Positions 1 through 48,697 of a stretch of 48,697 bases of DNA are shown here, one piece after another. Numbering within the stretch: the first letter of the stretch is position 1; each line of letters opens with the position of its first letter. The position numbers and the translations under genes are program-made. The stretch comes from Pontiella desulfatans (GTDB taxonomy: Bacteria > Verrucomicrobiota > Kiritimatiellia > Kiritimatiellales > Pontiellaceae), in contig JARFRL010000178.1 in assembly GCA_029287275.1 (NCBI GenBank), positions 1-48,697 of the forward strand, in the 5' to 3' direction. The notes beneath the pieces were generated by a model that saw only the letters and a list, made by a program, of their open reading frames with translations, made no database searches and had not been told where the DNA came from.

Positions 1-1094
1 AGCGCGGCTTCGTCGCCGACCTCGGCGAGCAGGATGTTTTTTTCGTGCGTTGAAAAGCCGGGGACGCCTCCGACCCGATTCGCGACCACGGGGAGACCGG
101 CCGCCCACGCCTCGAGCACCACGATGCCGAAGGGTTCGTGCACCGATGGAAGGACGAACAATTCCGCGGCCTTGTACGCGGAAGGCAGCAAGGGATCGAC
201 GGGGTTCAAGCCTTCGATCAACGTGATCCGGTCATCAAGCTCGAAACGCTTGATCTCGGCGCGCAGCTCGGCGCGATAGGCCTCGACCGTCACGGGGCCG
301 ATCAGAACCAATCGGTGATCCGGCCGCGTTTTGGCGAACGCGGCGAAGGCGCGGACGAGGCCGAGCTGGTTTTTCTGGTAGTCGACGCGCGACACGCACA
401 GCACCAGCTTCTCCGCGGCGCCGAATCCATACGCCCGCCGAAAGGCCGCGGCGTCGGCCTTGGCGAACCGCTCCACGTCCACGCCGTTGGGCAGGTAAAA
501 AACCGGTTTGTCGGGGAAGCGCGTTCGGACCTCGTCGCGTTCGTTGGCGCCGACGCAGATGATCGCGTCCGCGTCGAGCAGCGCGCGGCGGGCGCCGAAC
601 AGCGCGCCGAAGGCCTTGCCCCACTCCAGGCGGCCTTTGAAGGGCGCGGTCATTTTCTCGATCTGTTCAGCGGGAATGGTGAAGTGTCCGCCATGGAGGC
701 TGACCACGTATGGAATTCCTTTCAGCCGCGCGGCCGTTCGGGCCATGCCGCCAAGGCGGTGCTGAACATGGGCGTGAATCAGCGAGACGTTTTTCTCCCT
801 CAGCAAAGCGAAAAACAGTCCGAGCGATAGCGGACTGCCGCCCTTGAGCTCCAACTGGTTTTTTTGGGCGCGGGAAAGTCCCAGCCAAGGAAAGATGTAC
901 GGGAATCTGCGAACGGAAACCCCGTCATACGAATCCGGGCCCGCTTCCGCGAGCATGCTCGTGCTGAACACCGGGCTTTCAACTCCCGCGCCGATCAGCT
1001 GCTTCGAGACGTTCAGCGCCACGCATTCCGTCCCGCCCCATTTTCGGGGCGCGAATCTGCGAAGCACGTGAACCACCTTGATTAGTTTCGGCAT
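1..1094 (-). CDS. Glycosyltransferase family 4 (GT-B) protein, 3' end runs off the window
   Basis: Absent from the ORF track because it is open at the left edge. My translation from ATG at 1094 gives MPKLIKVVHVLRRFAPRKWGGTE...IHAH...VVSLHGG...LPNGVD...HEPFGIVVLEAWAAGLPVVA, which contains the GT4 E-x-F-G-x4-E-A motif. Confidence 0.85.
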   Translation of the reverse strand, partial: MPKLIKVVHVLRRFAPRKWGGTECVALNVSKQLIGAGVESPVFSTSMLAEAGPDSYDGVSVRRFPYIFPWLGLSRAQKNQLELKGGSPLSLGLFFALLREKNVSLIHAHVQHRLGGMARTAARLKGIPYVVSLHGGHFTIPAEQIEKMTAPFKGRLEWGKAFGALFGARRALLDADAIICVGANERDEVRTRFPDKPVFYLPNGVDVERFAKADAAAFRRAYGFGAAEKLVLCVSRVDYQKNQLGLVRAFAAFAKTRPDHRLVLIGPVTVEAYRAELRAEIKRFELDDRITLIEGLNPVDPLLPSAYKAAELFVLPSVHEPFGIVVLEAWAAGLPVVANRVGGVPGFSTHEKNILLAEVGDEAA

Positions 1095-1213
1095 GACGTC
1101 GATCAATCTAAGCCATTTCCGCGGCGCATGGAAGTTCAACCCGCGGGCGGAGCATTCAAATGATGTTTTTGTTTACCATGTATTTGATGGAGCTTATAGT
1201 TGAGGTCTATCTT

Positions 1214-3691
1214 ATGTCCTCTTTTTCACGCCATCTTAGCATCGCGGCGGTCGCGCTCGGTGCGACCGCGACGCTCGCGGCCCCCCTGAGCGAGAAGGAA
1301 ATCGCGTATCTGCGCGCCAAAAAAGAGATCGTGTTCGTTTCGCAACCCTCGCACGCTCCGTTCGAGTTCGTTCGTAAAAAACAGATCGCCGGCATGAACG
1401 TGGAACTCGCGCAATGGATGGCGGCCGACATGGGCTTCAAGATCCGCTTCGAGGTCGCGCCGCTTGGCGAGGCGATGGAACTGCTGCGAAGGGGCGAGGC
1501 CGACGCGATGACCAGCCTTTTCAAAACGGACCGGCGCGAGGACGAGTTCGACTTCACGCGCGTGATCAAGCTCACGCCGATCACGCTGTTCACCCGCGGC
1601 GACAACGAGAGCATTCATAGCGTCGCCGATCTGGAGGATCGCTCCGTTGCCATCATGGGTTCCGGCTACGCGTTGGAGCTTTTGCAGGAGCGCGGCGTCC
1701 GCGCGCGGGTCCGCTTCACCGCCAGCATGGAAGAGTGCGTGAAGCTGGTTGAATCGGGCGAGGTCGACGCGATGATCGGCAACGAACTCGTGACTCGGCA
1801 CCATATGTATTCGACGGGCGAAGGCGACTTGAAGATCGTGGGCGATCCGCTGTTCACGGCGCGCCTTTGCATGGCGGTCGCGGAAGGCGACGGCCAGCTG
1901 CTCGACCTGCTGAACACGGGCCTGGCCCACGCCCTCAAAAGCGGCACGCTGAACAAGATCGAGGCGAAGTGGCTGGGCTCGGAGTACGCCCGGCGCGGCC
2001 CGTCCATCCAAGCCGTTCTGCTCATCGCGGCCCTCGCGGCGGCGGCCGTGGCGCTGATGATCGGATTGATTCTGCTCTGGAACCGCAGGCTGCGGCGAAA
2101 GGTGGACGAACGTACCGCGCAGTACGCCGAAAGCGAGGAGCGGCTGCGCCGCATCTTCGAGAACTCGCCCGACGCCGTGTTCGTGCTCGACCGCGAAGGG
2201 CATATCATTTCCGCCAACACGCGCGCCTGCGAATCGGTTCGAATCAAGAAACAGACGCTTCTCACCAAACGGGTTCACGACCTGACTCCGGCCGTCTTCG
2301 CCGACGAGGTGGATGAAAACATGCGGCTGTGGTTCGCGGGCGAGCTGGAACAGTGCGAAGGCGCCGCGTTGACGTCCGACGGGCGCGTCTTTCCCATTGA
2401 AATGACCGGAACCCTGCAGAACATCGACGGCCGCGAGCTCCTGCAACTACACGTCCGCGACATCACCCTGCGCAAGGAGGCCGAGGAGAAGATCCACGCC
2501 GCGCGCGAGATGGCCGAGGACGCCAAGCTCATGGCGGAAAAAGCGCGCGAGATCGCGGAGAACGCCAGCAAAGCGAAAAGCGAGTTTCTCGCGAACATGA
2601 GCCATGAGATCCGCACGCCGCTCAACGGCATCGTCGGCATGGCCCAGCTCATCGCCGACACCAAGCTGACGAGCGAGCAAGTCAACTGCGTCGAGACCAT
2701 CCAGCAATCCACCGCCGGCCTGTTGCAGATCATTAATCACGTCCTCGACATCTCCAAAATCGAGGCCGGCCAGATGGACGTCCACGAGTCCATCATCGAC
2801 CCGCGCGACATGTGCCAGAATCTGCTCCACATCTTCAAACCCCAAGCCGACCAATCGGGCGTCACGCTCAAATGCGAATGCCAGGACAGCGTCCCCCTAT
2901 ACGTCCTCGGCGACGAAGGACTGGTTGAGCAAATCTTGATCAACCTCGTCGGCAACGCGTTGAAGTTCACGCACAACGGATCCGTCACGTTGAATATCGA
3001 ATGCTCCCAAAAAGGCGCGAAGGGCGCGGAACTCAATTTTCAGGTCATCGACACTGGGATCGGCATCGACGAGGCGAAACAGAAAACCATTTTCGATAAA
3101 TTCATCCAGGCCGACGGTTCCACCAAGCGGCTCTACGGCGGCACCGGGCTTGGGCTCGCGATCTGCAAGCAGCTCGTCGAGCTGATGGGCGGCTCCATCG
3201 GGCTCTTTAGCTCCAGAGGGCAAGGCTCCACGTTCTACTTCAACCTGACGCTCCCGCAGGCGACCCACCCCGCCACCATCAAAGAGCCGGCAAGCGCGAA
3301 GATCAAAACCATCTCGAAACCCAACGTCCGCGTGCTGTTGGTGGAGGACAACCTCGTCAACCAGAAGGTCGCGACCGCGATTCTGCGCAAGGCGGGCTGC
3401 GTGGTCGACACCGCCGACAACGGACAGGACGCCATTCAGCGGATCCGGCAGGAAACATACGACTTGGTTCTGATGGATTGCCAGATGCCGGTGATGGACG
3501 GTTTCGAGGCCACCGCCCGCATCCGCGAGATGCGCCCGCCTTTGCGCGACATCCCCATCATCGCGATCACCGCTCACGCCATGAAAGACGACAAGCAAAA
3601 GTGCATCGACGGCGGCATGGACGACTACATCCCCAAGCCCGTCAACCGGCAGGCGCTCATCGACCTCATCAACAAACACACCTCTTCATGA
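1214..3691 (+). CDS. Hybrid sensor histidine kinase/response regulator (periplasmic amino-acid-binding SBP_bac_3-like domain, TM, PAS, HisKA, HATPase, REC)
   Basis: H-box [16 protein letters not shown]-box [11 protein letters not shown]-boxes DTGIG and GGTGLGL, receiver LLVEDN...MDCQMP...KP. Start set at ATG 1214 with GAGGT upstream and a signal peptide; the ORF track starts at 1160. Confidence 0.93.
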
Positions 3692-4116
3692 AACCGTTCT
3701 GGGAAACCAAACAACTTAACGAGCTGAGCAAGCTGGAGTGGGAATCGCTTTGCGATGGCTGCGCGAAGTGCTGCGTCCACAAGCTGGAGGTCGAGGAAAC
3801 CGGCCGGATCCACTACACGTGCGTCGCCTGCCGGTTGCTTGACGTGAACACCTGCCGGTGCTCCAACTACGCGAACCGGCACGAACTCGTGCCCGATTGC
3901 GCGGTGCTATCGGTCGATCATCCGGAGCACTTCGAGTGGATGCCGGAAACCTGCGCCTATCGGCTCAGACACGAAGGGAAGCCCTTGCCCGATTGGCATC
4001 CGCTCATCACCGGAGATCCCGCGTCCGTTCACGAACATGGCGCCTCCGCGAAGAAAAAGCTCATTCCCGAATTCCTCGCGGACGAGGAACACCTCGAGAA
4101 CTACATCGTCGACTAA
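3688..4116 (+). CDS. YcgN/UPF0260 family cysteine-cluster (CxxCxxCC) protein
   Basis: MKPFWETK...EWESLCDGCAKCC...ACRLLD...CSNY...WMPETCAYR...LPDWHPL. ATGA overlap with the kinase stop codon. Confidence 0.88.
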   Translation: MKPFWETKQLNELSKLEWESLCDGCAKCCVHKLEVEETGRIHYTCVACRLLDVNTCRCSNYANRHELVPDCAVLSVDHPEHFEWMPETCAYRLRHEGKPLPDWHPLITGDPASVHEHGASAKKKLIPEFLADEEHLENYIVD

Positions 4117-4439
4117 CGCTCCAGCGCGTCGAGCTTCGCGGCGCAAATAAAGTCGTTTTCCGAAAGGCCGCCGATCGCGTGCGTGGTGTAGGTCACCGCG
4201 CAGGTCTTGTAGCTCACCAGCAGATCCGGATGGTGATCTTCCTTGTGCGAGACGTACGCCGAGGCGTTCACGAACGCCAGGGTCTGATAATAGTTCCGAA
4301 ACGCGAACGTTTTCTTGATCGCGTCGCCCTCTCTGGTCCAGCCATCCAGATCCGACAGCAACGCGTCGGCCTGTTCCGGAGTTAGCGCGTCGACCCCGCC
4401 CTCGCAAGGCACGCACCGTTTTTGATTGAGCTCACTCAT
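4113..4439 (-). CDS. phhB: Pterin-4-alpha-carbinolamine dehydratase
   Basis: N-terminal CVPCEGG, EDHHPDL and THAIGGLSENDFICAAK signature motifs. Confidence 0.92.
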   Translation of the reverse strand: MSELNQKRCVPCEGGVDALTPEQADALLSDLDGWTREGDAIKKTFAFRNYYQTLAFVNASAYVSHKEDHHPDLLVSYKTCAVTYTTHAIGGLSENDFICAAKLDALER

Positions 4440-4472
4440 GCTTTTTCTCCGTTCAACAACGAAATCATGACC

Positions 4473-4998
4473 TTATTTGATCAGCTTGAGAAGTTGCTTG
4501 AAGCGCGGATCGGCCGCGTCGCGCAGCAACGCGAAGATCAGCGTTTCGGTCGGGACGACCCGCGCGCCGGCGGCGCGCAGCGCCTGAAGCGCCAACGCCT
4601 TGTTCTCGGGCGCGCGCGACGAAACGGCGTCGGCCGCCACGAACACCTCGCTTCCGAACTCCAGCAGGTCGATCGCGGTCTGATAGACGCAGACGTGCGC
4701 TTCCATTCCCACGAGAATGAACTGGGTTCTCCCCAGCCGTTCAAGTCGGCTCATGAATGCCGGCTCGCCACAGCAACTGAACGCCGACTTTGGAATCGTC
4801 GCTTCGGCCGCGAGCAACGTCTTGAACGGCTCGCTGGTCGGTCCCAACTTTTCGGGAATCTGTTCCGTCGCAACAATCGGCACCTCGAGCAACTGAGCGC
4901 ACCCGACCAGCTTCTCCATGTTCGCGTCGAGCGTTTCCTTGTCGCCCATGATCTCGTGCAGCTTTCCCTGCGCGTCGATGAAAATCAAAACCGCTTCG

Positions 4999-5012
<14 letters not shown>
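4473..5012 (-). CDS. Isochorismatase-like cysteine hydrolase
   Basis: IDAQ...TEQIPEKLG...KSAFSC...GMEAHVCVYQT triad motifs. Start at ATG 5012 with AGGAG upstream. Confidence 0.85.
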
Positions 5013-6364
<1,352 letters not shown>

Positions 6365-6372
<8 letters not shown>

Positions 6373-7549
6373 TTTCTTCCTCCTTTAGCGGAGCGCTCAG
6401 CAAATTCATCCGCGCGTCTTCTCTCGGGAACCGCAAGGTCATGCGGGTGCCGCGGCCGGGCTCCGAGTTGATTTCGATCTCGCCGCCATGATCGCGCATG
6501 ATGCGCTGAACGATCATCATGCCCAGCCCGGTGCCTTCGGCCTTGGTGGTGTGATAGGGCTCGTAAATCGCGCCGAGTTCGTCGGGATCGATCCCGGAGC
6601 CGTTGTCCTCCACCACCACGCAGGCATATCGGTCGGAGACATACGTCTCCAACTTGAGGATTCCCCCATCCGCCATCGCCTGCAGCGCGTTTTTGATGAC
6701 GTTGAAGAAGACCTGCTTGACCTGCGTGTCGTCCACCGCGACCGCGGGAAGATCCTCCGCGAAGTCGGTCTCGAGCAGCATGCGCCGATCGTTGATCTCG
6801 TGTCGCAGCACCTCCAGCGTTTCCTTGATGAGCGTGTCGAGCTCGCGCGGCTTTCGCTCCGGCAGCGAGGGGCGCAACGCTTTGAGGAACTGCCGGATGA
6901 TGGTGTCCAACCGGCTCACTTCCTTTCGCGAGACCTCCACGAGTTCCTTCAGCTCGTTCTTCGCTTCCTGATCCTTGAGATATCCAATCTCGCGGTCGAG
7001 GAGCTGCAGGTGAATGTTGATGGAGTTGAGTGGGTTTCCGATTTCGTGCGCGACGCCCGCGGCGAGCAGACTCAGCGCGTGCAGCCGCTCGGATTCGATC
7101 GAAGAAGCCGTGGTTTCGCGCTCGCGGGTCACATCGCGGAAAATAACGACCGCCCCCTCCTCGTTCTCATCCACCGCGGCCAGCGGGACGACGTAGAATT
7201 CCATGAAGCGGTGTTGGGGATAGGTGATCTCGATTTCACGCCGGACCAGCTGGCTCCATTCGTATTCGTCTAGATCGAGCACCAAATCCCAATGGATGTC
7301 CTTGAGATAGCGCTCAATCTTGGTTCCGGCGGCATCGTCGAGCTTGAAGCCCAGAAACCGTTCGGCGGCGCGGTTGGCGTAGCTGACGCGCGCTTCCGGA
7401 TCGAGCACGATGATGCCCTCTTCCAAAGCTTGGAAAATGGTTTCCATCAGCCCTTTTTCGCGGGCCAGTCGCAGGAAGTAACTCTGCAGACTCCCCTTGT
7501 CGAGATGGTCCAACCGATCAACAAGTTTATCGAAAAATCCTGGTTTCAT
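6365..7549 (-). CDS. PAS-domain sensor histidine kinase, cognate to the downstream sigma-54 regulator
   Basis: AAGVAHEIGNPL H-box, NVIKNALQA N-box, DNGSGI and GTGLG. Overlaps the start of the regulator. Start set at MKPGFF (7549). Confidence 0.9.
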
Positions 7550-7756
7550 GGCCCAAGCGTGCCATAAAGGCGCACTTCGCGCAATTCGTTTTTGATCCGT
7601 CATGAATGCGCCAAAACGACGCTTTTTCACACATTGCAATGTATGAAATTATTCATCCGCGGAGATGAATTCTCTTGAAGCTGAATCCAATGAAAAGCCC
7701 GCGCTTGCATGGGTTCGATTCTTGACGAGGTCAGTCGTGTTAATCACACTGTTCTA

Positions 7757-8437
7757 ATGAATAACGAATCCACCCGACCACCCGCGTCGCCCAAGAAATT
7801 TCGATTCTCCGGAAACCATGTCGCCACCGCGGCGATGTTTCTGATCGTTCTTTTCATGTGGCGCGATCTTTCGCGGACGAAAACCGCGGTGGAGAATTCG
7901 CGCGCTCGAAGTCAGGCGCTTGACGCGGAGCTGGCCAACGTCAAATCCGAGTTGACGATGGCGAACCGCCAATTGGATCAGTTTAAGAAGGGCGGGCCGC
8001 CAACGGCCGCGGTCGCCAAAACGGAAAAGCCCGCGCGCGCGATCGCGGAAGCCATCGAAAAACCTGAAACGCTGTTCCTACAGGAACCGGAAGCGCGACA
8101 AACCGAGGACGGTATCGTGGCGCGCTTCGCGTTTGAGCCGGAAAGCGCGGCGCCGTTGCCGGACCGGATCACGCTGGTGGTTCGCGTGCCCAGCGCTTCC
8201 GAAGCCAGAATTCTCTCTTTGGTTCCCGTCGCCGCGGCAAGCGACTCGAACCTCGAAGTCGTGGTCAACGGCAGGGGCAACCTTGGAATGATCGAGGGAT
8301 CCCCCGCCGAACTCGCCGCGCTCGTTTTCGAGGTGACGGTGTCGGAGCCGGTGAAAGCCACCGTTCGCGGGTCGGAAGGAATCAAGGCCTTCGAGATGGA
8401 TATTCGGCCGGACGGGTGCTCGGTTCGGAAGCTTTAG
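7757..8437 (+). CDS. Hypothetical single-pass membrane protein (N-terminal TM, coiled coil, beta-rich C-terminal domain)
   Basis: TM segment VATAAMFLIVLFMW followed by heptad-like LDAELANVKSELTMANRQLDQF. No family recognised. Confidence 0.6.
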   Translation: MNNESTRPPASPKKFRFSGNHVATAAMFLIVLFMWRDLSRTKTAVENSRARSQALDAELANVKSELTMANRQLDQFKKGGPPTAAVAKTEKPARAIAEAIEKPETLFLQEPEARQTEDGIVARFAFEPESAAPLPDRITLVVRVPSASEARILSLVPVAAASDSNLEVVVNGRGNLGMIEGSPAELAALVFEVTVSEPVKATVRGSEGIKAFEMDIRPDGCSVRKL

Positions 8438-8453
8438 CCGCGCCGGGATCGAG

Positions 8454-9419
8454 CTATCGGTCGTACTTGTACAGATGGCAATCGTAGCAGTCGGTCAGGA
8501 CTCCATGGAAGTTGTCGTCGGGCCAATACGGTTCGTGAATCCCGAGCACATCGTTTCCGCCTTCATGGCAAACCACGCAGCCTTCCCCTTCCGAGGCGGA
8601 GGTATGGCAGGAAACACAATGGGTCGGCGTTGTTTTCGAGCCGGGCGAGCTCCACCTTCCCCTGTGCGATCGCGGCCTGGCTTGCGAGTGGCACGACACG
8701 CAGGAGTCCTCTTCGTGGCAGACCACGCAACCCTCGCGGTCCCACGCGGCCATCACGCCGTGCGTTTTCAAGCGCCACAGATTGTTGTGATTCCGAGGCT
8801 GCATGACGCTGTGGCACTCCTTGCAGGAATCTTCCGAATGGCAGACGTTGCACGAGGCGTCGTCTTGCATGCCGAACATGCCGTGGCGCTGTTGCCATAA
8901 CTGGTCGTGGTCGGGCGGCCGCTGATGGCGATCCATATCAACGTGGCACTCGAGACAGTCTCGCCCTGAAGCATGCGCTTCCTCGCGGATTTCAAGAACA
9001 TCCGAACGCCGCGGCGCCGGAACCGAAACCAGCCCCTCGGCCATCAACGCGCCATGGCAATCCTGACATTTTCCCGCCAGCGCCGCGGTATGGACGAACA
9101 CGCTTCTTGTCGGCGCGTTGGTCGCGCTCTTCCAGTCCTTGAGCTCCGGAAGCTGTTTTTCCTGGTGGCAGTAGCCGCAGGTTTCCTGACTGATTTCTTC
9201 CGCCTCCGGCTCGTCGTGACAATCGACGCAGGTTTCATGCGAAAGCGCTTTGAAAGACGGTTCGCCCGGCTCGCCATGACATTCGTCGCACGCCATTTCG
9301 TTTTCCGTCACGTGGAGATGATGACTAAACTTAAGCGCGTATTTTTCCTCGTCGCAGCCTGAAAGAAACAACAGGGCGGCGCTCGCGGCCAGAATCGTGA
9401 TGATGGGTTTGATGTTCAC
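8454..9419 (-). CDS. Dodecaheme c-type cytochrome lipoprotein (ExtA-like component of a porin-cytochrome conduit)
   Basis: GTG start overlapping the porin stop; lipobox LSG-C. Twelve CxxCH motifs: CDECH, CVDCH, CGYCH, CQDCH, CLECH, CNVCH, CKECH, CVVCH, CVSCH, CVSCH, CVVCH, CYDCH. Repeated H-x3-W-x3/4-HG...CxxCH-x4-CxxCH units. The ExtA-like assignment is from recalled architecture, not a search. Confidence 0.9.
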   Translation of the reverse strand: MNIKPIITILAASAALLFLSGCDEEKYALKFSHHLHVTENEMACDECHGEPGEPSFKALSHETCVDCHDEPEAEEISQETCGYCHQEKQLPELKDWKSATNAPTRSVFVHTAALAGKCQDCHGALMAEGLVSVPAPRRSDVLEIREEAHASGRDCLECHVDMDRHQRPPDHDQLWQQRHGMFGMQDDASCNVCHSEDSCKECHSVMQPRNHNNLWRLKTHGVMAAWDREGCVVCHEEDSCVSCHSQARPRSHRGRWSSPGSKTTPTHCVSCHTSASEGEGCVVCHEGGNDVLGIHEPYWPDDNFHGVLTDCYDCHLYKYDR

Positions 9420-10789
9420 AGCCTTACCTCGAATGACGCGCGAACCCGATAGCCGAGATCTTCCTCGTCGCTATCGTCTTCGAGCTCGCCGGAAACGCGC
9501 AGCGCCGTATGTTTTGAGATATTCCATTTGCCGCGCAAAAAATAGGTGAACGCGAACGGAGAACGCTCGACGCGGGTGCCATCCAGATCAACCGTGACGT
9601 CCTCGGCGATCACCGAAAAATCCGAGAACTGGAAATAGGTGTAATCCACGTAGGCGGCGCCGGCCGAAACCTCCCAGAGCCGACCCTGCTTGTAGCGGAT
9701 GTCGCCGCTCACGCCCATGAAGCGGTCGCTTTCCTCGACGTCCCAGTATTCGAGCGCGATCGTGGCGTTGAGCGATTTGTAGGGTTCGAAAATGAAGCTC
9801 ATGTCGTAGCGTTCGTAGCCGCGGTTGGTCGCGTTGGACTCGTCGGGATAGCGCCAATAGGCGCCCGGAGAAAGGTACAGCCAGTCGAGCAGCTGACTGG
9901 TAAATCGGCCGTAGGCGGTGGTGTAGGGTTCCTGATCGCCCAGCGTTTGAACGAGCGGTGAATAGACTCGGGTGCTGGCGTCGTACTCGCCCCAGCGACG
10001 GGCGCCCAACACCGCGTCGAAAACCCGTTCGGAGAGCGACATGTAGTACAGGTCGCCGCCGCCCATGCGCACGTCGTCGTTCATGACCGAGAGGTAGGCG
10101 CGGGCGCGCACGGTCTCCGCCACTTGTTGCCGGACATCGAAGAAGAAGTGGTCGTCCGACTCACCCACGCTGTCGTCATAATACCGCGCGTAGGTTACAC
10201 GAGAGCGGTTGCCGTTCCACGGCTTTCCCACCAGCGACGCGCCGCCGAACAGATCGCCGACAATGGAGGAATAATAGCTCACCGGCTGGCCCGCGAAGAC
10301 GCGGCCGCCGAGTTGCTGGTTTTCAAACAGCATCGCCTGCAAACCATCCATCTGAATGTAGTCGGCGATGTCCACGTATTGCCGACCGGCCCGCAGGAGC
10401 GCCTTTTTCTTTTGATCATGCAGATCGACATAAAACTGAAGCAGTCGATTCCCGCCGTAGCGATCGGTGTCCTCCAAACTAATGAAGGGATCGTCGGCGT
10501 AGGACTCCCCCGCGCCGTCCAAATCGGAATGAAGCCGTCCGGAGGTGTGGAAATCCACGTGCTTGTCGGCCAGATTTCGTCCGCTCAGGATCCAATAGCC
10601 GTAGACGTCGTGATCGGAGTACGGTCCCTGCCCCCGGAAATCGTAGGTACCGCGCAGGCTCCCCGAATAGTCGGCGGTCGAGGCTTTCTTCACCGGCGCG
10701 TCCTCTTCGGCGCGCGCCGGCGCGAAAACAAAAATGAGCCCCGCGGCGATCAGCGTTCCGCGCAGGCTCGTTTGAATGGTTCGCGTCAT
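9416..10789 (-). CDS. Outer-membrane beta-barrel protein (porin of a porin-cytochrome complex)
   Basis: Signal peptide ending ARA. Tyr/Gly/Asp-rich sequence with alternating amphipathic strands and a C-terminal strand YRVRASFEVRL. Sits between two multiheme cytochrome genes. Confidence 0.8.
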   Translation of the reverse strand: MTRTIQTSLRGTLIAAGLIFVFAPARAEEDAPVKKASTADYSGSLRGTYDFRGQGPYSDHDVYGYWILSGRNLADKHVDFHTSGRLHSDLDGAGESYADDPFISLEDTDRYGGNRLLQFYVDLHDQKKKALLRAGRQYVDIADYIQMDGLQAMLFENQQLGGRVFAGQPVSYYSSIVGDLFGGASLVGKPWNGNRSRVTYARYYDDSVGESDDHFFFDVRQQVAETVRARAYLSVMNDDVRMGGGDLYYMSLSERVFDAVLGARRWGEYDASTRVYSPLVQTLGDQEPYTTAYGRFTSQLLDWLYLSPGAYWRYPDESNATNRGYERYDMSFIFEPYKSLNATIALEYWDVEESDRFMGVSGDIRYKQGRLWEVSAGAAYVDYTYFQFSDFSVIAEDVTVDLDGTRVERSPFAFTYFLRGKWNISKHTALRVSGELEDDSDEEDLGYRVRASFEVRL

Positions 10790-10805
10790 CTCGAAGTTCC
10801 AAAGA

Positions 10806-10832
10806 CCGGAACCGGTCAACGACCGGCTCCGG
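10806..10832 (-). terminator. Intergenic stem-loop between the 9-heme cytochrome and the porin (partial terminator or stabiliser)
   Basis: Minus strand CCGGAGCCGGTC-GTT-GACCGGTTCCGG forms a 12-bp stem with one G-U pair, followed by only TCTTT. Confidence 0.5.
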
Positions 10833-10840
10833 GGATTCGA

Positions 10841-13075
10841 TTAGTCTTCGATCGCGCGGTAGAACCGGTTCGTGGTACCGCGCATGGAATCCAGTTCATA
10901 GATCCAATCGCCGGTGCTCTCATGAGCCTCGCCAATGTTGGTCCACGAGCCATCGGTCAGATCGGAGGCCATCTGAATGTTGACGGTGGTTCCGGTTCCC
11001 TTCGGCATATATCCGATTTCCGCCGCGGGCAGCATGATCAGATCGCTGTTTGGCACGCTGGTGATCTCGAGCGGATCGCTGTTGCCCTGCAGTTCGACCA
11101 AGTCAGAGAAGGTGTCTCCATCCGAGTCGGCCTGCTTGGGATGGGTTCCCAGCTTCATCTCGGCCAAGTTGTTGAGCCCGTCCTCATCCCAGTCGTCCGT
11201 GCCGGACTGGCTCGTGATGTCGCCGAAGTTCTCGATTTCCCACGAGTCCACCAGACCGTCGCGGTCGACGTCGATGCCGCCGGTGAGATCGTCGATGGAG
11301 GCGCGGAGGATGGCCGCCGCGTATTTCGGGTTGTGCACCCCGTGGCTGCCGTCTTCCTCGATAAACAGGTAGTTGTACGCGCCCCGCTTCAATTCAAGGG
11401 TATTGAACTGGGAAGACATGGCATACAAATCGACCTCGGGTGATCCATAAGGCGGCAACAGCATGCCCAACTCATACATCAGATGGCCGATTTCGGTCTG
11501 CACGCCCTCGATCAAGCCATCGCGGTTGTAGTCTTCCCCGCCGAAGTCGAAGTCTTCGATCTCGCCGTGGCAGCTCGAGCAGGCCTCTGTCAGATGGATG
11601 ACCGCGTTCGTACCGTCATCGTAGGACAACGTGAAGGAGTGGCCGCCAACCTTGTTTTTGGCGTAATCCGGCAGTCCGGAAGGCGTTTCCTGCATATGGC
11701 ACTCCACACAGGAGTTCTCAACAACGGTCATATGCGTGGAGGAAGGCATTTCCTGGCCATACTCAATGGCGTTCGCCCCAGCCAGCAAATCACCCTGCGG
11801 ACCATGGTGCGGGCCAAAATACTTGCTGGCATTCCCGTATACATAGCTTTCACCGTCGCGGCGCGCCTTATGACAGGACATGCAGACCAGGCCGGCACCG
11901 CCGTCCGTGACCACATCACCGTTGCCCAACTCAACACTCTCGATGGCGCGTGTTTGATGAACGCCGTTGCCCGGACCATGCGGATCGTGGCAGGCCGCGC
12001 AAGTGATGCCTTCCTTGAAGTCGGCCCGCACCGCGACGAACTCGCCGTCCTCGTTCATGCCGGGATCGTTTTCGTCGATGAATCCCGCGGTGGTGTGACA
12101 GGCGGCGCAGGAACCCGAGCGATCCACTTCCGTGCGACCATGCAACGAGGTGCCCCATTCGAAATTTTTCACGTGGTGCGCGACCGCGTCGTGGCACTGG
12201 CCGCAATTGCCCGCGCTCACGCTGATGGAGATCTTGGAGGGATCACCACCCGTGCGCATGTGTTCCTGCGCGGGGCCATGGCAGTTTTCGCACTGCACGT
12301 TGGATTTATTCTGTAGCTCGACCGGCATATCGTCCCAGTTGTTGGTGGCCAACGGCGGGAAGGTCCAACCGAGTTCGGTGGCAATATCGTCGAACCCGTC
12401 ATTAACCGCGCCGGGCGTCGTGTCGTAACCGACCGAGTGGCACTTGATGCAAAAAGAGCGGAAATGGCCTGTCGGATCGTTGATGCTATCCTTCAGCGCC
12501 GCGGAATGGTGCGTCATGTTGAAGTCGTCCTGCTTGCTGGCATGACATAGCGAACAGGCGGAATTCTGACCGATGAAGACCGAACCGACCACTTCGAGCG
12601 TGGCGTCAAGCGTTCCGTTGGTGGTCACGGCTTGCGCTGAAATATAATACGTTCCTTTTACATCGGGAACAATCACGGCGCGATCAATCACGTCGAAAGC
12701 AACCCGATCCACGGAGTCGTAGGTCGGCATGCTCGAGGGCAATGGACTGTTCGTGATGGTCGCGGTGGAGTTTAAGATGGGCTCATCATCCAAATCCAGC
12801 ACTTGATCCAAGTTCCAGACGGCCTGCGTCACGACCGTGCCGGCTTTAACCATCAGCTCGAGATAGACCGGCTGGCCGAGTCCCACGACCGGAGCTCCTC
12901 CGGACGTTTGCGTGGCGCCATCCAGACCATAATCCAGAATTTCCTGCGGCGTGAGCGGCCGAGAGTTGATTTTGACATCCTGCGCCCGAACCTCGGTCGC
13001 GTGTAAGCCAAGGAGGATGGTCGCCGCCATCATGATTCCCCAAGCCCCGAATTTGCTTTTGCTTCGCTTCTTCAT
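10841..13075 (-). CDS. Secreted nonaheme c-type cytochrome with N-terminal PKD/Ig-like region, Ca-binding DxDxDG repeats and a C-terminal 'RFYR' domain
   Basis: Sec signal ending VRA. Nine CxxCH motifs: CSLCH, CIKCH, CENCH, CGQCH, CAACH, CAACH, CMSCH, CVECH, CSSCH. Motifs HHGPQGD, GGHSF and EDGSHGVHNPKYA (resembling the tail of c552/OmcB-type proteins). Repeats DVDRDGLVD, DWDEDGLNN, DSDGDTFSD. Ends TNRFYRAIED. Confidence 0.9.
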   Translation of the reverse strand: MKKRSKSKFGAWGIMMAATILLGLHATEVRAQDVKINSRPLTPQEILDYGLDGATQTSGGAPVVGLGQPVYLELMVKAGTVVTQAVWNLDQVLDLDDEPILNSTATITNSPLPSSMPTYDSVDRVAFDVIDRAVIVPDVKGTYYISAQAVTTNGTLDATLEVVGSVFIGQNSACSLCHASKQDDFNMTHHSAALKDSINDPTGHFRSFCIKCHSVGYDTTPGAVNDGFDDIATELGWTFPPLATNNWDDMPVELQNKSNVQCENCHGPAQEHMRTGGDPSKISISVSAGNCGQCHDAVAHHVKNFEWGTSLHGRTEVDRSGSCAACHTTAGFIDENDPGMNEDGEFVAVRADFKEGITCAACHDPHGPGNGVHQTRAIESVELGNGDVVTDGGAGLVCMSCHKARRDGESYVYGNASKYFGPHHGPQGDLLAGANAIEYGQEMPSSTHMTVVENSCVECHMQETPSGLPDYAKNKVGGHSFTLSYDDGTNAVIHLTEACSSCHGEIEDFDFGGEDYNRDGLIEGVQTEIGHLMYELGMLLPPYGSPEVDLYAMSSQFNTLELKRGAYNYLFIEEDGSHGVHNPKYAAAILRASIDDLTGGIDVDRDGLVDSWEIENFGDITSQSGTDDWDEDGLNNLAEMKLGTHPKQADSDGDTFSDLVELQGNSDPLEITSVPNSDLIMLPAAEIGYMPKGTGTTVNIQMASDLTDGSWTNIGEAHESTGDWIYELDSMRGTTNRFYRAIED

Positions 13076-13141
13076 TTTGACCTCCGTGGCTGACTTTCAG
13101 CCGATCATTAACAACCTACCCTGTCCCTCTTTTTTCCAAAA

Positions 13142-14236
13142 TCAGCTGGCGACCGCGATCGCGGCCTTCGCGCGCGTCTTGTTTCCCGCCGCCCGCCGGC
13201 GCCGGAACTGTTCGAGCAGATTCTCGATTTCCCGCGTGATGATCGCCTCGCAGCGTTCCAAATCGTTTTCCCAGCGGCCCAACGTCTGGTTCACGGACGA
13301 TTCGAGCGCGTCGATATCGCGCAGATGCACGCCCTCGATCAGGCCAACCTCCGGATCCACGTCGCGGGGAACCGCGATGTCAATAATAACCAAAGGCTGG
13401 TCCGGCCGGGCTCGCATGACCGCCTCGACCGCTTCGCGCTGGATCACCGTCTGGGAACTTCCGGTGGAACTGATGACCACGTCGGCGTCGGCCATGGCGG
13501 CGAACATTTCGGAGAACGGCACCGCGGAACCCTTGAACTCGGTGGCGAGCGACTCCGCGCGCTCGAGCGAACGATTGGCCACCACCACGTCGCACTCCCC
13601 CTTTTTCCGAAGGTGGAGCAAACAGCAGGCCGCCATTTCGCCGGCCCCGATCATGAGGACCGAATGTTTCTTCAGTCCGCCGGAACCAAGCGCTTCTTTG
13701 GCGAGCGCGACGGCCTCGCCGCCAACGGAGCGCGCGCCGCGGCCGATTGAGGTTTTTGCGCGAACGGCTTTCGCGGTCCGCAACGCGGTCTGGAAGACAC
13801 TGTTCAGTACTTTCCCAACCAGCTTCGCTTCGCGGGCCGCCTCGTAGGCGTCCTTCACCTGACCGGTGATTTGGGTTTCGCCCAACACCATGGAATCCAG
13901 GCTGCTGGCGACTTTAAAAAGGTGTTTCAGGGCGTCGAGCCCGCAATGGCGGTAGACGTGCGAGGACAGGCTCGGCATTTCGCGGACGAGGCATCCGAAA
14001 ATCGCCTCCAGGTCCGGGTTCCCGCCTTTGGCGACCACGCCGTAGATCTCCACGCGATTGCAGGTCCACAGCACGACCACCTCGGAAAGCCCGGCTTTGA
14101 GTTTGAGAAGGCGGCTTACTTCGATCCGATCCGGATGGGCGATCGCCATGCGTTCTCGAACATGCACCGGAGCCGTGCGGTAGTTGACTCCCGCAACAAA
14201 GAAACCGCTATCCAAGGCATGTTTCGAAGTATTCAT
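13142..14236 (-). CDS. hemA: Glutamyl-tRNA reductase
   Basis: GVNYRTAP, catalytic TCNRVE, SLDSMVLGETQITGQVK, GAGEM and DIAVPRD. At 364 aa the dimerisation domain is short. Confidence 0.93.
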   Translation of the reverse strand: MNTSKHALDSGFFVAGVNYRTAPVHVRERMAIAHPDRIEVSRLLKLKAGLSEVVVLWTCNRVEIYGVVAKGGNPDLEAIFGCLVREMPSLSSHVYRHCGLDALKHLFKVASSLDSMVLGETQITGQVKDAYEAAREAKLVGKVLNSVFQTALRTAKAVRAKTSIGRGARSVGGEAVALAKEALGSGGLKKHSVLMIGAGEMAACCLLHLRKKGECDVVVANRSLERAESLATEFKGSAVPFSEMFAAMADADVVISSTGSSQTVIQREAVEAVMRARPDQPLVIIDIAVPRDVDPEVGLIEGVHLRDIDALESSVNQTLGRWENDLERCEAIITREIENLLEQFRRRRAAGNKTRAKAAIAVAS

Positions 14237-14251
14237 CGTATTATAACCGGA

Positions 14252-14824
14252 TCATTCGGCAGGTCGCTCGTGTTTGATCTTTTCGTAGGCCTGCGCGACG
14301 TCAAATCCTGTTTTCGTTCCGTCCGGCAAGGTGTAGCGGTTCGGATCCCAAGTTGGGCCGGAGTCGTTGTGGCAGAGCACGCAGCTCTTTTCCTTGGCGG
14401 GATAGATCATGCCGCCGGCGATGGACAACTCGCGGCTTTCCATGGTGGATTTCTTTTTGTAGTCGGCTCCGGGGCCATGGCAGGACTCGCAGGACACGCC
14501 GTCTTCAACCGCGACCGCTTCGCTCTGGAGCGTTTCCGTGAAGAAATAGGCGGTGGAGTGGCATTTCAGGCATTGGCCGCTCGTCCGCGGATCGTCGATA
14601 CCCAGCTTCGCGCCGACGGCTTTGGCTTCTTCGCCCGCCAGTATTTCGTAGGCCTTGGCGTGATTCTTTGACATCCAAACGCCATATTGATCGCCCTTGT
14701 CGGCCTTCTTGTGGCACATCGCGCACCTCTTGGTGCCGATCAGTTTGGCGGGATCGCCCGATTGACTCCATCCGGAGGCGATGAACGCGAAGGTTAGCGA
14801 AATACTCAGCATTAATGTCTTCAT
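14252..14824 (-). CDS. Periplasmic tetraheme cytochrome c (cytochrome c554 family)
   Basis: Signal peptide MKTLML...SGWS. Four CxxCH motifs (CAMCH, CLKCH, CESCH, CVLCH). W-x3-HAKA and GVSCESCHGPG c554-type signature. GAGGT upstream of ATG 14824. Confidence 0.88.
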   Translation of the reverse strand: MKTLMLSISLTFAFIASGWSQSGDPAKLIGTKRCAMCHKKADKGDQYGVWMSKNHAKAYEILAGEEAKAVGAKLGIDDPRTSGQCLKCHSTAYFFTETLQSEAVAVEDGVSCESCHGPGADYKKKSTMESRELSIAGGMIYPAKEKSCVLCHNDSGPTWDPNRYTLPDGTKTGFDVAQAYEKIKHERPAE

Positions 14825-14918
14825 ATCTAATTTCCACCTCGTTAACCCATCCAGCCGAACCAAACCTACCTGATTGCGATGGTCACATTTAAATCATCAC
14901 ATCGACCCTGTTGCCAGA

Positions 14919-14942
14919 ATAAAAGACCCAGACCTCTAATTT
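14919..14942. promoter_or_regulatory. Candidate Rrf2 operator, copy 1
   Basis: ATAAAAGAC-N6-CTCTAATTT upstream of the c554-type gene. Resembles the copies at 15600 and 15640. Confidence 0.3.
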
Positions 14943-15093
14943 GTATTTAGTCTATTTAACCTAGGAGTAGAACAAAAGATGAGGAGGAGGCAAGGCGTGA
15001 ATCAATAAATGCATATAGTTGTTCTTTAGTACTATATGGAATATTCGCCCATTTCAGGGCGACGAAAAGCGGCCGGATTCACACTCCGGGCGC

Positions 15094-15531
15094 TTAGCCG
15101 TTAGAATGAAGCGCGGCCGGATGGTTTTTTTGAGTTTCAAGCACGTCCGAAAGCTTGACGCGCTCCAGCTCCCGCTTGATCTGTTCACGGTTTTTTATCC
15201 AGAATTTGTGCGCGGGGCATTCGTACTCGTTGCCACAGGAGTCCAAACCAAACAAACAATTACCCAGAAACGCGTCGCCTTCCAGCGCGACGCTGATATC
15301 CAGCAGGCTGATCAACTTCGCGGGGCGAGCCAGCCAAACGCCCCCTCCCGCGCCGCGTTTGGATTCGATAATCCCCGTGTTATTAAGCTTTTTGACAATT
15401 TTCGCCAAATAGGGCCGGGGAACGCCGGAACACTCCGCCAAGTCCTTGACGCTCACCGGCGGGCTCGCGTGACCGGCCAGACACGTCAAGGCCCGAACCG
15501 CGTGGCCGGTGGTCTGGGATAGTGACATCAT
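15094..15531 (-). CDS. Rrf2 family transcriptional regulator with candidate Fe-S ligands
   Basis: wHTH YLAKIVKKL...IIESKRGAGGGVWLAR and C-terminal CLFGLDSCGNEYECPAH (3 Cys + His). Confidence 0.92.
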   Translation of the reverse strand: MMSLSQTTGHAVRALTCLAGHASPPVSVKDLAECSGVPRPYLAKIVKKLNNTGIIESKRGAGGGVWLARPAKLISLLDISVALEGDAFLGNCLFGLDSCGNEYECPAHKFWIKNREQIKRELERVKLSDVLETQKNHPAALHSNG

Positions 15532-15599
15532 ATCGTAGCTCCTTCTTCAAGTCTCGCTAAGCGCAAGGTATCATGCCTGGCCGGGCGCGCCAAGATTTA

Positions 15600-15663
15600 A
15601 TAGAAGACATTAATATCTACAATCTATTCGGACATGGTTTAAACAAACCCCGCGGTCTCTATT
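15600..15663. promoter_or_regulatory. Candidate Rrf2 operators, copies 2 and 3, in the divergent rrf2/imcH-like promoter region
   Basis: ATAGAAGAC-ATTAAT-ATCTACAAT (15600-15623) and TAAACAAAC-CCCGCG-GTCTCTATT (15640-15663), both imperfect 9-6-9 inverted repeats. A TTGACT -35-like hexamer follows at 15668. Confidence 0.35.
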
Positions 15664-15768
15664 CTCCTTGACTATAGCTATCTCCCTACTCATCTTTCAT
15701 GAGAACCATCCACGAAACAGTCTTAACGTGAACGAGATATCCACACTAGGCCAAATGCTGGAGAGCAC

Positions 15769-17253
15769 ATGACCCAACCCTTGGAGAGGCGGAACTTGAC
15801 GCACAACCTCATCAGCCTGCTTGGCATGGTGATGGCCGCGTTCGGATTCATCGTTGGCGCCACGCTGATTTATGTCGATATGCAACACCACTTCGACAAT
15901 CCCTACACCGGCCTGTTCACCTACCTGGTCGTACCCGCCATCCTCGCGGGCGGACTGCTGCTCATTCTGATTGGCGCCATCGTGGAAAAAAAACGGCGCG
16001 CGCGCCAAGGAACCGAGACCTCGCGCCTCCCGGTCATCAACCTCAACGAGACGCGGCAATTCAGGGTCTTTCTGGCCGTCGTCGTCACGACCTTGCTGTT
16101 CATCGCGATCAGCGTGGTCGGCGGATACCGCGCCTACCACTTCACCGAGTCGGTCGAATTCTGCGGAAAAACCTGCCATAGCGTCATGAAGCCGGAATAC
16201 ACGGCCTATCAGAATTCCCCGCACGCCAACGCGGGCTGCACCAAATGCCATATCGGTCCGGGCGCGGACTTTTTCGTGAAGGCCAAAATCAACGGCCTTT
16301 ACCAAGTCTATTCCACGATGTTCAACAAATACAACCGGCCCATCCCCGCGCCGGTGCACAACCTGCGGCCCGCCAAGGAAACCTGCTACACCTGCCACTG
16401 GCCCGAAAAGTTTTTCGGCGCGACCGAGCTCAAACGCACCTACTTCCGCGCCGACGAAGAGAACAGCCCTTGGACCATTCAGATGCTCATGAACGTGGGC
16501 GGAGGAAACGCGTCCAAAAACGGCGCCAAAGGCATTCACTGGCACATGGCGTCCGACGTGAAAATCGAATACATCGCGGCCGACGAGAAACGGCTGGAGA
16601 TCCCCTGGGTGCGCTTGACCGGCGCGGACGGCGTTCCGACCGTCTTCCAAACCGCCGGCGAAGAACTCACGGACGAACAGGTCGCGGCCGCGGAAATCCG
16701 GACCATGGACTGCATCGACTGCCACAACCGGCCCACCCACCAATTCCACTCGCCGGAACGCGCGCTGAACGACGCGCTCACCAGCGGAGAGCTCGATTCC
16801 GCGCTGCCGGAAATCAAGCTCAACGGCATCGACGTGCTGACGGGTGAATACGAAACCGAAGGCGAAGCCCTTAGGGCGATCGACGCCAAGCTGACCGCCG
16901 CCTATCCCGACGCGGGCGAGGCGCTGGAAAAGGCCATCTCCGCCATCCAAACCATCTACGCGCGGAATATTTTCCCCGAAATGAAAGTCAGCTGGGAGGG
17001 CTACCCCGACCACATCGGCCACATGATCACGCCGGGTTGCTTCCGCTGTCACAACGGGGATCATGAAAACGAGCAAGGCCGCGTCATTACCCGCGATTGC
17101 GCCTCGTGCCACAGCATCATCGCCCAAGGACCGGGCGTGGACGTCACGAGCGTCAACACGGGAGGGCTGGAATTTAAACACCCTGAGGACATCGATGAAG
17201 AATGGAAAGAAACCCGCTGCGATGACTGCCACACCGGTGTCCCCGTCATGTAA
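15769..17253 (+). CDS. imcH: ImcH-like inner-membrane NapC/NirT-family heptaheme cytochrome c (quinol dehydrogenase)
   Basis: Three N-terminal TM helices (NPYTGLFTYL...), then TESVEFCGKTCH (CX3CH) and six CxxCH motifs (CTKCH, CYTCH, CIDCH, CFRCH, CASCH, CDDCH). Also GIHWH and NIFPEMKVSW..YPDHIGH. Size and 3TM/7-heme layout match Geobacter ImcH as I recall it. Confidence 0.82.
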   Translation: MTQPLERRNLTHNLISLLGMVMAAFGFIVGATLIYVDMQHHFDNPYTGLFTYLVVPAILAGGLLLILIGAIVEKKRRARQGTETSRLPVINLNETRQFRVFLAVVVTTLLFIAISVVGGYRAYHFTESVEFCGKTCHSVMKPEYTAYQNSPHANAGCTKCHIGPGADFFVKAKINGLYQVYSTMFNKYNRPIPAPVHNLRPAKETCYTCHWPEKFFGATELKRTYFRADEENSPWTIQMLMNVGGGNASKNGAKGIHWHMASDVKIEYIAADEKRLEIPWVRLTGADGVPTVFQTAGEELTDEQVAAAEIRTMDCIDCHNRPTHQFHSPERALNDALTSGELDSALPEIKLNGIDVLTGEYETEGEALRAIDAKLTAAYPDAGEALEKAISAIQTIYARNIFPEMKVSWEGYPDHIGHMITPGCFRCHNGDHENEQGRVITRDCASCHSIIAQGPGVDVTSVNTGGLEFKHPEDIDEEWKETRCDDCHTGVPVM

Positions 17254-19162
17254 GCCACTCCTCCCGCTCATTCTAGGCGTCGCCGCCTTCTGGCTGGCGC
17301 TCGCGCCCGCGAACGCGGTTGAAATCAAAAATTCCGAATGCCTGGAGTGCCACGGCGAGGAGGACGCGGAGCCGTTCATCAACGGCCATCTGTTCGAGGG
17401 ATCCGTTCACGCCGACAACCAATGCGTCAGTTGTCATAGCGACATCACGGAGGCCATGCACGACACCCCGTTGAAAAAAGTCGACTGCTCCGAGTGCCAC
17501 GACATCGAGTCGGAAATCTATCTTCAAAGCTCGCATGGACAGGCGTTGCGCAAGGGGCGCGACCAAGCCGCCACCTGCAAAGACTGCCACGGCGACGCCC
17601 ACCGAATCGTATACTCGAAAAACCCGGAATCCCCCATAAACCGCGGCAACATCGCCAATACCTGCGCGCGCTGCCACGGCGACGTGGAGGAGATGAAAAA
17701 GTTCAACCTGCATCAGCTCGCGCCCATCGACAGCTACGAACACAGCGTCCACGGCCTCGCCAATCAGAACGACGGCTCGTTTGCCGCCACCTGCACCGAC
17801 TGCCACGGCTCGCACAACCTGCTGAAATCGACCAACCCAGAGTCAAAGCTCTACTGGCGGAACATTCCCAACACCTGCGGAAAATGCCATGAAAACATCG
17901 CGCGGACCTTTTCTCGCAGCGTCCACGGCGAAGCCGTCGCGGAAGGCGTCAAAGACGCGCCCACCTGCACCGACTGCCACGGCGAGCACGAGATCGCCGC
18001 CGTCGCGTCCGCGGACTCCAAGGTCTCGTCCGCGAATATTTCCGAAACCTGCGCGTCCTGCCACGCCGCGGAACGCATCGTCACCAAATACCGTTTGCCC
18101 AAGTTCGCCGTTGAAACCTACATGGACAGCTACCACGGCCTCTCCATGCGCCTCGGCTCGGTCACCGCGGCCAACTGCTCCTCCTGCCACGGCAAACACG
18201 ACATTCTGCCCTCGTCCGACCCGCGCTCCTCCATCCATCCCGAAAACCTGCGAAAAACCTGTAGCGTCTGCCACGCCGGCGTGACCGATCTGGTGGCGCG
18301 GGGGCAGATTCACTCCGGCACGCGGCCAGGCATGCAGAAAACCGCCAGTTCCGTCGTGCGCAACATCTACGTCATCCTCTTCCTCGTCGTGCTCGGCGGC
18401 ATGCTCTTCCACAACGCGCTCGACCTCTTCCACAAACTCCGCGAGCACTTCAAAAAGCTCAAGGCATCCGAAGGCGGCCCCCATCGGATGACCGTGAACG
18501 AGCGGATCCAGCACGCGATTCTCGCGACGACGTTCATCGTCCTCGGCTACACCGGCTTCGCGCTGGTCAACCCCGACGCCTGGTGGGCGCGGCCCTTCGT
18601 CGGGAACACCTACGACTTCCGCGGGTACGGTCATCGCCTGATGGCGATCCTGTTCATAGGGCTGAGCGTCTACCATTTCGGCTACGTGTGCTTCACCAAA
18701 CGCGGCCGCTGGCAGATCAAGCAACTCGCGCCGCGCTGGTCCGACTTCGTTCACTTCGGGCAGATGATCGGCTTCTACATGGGCCTCCGCAAGGAACGCG
18801 CCCGCTTCGAGCACTACAGCTACATCGAAAAGGCCGAATACTGGGCGCTCGTCTGGGGCTCCGTCATCATGGTGCTCACCGGCGCGCTGATGACCTTCAA
18901 CACCTGGACGCTGGCCCACTTCCCGAAATGGTTCCTCGATGTCTGCATCGCGATCCACTACTACGAAGCCATTCTCGCCTGCGCCGCGATCATCATCTGG
19001 CACTTTTACTTCGTCATGTTCGATCCCGAGGAATATCCCGTCAAATGGACCTTCATCTCCGGACGCGAAGGCCCGTCGGACAAGGAGCGCCTCAGTCCCG
19101 AGGAAAGCACCATCGGCAAAAAGAAAGAGAAGAAAGCCGCCCAAAAGGAGACCCGCGAATGA
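17195..19162 (+). CDS. cbcL: CbcL-like bc-type cytochrome: 11-heme periplasmic c domain fused to a diheme cytochrome b membrane domain
   Basis: Signal peptide ending ANA. Eleven CxxCH motifs (CLECH through CSVCH) with repeated S-V-H-G units. FdnI/HydC-like cytochrome b helices ERIQH, GHRLMA, KAEYWALVWG, IHYYEAILA...WHFY. Start set at ATG 17195 (GAGGA upstream); 17222 is an alternative. Confidence 0.8.
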   Translation: MKNGKKPAAMTATPVSPSCKPLLPLILGVAAFWLALAPANAVEIKNSECLECHGEEDAEPFINGHLFEGSVHADNQCVSCHSDITEAMHDTPLKKVDCSECHDIESEIYLQSSHGQALRKGRDQAATCKDCHGDAHRIVYSKNPESPINRGNIANTCARCHGDVEEMKKFNLHQLAPIDSYEHSVHGLANQNDGSFAATCTDCHGSHNLLKSTNPESKLYWRNIPNTCGKCHENIARTFSRSVHGEAVAEGVKDAPTCTDCHGEHEIAAVASADSKVSSANISETCASCHAAERIVTKYRLPKFAVETYMDSYHGLSMRLGSVTAANCSSCHGKHDILPSSDPRSSIHPENLRKTCSVCHAGVTDLVARGQIHSGTRPGMQKTASSVVRNIYVILFLVVLGGMLFHNALDLFHKLREHFKKLKASEGGPHRMTVNERIQHAILATTFIVLGYTGFALVNPDAWWARPFVGNTYDFRGYGHRLMAILFIGLSVYHFGYVCFTKRGRWQIKQLAPRWSDFVHFGQMIGFYMGLRKERARFEHYSYIEKAEYWALVWGSVIMVLTGALMTFNTWTLAHFPKWFLDVCIAIHYYEAILACAAIIIWHFYFVMFDPEEYPVKWTFISGREGPSDKERLSPEESTIGKKKEKKAAQKETRE

Positions 19163-19848
19163 CCACGAAACAACGACTCGCCCTATTCGCCGCGTTGACG
19201 CTCGCGAGCGCCGCGGCCGCGGCGCCGACAGCCGGACGCCTCGGCACGGTCTTGGCCACGGAAAACGCCGACATCTACACCTACGTTCAGCTTGAATTCG
19301 ATGGAGAAAAGGTTTGGTACGCCGTCCCCTCCGTCGAACTCGCGGTTGGAGACCAGGTCGCCGCCCCCGCGGGAATGGCCATCAAAAACTTTCACAGCCA
19401 GACGCTCGACCGCGACTTCGAGGTGGTCTACTTCGCCGCGGGCTTCAACACGACGCCCGCCGCGGCGCCAAAAACGGGCGCGCTACCCGCCGGCCACCCG
19501 CCCATCGACGGATCCGCCGCGCTCTCCTACGATTTCTCGAAAATCGCGCGGCCCGAAGGAGCCAAAACCGTCGCGGAAATCCACGCGAACCCGGCGTCGC
19601 TTGCCGGAAAACAGGTCATTGCTCGCGGCGTCGCGGTGAAGGTCACCAACCACATCATGGGAAAGAACTGGATTCACCTGCGCGACGGAACCGGCGACGC
19701 GGCGTCCAACGATCTCACCGTCACCACCACGAACGCGGTGGAGCTCGGCGCGACCATCACCGCCACCGGCGTCCTCGCCACCAACCTTGATTTCGGCCAC
19801 GGCTACCAATACGCCATCCTGCTCCAAGATGCCTCAACGAAGGATTAA
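19159..19848 (+). CDS. NrfJ-like periplasmic OB-fold protein associated with multiheme cytochromes
   Basis: ATGA coupling to the cbcL-like gene; signal peptide. Motifs YTYV...WYA, F.S.TLDR.F..VYF, LPAGHPPI, IMGKNWIHLRDGTG, DFGHGYQY. Confidence 0.75.
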   Translation: MTTKQRLALFAALTLASAAAAAPTAGRLGTVLATENADIYTYVQLEFDGEKVWYAVPSVELAVGDQVAAPAGMAIKNFHSQTLDRDFEVVYFAAGFNTTPAAAPKTGALPAGHPPIDGSAALSYDFSKIARPEGAKTVAEIHANPASLAGKQVIARGVAVKVTNHIMGKNWIHLRDGTGDAASNDLTVTTTNAVELGATITATGVLATNLDFGHGYQYAILLQDASTKD

Positions 19849-19871
19849 GGAAACCACCCCCGCGCCCTAAC

Positions 19872-20675
19872 TCATGGCGCGTAGCGGATTCGGTAGAAGC
19901 GGTTTGACGCCGTCACTCCGCCCACCTCCACCGCGTTGGTGGAGAAGAGTCCCACCCCCGCGATATCGATCGCGGAGCCGACGTCGGAAAAGGGCTCCGA
20001 CAGACTGGAAGTCGACTGCAGCATATCGCGCCGTCCGCCGACCGTGTCCCAAACGATCCGAACGTCGCCGCCTTCCAGCGCGAGCGTGGAAATCAGATAG
20101 GGAGGCCCACAGTCGAAGTCGGCCAGGTCGTAGAGATTGTCCCCGTCGTTATCCAGCCCCACGAAATCACCAATCGACCAGTTTTCGTTCATATTCGCGG
20201 TAAACACATCGTTACACGGATTATCCGCCAGCGTGCCGGATGTTCCATAATAGGGCGGCTTCACGTTTTCCGCGGGAGGAGTTTCGGGGTCATGACACTC
20301 GGCCGTGTAGCAGGTCGGAATACCATTCGCGGCGTGATGAGCGCGCAATCCCGATCCAACATGGCAACCCGCGCAATTCGAAAGAAACGGGTCGTCTCCG
20401 GGAGTGTTGTGACACAGCGAGCAGTCCGTGTTCATGTAATCTTTGTTCCGATGCATTTCATGTTTACTGTCCGAGGGAAAGACCGTGCCTTTGAAGCTGG
20501 CCGGTCCATCAAAATCGCCGTGGCACGTTTTACAGCCGTCCGTATACAGTTCGTACCCAAAGCTCGCGTGGCAAACGGCCATCGCGAAGATGACCATCCA
20601 ATTAACCATACCCCTTTTAAGAACATCCGCGCTCATCGTCTGATTTCCTGTTGGTTTCGTCTTCATATTTTCCAT
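19872..20675 (-). CDS. Small secreted multiheme cytochrome c (3 CxxCH + 1 CX4CH) with a DxDxD Ca-binding loop and a C-terminal 'RFYR' domain
   Basis: CKTCH, CSLCH, CAGCH and CYTAECH; GLDNDGDNLYD; tail LQSTSSLSEPF...SNRFYRIRYAP. Start uncertain (20675, 20636 or 20609). Confidence 0.8.
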   Translation of the reverse strand: MENMKTKPTGNQTMSADVLKRGMVNWMVIFAMAVCHASFGYELYTDGCKTCHGDFDGPASFKGTVFPSDSKHEMHRNKDYMNTDCSLCHNTPGDDPFLSNCAGCHVGSGLRAHHAANGIPTCYTAECHDPETPPAENVKPPYYGTSGTLADNPCNDVFTANMNENWSIGDFVGLDNDGDNLYDLADFDCGPPYLISTLALEGGDVRIVWDTVGGRRDMLQSTSSLSEPFSDVGSAIDIAGVGLFSTNAVEVGGVTASNRFYRIRYAP

Positions 20676-21129
20676 TTAAACGACAGGCCAATCTCGACGT
20701 TCAGCAAAGCCGCGCGGGAAAACCGCCTGTTAGGCTCAAACTATGCTTTTACAGCGTGAGCGCAATGATCATTTCACTCATGTCTCAAGCGGGATTCCGT
20801 CTACGCAAGCGACACCTAACCGCTCAACCATAAGCACTTACACCCTCCACAAGACGCAAGAAGCACGCCATGACATTAAAAAACCATCGAAGGCCGGATC
20901 AGGCGGAATAAAGGACCACGACCGCTTGCGGGCCAGCCTTTTAGCGACTTTTCTAGTGCTTGAAAGATGGAAAGCCGGCGCGCGCCGCGCGGTTTTCCGC
21001 GGCCCATTGTACTTGTTCTCCCGCTTTGGTTAAGGCAAGTTTCGCTTTCACCAAGGGTTTTTTTGGAATACGTCGAGGGGCGCCATTTTTTCCCTCGTTC
21101 AAACGCATCGCCCCTGCTTCAGGATACGT

Positions 21130-22518
21130 ATGGACGAAAACCTTGATCAATTTCTGCGCGACCACTTCAGCGCCCGGCCGGACTACTCCTCGTTCGACGA
21201 AGCGTTTCTGAGCGAATTCCTTAAAAAGGGGCCGCTTCACCGTTTCATTCCAACCGAGCTCGGCGGCCGCTTTGAAAGCTCGCTCGACTGCATGGCCCTG
21301 CTGGACATGGTCTCCTACCACTGCCTCCCGCTGGGATTGGCGCTGGGCATCACGGGCTCCCTGTTTCTGCGCCCCATGGCCCGGCTCGCGCCCGCGGAGC
21401 TGAAAGCCGCGGTCCTGCCGCGCTTCCTCGACAGCGCGGAGCTCGGCGGCATGATGATCACCGAGCCCACCGGCGGAACCGACATCTTCGGCCTGCGCAG
21501 CACCCTCGAAACCGGAGGCGGGCGCGCCACGCTCAACGGCGTCAAATGCTGGGGCGGCCTCACCGGCCGCGCCGAGCACTGGCTGGTCGCCGCCCGCGTC
21601 AAAAAGGGCGACAAGCTCACGCGCCGAGTCGCGATGGTCTACGTGCCGCTGGCCACCGAAGGCGTCGCCGTGGAGAACTACTTCGACGCGCTGGGACTTC
21701 AACCCATTTCGTACGGCTCCACCCGCTACGCCAACGTCGACCTGCCGGAATCCTATGTCATCACCCCGCCGGGCGGCAGCGCGCTGCGGGACATCCTCGA
21801 CACGCTCTTCCGCAGTCGGATGGGCGTCGCCGCGATCGCGGCCGGCCAATGCCGCCGGCTCGCGGACGAGGTCGCCGAGCGCGCCCGCGTTCGCGTCGCG
21901 TTCGGACAAACGATCGATGGATACGACCAGGTTCAATACCGGCTGTCCGGCCTGCGCGGCTATCAGCAAATCAATCAGAGCTTGTGGAATTTCACCGGCG
22001 TCTGGTCGGACCTGCATGAAGATGTTTCCGGCGACCATCTGCTGGCCAACGCCTCCAAAACCATCTCCTCGAACGGGCTGTCCGCCGCGGCGGATTCCGC
22101 GGTTCAGGTGTTCGCTTCGGCCGCCTACAAGCGCGACCACGTGGTCGGCCGCGCCTTCACCGACGCGCGGCCCTTCCAGATTTTCGAGGGCGTCAACGAC
22201 GTGCTTCAAGAAAACACCTACGACGTTCTCGCGAGCCGCCACGGCGGCGTTGACATCGAGGCGGTGGAAAAGGAGCTGGCGCGGTACGGCCTCGGGCTGT
22301 CCGAAAACATTCCCGCCGCGGCCCGCGAAGCGTTGGCGCTCGACGCCGAGTTGAGCCAGCGCCAGAAAGTGCGATACGGGGAATTGATTTCCTGGATGTT
22401 GGCGCTGTCCACGCTCGAGAATCAATCGGCCGCGGAGCGCGGCCCGATCGAGGACGGCCAACGCTTGGCCCAGCGGCATCTCGCGGCGCTCGCCGCGGAA
22501 CTGCCCTACCTCGGATAA
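21130..22518 (+). CDS. Acyl-CoA dehydrogenase family flavoprotein
   Basis: IPTELGG, MITEPTGGTD, LNGVKCWGG, R.AFGQ.I..Y.QVQ, DARPFQIFEGVN. Confidence 0.85.
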   Translation: MDENLDQFLRDHFSARPDYSSFDEAFLSEFLKKGPLHRFIPTELGGRFESSLDCMALLDMVSYHCLPLGLALGITGSLFLRPMARLAPAELKAAVLPRFLDSAELGGMMITEPTGGTDIFGLRSTLETGGGRATLNGVKCWGGLTGRAEHWLVAARVKKGDKLTRRVAMVYVPLATEGVAVENYFDALGLQPISYGSTRYANVDLPESYVITPPGGSALRDILDTLFRSRMGVAAIAAGQCRRLADEVAERARVRVAFGQTIDGYDQVQYRLSGLRGYQQINQSLWNFTGVWSDLHEDVSGDHLLANASKTISSNGLSAAADSAVQVFASAAYKRDHVVGRAFTDARPFQIFEGVNDVLQENTYDVLASRHGGVDIEAVEKELARYGLGLSENIPAAAREALALDAELSQRQKVRYGELISWMLALSTLENQSAAERGPIEDGQRLAQRHLAALAAELPYLG

Positions 22519-22763
22519 TCAAGCCGACCCTTTAGAGCAACGACTGAGATGCCGTTGTAATACCAGTTTCTAAAAACTTCTCAGACTAAATTTAATGGAA
22601 ACCACAAAATACTCAGGGATCGCAAAATAGGGCAATTGCTGTTCTTTTGTGATCTATGTGAATTTTGTGGTTTAGCACCATTAACGCCTAAATGTTTTTG
22701 AGAGGGGGTTGAAAACCTTCCAGCCCCGCCACTAGAGCCCGGGCAGCGCGTTAGTGAACGATG

Positions 22764-24521
22764 CTAGCGGCCGCTTCTCCAAACCTTGACGGGAATCAGG
22801 CCGGCGAAAATCACCACGAGCTGCGAGGCCACGAACACCAGCAACCAGAAGGTGGCGGACGAGGTGAAGCCGTAGGAGTGCAGGCCGACGCTCAGCTGAT
22901 TGACGCCGAACCACGACCACGCCGTGACGATGTTGCCGGTGACGGCCATGACCGCGAAGCCGCGGCTTCCGACCATCTTGCCGTACTTGGCGTGCAGCAT
23001 GATCGCGTTCCAGATCACGATCAAAAGCGCGCCGTTTTCCTTCGGATCCCACCCCCAGAAGCGGCCCCAGGAGTCGTCGGCCCAAAGACCGCCGAGAACG
23101 GTGCCGACGAAGCTGAGCAACAGCGCGAAGCAGGCGGTGCCGTACATCATGCGAAACATGTTGTCGCGGGTCGCCTCGTCCACCCGACGGGTCAACAGCC
23201 CCGCGAGAATGTAAAAGACGCCGATCGTGCCGGCCACGAAGGTGGCCATGTAGCCGAGCGTCACGGTGATCACGTGGGTCGCCAGCCAGAAACGGGTGTC
23301 GAGCACGGCGCGCATCTGCTCCATCGTGTCGCCGTCACCCGCGAGGAAATGGGCGACCAGCAGCGTGGTGAAGCCCGCGATGCCGCCGACGAGATTGCCC
23401 ATGCCTTCGGCCTTGCGGTAGACCAGCTCCAGAACAATGCCGGCGAGCACGGCCGCCCAGCCGATGAAGATGGCGGAGGAATACAGATTGGTGACGGGCG
23501 GATAGCCGGATAGAAACACGCGGGCGATGATCGCGAAGGTGTGCGGAATGAACGCGCAGATCATCAGCGCGAGGCCCGCGCTGATCGGGCCGCGTTTACG
23601 CGCCAACCAGCCGAAGCAGCTGAGCACGAACACGAGCAGGTAAAGCTGGGCCGATTTCATGAACGCGCCGAGGCGGTTGTAGAAGGTTTCAAACGGCATT
23701 TTTTCAAGCACCGCGGGGTTTTCGCGTTGGAGCGACGCGTTGTATTCGTTGAGCGTGTCGTTGAACCGCGCGACGTCCCCGTCGCGATAGGCGCTCAACA
23801 TGACGCCGAACTTCACGGCCATCGCGTCGGGCGGGCCAACGTTGCCCATGCTTTTCATGGCCGGGTGGTTGGCCAGCAACGCGCTCATCAGCGGTCGCCA
23901 TTTGGAATTCCCCGCGTTGGGGGGAACCGCCAGCGGGATGGAATATTTCCCTAGGCTCATGTAGCGCTGGGCGGTGGACATCAACTGCTCCGACGGGATC
24001 GCGGTCGGATCCTCGAAGGACGACATGACGTTCTGGTAGAGATAGAACTTGTTGGCCACTTTGATGACCTGCTTGTCGTACAGATCGCGCTGTTTTTCAT
24101 TCTTGGCGTAAGCGGAGCGCGACGCGGCGTCGAGGTTTCCAATGCGCGGCAGAATCTCGCGGAAGGAATAGCGGAAGCGCTTGCGCTCCTCGAGGCCGAG
24201 GCTGGAGAGCACGTCCATGTTCTCGACGCGGAAGACCTGGTAGTCCAACGCCTCGGGCCGTCCGGAAATGTTGTCGAGGAACCACTGGGTCGCGGAAACC
24301 CGCTCGCCTTCGTGATAGACCGACTGCTTGTCCGATAGAATCGTGAGGAAGTTGCGCGCCAGCGTGTCGATCGGCTTTTCGCGTCCTTCGTATTTAACCG
24401 GCAGCTGCCCGAAGGCGGTGACCTGGAAATCGGTTTCGCTTTCCTTCGGCGGCCGAACGCCGCTCTGGAAAAACCAGACCGCGAACAACACGACCACCCC
24501 GTTGATGATGATTTTTTTCAT
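22764..24521 (-). CDS. ccsA: Cytochrome c biogenesis System II protein CcsA/ResC with a large N-terminal periplasmic domain
   Basis: WWD motif WADDSWGRFWGWDPKE, WLATHV, PPVTNLYSS, GLHSYG. Start overlaps the resB stop codon. Confidence 0.93.
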   Translation of the reverse strand: MKKIIINGVVVLFAVWFFQSGVRPPKESETDFQVTAFGQLPVKYEGREKPIDTLARNFLTILSDKQSVYHEGERVSATQWFLDNISGRPEALDYQVFRVENMDVLSSLGLEERKRFRYSFREILPRIGNLDAASRSAYAKNEKQRDLYDKQVIKVANKFYLYQNVMSSFEDPTAIPSEQLMSTAQRYMSLGKYSIPLAVPPNAGNSKWRPLMSALLANHPAMKSMGNVGPPDAMAVKFGVMLSAYRDGDVARFNDTLNEYNASLQRENPAVLEKMPFETFYNRLGAFMKSAQLYLLVFVLSCFGWLARKRGPISAGLALMICAFIPHTFAIIARVFLSGYPPVTNLYSSAIFIGWAAVLAGIVLELVYRKAEGMGNLVGGIAGFTTLLVAHFLAGDGDTMEQMRAVLDTRFWLATHVITVTLGYMATFVAGTIGVFYILAGLLTRRVDEATRDNMFRMMYGTACFALLLSFVGTVLGGLWADDSWGRFWGWDPKENGALLIVIWNAIMLHAKYGKMVGSRGFAVMAVTGNIVTAWSWFGVNQLSVGLHSYGFTSSATFWLLVFVASQLVVIFAGLIPVKVWRSGR

Positions 24522-25942
24522 CAGGCGTCGCTCCTTTGATACCGCCGAAGCGACTGAATGAACTGCGCGGCCATGCCCACGAAAACGATCATGCACGCGA
24601 GGTACGGGATCATCCAACTGTCGTTGCGAACCACCTGAAGCACCGTGCCGCTGTCATCGGGCAGATAGCCGGACTGATAGAAGGTGCGCCGCGCGTAGCG
24701 CAGTGGATTGTTCATCCAGATGCGCAGTTCGCGGTTCACGTCGTCGCCCTCGTTCACGAGCAGGATCTGGCTGGCGAAGTCCTTGGGCATCTGCGTGCCT
24801 TCGTATTTCTCATGCACGAAATCGAGCAGCTGAATCGAAAAGGGACTGCCGCTCGGCGAGGTTAGATATTCCCTGCGGAAGCGGAGATAGACCTCGTATT
24901 GTTTGCCGCCCAAATTGATCCGCGTGGGCATGTCCCACGAACGGTTCACGAAGTTGGGGTACATCCATAGGCTGAGGAGGTAACGACCGCGCGATTCACC
25001 GGTTGAACGATCAACCAGCTCGACGTCGACCGCGGGCGCGTTCATGGCGCCGGTCGCGCCACTCACTTCGGGCAGTTCGGCCATGTAGAGCCGCGCTCCG
25101 TAGCCCTCGTACGCGGGATAGCCGCGGCGGGCGCTTTCGGGCACGGAGTCCAGTGGCCGCGGCCGGTTGGAATTCACGAAATAGCGATTCACTTTCACGT
25201 CGAACGGAAGTTGGTCCGCGGAGATGACGGCGCCTTCCTTGAGGCTGCGCTGGGGCAACACCGTTACCGTGTCGCGGTCGGGATTCGAGACCTCGGTGAA
25301 CGCGATTTCCAGTTGCTGGGAGTGGTCGATGTAGTTGACCGTCTCGCCTTCCTTAATGGTCATGCGGGCCTCGACCGCGTACATGGCCGTCATGAACTCG
25401 CCCACCATCAGAAACAGAATGCCCCCGTGCAACAACACCATGCCGGCGCGTTTGCGATAGAGCAGCACGCAGGCGATGTAGAAAACGACCGCCGCGAGGG
25501 TGCCGCGCCCCAAACGGAGGAAAACCCGCCAAAACGCGTCGCTGTCCGTGGCCGCGACCGAAGCCGTTCCCCAGCCGAACATGACGCCCATGGTGACGAG
25601 CACGCCGAGCAGAAGCACCAAGATGCCGGCGATGCGCCGCGCCCCGTTGACCTGAATTTTAAAACTCGCCCAATGCACCGTGATCAGATTGACCACCAGC
25701 AGCCAGCCAATCAAAAAACCGCCCGGGAAGGGAATCCGGATGTTCGGCACGTCCCAACCGCGGGGGAAGAAAACGGGGAGATCGATCCATGCGATCAGGC
25801 AGCGGAAATATTGATCCACCACCGTCCAGATGCCTTTGTCGACCTGCGCGAGGGTGCCCGCGAAAACCAGCACCATGCTCAACGCGAGCAACGTGATCGT
25901 CAGTTTCAGCGAGAGGAAAAAATTAGTGATTTTTTTCAGCAT
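24521..25942 (-). CDS. resB: Cytochrome c biogenesis System II protein ResB/CcsB
   Basis: FLSLKLTITLL...GTLAQ, G..LLHGG, PFSIQLLDF...YEGT..PKDFAS, IWMNNPLRY...FYQSG, C-terminal TM helix. Confidence 0.88.
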   Translation of the reverse strand: MLKKITNFFLSLKLTITLLALSMVLVFAGTLAQVDKGIWTVVDQYFRCLIAWIDLPVFFPRGWDVPNIRIPFPGGFLIGWLLVVNLITVHWASFKIQVNGARRIAGILVLLLGVLVTMGVMFGWGTASVAATDSDAFWRVFLRLGRGTLAAVVFYIACVLLYRKRAGMVLLHGGILFLMVGEFMTAMYAVEARMTIKEGETVNYIDHSQQLEIAFTEVSNPDRDTVTVLPQRSLKEGAVISADQLPFDVKVNRYFVNSNRPRPLDSVPESARRGYPAYEGYGARLYMAELPEVSGATGAMNAPAVDVELVDRSTGESRGRYLLSLWMYPNFVNRSWDMPTRINLGGKQYEVYLRFRREYLTSPSGSPFSIQLLDFVHEKYEGTQMPKDFASQILLVNEGDDVNRELRIWMNNPLRYARRTFYQSGYLPDDSGTVLQVVRNDSWMIPYLACMIVFVGMAAQFIQSLRRYQRSDA

Positions 25943-26038
25943 GATTCCTTTTCCCGGGAAAGCAACTAGACCTCGTCGACGCGGCAACGTTCAATATTCA
26001 CGGCTATTTCACCGATAATCGGTCATTAGCCGGGTCGA

Positions 26039-26638
26039 TCAGTGGTTGTGGCCTTCAAACGTGATGGATTCGAGGAACTTCCGGATATCGGCGGCGTTGG
26101 CCTTGAGTTCATCCACGGAACCCTTGCCGGTGAAATACCAATAGCTCGGAGAAAGGTCGATAATCGCCGCGATGATGCCCTTGCCGCCATCCGGGTTGTA
26201 GACCTCGATATAATTCACTTCGTGCCCGCCGGCGCTGAAGGTTTGAAGCTCCGCGGCGATCGCTTCCGGCGTCTCGGCGTCCAAGCCCACCTGACCGCGC
26301 CAGCGGTTGACGTTGCTCGGAACATCGCCCATCGAAAGGGAGATGAGGTAGAAATCAATCGCGGTTCCATCGATGGAATAGCTGACCTTGCGCATGCCGG
26401 AGCCGGGCTTCTCGGTCCAGCCGTCCGGCAAGTCCGCGGTGAACCCCGTGCTCGGAAGCTGGGCCGTCATGGAGGCGTGCGCGGCCATCACCGCCTGATT
26501 ATCCGCGTCGGAGCCCATCGTTTGGGCCGGCGCCGCGGGCGTGGATTGTTTGGGCACCTGATAGCTTACGGGCTCTTCCTTGCCGCAAGAGGTCAGTAAA
26601 ATCACACCGCCGATAAGAGGGAGAATACTATGCTTCAT
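26039..26638 (-). CDS. Lipoprotein of unknown function encoded upstream of resB-ccsA
   Basis: Lipobox LTS-C; motifs LPDGW....GSGMRK and NVNRWRGQVGL. Co-oriented with resB-ccsA. Confidence 0.75.
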   Translation of the reverse strand: MKHSILPLIGGVILLTSCGKEEPVSYQVPKQSTPAAPAQTMGSDADNQAVMAAHASMTAQLPSTGFTADLPDGWTEKPGSGMRKVSYSIDGTAIDFYLISLSMGDVPSNVNRWRGQVGLDAETPEAIAAELQTFSAGGHEVNYIEVYNPDGGKGIIAAIIDLSPSYWYFTGKGSVDELKANAADIRKFLESITFEGHNH

Positions 26639-26712
26639 GCCTTGAATCCTTTACGTAAGAGTTGCCCGAAAATAGAATCCGCGGGCTCGGATGTCGATTA
26701 ATATTATCATGT

Positions 26713-26757
26713 TTGACGCCTATCAACCTTGCCAAAACTCCGTTCATGACCTAAATT
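26713..26757 (+). promoter_or_regulatory. FNR/Crp-type box with an adjacent sigma70-like promoter
   Basis: TTGAC-GCCT-ATCAA (26713-26726) has 1 mismatch to TTGAT-N4-ATCAA. It is followed by TTGCCA-N17-TAAATT (26729-26757) and lies between the divergent ccs and sirC-hemA genes. Confidence 0.5.
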
Positions 26758-26833
26758 CCATCGCTTTTCAGGAAGTTGAAAATCCGATCTAGCCAAGCAA
26801 CCGCGGCTTTGGTCTACTGAATTTCAGAGCATC

Positions 26834-28330
26834 ATGACGGACAAAACACATTCCCATAATGGCATTCACATCAATCTATTCCTCGCGGGCCGCCGGTGCC
26901 TCGTCGTCGGCGGCGGCAAGGTCGCCACGCGTAAAATCAAGATGCTGGTCGAAGGCGACGCCAAGGTAACCATCGTCAGCCCCGAGGTTTGCGACGAACT
27001 CGCGGCGCTGATCGAGAACGGATCGGTCGTTCATGTTCCGCGCCGGTTCGAGCAACGGGATATCGAAGGCGCGTCGATCGTCTACGCCGCCACCAACAGC
27101 CGCGGCGTCAACCGTCAGGTGCTCGAGACCTGCCGCGCCGCGGACACGCTCTGCTGCTGCGTGGACGGAAACTGGGCCGACAGCGATTTCACCACGCCCG
27201 CCACCGCGAAACACAACAATCTCACGCTGTCCGTCTCCTCCGGCGGCAACGACTGCCGTCAGTCCAAAATGATCAAGAACAGCCTGGCGCGGCATCTGGA
27301 AATGATGGAGGCCGCGCACCTCGTCGTCGTCGGCACCGACCACAACCACCTGACCGTCGAAGAGCGCGAACCCTTTCACCTGACCGGCCCCAAGTTCGAG
27401 CGCGCCGGGTTCATGATCATGCAACTCTGGGGCATCCACGAGTTCATGATTCTAAACACCTGCAACCGCGCCGAAGTCATCGCGATCGTCTCGGAGGAAA
27501 CCTCCGAAAACGGCATCCTGCGCCACATGATGGGATTCGCCGCGCTCAAGGAAGACAAGTATTATCTGAAAACCGGCAAGAAGGCGTTCGAGCACCTATG
27601 CCTCGTCACCGCGGGCATGCTTTCGCAGACGCCCGGAGAAAACCACATCACCGCGCAAATGAAAGACGCGCTCGAGACCGCCAAGCAACGCGGCTGGGCC
27701 GGCAACATGACCCAAGCCTGGATCTCCTCCGCCCTGCAGGTCTCCAAAGCCATCAAGAACGAGGTCTCTCCGTTGCTCCGCGACTTCGAGATCGAAGACC
27801 TCGCGCTCAGCTACCTCGAAGCCCACGACAAGGATCTTTCCAAATCCACCGTCATGGTGCTCGGCGCGGGCATGGTTGGAAAATGCCTCGTCGCCGATAG
27901 CGTCGCCAAGGTCGAGAAAATCATCTGGTGCTACCACGTCAACAAACCCGAACTCGCCGCGGAATGGGGCGACAAAGTCGAGTTGCGCACCTTCAACGAG
28001 ATGAAGAACCACATCACCGACGCGGACATCATCATCAGCGCGACCGACGCGCCCGGACACGTGCTCCACATGGCGCACGCGCCGTTCTTCAACCAGGAAC
28101 GGCCCGTGATGGTCATCGACCTCGGCATGCCCCGCAACATCGACCCCGAGCTCGACGACCTCTCCACCGACGTGACCGTCGTGGACCTCGACGGATTGAA
28201 ATACTGGTACCGCCGCGAACTGACCGACATGAACGAGGTGCTCACCCGCGCCCGCGCCATCACCGCCGCCAACAAGGATCTATACGACAAGATCGCCAAA
28301 AGCCTTAAAAGCCCCGACGCCGACAGATAG
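26834..28330 (+). CDS. Fusion of precorrin-2 dehydrogenase/sirohydrochlorin ferrochelatase (SirC/CysG N-terminal/Met8-like) and a glutamyl-tRNA reductase (HemA)-like domain
   Basis: Residues about 1-155: CLVVGGGKVATRKI, ATN...VN, CCVD...DFTTPA, SVSSGG. Residues about 160-498: VGTDH, LNTCNRAE, GENHITAQMK, GAGMVG, IDLGMPRNID. Confidence 0.85.
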   Translation: MTDKTHSHNGIHINLFLAGRRCLVVGGGKVATRKIKMLVEGDAKVTIVSPEVCDELAALIENGSVVHVPRRFEQRDIEGASIVYAATNSRGVNRQVLETCRAADTLCCCVDGNWADSDFTTPATAKHNNLTLSVSSGGNDCRQSKMIKNSLARHLEMMEAAHLVVVGTDHNHLTVEEREPFHLTGPKFERAGFMIMQLWGIHEFMILNTCNRAEVIAIVSEETSENGILRHMMGFAALKEDKYYLKTGKKAFEHLCLVTAGMLSQTPGENHITAQMKDALETAKQRGWAGNMTQAWISSALQVSKAIKNEVSPLLRDFEIEDLALSYLEAHDKDLSKSTVMVLGAGMVGKCLVADSVAKVEKIIWCYHVNKPELAAEWGDKVELRTFNEMKNHITDADIIISATDAPGHVLHMAHAPFFNQERPVMVIDLGMPRNIDPELDDLSTDVTVVDLDGLKYWYRRELTDMNEVLTRARAITAANKDLYDKIAKSLKSPDADR

Positions 28331-28335
28331 CCCCG

Positions 28336-28434
28336 AGGCGCGACAACCGCGCTCGCGCGAGACGGACTCGCTCGAGTCGCTGCGCCGGTCCGAGATCCAG
28401 AAGGCGCGACACCCGCGCTCGCGCGAGACGGACT
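28336..28434. repeat. Two 33-bp palindromic direct repeats separated by a 33-bp spacer (REP-like)
   Basis: AGGCGCGACA(A/C)CCGCGCTCGCGCGAGACGGACT at 28336-28368 and 28402-28434, one mismatch, with internal palindrome CTCGCGCGAG. Confidence 0.75.
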
Positions 28435-28440
28435 GCCAAT

Positions 28441-28660
28441 ATTTTCTTTGATCACCGCGGCCTTTATCCGTTGACGTTCCCTCCGGTCACTGCTTTCGCA
28501 AGCTCAAGCCTCTCCCGTTGGTCGAGTCGTCTGGATGACGAGTGCTGGCCGACGTCCTCGCGGACGATCGGCGTAACTCATAACGTCATCAAGGACCAGC
28601 CTCCGCCGCTCTCGTTCGCGCGCTTCGCCTGACCAATCACCCGTGTGGAGCGAAGAAATC
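28441..28660 (-). other. Highly structured intergenic element (candidate ncRNA or MITE-like repeat)
   Basis: Nested stems GATGACG/CGTCATC, GAGT/ACTC, GCCGA/TCGGC and CGTCC/GGACG, plus GCTT/AAGC. Two loops read GCGA (GNRA) on the minus strand. The element ends are partly complementary. Confidence 0.4.
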
Positions 28661-28664
28661 TGAA

Positions 28665-30119
28665 TCAGGAAGGGGGAAGCATCCGGTTTCCACCGACGAG
28701 GGAGTAGACGTTGTCGTATCCGGCGGCGCGGAAGGCGTTGGCGGCGTATCGCGTGCGGACGCCCGCGGCGCAGACCAGCAGGTAGGTTCCATCTTTTTCA
28801 ACGCGGCGCGGATTTCCGAGCAGCGTGTTCATCGGGATATGGACGTGCTCGCAGGGCAGCGGCTCCGCCGCCACCTCGTCCGGCTCGCGGATATCGATCA
28901 CCTGAAACCGGCTTAGATCGATTTCATCGATCGTCACGTCCACGGACGCGGGAAGCGGCGCGGACGCGGCGTGCGCCGGGCAGGCGTCGTTCCGCGGCAA
29001 CGCGATCCGGCGCGTTGAATAGTCGACCAGGTTGACTATCAACAGTTCGTTGGAAAGCCGGCCGTCCAAGCCCAGCAATTGCTTGATGGCTTCGAGCGCC
29101 TGGATGGAGCCGATGACGCCCGGCACCGCGCCCAAGACGCCCGCGACGGCGCAGCTCGGAACGTCCGTCGGCGCGCCGCCTTCGTAGAGGCATTCGAGGC
29201 AGGAGGATTCCGAATCGACCACCTGCACCTGCCCCTCGAACTGGTAGATGCTCGCGAACACCACCGGCACGCCGGCCTTGAGCGCCACGCGGTTGACCAG
29301 CAGTTTGGTTTCCATGCAATCCACGCACTCGACGATGATGTCGTAGTCTTGGATCTGTTCGACTTCCAGCGTTTGAAAGCGCGCCGGATGCGTTTCGATC
29401 TCGATGGCGGGATTGTATCGCTTCAGCCATTCCGCGGCCAAGGCGGCCTTTTTTTCGCCGAGATTTTCGGGCGCGTAGAGGAACTGCCGGTGCAGGTTGC
29501 TGGCTTCGAGATGATCGTGTTCCACGATGCCGATACGCCCGACGCCCGCGCCCGCCAGATAGGTCAGCACGGGACAGCCGAGTCCGCCCGCGCCGACCAC
29601 GAGCACGCGGCTTTCCGCGAGCTTGCGCTGCCCCAGGGGGCCGATTTCTTTGAGGACGGTCTGGCGCGCGTAGTCCATTTTCGGCTGGTGGCCGTGCTTG
29701 GCGCATTGCTCGCAGTCGACCCATCCGGAATCGCCCGCGACGTAATGCTCCTTCTTCCAAATCGGAACGCGGACTTTGATCTCGTCGATGATGTAGCGGT
29801 TGGCTTTGAACGCGGCGTCGCGGTGCGGCGTGGAGACGCCGACCCATACGGCGATGTCGCCGATCTGGAGATGTCCGACGCGATGGACGCAGACGGCTTT
29901 TTCGAGACCGAATTTCTCCTTCGCCTCCGCGAGGATTCGCTCGCCTTCGGCGACCGCGAGCGCGCTGTAGGCTTCGTACTCGAGCGAGGTGACGTCGTGC
30001 CCTTCGTTATGATTCCGCACCCAGCCCTCGAAGGTGACGAGCGCGCCGCACGCGGGATCTTCGGCTTCGGATTTGAGCTGTTCCGCGTTCAGCGGTTCTG
30101 ACCGGATCGCGAACATCAT
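28665..30119 (-). CDS. MoaE-MoeB(ThiF)-rhodanese triple fusion (molybdopterin synthase large subunit plus sulfurylase/sulfurtransferase)
   Basis: MoaE: GALVTFEGWVRNHN, LEYEAY, HRVGHL, IKVRVPIWKKEHY. MoeB: YARQ, VGAGGLG, SNLHRQ, CLEC, GVLG..PG.IG..QA.EAIK. Rhodanese: IDIREP.E and CAAGVRT. ATGA overlap with the moaD stop. Confidence 0.9.
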   Translation of the reverse strand: MMFAIRSEPLNAEQLKSEAEDPACGALVTFEGWVRNHNEGHDVTSLEYEAYSALAVAEGERILAEAKEKFGLEKAVCVHRVGHLQIGDIAVWVGVSTPHRDAAFKANRYIIDEIKVRVPIWKKEHYVAGDSGWVDCEQCAKHGHQPKMDYARQTVLKEIGPLGQRKLAESRVLVVGAGGLGCPVLTYLAGAGVGRIGIVEHDHLEASNLHRQFLYAPENLGEKKAALAAEWLKRYNPAIEIETHPARFQTLEVEQIQDYDIIVECVDCMETKLLVNRVALKAGVPVVFASIYQFEGQVQVVDSESSCLECLYEGGAPTDVPSCAVAGVLGAVPGVIGSIQALEAIKQLLGLDGRLSNELLIVNLVDYSTRRIALPRNDACPAHAASAPLPASVDVTIDEIDLSRFQVIDIREPDEVAAEPLPCEHVHIPMNTLLGNPRRVEKDGTYLLVCAAGVRTRYAANAFRAAGYDNVYSLVGGNRMLPPS

Positions 30120-30355
30120 CCGCCCGCCACCGGTGGAATGAACACGACGGAGTCGCCGTCGTTCAGCGGCGTGTCCCAGTCGACGAACGCGTCGTTGACC
30201 GCGAGCCGAACCTGCGAGCGGCACATGGAAAAATCGTGTTTCGACTTCAACGACTCGAACAGCTCCGCGGCGTGCGCGGATTCGGTTTCGACGGTTTCGG
30301 CGCTTTGGCCCGCGGCCTCGCGCAGCATGGCGTAGTAGATGATGTTGATTTTCAT
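30116..30355 (-). CDS. moaD: Molybdopterin synthase sulfur carrier subunit
   Basis: YYAMLREAAG...AVND...IPPVAGG with C-terminal Gly-Gly; 79 aa. Confidence 0.93.
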   Translation of the reverse strand: MKINIIYYAMLREAAGQSAETVETESAHAAELFESLKSKHDFSMCRSQVRLAVNDAFVDWDTPLNDGDSVVFIPPVAGG

Positions 30356-30407
30356 GCGTCGTGAAGAGTGAAGCGCGCGGCGTGAAACACGGCTCGCGCG
30401 CCACTCG

Positions 30408-31445
30408 TCATCCTCCAATATAAAACATTTCGATTTTGTGTTTCTGCTCTTTCTTCACGTCGCCGCCCCAGCGCGTTTGGCTATACTGATCGTTGCGGTC
30501 GCTCCAGACGTCGCGCAGGACGCCGTTGATTTCCTCGTCGGTCGATCCGTCGCGGAGCAGCGACCGCAGGTCGGTGCCTTCGGTCGCGAACAGGCAGGTG
30601 TAGAGTTTTCCGTCGGCCGAAAGGCGGCTGCGGTTGCAGGGGCGGCAGAAGGGTTGACTGATCGAGGAGACGAAGCCGATTTCCCCGCCGCCGTCGGCGT
30701 AGTGGTAGCGGTCCGCGACCTCGCCGAGGTAATGCTTCGCGACGGGTTCGATGTTCCAATGGTTGGAGATGAACTGAATCAGCTCGGCGGTCGGCACCAC
30801 CTGCCCGCGCTCCCAGTGGTTCACGTTGCCGACGTCCATGTATTCAATGAAACGGACGACCACGCGCGAGCCGCGGAACTCCTCGAGAATCGGCACCACC
30901 TCGCCGAGGTTCATGTCGCGGCGCACGACGGTGTTCACTTTAATGTGTTGGAAGCCGGCCCGCTTGGCGGCCGCGACGCCCTCGAGCACTTGGGAGGGGC
31001 TGTCGAACCCGCCGTTCATTTCGCGAAACACGTTTTCACTCAGCGCGTCGAGGCTCACCGTGACGCGGTCGAGGCCGGCCCGCCGAAGCTCCTCGGCGTG
31101 CCGCGCCAATAAAACACCGTTCGTGGTCATGGCGATATCGCGGATGCCGGGCACCTTGTTCAGTTCCCGCACCAGAGAGGCCAGATCCTTCCGCAGCAGC
31201 GGCTCACCGCCCGTGAGGCGGATCTTTTCCACCCCCAGCTTTGAAAACTGACGGACCAGCCGGATCATTTCATCGAACGAGAGCCGCTCCGGTTTTCCAA
31301 GCCAGGGAAAATCAGGTCCGACCTCGTCGGCCGGCATGCAGTAGGTGCAGCGGAAATTGCAGCGGTCGATCACCGATAGTCTAAGATCGCGCATCGGCCG
31401 ATTCAACTGATCGGTTGGCGCGTCGAGTTGTTCTTGATCCATCAT
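30408..31445 (-). CDS. moaA: GTP 3',8-cyclase (radical SAM)
   Basis: LRLSVIDRCNFRCTYC, RLTGGEPLLR, FCRPCNRSRLSADG.LYTCLF and C-terminal IGG. Confidence 0.96.
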   Translation of the reverse strand: MMDQEQLDAPTDQLNRPMRDLRLSVIDRCNFRCTYCMPADEVGPDFPWLGKPERLSFDEMIRLVRQFSKLGVEKIRLTGGEPLLRKDLASLVRELNKVPGIRDIAMTTNGVLLARHAEELRRAGLDRVTVSLDALSENVFREMNGGFDSPSQVLEGVAAAKRAGFQHIKVNTVVRRDMNLGEVVPILEEFRGSRVVVRFIEYMDVGNVNHWERGQVVPTAELIQFISNHWNIEPVAKHYLGEVADRYHYADGGGEIGFVSSISQPFCRPCNRSRLSADGKLYTCLFATEGTDLRSLLRDGSTDEEINGVLRDVWSDRNDQYSQTRWGGDVKKEQKHKIEMFYIGG

Positions 31446-31716
31446 GCCTCTCTAAGTCGTAACGGCCGCGCTATTGAACGCGAATTCCGACGACTCTGTA
31501 TCAAAAGATGACAAAGTCAATCGATTTACGCATGGATAACATCGGCGAGGGGCCAACGCGTGATCCTCGGCGCCCGGGTTTCCGCGCCCGATCCGGAATA
31601 ACGAAGAAATACGCTCCTTCATCCCGCGCCGTTCTGCTTTTATGGCGGGCGTCGCGCTCCGCGTTTTCAGTGGCGTCGGGCGGACGCGGATCAACACACG
31701 CCTCTCGGAGATTTGA

Positions 31717-32202
31717 ATGAGCACTAGAAGAAACGTGACGGCCGGCCTGCTGGGACTCCCTGCGCTCGCGGCGGCGGCCCCCGCGGCGGCGGAAACGAAC
31801 CCCTTCAGCGAGGACGCGGCGCGGATCATCAGCTACACCTTGTACGCCGAGGCCCGCGGCGAACCCTTCAAAGGCAAGATGGCCGTCGCCGCCGTCATTC
31901 AAACCCGCGCGCGGCTGGACGAGCGGAGCCTCGCGGAAGTCTGCTTGAAGGAAAAACAGTTCTCCTGTTGGAACGAAATCGACGCGGTGCCGGACTACTA
32001 TCCTTCCGGCGCGGGCATGAAGGCCGCCGACATCCGGGCGCGGAGCGACTGCTACGGGATCGCGTGGGTGCTCATGTCCAGCCGCCGCGAATGGGATTAC
32101 CTGACGCATTTCTACAACCCGAACAAAGTCACGCCCTCCTGGGCCCGCTCCCTGCGCGGCGTGAAAACCATCGGCAACCACGTCTTCGGCTACATGGACT
32201 GA
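31717..32202 (+). CDS. Cell wall hydrolase (SleB/Hydrolase_2 family) with a twin-arginine-like signal
   Basis: TLYAEARGEP..G..AVA.VI..R, QFSCWN, THFYNP...PSW, IGNHVF. N-terminal TRRNV followed by a hydrophobic stretch ending AAA. Confidence 0.85.
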   Translation: MSTRRNVTAGLLGLPALAAAAPAAAETNPFSEDAARIISYTLYAEARGEPFKGKMAVAAVIQTRARLDERSLAEVCLKEKQFSCWNEIDAVPDYYPSGAGMKAADIRARSDCYGIAWVLMSSRREWDYLTHFYNPNKVTPSWARSLRGVKTIGNHVFGYMD

Positions 32203-32467
32203 AACCGGAGCCGCGCGGCTTGATCCGTCATTTCGCGTCCGCGACGCGGGCGCCGGAAAAAAACGTCGGTTTTTTCGCAGCTCGTTCGCAACCGCGGTGT
32301 TGCGCCGCGGGAGATCGGCCCCATCCGTCCTTTCCGACGAATTTTTCCGAACGCCGCGCCAACTCGGCTTCCGCGCCCGAAAACACTACCCCTTCACAAA
32401 CAGGCACTTGTATTTCTCCGCTTCCGCGGACGGAGGTCATGGCACGCCTTGCGCTATAAGCGGAGCC

Positions 32468-33568
32468 ATGAAAACTCCCTACCTGATCGATACCACGCTG
32501 CGCGACGGCGAGCAAATGCCGGGGTGCGTGTTCAGCCGCGAGGAAAAAATCGCCATCGCGAGCGGGCTCGCCGAGATCGGCGTTGGCGAGATCGAAGCGG
32601 GGATTCCCGTGATGGGACCGACCGAACAGGCGGACATCGCGGCGATCATCGCGCTCGACCTTCCCTGCCGGATCACGGGCTGGTGTCGCGCCGCGTTCGC
32701 GGACCTCGACGCGGCCGAAGCCGCCGGGCTCACTTCCGTTCATCTTTCCTTTCCGATGTCCAACCAGCACTTCCGCGCGCTGGGCAAATCCTCGGAGTGG
32801 GTTTTCGAAACGCTGGAAAAGGTCCTGCCCGCGGCGCTCGAGCGCTTCGCCTATGTATCCGTCGGCGCGCAGGATTCGGCCCGGGCCGAGCGGGAATTAT
32901 TAATCGCCTTCGCGCGCCGCGTCCACGAGCTTGGCGCGGACCGCTTGCGCGTCGCCGACACCGTCGGCGTGCTGAACCCCTTCCAAACGCAGGCTCTTTT
33001 CAAGGAGCTGACCGCGGCGCTGCCCGAACTCGAGCTGGCGTTCCACGCGCACGACGATCTGGGCATGGCGACCGCGAACACGCTCGCCGCGTTCGAGGGC
33101 GGCGCGGCCGCGGCCGACGTGACGGTCGCGGGCATCGGCGAGCGCGCCGGCAACGCGGCGTTGGAGCAAGTGGCCATGGCCGTCCCGAATCTCGGCGTCC
33201 GGAACCGCGCGCTCTACCCGCTCTGCGCGACGGTGCTGCGCGCGGCCGGACTCCGGCCACCCAAGAGCGCGCCCATCATTGGCGAAAACGTCTTTAGCCA
33301 CGAATCGGGCATTCACGTGAGCGCCGTGTTGAACCACCGCGCCGCGTACGAGCCGTTCTCCGCCGCGGACGTCGGACGCTCGGACTCAACCCGCGTCGTG
33401 CTGGGCGTTCACTCCGGCGAGGCGGCCCTGCGCCACGCGCTGAACGAGGCCGGCATCAATCCCTGCGGCGAACCGCTCGGCTGGTTGCTCAACCGCGTGC
33501 GCGACCACGCCTTGAAAACCAAAAAGCCGATCACGCCGCGGCAACTCAGAAATCTTTTCTATGACTGA
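32468..33568 (+). CDS. nifV: Homocitrate synthase (NifV-like)
   Basis: IDTTLRDGEQ, EIEAGIP, GWCR, ADTVG, FHAHDDLGMATAN, GIGERAGNAALE, FSHESGIHV. No LeuA regulatory domain (366 aa). Start at ATG 32468 after GGAG. Confidence 0.82.
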   Translation: MKTPYLIDTTLRDGEQMPGCVFSREEKIAIASGLAEIGVGEIEAGIPVMGPTEQADIAAIIALDLPCRITGWCRAAFADLDAAEAAGLTSVHLSFPMSNQHFRALGKSSEWVFETLEKVLPAALERFAYVSVGAQDSARAERELLIAFARRVHELGADRLRVADTVGVLNPFQTQALFKELTAALPELELAFHAHDDLGMATANTLAAFEGGAAAADVTVAGIGERAGNAALEQVAMAVPNLGVRNRALYPLCATVLRAAGLRPPKSAPIIGENVFSHESGIHVSAVLNHRAAYEPFSAADVGRSDSTRVVLGVHSGEAALRHALNEAGINPCGEPLGWLLNRVRDHALKTKKPITPRQLRNLFYD

Positions 33569-33823
33569 CCCCCCCTTCCCACCTGTCCTCACCGCGGTTC
33601 CACCCGGCTCATATCCCGATCAGGTGGCCGCCGAGTCTCCCTCGATCACGACGGCGAGCGCGTGCCGCTGCTCATCGTGAATTACTGACTCGACCGGCCC
33701 GTGATCGAGGAAGACGCGACGACGCTCATCTGTTCCCGCGATTGGAACGGGCTCCGCCAGCGATGATTCCTTGAACCCGAAAAACAGCGCGTATCGTGGC
33801 GGTCACCCCGCGCCGCGAACAGC

Positions 33824-33840
33824 TTGGCACACCTGATGCA
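33824..33840 (+). promoter_or_regulatory. Sigma-54 (-24/-12) promoter
   Basis: TTGGCACACCTGATGCA gives GG-N10-GC with a TGGCAC core, about 80 nt upstream of the NifA-like gene. Confidence 0.65.
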
Positions 33841-33918
33841 TCAGTAATGCCGAAGTTGTAAAAACCCATGCTCCTTGCTACATAATTGTATATTGCTAGA
33901 TAAAATGACGTATAACAA

Positions 33919-35513
<1,595 letters not shown>

Positions 35514-35517
<4 letters not shown>

Positions 35518-35954
35518 AAATACGGACCGCGACCCTAGACGACATCCCGGAGATGGCCGAACTGCTGCACGAGCTGTTCGCCATCGAAAACGACTTCACC
35601 CCGGATTTCGCCACGCAGGCCCGCGGGCTAACCCTTCTCATCGACCGCGCCGCCGCGGAGATCTTCGTGGCCGAGATCAACGGAAAGGTCATCGGCATGT
35701 GCACCGTTCAGATTCATGTTTCCACCGCCAAGGGCTGCGAAGTCGGCACGGTGGAGGATTTGGTGATCGATATCGACCATCGCGACAAAGGCGTCGGTTC
35801 GTCCTTGTTGCGGAAGGTGGAGGAATGGGCCGTCGAACGCGGTCTTGCTCGACTTCAGCTGGAGGCCGACCGCGACAACCATCCCGCCCTCGGCTTCTAC
35901 CGCCGCCAAGGCTGGCACGTCACCAACCTCATCGGTTGGATGAAGCACCTTTAA
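35514..35954 (+). CDS. GNAT family N-acetyltransferase
   Basis: IRTATLDD, motif [29 protein letters not shown]. Coupled to the upstream gene by ATGA overlap. Confidence 0.88.
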
Positions 35955-36008
35955 GCCGCGGCGAAATCACGCTTAGTAAAAAACACCATATTTTAGGGCG
36001 GAGGAGAC

Positions 36009-36037
36009 TTGCGCTTCCGCCTCAGGTTTTTTATGCT
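36009..36037 (+). promoter_or_regulatory. Candidate sigma70 promoter
   Basis: TTGCGC-N17-TATGCT about 40 nt upstream of the GTG start at 36078. Confidence 0.4.
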
Positions 36038-36077
36038 GTAGCTGTTAGGTAGAAATACTAATCAAGAGGATTTACCC

Positions 36078-36446
36078 GTGGCGAAATTATCGGACAAGGA
36101 CTGGAACACACTAAAGGAAAAGCTGGCCAAGGACGGCCGCTTGGAACAATTCACGCTCGGCGAGCCGGAGCAGGAATACGTCACGTCGCGCGGCATGGAG
36201 ATTCTCCGACTGCACGCGGCCGACTTCGTGAACAAACGTCTCGCGCCCGCCAATCCCAAAAACGACGGGCGGCAGACGCCCACCAAAGGCCATCCTGTTT
36301 TCATCGCTCAGCACGCCTGCGGCTGCAACGACCGCGCCAGCGTGGCGGACTTCTTCGGCTATGAAATGGGCCGCGAGCTGACCGACGGCGAAGTCGACAT
36401 CATCGTCGACGTGATTCTGCGCTGGATCGGGGAGCATCTCGACTAG
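36078..36446 (+). CDS. DUF4186 family protein
   Basis: HAADFVNKRLAPANPKNDGRQTPTKGHPVFIAQHA signature. Confidence 0.85.
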   Translation: MAKLSDKDWNTLKEKLAKDGRLEQFTLGEPEQEYVTSRGMEILRLHAADFVNKRLAPANPKNDGRQTPTKGHPVFIAQHACGCNDRASVADFFGYEMGRELTDGEVDIIVDVILRWIGEHLD

Positions 36447-36467
36447 TCGACATCTACACCAAGGTTC

Positions 36468-36499
36468 GAAAAATCCACCCCGCGGTGGATTTTTCTTTT
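36468..36499 (+). terminator. Rho-independent terminator
   Basis: GAAAAATCCACC-CCGC-GGTGGATTTTTC, a perfect stem followed by TTTT. Confidence 0.8.
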
Positions 36500-36535
36500 G
36501 TTTCCATCTCAAACCCTGAATATAACGAACCGTTT

Positions 36536-37819
36536 ATGGACCCAGTCGTACTCAAGAGAGCCGACCACAACGTTAGTCGCAAGCAAATCAGCTCGGCGGC
36601 CATCAAAGTGATGTATCGGTTGAAAGACGAAGGCCACACCGCGTACCTCGCCGGTGGCGGCGTTCGCGACCTGTTGCTGAACCGAAACCCCAAGGACTTC
36701 GACGTCGCGACCGACGCGACGCCCGAGCAGATCCGCAAGATGTTCCGCAACTGCCGCCTCGTGGGCCGCCGGTTCCGGCTCGCCCACATTCTGTTCCGCG
36801 GCGAGGTGATCGAGACCTCCACCTTCCGCGCCCCCGTCCCCGACGATGGCGACGAAACCGTCTACTGCGACAACACCCTGCGCGTCGGCGAGACCGGCAT
36901 GGTGACGCGCGACAATATTTTCGGCACGCCCAAGGAAGACGCGCTCCGCCGCGACTTCACCATCAACGCCCTCTTCTACAACATCGCCGACTTCTCCGTC
37001 ATCGACTACGCGGGCGGCCTGAACGATCTGGACGACAAGATCATCCGCGTCATTGGCGAGCCGGACAAACGCTTCGCCGAGGATCCCGTCCGCATGATCC
37101 GCGCCGCGCGTTTCGCGGGCACGCTCGGCTTCGAGATCGAGCAACAGGCCTACGACTCCATCTGCCGCAACAAAGATCTGCTCGCGCACGCCGCGCCCTC
37201 GCGCATGTACGAGGAAGTACAAAAACTCTTCTTCTGCGGCCACGCCAAAGACGTGTTCCAGTGGCTGGAAAAAACCGATTTGCTTCACCCGATGTTCCAC
37301 GATTTCTCCCATTGGATCGACGAGGACAAAACGCGCCACGACTGGGTGATCCAAACCCTCGAGCAGATGGACCGCTGGCGCCAGGCCGGGCTGCGCGTGC
37401 ACCCCGCCCTGCTCTTCGCGCTCATTTTCGGGGAATACCATGAATTTTTGATCCAGCAGCTGATCGAGGCCGGCCAAGCCCCGCACGACGCCGCGCGCAA
37501 CGCGGTTCAAGGGCACCTGAAGGGCATGTGTGAAAACGTGCGGGTTCCCAAGCAGGCCATCTATCAAGTCTCCGACATCATGAGCAACCAAGCCCGCTTC
37601 GAGCGCGTCAAGGGCCGACAGCCGCAGCGTTTCATTCAGAGCCGCGCCTTTCTCGACGCGTTTCTCTACTTTAAATTTTCGGCCAAAGCCCACGACCGGA
37701 ATCAAGATTTGCTTGAATTCTGGACGGACCTTCGCAAAACCAACCCTCCCAAACCCCCTCCCCGAAAGGGGAAAAACGCCCCCAAGCGGCGGCCCGACGG
37801 CGAAGAGCCAATTGGGTAG
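36536..37819 (+). CDS. pcnB: Poly(A) polymerase I
   Basis: AGGGVRDLL...KDFDVATDA, the PAP-specific LVGRRFRLAHI motif, RRDFTINAL and EDPVRMIRA. Confidence 0.9.
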   Translation: MDPVVLKRADHNVSRKQISSAAIKVMYRLKDEGHTAYLAGGGVRDLLLNRNPKDFDVATDATPEQIRKMFRNCRLVGRRFRLAHILFRGEVIETSTFRAPVPDDGDETVYCDNTLRVGETGMVTRDNIFGTPKEDALRRDFTINALFYNIADFSVIDYAGGLNDLDDKIIRVIGEPDKRFAEDPVRMIRAARFAGTLGFEIEQQAYDSICRNKDLLAHAAPSRMYEEVQKLFFCGHAKDVFQWLEKTDLLHPMFHDFSHWIDEDKTRHDWVIQTLEQMDRWRQAGLRVHPALLFALIFGEYHEFLIQQLIEAGQAPHDAARNAVQGHLKGMCENVRVPKQAIYQVSDIMSNQARFERVKGRQPQRFIQSRAFLDAFLYFKFSAKAHDRNQDLLEFWTDLRKTNPPKPPPRKGKNAPKRRPDGEEPIG

Positions 37820-37923
37820 GAAAAATATTTCCAAAACAAACTTGTGTGTCGCACGCCCGTTTCGATACATTTTTGTATTACTGATTGGCATGAAAACCCG
37901 CCAACTGGAATGAGGATGCAATA

Positions 37924-39456
<1,533 letters not shown>

Positions 39457-39500
39457 GTTTCAGGGTTGAAAGGCGCGCCGGTTTAGAGGTCCAATAGGGC

Positions 39501-40373
39501 ATGGAAATTGATCAACTAGTCGAATCATTCGAATTCCGCTTCACCGCCGCGGGCGTCGACAACGCCAAGCGCGTCACGGAGGAACTGCTCGCGCACGTCT
39601 TCGATTGCAAGCCGCTGGAAATCTACACCGGCGCGGCGGACATCGCGTCCACCACGGCCAGCAAGTTCGAAATCATCAAACGCCTCGAGCCCCTGGCCGA
39701 GCGGGTCGAGAACGGCGAACCGCTGCAATACGTCATCGGACACGTTGATTTCTGGGGACTCCAGATCAAATGCGATCCGCGCGCCCTGATTCCGCGCCCC
39801 GAGACCGAGCTCTTGGTCGAGGAGGTCGTCACCTCCAACATGTGGAACCGCGAAAACGCCGGCCCCGCGACGGTGGTCGACGTGGGAACCGGAACCGGTT
39901 GCGTCGCGCTGACGCTCGCTCGGCAGAGGGCGGACGCGAACTTCAAGGCGGTCGACATCTCGTCCGACGCGCTGGAACTCGCGAAAGAAAACGCGGAAGC
40001 CAACGGACTCGCCGACCGCGTGTTCTGGATGCGCAACAATCTGCTGGAGCGCTTCGCGCCCGAAAGCGCGGATATCGTCGTGGCCAATCTTCCGTACATC
40101 GCGACCAACGACTGGAAGCGTCTGCATCCGTCCGTCCGCGACCACGAACCCCAGCTCGCGCTTGATAGCGGCCCCACCGGCATGGAACTGATCGACGAAC
40201 TCGCGACCCAGGCCCGCTACGTGCTCGTGCCCGGCGGCATGCTCTTTCTCGAGTTCGGCTTCGACCAAGGCGCCCTCGTCATCAAACGACTGGAAAGCCT
40301 CGGCTACCAAAACATCGAGATCAAACACGACCTCGCGGGCCACGACCGCATCGCCATCGCGACCAATCCCTGA
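39501..40373 (+). CDS. prmC: Release factor glutamine methyltransferase
   Basis: GEPLQYVIG, LIPRPETE, DVGTGTG, NLPY (NPPY variant), HEP..ALD.G..G, DLAGHDR. Confidence 0.93.
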   Translation: MEIDQLVESFEFRFTAAGVDNAKRVTEELLAHVFDCKPLEIYTGAADIASTTASKFEIIKRLEPLAERVENGEPLQYVIGHVDFWGLQIKCDPRALIPRPETELLVEEVVTSNMWNRENAGPATVVDVGTGTGCVALTLARQRADANFKAVDISSDALELAKENAEANGLADRVFWMRNNLLERFAPESADIVVANLPYIATNDWKRLHPSVRDHEPQLALDSGPTGMELIDELATQARYVLVPGGMLFLEFGFDQGALVIKRLESLGYQNIEIKHDLAGHDRIAIATNP

Positions 40374-40996
40374 TGGTGCCCGCGGCGGACAGGCGAAAGG
40401 CCCGTTTCGCGGAGGGCGACGCCGTCAGCTTCCCCTATCGCCGCGGACGGGTGGCGGGAACGATCGTCCGAATGAATCCCAAACGCGCCATCATCCGCGC
40501 GGACGGAACCGACTTCACCATTCCCTACGAATCACTCACGACCACGTCCGAGGGCGCCGCCGCGCGCGTGGAGCGGATAGAAGCCGTTCACGACCGCGCC
40601 ACGAAACTCATCGCTCGGCATGGCCTCAAGCGCTGGCGATTCGCGTTCGACCACTCCACGCGACGGGCGGGGTGTTGCCGCTATTCGACCAAGACCCTGT
40701 CCATCGCGTTCGATCTGGCGGCGAATGGATCGGAAGCCGATATCCGCGACACGATTCTACACGAAATCGCGCACGCGCTGGTGGGTCGAAAGCATCATCA
40801 CGACGCGGTCTGGAAAGCGAAGGCGGTCGAGATCGGCGGATCGGCCGAACGAACGCACCGGCTCCAGTTCGCGCCGCCGCGCTGGAACGTCACCTGCGAA
40901 AACCGCTGTTGGAGCCATACGGCTCAACAGCGGAACTCGAAACTGATCTGTCGGAAGTGCGGCGAAAAACTAATCTACTCCCCCGCGCGGCCGTAG
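40373..40996 (+). CDS. SprT-like zinc metalloprotease domain protein
   Basis: RRAGCC, DTILHEIAHAL...HDAVWK, C-terminal Cys pairs (CENRC, CRKC). Confidence 0.82.
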   Translation: MVPAADRRKARFAEGDAVSFPYRRGRVAGTIVRMNPKRAIIRADGTDFTIPYESLTTTSEGAAARVERIEAVHDRATKLIARHGLKRWRFAFDHSTRRAGCCRYSTKTLSIAFDLAANGSEADIRDTILHEIAHALVGRKHHHDAVWKAKAVEIGGSAERTHRLQFAPPRWNVTCENRCWSHTAQQRNSKLICRKCGEKLIYSPARP

Positions 40997-41007
40997 AACG
41001 GAAAGCT

Positions 41008-42789
41008 CTATTTTTTCGCCTTGTCGATCGTCGCCTGAATCGCGGCGCGCTCCTCGTCGCGGCGGCACGCCTCCAGCGCCTGCGTCGCCAGCTTTTTATT
41101 CAGCTTTTTCGGCTTTTGCGCGGCCAGCAAACGCGAGCAGCCGCGCATGAGCGTGACGTGATTCGCCAACGACATCTCCTCGTTGGACGCCAACTCAATC
41201 ATCGCCGGAAGGCCGTTGTCCGCGCCCCATCCGCCCAACAGTTTGACCGCGAGCTTTTGGAGTTTTTCGTCGCTGGAACCACAGGCCTCGACCAGCGGCT
41301 GAAGCGCTTCCTGACTGCCGGTCTGAACCAACGCTTGCAGAATATTGGCTTGGCCCCGCGGCGAGGCGCCTTCCATCCGCGCCACTAGAATATCGACCGC
41401 CTTGGCCGGATCGCTCGAACGCCGCGTGATCTCAACGACCGCGTTGAGGATGTCGCGGGACAGCGCGGAGGACTCCTTCGTGATCATCAGCGCGACCAAC
41501 TCCTCGAGATTCGAGGAGTCGCCGATCGCGCCAACGGCCGCGACCGCGGCTTTAGGCGCCGCGTCGCCATCGCCGGCGGCGTACTTGAAGAACGTCGAAA
41601 TCAGATCCACGCGCCCGCGGTTCGCGAGCGCCTCGATCGCGATGGCGCGGCGATCGTCGGCCGAGCCCGCCGCGACGTTCTCCAGCGCCTCGTCGACTCC
41701 ATCGGCGTCCAGCCGACCCAGCGCGCGGAGCGCCGCGGGACGACCGTTCGCGAGCAGCGATGCCACGGACCCGGCGGTGCCGATCCGCGCCAGCGCGCGG
41801 GAGGCCCCGTCCTGAACGAGCGGGTCTGGGGATTTCAGCAACGGTTCGACCCCTTTCGCGTAGGCGCGGTTTTCGCTGAACGCCAAGGCGCCCAGCGCCT
41901 GGGGTTGGATATGTGGAGGAAGGCTTCCGACTTTCGCGGCGACGGCGTCGAGAACCACCGGATCCTTTCCTTGAAGCGCGGCCTCGATCACCGCGAGTTG
42001 CCGCGCGGGAACGCCCGACGCCAGCGCGTCGTTGGCCAATTGGGTTTCGCCCGCGAGCAGCAAGCTCAGTAGCGCCGCGGCCTGAACCTCGGGATCCGTG
42101 CTCGAGGCGAGGAGTTGAGACGTGATGTTTTCGCGGCTCATGGAAAGCAACGCGGCGTCGATTTGCGTGAGGCGGAATCCCGCCGCGCCCACGCGCGCGG
42201 TGGCGAGCGCCTTGACTCCGGCGTCCTCGTTCAGACGGCCCAGCGCCTTCACCGCGGCCATGAAGACCGCGTCGTCGTTCGCTTCGAGATAACCCGCGAT
42301 CAAGTTGGAAGCGCCCTCTTCCCCGCGCTCCCCCAGCGCGACGATGAGACCGGCGGTCTCTTTGGCCGAACGCGCCTTTCTCATCTTCAGCTGAGCGCCC
42401 AACGCGTGCCCGGCTCGCGGGGACGGATTGACGGCCAACGCGCGGCGGGCGTCGTCGCGGATATGCTCGTCCTTGTGGTTGAGCAGTTCCACGAGCGTGG
42501 GAACAGCTTCTTCGCCGCCGATCCGCTCCAGATTGTTGAGCACCGGTTGGATGACCGAGACAACCGGATGGTCGCCCGCGAGCACTTGGCACATTTCCAG
42601 ACAGATCGTCTCCCGCGCGCCGGGTTCGGCGTCGGGCGCGCTCGCCTTGGAGCAGGCCGCGAGCAGATCAAGCCGCGCCTGGGTCTGGACGTCCAGATCG
42701 GCCGCGGTGAGATTCGGGATCAGCTCTTTCACCGCGGCGTGCGACGCCACGGCCATGAGCAATACGAGAAGGAATGGTTTCTTGAACAT
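41008..42789 (-). CDS. Secreted HEAT/PBS-lyase repeat protein
   Basis: Signal peptide ending SHA. Repeated L-x-x-I-G...A-V-x-x-L-x-x-L-L and A-A-x-x-A-L-G helical repeats. Confidence 0.82.
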   Translation of the reverse strand: MFKKPFLLVLLMAVASHAAVKELIPNLTAADLDVQTQARLDLLAACSKASAPDAEPGARETICLEMCQVLAGDHPVVSVIQPVLNNLERIGGEEAVPTLVELLNHKDEHIRDDARRALAVNPSPRAGHALGAQLKMRKARSAKETAGLIVALGERGEEGASNLIAGYLEANDDAVFMAAVKALGRLNEDAGVKALATARVGAAGFRLTQIDAALLSMSRENITSQLLASSTDPEVQAAALLSLLLAGETQLANDALASGVPARQLAVIEAALQGKDPVVLDAVAAKVGSLPPHIQPQALGALAFSENRAYAKGVEPLLKSPDPLVQDGASRALARIGTAGSVASLLANGRPAALRALGRLDADGVDEALENVAAGSADDRRAIAIEALANRGRVDLISTFFKYAAGDGDAAPKAAVAAVGAIGDSSNLEELVALMITKESSALSRDILNAVVEITRRSSDPAKAVDILVARMEGASPRGQANILQALVQTGSQEALQPLVEACGSSDEKLQKLAVKLLGGWGADNGLPAMIELASNEEMSLANHVTLMRGCSRLLAAQKPKKLNKKLATQALEACRRDEERAAIQATIDKAKK

Positions 42790-42804
42790 GGTCGGCCTTT
42801 CGGA

Positions 42805-44097
42805 TTACAGGGTGTAGGGAGCGCGGCGCGGACGGTCGAGCCATTTGGACGCTTCGGCGTCGCCGATGATCTCTTCCGTGGAAGGATCCCACTTGATGCT
42901 CCGGTTGAGTCGCTCGGAGATCGCGCTGAGATGACAGATCGTCGCGGTGCGATGCCCGATCTCCACGTCGGCGATGGTGCGCGCGCGCGTTTTGATGGCG
43001 TTGAGGAAATTGTCGTGATGATTCGTCGTGGCGCCGAGATGAACGTCGGACGCCGCGAGCGGCCGGTTTTTGAGCGCCGCGGGATTGGTTTGCAGATCGC
43101 CCGAGCGGCCGACCCCGATGGAGCCCTTGTCGCCGTGGAACTCGATCATGGAGTTGAACGTTCGGTTCGGGAAATCGCGGTAGACGATCGGGCCGTCCTT
43201 GTATTTATAGCCCTGGCAACCGGAATCGTCCCACCCTTGCGGGAAGAAGAATTCGGGGCCCGAGGCGTCCATGCCCAAGGCGAACTGAATAATATCGTAG
43301 TGATGCGCGCCCCAGTCGCCGTTTTTGCGGGAACCGTATTCCCAGAACGAGCGCCAACCGCCGCCATAGTTTCCTTTCACGCGCTTCCCGTTGTAGGGAT
43401 ACCAAGGCGTCGGACCAAGCCAGCGATCGTAGTCGAAGCCTTCCGGAATCGGCTGTTCGGGAAGCACCATGCCGTCGGGAAAGCGCCCGAGGTTGGCGTA
43501 GACGGTATGTACTTCGCCGATCCACCCGTTGCGGACCATTTCGACCGCTTTGCCAAATGAAGCGTCGGAGCGTTGCTGACTGCCGACTTGCAGAACCGCG
43601 CCGTGACGGCGGACCGCGGCGGAAAGCGCGCGGCCTTCCTTGATGGTTAGGCTCATCGGCTTTTCAACGTAGACGTCCTTGCCGGAACGCACCGCGTCGA
43701 GCGAGATCGGCACGTGCCAATGGTCGGGCGTGACGACGAAGCAGGCGTCGATATCGCCGCGCTCCATGATCTTCTCGTGCTCGTTGTAGCAGGCGCATCC
43801 TTTGTCGCCATACTTCGCGTTCACCCGATCCCGCGCGGCCTCGCGCTTTTTCTGGTCCACGTCGCACACGGCCAGAATCTGGACGTTGCCGCGGCCGAGC
43901 ATGTTGTTGAAATGGCCTTTCATCATCAGGCCGAAACCAACCATGCCAAACGTGATTCGCTCGCTTGGAGCGGTGAACCCCGCGAACCCCATCGCGCTGG
44001 AGGGAATCACGGTGGGAGCGGCCACGGCGGCCGCGCCCAAGGTGGAGGCGCGCAGGAAATTCCCGCGCGACAAAGCGGTCTTCTTTGTGTTCATCAT
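42805..44097 (-). CDS. Gfo/Idh/MocA family oxidoreductase with a Tat-like signal
   Basis: SRGNFL leader, PSERI.FG.VGFG, AVCDVD, TPDHWH, KDVYVEKP, QVGSQQRS, DWGAHH.D. Confidence 0.92.
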   Translation of the reverse strand: MMNTKKTALSRGNFLRASTLGAAAVAAPTVIPSSAMGFAGFTAPSERITFGMVGFGLMMKGHFNNMLGRGNVQILAVCDVDQKKREAARDRVNAKYGDKGCACYNEHEKIMERGDIDACFVVTPDHWHVPISLDAVRSGKDVYVEKPMSLTIKEGRALSAAVRRHGAVLQVGSQQRSDASFGKAVEMVRNGWIGEVHTVYANLGRFPDGMVLPEQPIPEGFDYDRWLGPTPWYPYNGKRVKGNYGGGWRSFWEYGSRKNGDWGAHHYDIIQFALGMDASGPEFFFPQGWDDSGCQGYKYKDGPIVYRDFPNRTFNSMIEFHGDKGSIGVGRSGDLQTNPAALKNRPLAASDVHLGATTNHHDNFLNAIKTRARTIADVEIGHRTATICHLSAISERLNRSIKWDPSTEEIIGDAEASKWLDRPRRAPYTL

Positions 44098-44206
44098 CGT
44101 ACCCTTTCCTGAAATTCTACTTTTCTAGGGTTTCGTTTATAACGAAAGGCTACGGGAGGAATCTTGTATTTACGAACCCTATACTTGCACGAAATCGGCG
44201 TTTTAC

Positions 44207-45295
44207 TTAGTTCATCAACCGCGCGACGTTCCGCGCCACGAAGGCCAGGTCCGCGGGAGCGTGCTTGATGCACTCTTCCAGCGACGAATGCCCGGCGGAA
44301 ATGCTGAACGCGTAATCGAACACCTCGAGGAACGGATCGAGCTCGCCATGCAACGCGCCCGAAAGCAGCAAGGTTTTCGCGCCGCGCTCCCGCGCCAAGC
44401 CGGCCAGCACAGAGCACAGTTTGCCGGAAGCGGTCTGCCCGTCCGTGCGCCCTTCGCCCGTGATCAACAAATCCGCGCCCTCGAGCGCGGCCGGCAGGCC
44501 GACCGTCTCGGCGATCAGGTTCGCGCCGGATACGATTTCGGCCGCGCAAAACGCGCGCAGACCATAACCCAGCCCGCCCGCCGCGCCGTCGCCCGGGGCG
44601 TCCGCCGTCGTCGCGACGCGGCGCAGGTTCGCGAGCCCCGCGTCGAGCGACTCGACCATTTCGGGCGTAGCGCCCTTTTGCGGACCAAACACGGCGGCCG
44701 CGCCGTTGGGGCCGGTCAGCGGGTTGGTCACGTCGCAGGCGACGCGAATCCGCGCGCCGACTTCGGCCCGATCGATTCGGGCGATTTTGGAGAGGATTTT
44801 TCCGCCGCGCTCCGTGATTTCGCGGCCGTCCGCGTCGCGGAACACGAAGCCCAGCGCTTGCGCCATGCCGGTGCCGCCATCCACCGTGGCGCTGCCGCCG
44901 ATGCCCATCACGATTTGGGTCTGGCCCGCTTCAATCAGGTGACGAAGCAGCTCGCCGCACCCGTAGGTGGTCGCCTCCAATGGATTCAGCCGCACCGCGG
45001 GAATGAGTTCGATACCCGCCGCGGAGGCCATTTCCATGATCGCGGTTCCGTCCGGAAGCACGCCGTATTCGGCCTCGACCGGCTCGCCCAGCGGACCGGT
45101 GACCGTCAGCGCTCGGAGCTCGCCGCCCGTCGCGGCGACAACCGCGTCGACGGTTCCTTCGCCGCCGTCGGCCATCGGAAGACTCAGCACCTCGGCCTCG
45201 GGCGTCTCCCGCAGAATGGCGGCTTGTACGATTTCGCACACCTTGGCGGCGCGCATGTTGCCCTTGTAGGAATCGGGCGCGATCACGATTTTCAT
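44207..45295 (-). CDS. Glycerate kinase (GlxK/GarK type)
   Basis: MKIVIAPDSYKG, PMADGGEGT, GIGGSATVDGG, VFGPQKGA, GAAGG, ITGEG..D.QT..GK. True start 45295 overlaps the LacI stop. Confidence 0.93.
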   Translation of the reverse strand: MKIVIAPDSYKGNMRAAKVCEIVQAAILRETPEAEVLSLPMADGGEGTVDAVVAATGGELRALTVTGPLGEPVEAEYGVLPDGTAIMEMASAAGIELIPAVRLNPLEATTYGCGELLRHLIEAGQTQIVMGIGGSATVDGGTGMAQALGFVFRDADGREITERGGKILSKIARIDRAEVGARIRVACDVTNPLTGPNGAAAVFGPQKGATPEMVESLDAGLANLRRVATTADAPGDGAAGGLGYGLRAFCAAEIVSGANLIAETVGLPAALEGADLLITGEGRTDGQTASGKLCSVLAGLARERGAKTLLLSGALHGELDPFLEVFDYAFSISAGHSSLEECIKHAPADLAFVARNVARLMN

Positions 45296-46236
45296 GCGGA
45301 ACTCCTTATGATTAGTTTTCCCGGAACAAGAATTTCCTTCGGCTCCGCGGGCTTCAATACCGCGTCGAAGGCGTGGCGAACCATCTCGCCGAGTGGTTGC
45401 TGAATGGTGGTGATGGGCGGAATGAAGCGCGCCGCGAGGGGAATGTCGTCGAAGCCGATCACGGGCGTGGCTTCGCCGGAGGCGTGCAGGGCGTGCAACG
45501 CGCCCATCGCGATCACGTCCGTCGCGCAGACCAACCCCGCGCCCGCCGCGCCGAGGCGGCCAACCGTTTGTTCCCCCGCCTCGAAACCATCCGAGGCCCA
45601 AAGATGCCGTTCCACGCCCAAACCGGCCGCGGAGGCGGCCTTCTCGAGCGCCTGAAAGCGCAACGCGTGGCCCCACAGGTTCGCGCCGATGAAGGCGCAC
45701 CGCTTCCAGCCGCGGGCGACGAGATGCTCCACCACGCGCTCGGCGGCGTGGTGCTCATCGACCGCGACCCGAACGCTGGGTTCGTCGGCGGGGCCGTGCC
45801 CGACGCGCGCGACGGGCATGCCGCGGAATCCGGAGAGCCACTCGGAGCGCTCGGCGGAACCGAGCACGATCAATCCGTCGATCGCGTGTTTGTGCAGCGG
45901 CGCGAGATCCGAGGGCTCGGGATGCCGGCCTTTGAATCCGGCGAGCACCAGCGAATAGTTTCGCTCGTGGGCGCGTTCCTGCAGTTTTTCGATGATGACG
46001 CCGAAGAAGGGATCGCGAAAATCGTAGACGACCACGCCGATGGTCCGCGACGACTTGCCTTTGAGCGTGAGGGCCGCGGCGCTGGGCACGTAGCCCATTT
46101 CCTCGGCGGTGACTAGCACGCGGTCGATCGTCGCGTCCGCGATGCCCACCGCCCGAGCCTTGCCGGATAGAACCCGCGAGACGAGAGCGATCGACACCCC
46201 CAACCGTTCCGCGATCTGTTTTTGACTTACCGCCAT
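45292..46236 (-). CDS. LacI family transcriptional regulator
   Basis: SQKQIAERLGVSIALVSRVL, GYVPS.AA..L, DPFF, GFDDI...PPITTI.Q. Confidence 0.92.
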   Translation of the reverse strand: MAVSQKQIAERLGVSIALVSRVLSGKARAVGIADATIDRVLVTAEEMGYVPSAAALTLKGKSSRTIGVVVYDFRDPFFGVIIEKLQERAHERNYSLVLAGFKGRHPEPSDLAPLHKHAIDGLIVLGSAERSEWLSGFRGMPVARVGHGPADEPSVRVAVDEHHAAERVVEHLVARGWKRCAFIGANLWGHALRFQALEKAASAAGLGVERHLWASDGFEAGEQTVGRLGAAGAGLVCATDVIAMGALHALHASGEATPVIGFDDIPLAARFIPPITTIQQPLGEMVRHAFDAVLKPAEPKEILVPGKLIIRSSA

Positions 46237-46387
46237 GTTCACCTCAAATATTTGAGATACTGGTTTCCCGACGAAATAAAGCAAGGCTTTTCGCGTTTCG
46301 ACCACGCGCTAGCGCTGAATGGCGCTTTCCAACCTCCGTGAAAAATCTTATTCTCGCGCTCTTTGAATCATTCACGGGGAACGACGA

Positions 46388-47002
46388 ATGCTGGATCTGA
46401 TGGTTAAAGGCGGGCTGATCATGTGGCCGCTGCTGCTCTGCTCGGTGGTCGCGCTCGCGATCGTGATCGAGCGAGCGTTTTTCTGGTTGCTGGTTTTGAA
46501 ACGCAAAAACCAACCGCTGATCAACCGGATCTTCAGCCTGACGGAAGAAGGCGATTTCGACCTCGCGATCGAGGAGGGCGAAAACTCCGGATGCCTGGTC
46601 TGCCGCATCCTCACAAGCGGTCTCGGGCACCGGAACTACGGCTTGGTTCAGTCGCTGCAAGCCGCCGCGATGTTCGAAATCGAGAAGATGAAGCGCTATC
46701 TCTCCGTGCTCGACACCATCATCACCGCCGCGCCGCTTCTCGGCATCCTCGGGACCGTGTCCGGCATCATCATCTCCTTCGATTTGCTGGGCGACGCGGG
46801 CATCGAAGATCCCAAAGCCGTCACCGGCGGCATCGCGCAAGCGCTGATCACCACCGCGACGGGCCTCTCCATCGCGATCGTCACGCTCCTGCCCTACAAC
46901 GCGCTGACGCGCAAGGTCGAGAAGATCACCCGCCACCTCGAACAGCTGATCACCTGCTACGAGGTCACCGTACAAAAAGGCGTGGAGAAGAAATGCGGCT
47001 AA
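46388..47002 (+). CDS. exbB: ExbB/MotA/TolQ proton channel protein
   Basis: GGLIMWPLL, APLLGILGTVSGII.SF, GGIAQALITTATGL.IAI. Confidence 0.92.
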   Translation: MLDLMVKGGLIMWPLLLCSVVALAIVIERAFFWLLVLKRKNQPLINRIFSLTEEGDFDLAIEEGENSGCLVCRILTSGLGHRNYGLVQSLQAAAMFEIEKMKRYLSVLDTIITAAPLLGILGTVSGIIISFDLLGDAGIEDPKAVTGGIAQALITTATGLSIAIVTLLPYNALTRKVEKITRHLEQLITCYEVTVQKGVEKKCG

Positions 47003-47400
47003 GCTCGGGATATGAAACCAAAAAGGCCCGCGTGGAAATGCTGCCGTTGATCGACGTCGTGTTTCTGCTGCTCGTCTTTTTCATCTACGCCATGGTTTCG
47101 ATGGTGGTCCACCGCGGCATCAAGGTGGATCTGCCCCAGGCCGGAACCGCGGCCATGGAGCGCGACGACTTCATCTCCATCACGCTCGACGCCGAGAACC
47201 GGCTGTTCCTGAACGCCGAGCCCATCGAACCGGAACTCGTCGCGGCGAAGGTCGTGGCCTTGCGCCGCGGCGCCAAAAAACCCGTTTTCATCGAAGGCGA
47301 TCAAAGGGCCGACCTCGGCCGCGCCATCGAGCTGTTGGACGATCTTAAAAAAGCCGGCGTGGAGGAGATTTCGTTTTCATGCGAAAAAGGAACTCCATAG
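46993..47400 (+). CDS. exbD: ExbD/TolR biopolymer transport protein
   Basis: EMLPLIDVVFLLLVFF, KVDLP.A, VFIEGD. Start at ATG 46993 within the longer track ORF. Confidence 0.92.
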   Translation: MRLSSGYETKKARVEMLPLIDVVFLLLVFFIYAMVSMVVHRGIKVDLPQAGTAAMERDDFISITLDAENRLFLNAEPIEPELVAAKVVALRRGAKKPVFIEGDQRADLGRAIELLDDLKKAGVEEISFSCEKGTP

Positions 47401-48023
47401 TCAACCTACCGCTCGCGCTCGGCGTCGTGTTGTCCATCGCGCTCCACGCCGCGGCCTTCTACGGCCGCGGTATGAGCGCGCCCGCGAAACCCATGATGGA
47501 CGCCGGCCGCACGGTGGTTCAGCTGACGCTGGTCCCATCCGCCGCGCGCCAACCAGTCGAACCCGAACCGGAGCCCGTCGTCGAACCCGAACGCGAGATC
47601 GAGCCCGCGCCCGAACCGATCGCCACGCCGGAACCCGCGCCCGCGCCCAAACCCATTGTTGTCCCGCCACCCACGCCCGAACCCGCGCCCGCGCCGGCCG
47701 TCCAGCAATCCGTGGAACGGGTCGCCAGCCTCGTCGAGGACAAAGGCGTGCGGATCGAAGCCTCGCCCGTCGCCGGCATCCGCGCCACCTATCCGCGTTC
47801 CTCGCGGAGCCGAGGCCATGAAGGGACGGTGCTCCTTTCCATTCAGGTGCGCGCCAACGGCCAGGCGGGCGAAGTGCGGATCATGAAAAGCAGCGGGTTC
47901 AAACGCCTCGACGAAGCCGCGGTCAAGGCGGCGAAAGCGGCCGAATACATTCCCGCGAAACGGCTCGGCCGCGCCGTCGAATCCGAACTGATCCAACCCA
48001 TCGTGTTCGAGTTGACTCAATGA
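47379..48023 (+). CDS. tonB: TonB energy transducer
   Basis: TM helix with S-x3-H (SIALH), (EP)n/(PAP)n Pro-rich spacer, C-terminal YP....RG.EG.V...SSG...LDEAA. Confidence 0.9.
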   Translation: MRKRNSIVNLPLALGVVLSIALHAAAFYGRGMSAPAKPMMDAGRTVVQLTLVPSAARQPVEPEPEPVVEPEREIEPAPEPIATPEPAPAPKPIVVPPPTPEPAPAPAVQQSVERVASLVEDKGVRIEASPVAGIRATYPRSSRSRGHEGTVLLSIQVRANGQAGEVRIMKSSGFKRLDEAAVKAAKAAEYIPAKRLGRAVESELIQPIVFELTQ

Positions 48024-48556
48024 TCAAGCGCGTCCATTTTCTATTGGCGCTCGCGCTCGCGCTCGTCGCGGGGTGTGGAAAACAGCCCCCCGCCGCGGCG
48101 CTGAACGACGCACCGGAACGCATCATCTCCCTCGCGCCCGACATCACCGAAACCGTCTACGCGCTCGGCTTGGGCGACCAACTCGTTGGCGCGACGACCT
48201 GGTGCGTTTATCCCGCCGCCGCGAAAACCGTCCCGCGGGTCGGCGGCTTCGGCCAATACAACTTCGAGGCGATCGTATCGCTCCGTCCCGATCTGGTCCT
48301 GCTTCACCACAAATACGACGCGGAAAAAACGCGCCTTGATGGCCTGGGCATCCCCTATCTCGAAACGAGAACCGAGCATATCGCCGACATCATCGATTCC
48401 ATCGTCGCGATAGGCGAGGCCTGCGGTGCGGCGGACGCGGCCCAAACGCTGAACAAGAACATCAACGAACGCATGCTGTCCGCGATGAACGCGACGGGCA
48501 TCACCGAACGCGTGCTCGTCACGTTTGGCGGCGACGCGGCCGATCTGGATCAAATC
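48020..48556 (+). CDS. BtuF/FhuD-like periplasmic substrate-binding lipoprotein (cobalamin/heme/siderophore), truncated at the contig end
   Basis: Lipobox VAG-C, PERIISLAPDITETVYALG, VG.T..C.YP, NFEAIVSLRPDLV. Genuine sequence stops at 48556. Confidence 0.85.

Positions 48557-48697
<141 letters not shown>

What the first reader, a model, noticed from the sequence alone, without database searches (positions are those of the whole stretch)
8454..28330. Self-contained, Geobacter-like extracellular electron transfer island in a probable PVC (Kiritimatiellota-like) genome
Seen: about 20 kb encodes six multiheme cytochromes (12, 9, 4, 7, 11 and 4 heme sites; 45 CxxCH plus 2 atypical), a beta-barrel, ResB/CcsA, two HemA proteins, a SirC-like domain, an Rrf2 regulator and an FNR-like box. 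Known: Geobacter uses ImcH and CbcL for quinol oxidation, small periplasmic cytochromes as shuttles, and porin-cytochrome conduits (ExtABCD, OmaB/OmbB/OmcB) to cross the outer membrane, and these genes are scattered around its chromosome. Inference: this locus packages a whole chain (inner membrane, periplasm, outer membrane, surface) together with its own heme supply, maturation and redox regulation. The lineage suggested by neighbouring genes (Tat Gfo/Idh/MocA + HEAT pair, long-form CcsA/ResB, DxDxDG-rich secreted proteins) is regarded mainly as polysaccharide fermenters, and I know of no described EET pathway in it.
Basis: partly seen in the sequence, partly recalled or inferred. Interest (0 to 1): 0.93.

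Follow-up and report, generated by a model that had tools for sequence, protein, structure and literature searches.

The report
Electron-export wire in Kiritimatiellia fermenters
A sugar-fermenting type of sediment bacterium (order Kiritimatiellales) carries a conserved block of haem-protein genes that likely forms a wire from its inner membrane, through a predicted outer-membrane pore, to a likely secreted nine-haem protein resembling the surface iron reductase of Gram-positive thermophiles, which would let it dump electrons onto minerals or humic matter outside the cell.

Summary
Observation confirmed: six multihaem cytochromes (45 CxxCH plus 2 atypical). The host is Kiritimatiellales, probably Pontiellaceae, and the contig is not chimeric. 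The 494-aa protein meets the ImcH definition, with five Geobacter quinol-site residues at identical positions. A CbcL-like protein follows it. The unannotated 467-aa ORF models as a plugless 22-strand outer-membrane barrel. The nine-haem protein is OcwA/OmhA-like and ends in a tail shared with this genome's secreted hydrolases; four of six distant homologues carry a type-IX-like tail instead. The barrel occurs in 12 of 52 same-genus genomes and 26 of 401 class genomes (8 families), flanked by the same two cytochromes wherever the contig reaches. 'Self-contained' is overstated: CcsA is a genus core gene (48 of 52), most haem synthesis lies elsewhere, and the FNR box is not conserved; an Rrf2-linked palindrome is. 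Best reading (about 0.68): an accessory outward electron-transfer chain in a fermenter. Porin-cytochrome operons in Kiritimatiellaeota genomes and Fe(III)/AQDS reduction by Pontiella are already in print, so this is a new variant of a known kind. No function was tested.

The parts
8454..9419 (-). 12-haem c-type cytochrome, predicted lipoprotein (Cys22); c7/ActA-like N-terminus plus repeated dihaem units; likely the barrel's partner
   Evidence: directly downstream of the barrel in 12 of 12 same-genus and 12 of 12 other-family stretches, there with 12-26 haems where complete
9416..10819 (-). Predicted plugless outer-membrane beta-barrel, 22 long strands, no library family (likely start at 10789)
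   Evidence: model pLDDT 85.6; best folds are outer-membrane barrels, MtrB Z 15.9 among near-ties; no Pfam/NCBIfam hit
10841..13075 (-). OcwA/OmhA-like nine-haem cytochrome with signal peptide, N-terminal beta domain, DxDxDG (TSP3-type) repeats and a C-terminal tail shared with secreted hydrolases; likely the surface terminal reductase
   Evidence: OcwA, OmhA; His pairs 300/301 and 423/424; tail; type-IX-like tails in distant homologues
13142..14236 (-). Second glutamyl-tRNA reductase (HemA), specific to the block
   Evidence: TIGR01035 over cut-off; close orthologues (67-77%) in 14 of 52 genomes, all ImcH-positive
14252..14863 (-). Tetrahaem c554-like cytochrome with signal peptide (likely start 14824); likely periplasmic shuttle
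   Evidence: PF13435 over cut-off; conserved next to imcH
14923..14938 (.). Degenerate copy (2 mismatches) of the TRGAY-N6-RTCYA palindrome upstream of the leftward operon
   Evidence: read against the motif; at most 1 mismatch in 8 of 11 rrf2-bearing loci, the window not among them
15094..15531 (-). Rrf2-family regulator with C92, C99, C105, H108 (IscR-like Fe-S ligand spacing, recalled)
   Evidence: PF02082 and TIGR00738 over cut-off; IscR and NsrR models under cut-off
15604..15619 (.). TRGAY-N6-RTCYA palindrome (1 mismatch) between rrf2 and imcH; likely Rrf2 operator
   Evidence: at most 1 mismatch in 10 of 10 rrf2-bearing loci (8 perfect), 1 of 5 loci where no rrf2 was seen
15769..17253 (+). 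ImcH-family quinol oxidase: 3 transmembrane helices, Cx3CH plus 6 CxxCH
   Evidence: E127, H137, K173, Q179, Y188 at the G. sulfurreducens positions
17063..19162 (+). CbcL-like protein: 11 c-haems fused to a cytochrome b membrane domain (true start probably downstream of 17063)
   Evidence: PF01292 over cut-off; 14 of 52 same-genus genomes, one partial
19159..19848 (+). Exported protein of unknown function, weak OB-fold hint in homologues; travels with the block
   Evidence: no family over cut-off; OB hints under cut-off; present in many relatives' stretches
19872..20675 (-). Four-site cytochrome (3 CxxCH plus Cx4CH) with DxDxD repeat and RFYR ending; optional member, possibly secreted
   Evidence: in 4 relatives; tail profile score only 3.4 bits
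21130..22518 (+). Acyl-CoA dehydrogenase; unrelated insertion
   Evidence: not in any relative's stretch
22764..24617 (-). CcsA, system II haem lyase; genus core gene, single copy here (likely start 24521)
   Evidence: PF01578; 48 of 52 same-genus genomes
24521..25987 (-). ResB/CcsB, system II maturation
   Evidence: PF05140
26039..26638 (-). Predicted lipoprotein of unknown function, first gene before resB-ccsA
   Evidence: no family; adjacent to resB in relatives
26713..26726 (.). FNR-like box (1 mismatch); not supported as a conserved site
26834..28330 (+). SirC-like domain fused to a divergent HemA; probably housekeeping
   Evidence: similar-length weak HemA matches also in genomes without the block
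7709..8437 (+).
   Evidence: beside the 12-haem gene in 11 of 12 same-genus stretches, found in 7 of 12 other-family stretches; no family

Best explanation
The block at 8454-20675 encodes an ImcH-family and a CbcL-like membrane cytochrome, a tetrahaem, a 12-haem lipoprotein, a predicted outer-membrane barrel and an OcwA-like nine-haem protein, which together likely carry electrons from menaquinol to acceptors outside the cell. Steps. (1) Inferred from genome content: NADH from sugar fermentation reduces menaquinone through Na+-NQR; NqrBCD and futalosine-pathway genes are present, NuoH was not found. (2) Inferred from family membership: ImcH, and CbcL where present, oxidise menaquinol and pass electrons to the periplasm; in Geobacter they serve high- and low-potential acceptors. 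(3) Inferred: the c554-like tetrahaem shuttles electrons to the 12-haem lipoprotein, which threads or docks on the plugless barrel. (4) Inferred: the nine-haem protein is exported by the route used for the cell's hydrolases, sits on the surface and reduces Fe(III)/Mn(IV) oxides, humic quinones or electrodes at its two open haem sites. (5) Inferred: the extra HemA raises haem supply; the genus's core ResB/CcsA attaches the haems; the Fe-S-type Rrf2 controls both divergent operons through TRGAY-N6-RTCYA. The gain would be electron disposal with ion pumping at Nqr in place of H2 evolution, that is acceptor-assisted fermentation rather than Geobacter-style full respiration.
For: ImcH features and five residues at the Geobacter positions; PMC6295460 reports ImcH only from Fe(III) reducers among EET-capable bacteria. 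Barrel model and fold matches. Nine-haem protein matches only OcwA and OmhA by fold at E<0.001, with both His pairs kept. Tail profile built from 12 non-block proteins scores 10 bits or more in 47 of 120 homologues, always at the C-terminus, and in 0 of 120 reversed controls; 4 of 6 distant homologues end in FlgD_ig instead, 2 with Por_Secre_tail over cut-off. All 12 barrel-positive, 10 nine-haem-positive, 14 CbcL-positive and 14 second-HemA-positive same-genus genomes are among the 18 ImcH-positive ones. Two ImcH-positive genomes lacking this barrel have a different predicted barrel plus multihaem genes beside imcH. Nqr, Mqn, Rnf and hydrogenases present.
Against: No functional test exists. 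OcwA similarity is remote (19% identity, TM 0.48 by target, rmsd 10.8), and OcwA itself also reduces nitrite and hydroxylamine in vitro. The window's own tail scores only 14.5 bits (E 0.039 among 23,469 ORFs), and the profile's seeds were picked by their end motif. No export machine was identified (PorV not found, 7 secretins of unassigned role). K. glycovorans reduces AQDS and metals without quinones or c-type cytochromes (PMC7356697), so the lineage's known phenotype does not need this block. In a lake study, bins with such operons were scarce at Mn-cycling depths. imcH lay within the fetched stretch in only 3 of 12 other-family loci. CbcL homologues also serve Fe(II) oxidisers.
Confidence: 0.68

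Rival explanations
1. The nine-haem protein is a catalytic reductase for a soluble substrate (nitrite, hydroxylamine, NO, or a sulfur oxyanion or polysulfide), fed by ImcH and the c554-like tetrahaem in the manner of a reversed HAO-c554-cM552 module (recalled); Rrf2 senses NO.
For: Weak profile matches to MccA and NrfA; open-site His pairs conserved; OcwA reduces nitrite and hydroxylamine in vitro; the tetrahaem is c554-like; some homologues are auto-named c552 nitrite reductase.
Against: Small soluble substrates need no dedicated large barrel plus 12-26-haem partner. Secretion-type tails point outside the cell. No CxxCK site. An NrfAH-like pair lies on contig C189 (recognised by eye, not scanned). 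The NsrR model is far under cut-off.
Confidence: 0.13
2. The same outward wire serves mainly direct interspecies electron transfer to sulfate reducers or methanogens, or to conductive particles, rather than mineral or humic reduction.
For: The host looks fermentative (four [FeFe] hydrogenase matches, Rnf, NuoH not found). A close relative's contig comes from a tidal-flat metagenome.
Against: No partner data. OcwA and OmhA are described as oxide/electrode reductases. The two uses are not exclusive.
Confidence: 0.1
3. The chain runs inward, taking electrons from Fe(II), reduced humics or metal to menaquinone and on to the cbb3 oxidase or NrfA-like enzyme.
For: CbcL/MtoC homologues occur in Fe(II) oxidisers. 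A cbb3-type oxidase with a cytochrome b and 7-haem neighbour is encoded on C172.
Against: ImcH, the most constant inner-membrane member (18 of 52 against 14 for CbcL), has been implicated only in quinol oxidation.
Confidence: 0.05
4. The region is a mis-binned or recently imported piece from a known electrogen.
For: Patchy presence: 11 changes on a PcnB tree of 49 genomes, not clustered against shuffles (175 of 500 as low).
Against: GC 59.4% against 59.5% for the genome, tetranucleotide correlation 0.983. PcnB on the same contig is Kiritimatiellales. The ImcH falls in a 17-row same-genus clade with a same-class sister pair. No record among the 80 best ImcH loci is titled as Geobacter or Desulfuromonadia. 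An independent 19.8-kb contig is co-linear over 8700-20700.
Confidence: 0.02

Closest known systems
Geobacter sulfurreducens ImcH (GSU3259) and CbcL inner-membrane quinol oxidases
   Same: Architecture of both; ImcH E127, H137, K173, Q179, Y188 at the same numbers.
   Different: CbcL-like protein has 11 c-haems, not 9; genes are adjacent; Nqr rather than complex I is the likely entry; a c554-like tetrahaem stands where Geobacter uses trihaem PpcA. No direct alignment to the Geobacter sequences was run.
Porin-cytochrome conduits (Geobacter OmbB-OmaB-OmcB and ExtABCD; Shewanella MtrCAB)
   Same: Large plugless barrel encoded between two multihaem genes; MtrB is among the fold matches (Z 15.9, rmsd 6.5, 348 aligned).
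   Different: Barrel has no Pfam/NCBIfam family and is about 430 residues against 649 for MtrB; the putative outer cytochrome is not a lipoprotein but OcwA-like with a secretion-type tail.
OcwA of Thermincola potens (PDB 6I5B) and OmhA of Carboxydothermus ferrireducens (6QVM)
   Same: Nine haems, C-terminal helix bundle, both His-His motifs; the only fold matches at E<0.001.
   Different: 19% identity; here in a diderm, next to a barrel gene, with extra N-terminal beta domain, DxDxDG repeats and a C-terminal tail. PMC9250108 found OcwA/OmhA poorly represented in databases; here 1139 proteins scored E<=1e-20 to the haem region.
Putative porin-multihaem clusters of Verrucomicrobia (PMC5615132) and of Kiritimatiellaeota bins (10.1101/2020.04.01.018762)
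   Same: Same phylum or class, same logic of barrel plus periplasmic plus extracellular multihaem, also untested.
   Different: The Verrucomicrobia clusters have eight-haem partners; the passages read name no ImcH, CbcL or OcwA-like member. I could not compare sequences, so the Kiritimatiellaeota operons in that preprint's Figure S10 may be this family.
ImcH-centred multihaem clusters of Ignavibacteria, Calditrichota, KSB1, Zixibacteria and Verrucomicrobiia genomes
   Same: imcH with a CbcL-like gene within 10 kb in 39 of 80 loci; nine-haem homologues at 32-35% in several; weak barrel homologues in 8 loci.
   Different: ImcH 40-54% identical; other partners (13-, 14-, 19-haem); type-IX-like tails.

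Membership tests
ImcH | Three N-terminal transmembrane helices | tested here: met
   hydropathy segments 14-32, 54-72, 100-118; definition from PMC6295460
ImcH | CX3CH next to the membrane part plus six CX2CH, about 495-519 aa | tested here: met
   C132-H137 plus 6 CxxCH, 494 aa
ImcH | NapC/NirT-like region and residues E127, H137, K173, Q179, Y188 | tested here: met
   PF03264 over cut-off; all five at these numbers; K173 and Q179 in 80 of 80 homologues
ImcH | Groups with GSU3259 in a tree | not tested
ImcH | Oxidises menaquinol | not testable with these tools
   needs biochemistry
CbcL/MtrH/MtoC | N-terminal multihaem c domain (3-23 motifs) fused to a HydC/FdnI-like cytochrome b domain | tested here: met
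   11 CxxCH; PF01292 48 bits, cut-off 30.1
CbcL/MtrH/MtoC | Six transmembrane helices with three conserved haem-b histidines | tested here: inconclusive
   crude hydropathy found 5 C-terminal segments; candidate His present but not mapped to GSU0274
Porin-cytochrome conduit (general kind) | Large outer-membrane barrel without plug domain | tested here: met
   22 long strands from residue 50, pLDDT 85.6; barrel fold matches; a prediction, not a localisation
Porin-cytochrome conduit (general kind) | Barrel gene adjacent to multihaem genes, conserved | tested here: met
   12-haem-type neighbour in 24 of 24 relatives examined; nine-haem neighbour in 10 of 12 and 11 of 12, the misses at contig ends
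Porin-cytochrome conduit (general kind) | Physical complex that conducts electrons across the membrane | not testable with these tools
   needs co-purification and proteoliposome assay
MtrB/PioB porin family | Sequence match to the family profile | tested here: not met
   0 Pfam families at E<=0.001; alignment profile finds no porin in PDB sequences, which include MtrB, at E<=1
Geobacter OmbB/ExtB porins | Sequence homology | tested here: inconclusive
   no NCBIfam hit at E<=0.01, but coverage of these porins by the library is unknown and no direct comparison was run
OcwA/OmhA | Nine c-haems, NrfA-like C-terminal three-helix bundle, same fold | tested here: met
   9 CxxCH in 116 of 120 homologues; helices 525-598; profile E 4e-21 and fold E 2e-8 to 6I5B
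OcwA/OmhA | His-His motifs 281/282 and 380/381 above two five-coordinate haems | tested here: met
   H300/H301 and H423/H424 align to them; His in 81, 116, 117 and 92 of 117 rows; geometry not inspected
OcwA/OmhA | His/Met coordination of haem 9 | tested here: inconclusive
   M461 in 109 of 117 rows, not mapped in the model
OcwA/OmhA | Cell-surface location and oxide or electrode reduction | not testable with these tools
   indirect support only: tails
IscR / NsrR equivalogs of Rrf2 | Score over the curated cut-off | tested here: not met
   65.8 of 207.6 bits (IscR), 44.2 of 182 (NsrR); superfamily met
Recently transferred genomic island | Alien composition, tRNA or integrase at the border | tested here: not met
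   patchy presence still allows exchange or loss within the genus

The most novel reading that the evidence does not exclude
Kiritimatiellia have their own, class-wide type of electron conduit in which an OcwA-type terminal reductase, so far known from Gram-positive surfaces, is exported by an undescribed C-terminal sorting tail shared with polysaccharide hydrolases and docks on a new barrel family with a 12-26-haem wire; a quarter to a third of one sediment genus would then be polysaccharide-degrading electrogens that couple primary fermentation directly to metal oxides or partner cells, and the tail would mark an uncharacterised PVC secretion signal.
Probability: 0.35. Interest if true: 0.82.

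Novelty: new variant of a known kind. Interest (0 to 1): 0.58.

Why it matters
Primary polysaccharide fermenters are usually placed upstream of iron and manganese reducers in sediment models. A working chain here would join the two steps in one cell and would divert electrons from H2. It gives a concrete, testable gene set for a question left open in the Pontiella species description (how and why these bacteria reduce metals and AQDS, PMC7356697). It extends OcwA-type reductases to diderms and points to a possible PVC secretion tail. NCBI names a barrel (65%) and a nine-haem homologue (68%) with consecutive locus tags from 'Pontiellaceae bacterium B1224', a record without the MAG prefix and so possibly a culturable test strain (not verified).

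Tried and rejected
Complex prediction of barrel (36-467) with the 12-haem protein (22-321), without haems: no verdict, score 0.18 against a mark of 0.32, controls not folded. Sequencing-run search: no RNA holder listed; three DNA runs with small word shares, of which only X1 gave a long co-linear contig. No 16S rRNA in the assembly. FNR box: at most 1 mismatch in 1 of 8 relatives upstream of SirC-HemA and 0 of 9 upstream of the lipoprotein gene; none in the two promoter regions of the cytochrome block; the window has 24 matches at 2 mismatches against 11.9 expected, mostly inside ORFs. Pfam Binary_toxB match in the nine-haem protein is under cut-off and covers only the DxDxDG repeats; rejected as a toxin sign. 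PDB sequence searches for ImcH and CbcL found nothing. The Atlas gave only unnamed or auto-named outer-membrane clusters for the barrel and did not answer for the 229-aa protein. Tail profile was inconclusive for the four-site cytochrome and the C343 six-haem protein. The careful PcnB tree did not finish; the quick tree was used, 23 of 46 inner branches open, one duplicate G043 row dropped. Identity of block genes tracks PcnB identity only moderately (Spearman 0.29-0.62 over non-independent pairs), so vertical descent and within-genus exchange are not separated. The ImcH tree left out hits under 400 aligned residues and L001 as an apparent duplicate. The best succinate dehydrogenase/fumarate reductase-like hit is L-aspartate oxidase; the second was not identified. 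Literature searches with no paper: multiheme cytochrome + T9SS + extracellular electron transfer; Pontiellaceae + multiheme; OcwA + porin + ImcH + metagenome-assembled. One search listed nothing on a Verrucomicrobiota sorting tail (listing only). The 2026 Kiritimatiellia synteny preprint and the P. agarivorans preprint have 0 occurrences of 'cytochrome' in the main text. No source for strain B1224 in the 30 of 72 papers listed or in PMC10449756.

Full report
Observation. Family scans confirm HemA, SirC-HemA, ResB, CcsA and Rrf2. The window is contig C279 of a 2.87-Mb, 491-contig assembly rated 94.6% complete and 4.3% contaminated. Of 18 ORFs with 2 or more CxxCH in the assembly, 6 are in this block, including the three richest.

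Host. PcnB on the same contig is 82-83% identical to PcnB of two genomes titled 'Kiritimatiellales bacterium', 41% and 42% to a Verrucomicrobiia and a Lentisphaeraceae genome, and 32% to a Zixibacteria genome. Close homologues of the barrel and cytochromes carry the names Pontiella sp., Pontiellaceae and Kiritimatiellales. The block matches the genome in GC and tetranucleotides. A 19.8-kb contig from a tidal-flat metagenome is co-linear in eight pieces from 8700 to 20700, about 93% identical over the longest. Chimerism is unlikely.

Inner membrane. The 494-aa protein has three hydrophobic helices, Cx3CH and six CxxCH, the ImcH definition in PMC6295460 (passages). The five residues that 10.1101/2023.05.03.539133 places at the quinol site and haem 1 (E127, H137, K173, Q179, Y188; passages) occur at the same numbers; among 80 homologues K173 and Q179 are invariant, 127 is E or D in 79 of 79, and 188 is Y in 63. 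The next gene fuses 11 c-haems to a cytochrome b domain, the CbcL plan. The best 80 ImcH loci are two Kiritimatiellales (73-74%) and then Verrucomicrobiia, Zixibacteria, KSB1, Ignavibacteria, Calditrichota and others at 40-54%. In a FastTree of 96 rows the window sits in a 17-row same-genus clade, sister to two genomes of another family of the class.

Outer membrane. The 467-aa ORF has no Pfam or NCBIfam match. With a 92-row alignment it models at pLDDT 85.6 as 22 long strands starting near residue 50, leaving no room for a plug. Fold matches are outer-membrane barrels: TonB-dependent receptors, FimD usher and MtrB, at Z 15.9-18.9 without a clear winner. Its profile finds 602 representatives at E<=0.001. 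The downstream 12-haem protein has a nearly invariant Cys22 after a hydrophobic leader and overlaps the barrel's stop codon. Its +2 residue is Asp; which membrane holds it is open (sorting rules recalled from other phyla).

Terminal cytochrome. The nine-haem protein matches OcwA (6I5B) and OmhA (6QVM) by profile (E 4e-21, 1e-13) and by fold (the only entries at E<0.001; 19% identity, TM 0.48 and 0.33 by target). PMC6703420 (passages and section 7) and PMC9250108 (passages) define two His-His motifs over open haem sites; H300/H301 and H423/H424 align to them with one constant offset and are conserved. The protein ends in a 60-residue tail. A profile from 12 other proteins of the genome, chosen by their end motif, hits this tail weakly (14.5 bits), hits 47 of 120 homologues at 10 bits or more, always terminally, and 0 of 120 reversed controls. 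Of 10 seed proteins scanned, 5 are hydrolases (subtilase, trypsin-like, two sulfatases, GH16), 2 carry other extracellular-type domains and 3 have no family. Four of six distant homologues end instead in FlgD_ig, two of them with Por_Secre_tail over cut-off; the two Calditrichota ones have no such tail. Export to the surface is therefore likely, not shown. PorV was not found; 7 secretins were.

Distribution. Among 52 other genomes of the genus: ImcH 18, CbcL 14, second HemA 14, barrel 12, nine-haem 10, each a subset of the ImcH set. Many are fragmentary, so misses are 'not found'; but the four most contiguous assemblies (1-10 contigs) lack all of them. Gene order 12-haem, barrel, nine-haem, hemA, tetrahaem, rrf2, imcH is kept wherever contigs reach; cbcL, a 19-haem CbcL-like paralogue and the four-site cytochrome are optional. 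A 95%-complete genome has everything but CbcL. In a class sample the barrel is in 26 of 401 genomes from 8 families; of the 16 outside the family I fetched 12, and all have the 12-haem-type neighbour, 11 the nine-haem, 3 an imcH and 4 a CbcL-like gene in the stretch. In a phylum sample only one weak match lay outside the class. Presence is scattered on a PcnB tree. Two ImcH-positive genomes without this barrel carry beside imcH a tetrahaem, an NHL-repeat protein, a multihaem and an unrelated 650-aa predicted barrel; that barrel is in 3 of 52 genomes, all ImcH-positive. One inner-membrane module thus pairs with two outer modules.

What is not part of it. CcsA is in 48 of 52 genomes. SirC-HemA-like genes appear in block-negative genomes. 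HemC and ferrochelatase are on other contigs. The block proper is 8454-20675, possibly with 7709-8437, placed beside the core maturation locus in this and several relatives. The acyl-CoA dehydrogenase is a local insertion.

Regulation. The FNR-like box is not conserved. A palindrome TRGAY-N6-RTCYA lies upstream of imcH with at most 1 mismatch in 10 of 10 rrf2-bearing loci and upstream of the tetrahaem in 8 of 11, against about 9-10% in shuffles; it is absent in the three genomes whose loci lack rrf2 with sequence on both sides. The motif was read from these same sequences, so the contrast, not the count, is the test. In the window the imcH copy has 1 mismatch and the other 2.

Metabolic setting. 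Found: NqrBCD and RnfCD over cut-off, two futalosine-pathway matches, four [FeFe] hydrogenase matches, a group-3-like [NiFe] hydrogenase with HoxU/Y-like neighbours (labels partly recalled), a cbb3-type oxidase. Not found: NuoH. This suits a fermenter using an external sink.

Prior knowledge. PMC5615132 (passages) and PMC6344600 (passages) report untested porin-multihaem clusters in Verrucomicrobia. 10.1101/2020.04.01.018762 (passages) reports such operons in Kiritimatiellaeota bins and doubts that Mn reduction is their main pathway. PMC7356697 (passages) shows two Pontiella species and K. glycovorans reducing ferric citrate and sulfur, with AQDS stimulating MnO2 reduction and cutting H2 by about 75% in one strain, mechanism unknown. 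ImcH and CbcL homologues in Verrucomicrobia are listed in PMC6295460. Searches found no description of this gene set or of an OcwA-like protein beside a porin; the library omits most subscription papers. Three earlier notes of this scan describe similar clusters in other phyla; they are unchecked leads.

Verdict. It works most likely like a Geobacter-type quinol-to-surface chain, with a true ImcH, a CbcL-like protein, a barrel outside known families and an OcwA-like terminal protein. It is a new variant of a known kind.

Noticed in passing
genome G000, e.g. C48:4488-5804, C51:4567-6120, C358:4813-6408, C411:3333-7631: At least 12 proteins, many with signal-like leaders and hydrolase or Ig-like domains, share a C-terminal tail of about 60 residues ending in an aromatic-aromatic-Arg motif; no Pfam family covered it in those scanned. 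Candidate PVC secretion signal.
   Followed up: partly
L145:139-4743, L147:63-5329, L143:10902-12648: A second putative conduit beside imcH in the same genus: tetrahaem, NHL-repeat protein, 7-11-haem cytochrome and a 650-aa predicted barrel with no Pfam/NCBIfam match.
   Followed up: partly
L109:9508-12351, L105:14088-16979, L001:14054-16177: A 19-haem CbcL-like paralogue with weak cytochrome b domain sits next to cbcL in five relatives and in many FCB loci.
   Followed up: no
window 4999-7639 (-): PAS histidine kinase and sigma-54 response regulator just left of the block; a similar regulator lies near the block in 7 of 12 same-genus relatives, orthology not tested.
   Followed up: partly
window 32297-39456: A NifV-like homocitrate synthase and two NifA-like GAF sigma-54 activators, all just under their NCBIfam cut-offs; nitrogenase genes were not searched.
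   Followed up: no
G000:C172:1607-6677 (L244): Cytochrome b, a 7-haem c protein and cbb3-type CcoN/CcoO in one run of genes: a possible quinol-to-oxygen module.
   Followed up: partly
G000:C343:281-2944 (L242): A lone six-haem cytochrome with an Ig domain and an FYRIRR ending; possibly another secreted cytochrome.
   Followed up: no
window about 26770-26800, upstream of SirC-HemA: Conserved imperfect inverted repeat (CTAGCCAA ... TTGGTCTA) seen by eye upstream of SirC-HemA in most of 9 genomes; regulator unknown.
   Followed up: no
window 13142-14236 and 26834-28330: Neither HemA showed a match to the C-terminal dimerisation domain in Pfam; both keep the TCNR catalytic motif.
   Followed up: no
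L108:352-10425: One relative has two barrel copies, one with a 12-haem and one with a 20-haem partner, on either side of resB-ccsA.
   Followed up: no

Follow-up and report, generated by a model that had tools for sequence, protein, structure and literature searches.

A C-terminal FYR module shared by two Pontiella desulfatans cytochromes is a candidate portable surface-sorting domain of Verrucomicrobiota

Verrucomicrobiota rank among the major degraders of complex polysaccharides, and extracellular electron transfer is suspected in the phylum. By what route do the large enzymes and the cytochromes of these bacteria get to the cell surface? No description of this route was found in the literature searched. 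An earlier note on a 48,697-nucleotide stretch of Pontiella desulfatans DNA (the window, i.e. the whole stretch that was analysed) had claimed that two cytochromes encoded there carry Sec-type signals and end in an NRFYR tail after a DxDxD linker, and had proposed that this lineage-specific tail serves an undescribed secretion route. Here we examined whether both tails are copies of one module, and what such a module might do.

The first protein is the product of the nine-heme cytochrome gene P0001 (744 aa; 10841-13075, minus strand), which has 9 CXXCH motifs and a Sec-type N-terminus with a signal peptide, and has no lipobox or TM helix. Its cargo, an N-terminal domain plus an OcwA/OmhA-related nine-heme cytochrome (residues 35-598; 11282..12973, minus), is followed by an acidic linker (residues 599-676; 11048..11281, minus) with DxDxD motifs at residues 602, 628 and 650; this linker is TSP3-like and presumably Ca-binding, with a TSP3_bac match under the cut-off. 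A reading of P0001 as a toxin was rejected, as the Pfam binary-toxin Ca-binding repeat match was under its cut-off and located on the same linker. The terminal module, or FYR tail (residues 677-744; 10844..11047, minus), has NRFYR followed by 4 residues to the C-terminus; its presence was as claimed, and its span (~10844-11047) runs slightly outside the 10841..11040 first assigned to it. The small cytochrome gene P0002 (267 aa; 19872-20675, minus) encodes three CXXCH motifs and one CX4CH, a single DxDxD at residue 175 (20139-20153) and a terminal module (residues 192-267; 19875..20102, minus) with NRFYR and then 5 residues to the end. The architecture described in the earlier note was confirmed for both proteins, with a signal peptide that is plausible in P0002, the start codon of which is uncertain (the Atlas record starts at residue 14).

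Taken alone, the two window tails were just 17–22% identical, with a local alignment score of 42 that 5 of 2000 shuffles reached, and a profile built from these two tails, as had been suggested, was too weak to retrieve the family. When a profile was instead built iteratively on 11 further tails from this genome, with the window tails excluded, it recovered both (E = 0.011 and 0.044) in a search of 23,469 ORFs for which the best reversed decoy had E = 1.2. No other window ORF matched the family profile, which agrees with the claim that no further window protein has such an ending. Over 73 copies, the residue frequencies at the motif were N 23% and R 42%, then F76/Y83/R71; thus the identical N-R ahead of FYR in both window tails is partly luck. 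It was confirmed that both cytochromes end in one common module of ~70 aa.

This module matched no Pfam or NCBIfam family (0/73 copies), and no description of it was found in the literature searched, the scope of which left out subscription papers and supplements. The host genome held ~35 copies (36 profile matches, 30 of which ended ≤10 residues before the stop) on proteases, glycosidases, sulfatases, adhesins and cytochromes, cargo types that are classic exoproteins. This genome assembly had no 16S gene, and its lineage was read from named relatives at 60–71% identity (Pontiella, Kiritimatiellales). These included ~30 further unrelated carriers, in keeping with the proposal that the tail occurs on many unrelated signal-peptide proteins. 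When 29 large host proteins were chosen by composition alone, 21 ended in the module and 4 of the other 8 had a barrel or PEP-CTERM end; 7 PEP-CTERM-like proteins are also encoded in this genome. A loose signal-peptide rule was passed by 18 of 21 5'-complete carriers, compared with a background of 806/2240, and none of the 21 had a lipobox or a TM helix after the signal peptide. The last module copy lay ≤3 residues from the C-terminus in 56/56 single-search homologues and ≤10 residues from it in 138/150 multi-copy matches, both sets being biased by a query that was mostly C-terminal. The expectation that the tail is always C-terminal did not hold: the host genome has 3 N-terminal or stand-alone copies (directly following the signal peptide), 1 internal copy and a module-only lipoprotein, and tandem arrays of 2–9 copies with a period of 75–84 aa occur outside it. 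The module was detected in 71 of 151 Verrucomicrobiota genomes (0/24 and 0/14 in families f22 and f29), compared with 2 of 61 Fibrobacterota genomes with one match each, which upholds the claim of lineage specificity. There were up to 81 matches per genome and ~26,000 protein clusters with the module, a count that takes in some ordinary FN3-repeat proteins. The profile cross-matches true FN3 repeats (P0026, P0027, P0042, P0059).

The P0002 copy was modelled with AlphaFold2 (pLDDT 87) and showed a fibronectin-III (FN3) topology with strands A-B-C-C'-E-F; the same strands, with no G, are predicted for the P0001 copy, such that the two tails are predicted to share one fold, a point that the earlier note had left to be checked. 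The best fold match had a Z-score of 7.6 (rmsd 2.2, 67 aligned), and most of the top 50 rows were FN3 domains. All Z-scores were middling (≤7.6), the Pfam fn3 family matched 0/73 copies, and profile matches to FN3 structures were weak (E 0.16–0.31). Strand G was absent, as model residues 1-76 covered 8-78 of 96 in 3mpc, 6-75 of 90 in 7jgu and 4-76 of 93 in 4lpu, and P0002 ends after strand F. The module is thus predicted to be an FN3 sandwich without the final strand G. Tandem copies are joined by short Pro-rich linkers only, and since these repeats adjoin without a G strand, the six-stranded unit seems self-sufficient. Conserved parts were the C-C' loop (S-x-N/D-L...W), which contains the most conserved position (Leu, 95%), and F-Y-R of the terminal F strand.

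The surroundings of the nine-heme gene indicated where its product might act. Directly downstream lies a predicted outer-membrane β-barrel of 467 aa (9416..10819, minus), which had no Pfam, NCBIfam or PDB sequence match, had outer-membrane barrels as Atlas structural neighbours (TM 0.79–0.82) and was syntenic in 8 other loci. It is followed by a 12-heme c7-type cytochrome with a lipobox-like LSGC (8454..9419, minus), the likely periplasmic partner of the barrel. The order nine-heme, barrel, 12-heme was found in the window and in L077-L081, L084 and L093, and the truncated L085 had the barrel only. This set is likely a porin-cytochrome conduit, with locations that are predicted. The same cluster includes a tetraheme c554-like cytochrome (14252..14863, minus), and a NapC/NirT-type six-heme plus 11-heme/cytochrome b inner-membrane quinol-oxidising pair (15769..19162, plus) and cytochrome c maturation genes (CcsA-like and ResB-like; 22764..25987, minus) are also present. 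By profile, the closest solved relatives of the nine-heme cargo were the cell-surface reductases OcwA (6I5B, E 1.7e-20) and OmhA (6QVM, 6.5e-10), whose hosts, unlike that of P0001, are Gram-positive; OcwA and the P0001 cargo have nine hemes each, in profile matches that are piecewise and a comparison that covers no heme ligands. Verrucomicrobial porin-MHC clusters, some with an extracellular MHC, have been described (He et al., PMC5615132); in the available part of that paper their periplasmic partners are 8-heme proteins, in contrast to the 12-heme lipoprotein of the window cluster, and the terms "secretion" and "C-terminal" do not occur.

We then compared the termini of 76 metagenomic homologues of the nine-heme cargo, a slot-swap comparison that is new here. 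The alternative C-terminal modules begin at about residue 598 of P0001. Twenty-six homologues ended in the module (25 by HMM, 1 degenerate), 17 had a T9SS type A CTD after the cargo (12 directly, 5 behind extra domains), 5 had other termini and 20 had no terminal module. All 17 T9SS-tagged homologues were over the TIGR04183 cut-off, and none of the set carried both tags. In a cargo-only tree (12 database proteins added; 8/76 loci omitted as truncated or frameshifted, namely L113, L127, L131, L136, L138, L139, L149 and L154), the rows with a T9SS tag branched closest outside the clade that bears the module (SH 95 in FastTree), and 9 of the 20 tag-less homologues were nested within that clade. 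The swap from T9SS tag to module amounts to roughly a single evolutionary event, on one cargo, and not to many independent ones. Among nearest homologues, the module was kept in 116/119 for P0001 (1 partial, 2 degenerate) and in 115/120 for P0002, for which no T9SS-tagged homologue was found among the 120 listed of 209. On both window cargoes, the module was replaced once by a tryptophan-rich repeat (L098, P0435), which looks like a binding module and had no match better than E 0.15 in the host genome. Given the T9SS tag in the same slot on relatives and the ~30 unrelated host carriers, the module is likely a portable surface address label, and it likely does the job of the T9SS tag.

A surface-sorting role of some kind, be it as type II secretion system (T2SS) tag, anchor or dedicated-translocon signal, is very probable. 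Within it, our preferred although tentative reading, which we put some way below an even chance, is that the module is a portable export tag that is read by the resident type II system and moves folded cargo across the outer membrane. In such a scheme, the carriers, with the signal peptides seen here, would cross the inner membrane via Sec; hemes would be attached by products of the maturation genes, and cargo and module would fold in the periplasm. The folded module would then be recognised, most likely via the C-C' loop and the terminal F strand, the edge of which would be open owing to the missing G strand. The cargo would pass through the GspD secretin, the gene for which is present; this link is the weakest step. 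Finally, the OcwA-like nine-heme protein would sit as terminal reductase at the outside of the barrel/12-heme conduit encoded in the cluster, for extracellular electron transfer. In its widest form, to which we give a chance just short of even, the proposal is that a G-strand-less FN3 module acts throughout the phylum as a portable secretion tag and fills the role of the type IX CTD. The type II system or an undescribed translocon would read it through strand addition to the open F edge, and the tag would bring OcwA-like terminal reductases, along with most enzymes that degrade polysaccharides, to the surface.

The evidence on the type II system was mixed. GspD was over its cut-off in the host genome (G000) and was found in 69 of 71 module-positive genomes (E ≤ 1e-60); thus, instead of the undescribed route that had been claimed, of which none was found, almost all carrier genomes have an ordinary type II system. 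GspD was also found in 117/151 genomes overall, including 19/24 in f22 and 10/14 in f29 despite their 0 modules, and since it is common in module-negative genomes too, co-occurrence discriminates little. In family f28, the sole GspD genome of 15 was also the sole module-rich one. Comparison of T2SS loci between 20 module-rich and 20 module-free genomes revealed no module-specific gene, and a module gene lay near the T2SS locus in only 4/20, about chance. Placement of carrier genes beside paired Amuc_1098-like secretins was also considered and rejected, as it was seen at only 2 of 8 such loci. The tag-less cargo homologues, the roughly single swap event and the lack of a T9SS tag among the listed P0002 homologues likewise count against the export-tag reading.

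Somewhat unlikely, but the strongest competitor, is that the module anchors cargo to the surface non-covalently after the T2SS has exported that cargo via the cargo's own features; the module would then bind an envelope polymer, the S-layer or an outer-membrane protein, in the manner of choline-binding or dockerin modules. N-terminal and internal copies and arrays of up to 9 copies are not needed for a one-off export signal, and arrays of 2–9 copies suggest avidity. Consistent with anchoring, the module works at either end, its one-time substitute on each window cargo is the binding-module-like tryptophan-rich repeat, the conserved lipoprotein consists of the module alone, and carriers have no other anchor. 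However, its terminal position (56/56 and 138/150, with the biased query) is stricter than that of most anchors, the T9SS CTD, its chief alternative on this cargo, has been proven to be an export signal, and no ligand was identified.

Chaperones lend a missing strand to pilins by donor-strand complementation, and a dedicated, undescribed outer-membrane translocon, perhaps with a receptor that donates the missing G strand, might read the module; we consider this unlikely. The sporadic, lineage-restricted distribution of the module in the phylum (71/151; f22 0/24, f29 0/14; Fibrobacterota 2/61), a predicted fold that stops after strand F at the C-terminus and the swap with the T9SS CTD would all fit. 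So would a single-copy unit formed by the conserved module-only lipoprotein and a gene X, which tracks module-rich genomes within the host's class (a median of 23.5 copies where X is present, against 1 where it is missing). Gene X was rejected as a universal receptor, being confined to that class (37/151 genomes), missing from module-rich genomes outside it and from G083 (11 copies), and present in G003 despite 0 modules by profile count; its model had a generic α/β fold and matched nothing clearly (Z 6.2 at best). In addition, no large unexplained barrel was prominent among 31 barrel-like candidates (13 of them Pfam-scanned), carrier genes had no conserved neighbours beyond the cytochrome-cluster genes, and the tandem repeats do without a G strand. 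Lastly, the module might be an ordinary accessory domain that multiplied in the lineage and serves as a spacer, helps folding or binds carbohydrates or minerals, with no role in sorting. This would explain the common accessory fold, the cross-matches to true FN3 repeats and the many cargo homologues without any module, but is improbable: the module is almost strictly terminal, nearly all orthologues keep it, its carriers are functionally unrelated and include cytochromes, and on the nine-heme cargo it and the T9SS CTD exclude each other.

Should the type II system indeed read the module as an export tag, as preferred here, the module would be the first T2SS tag that is portable, and T2SS substrate recognition, a long-open question, would become testable. 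The module would also allow the surface proteome of Verrucomicrobiota to be read from genomes, and would mark the outward-facing cytochrome of a porin-cytochrome cluster.

Among known systems, the T9SS type A CTD resembles the module in being a 70–80 aa β-sandwich, a fold that is predicted for the module, with which many unrelated Sec-exported proteins of one genome end, and it takes the same position on homologues of the nine-heme cargo. Nevertheless, TIGR04183 and PF18962 matched 0/73 module copies at E ≤ 0.1, with 17/17 true CTDs over the cut-off as positive control. Seven strands form the Ig-like 3+4 sandwich of T9SS CTDs (PMC11285876), whereas the module is predicted to have FN3 strands A–F and, unlike these CTDs, also occurs N-terminally and in tandem arrays; none was among the 50 fold-match rows listed, which does not in itself prove a different fold. 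PorV had no match over the cut-off in the host genome (94.6% complete; control positive in Bacteroides), where three matches reached 24 bits against a cut-off of 90, one being TraF_2 by Pfam and two looking like FadL-type barrels; SprA had no match in the host, with a control that matched nowhere either. PEP-CTERM, GlyGly-CTERM and MYXO-CTERM are likewise C-terminal homology domains of which each is shared by many exported proteins that are otherwise unrelated, and the available part of 10.1101/2023.06.07.544157 reports that GlyGly- and MYXO-CTERM cargo require the T2SS. These signals consist of a motif, a transmembrane helix and a basic tail and are processed by membrane proteases, in contrast to the module, which is a folded soluble β domain with a TM helix in 0/21 complete carriers. 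A precedent within type II secretion is the Fn3 domain of Pel3/PelI, whose C-C' loop is a key T2SS signal in the available part of PMC7949064, which also describes known T2SS signals as composite and species-specific rather than portable. Pel3 was among the top fold matches (Z 6.7–7.3, rmsd 2.1, 65–68 aligned), a match that is not special among FN3 domains because the fold Z-scores are middling. Both are FN3 folds, by prediction in the case of the module, that are fused to an enzyme, and the most conserved residue of the module lies in the equivalent C-C' loop. The Pel3 Fn3 domain is seven-stranded, N-terminal, found on one enzyme group only and part of a composite signal, whereas the module is predicted to be six-stranded, is mostly C-terminal and occurs on dozens of cargoes per genome.

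The window holds a cytochrome gene cluster from a Pontiella-like member of the Kiritimatiellales (genome 2.87 Mb, 94.6% complete), whose nearest named homologues are 60–71% identical. Two of its products, the nine-heme cytochrome P0001 (10841–13075, minus strand) and the small cytochrome P0002 (19872–20675, minus strand), end in a common domain of about 70 residues, here termed the module. As the earlier note had described, an acidic DxDxD linker precedes a beta-rich tail in both proteins, with NRFYR 4 (P0001) or 5 (P0002) residues from the end, and its claim that no other protein in the window ends in this way was borne out, with zero further window ORFs matching the module profile. The two tails are only 17–22% identical and the score of their alignment was equalled by 5 of 2000 shuffles; a profile built from other tails of the host genome, with both window tails left out, recovered the pair (E 0.011 and 0.044; best decoy 1.2). 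The module is a real feature that both cytochromes share.

None of 73 copies matched a Pfam or NCBIfam family, and an Atlas search returned 30 unnamed clusters, those listed being mostly from Verrucomicrobiota. We found no description of the module in the literature, where subscription papers and supplements could hold a mention; a passage of 10.1101/2025.05.29.656830 does not mention sorting domains. The 73-row profile gave 36 matches in the host genome at E < 0.05, a census rather than a test because most were already in the profile. Thirty ended ≤ 10 residues from the stop, and the remainder comprised one cut by a contig end, three directly after a signal peptide, one internal match and one small lipoprotein. 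Cargo types were unrelated and included S8, M4, C25 and trypsin-like proteases, GH16, sulfatases, BspA repeats, a cytochrome c peroxidase and a third multiheme cytochrome. Of the 21 carriers whose 5' end is complete, 18 passed a loose signal-peptide rule (background 806/2240), the three that failed had a hydrophobic N-terminal stretch visible by eye, and a lipobox or later transmembrane helix was absent in all 21. As an independent check, every closed ORF of ≥ 350 residues with exoprotein-like composition was collected from the host genome using a single threshold, set once. The module ended 21 of these 29 ORFs; the other eight were two autotransporter-like barrels, one other barrel, one PEP-CTERM protein, two with complete FN3 ends and two unexplained.

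Individual carriers in the host genome included a gingipain/PorU-like C25 peptidase with a propeptide and the module at its end (L015:1-3654, contig C166), and two near-identical short genes encoding a signal peptide, the module and a poly-proline tail without cargo (L017:25-1236, C488). A truncated carrier at the end of C48 (L007:1-1803) shares overlapping sequence with the beginning of a C38 fragment (L011), so that the two are probably one gene split by assembly.

The module is widespread within one phylum, as 71 of 151 Verrucomicrobiota genomes were positive; 43 of the 49 other genomes of the host's class, Kiritimatiellia, carried it, and whole families were negative (f22, 0/24; f29, 0/14). 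The highest load noted was 81 matches in one Verrucomicrobiales genome, and 2 of 61 Fibrobacterota genomes had one match each. Searching 1.84 billion representatives gave 25,952 matches, a figure somewhat inflated because a few top matches are ordinary FN3-repeat proteins. Among the best 150 of these, all multi-copy, the last copy lay ≤ 10 residues from the C-terminus in 138, and tandem arrays reached 9 copies with a period of mostly 75–84 residues. In a separate search, all 56 matches ended ≤ 3 residues from the C-terminus.

Of the 119 nearest P0001 homologues, 116 retained the module (one was partial, two had a degenerate tail), as did 115 of the 120 listed P0002 homologues. Among the P0002 exceptions, P0435 ends in a tryptophan-rich repeat and P0431 in a different terminal domain, and none carries a T9SS CTD. 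When metagenomes were scanned using the P0001 alignment, 302 stretches were confirmed, and the best 80 of them gave 76 more distant loci. The common cargo ends at about residue 598 and was followed by the module in 26, a T9SS type A CTD in 17 (12 directly, 5 behind extra domains), a tryptophan-rich repeat in one, a transmembrane anchor in one, two other uncatalogued domains in three and nothing in 20, with eight loci truncated or frameshifted. The two uncatalogued domains are, we presume, those of Thermoanaerobaculia proteins. All 17 T9SS-tagged homologues passed the TIGR04183 cut-off and none matched the module profile. In an unrooted cargo-only FastTree, module-bearing rows formed one clade (SH 95) with T9SS-tagged rows as nearest outgroups, and nine tail-less rows and the tryptophan-repeat row were nested within it. 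This unrooted layout suggests that the swap between T9SS CTD and module would have been about a single event, plus one loss and one further replacement. Overall, the module very probably behaves as a surface-sorting device.

The nested tail-less homologues (L096, L099-L102, L104, L105, L110, L112) stop right after the cargo without a terminal module or lipobox, possibly reflecting transfer to a host without this sorting system. The uncatalogued, C-terminal tryptophan-rich repeat replaces the module independently on both cargoes (L098:1081-3495 and P0435), and three further uncatalogued C-terminal domains occupy the same slot (L155:3224-6376, L167:101-3280, L164:814-4017; P0431), hinting at other lineage-specific sorting domains.

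The best solved relatives of the P0001 profile were 6I5B (E 1.7e-20) and 6QVM (6.5e-10), which are OcwA and OmhA (PMC9250108); OcwA is called a cell-surface terminal reductase in a title (PMC6703420), and OmhA was reported to be sheared off the cell surface (PMC7829351). Downstream of P0001 are a predicted outer-membrane barrel and a 12-heme lipoprotein, in an order kept in seven other loci, with quinol-oxidising and maturation genes near the cluster. The P0001 gene cluster resembles Verrucomicrobial porin-MHC clusters as described in PMC5615132, and we infer that P0001 is its outward-facing member. This barrel gene did not appear next to T9SS-tagged homologues in the flanks covered. A complete candidate extracellular electron transfer locus (window:8454-26638) runs from the 12-heme lipoprotein to the maturation genes through the uncatalogued barrel, the nine-heme OcwA-like and a tetraheme c554-like cytochrome, and NapC-type and cytochrome b/11-heme pair genes, interspersed with genes that we take to be HemA-like and Rrf2-like; Pontiella relatives (L076-L081) retain it. 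An uncatalogued membrane-anchored protein (window:7709-8437) is encoded convergently to the 12-heme gene and is conserved in five Pontiella relatives. L082:5905-10405 holds two tandem nine-heme paralogues. In seven other loci (L095, L107, L114, L117, L125, L130, L150), the neighbourhood of the module-bearing nine-heme gene contains a DmsE-like cytochrome with seven hemes and another set of conserved genes, which suggests that the outer cytochrome partners with conduits of more than one kind.

The AlphaFold2 model of the module (73 rows, pLDDT 87) shows five well-defined strands plus a short C'. Foldseek gave no match to this model at E ≤ 0.001, and a wide structural search returned mostly FN3 domains with a middling best Z of 7.6. 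The whole module aligned only with FN3 strands A–F (residues 8–78 of 96 in one FN3, 4–76 of 93 in another), and in the predicted model the protein end coincides with the expected start of strand G. Conserved positions were Tyr (90%, C strand), Leu (95%, C-C' loop), Trp/Phe (97%, C') and F-Y-R on strand F (76/83/71%).

In the host genome, nothing above cut-off was found for PorV, and a SprA search gave no match, nor did its positive control. One of the genome's seven secretins was GspD, the secretin of type II secretion systems (T2SS), above cut-off. GspD occurred in 69 of 71 module-positive genomes, the exceptions being G036 (some bases withheld) and G084 (single weak module match), and in family f28 the single GspD genome (of 15) was the single module-rich one. 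Because GspD is available, f28 is concordant and precedents exist, our tentative reading is that the module is an export tag read by the T2SS. In the Fn3 domain of Pel3/PelI, the C-C' loop is described as a key signal for T2SS (PMC7949064); T2SS is reportedly also required by cargo with GlyGly- or MYXO-CTERM (10.1101/2023.06.07.544157). T2SS involvement is the least secure step of this explanation. GspD was also found in most module-negative genomes (117 of 151 overall) and forty T2SS loci contained no module-specific gene. A module acting only as an anchor is a rather unlikely reading.

The undescribed secretion route proposed in the earlier note, with the module as signal of its translocon, seems improbable. 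A fresh lead is a single-copy two-gene unit conserved in Kiritimatiellia (L209 / L227, host contig C120:3251-4357; L228-L252) and syntenic in 12 of 12 loci. Gene X encodes a signal peptide, an uncatalogued ~140-residue alpha/beta domain and an acidic Pro-rich tail, and is followed by a small, basic lipoprotein consisting solely of the FN3-like module. Gene X occurred in 37 of 50 class genomes, its presence tracking module abundance within the class; searches of the module-poor families f6, f14 and f19, and of genomes beyond the class, did not detect it. A tandem divergent Amuc_1098-like secretin pair conserved in Kiritimatiellales (L210, host contig C22:752-4180; L256-L261, L264) had a module-bearing gene as its immediate upstream neighbour in just 2 of 8 loci, and an association with carrier genes was rejected. 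A module with no sorting role, which tail-less homologues could fit and the T9SS CTD swap does not, is very unlikely.

Compared to known systems, the module appears to work like the T9SS CTD, yet by profile is not a member of that family. T9SS CTDs are described as seven-stranded Ig-like sandwiches (PMC11285876); for the module, FN3 strands A–F are predicted.
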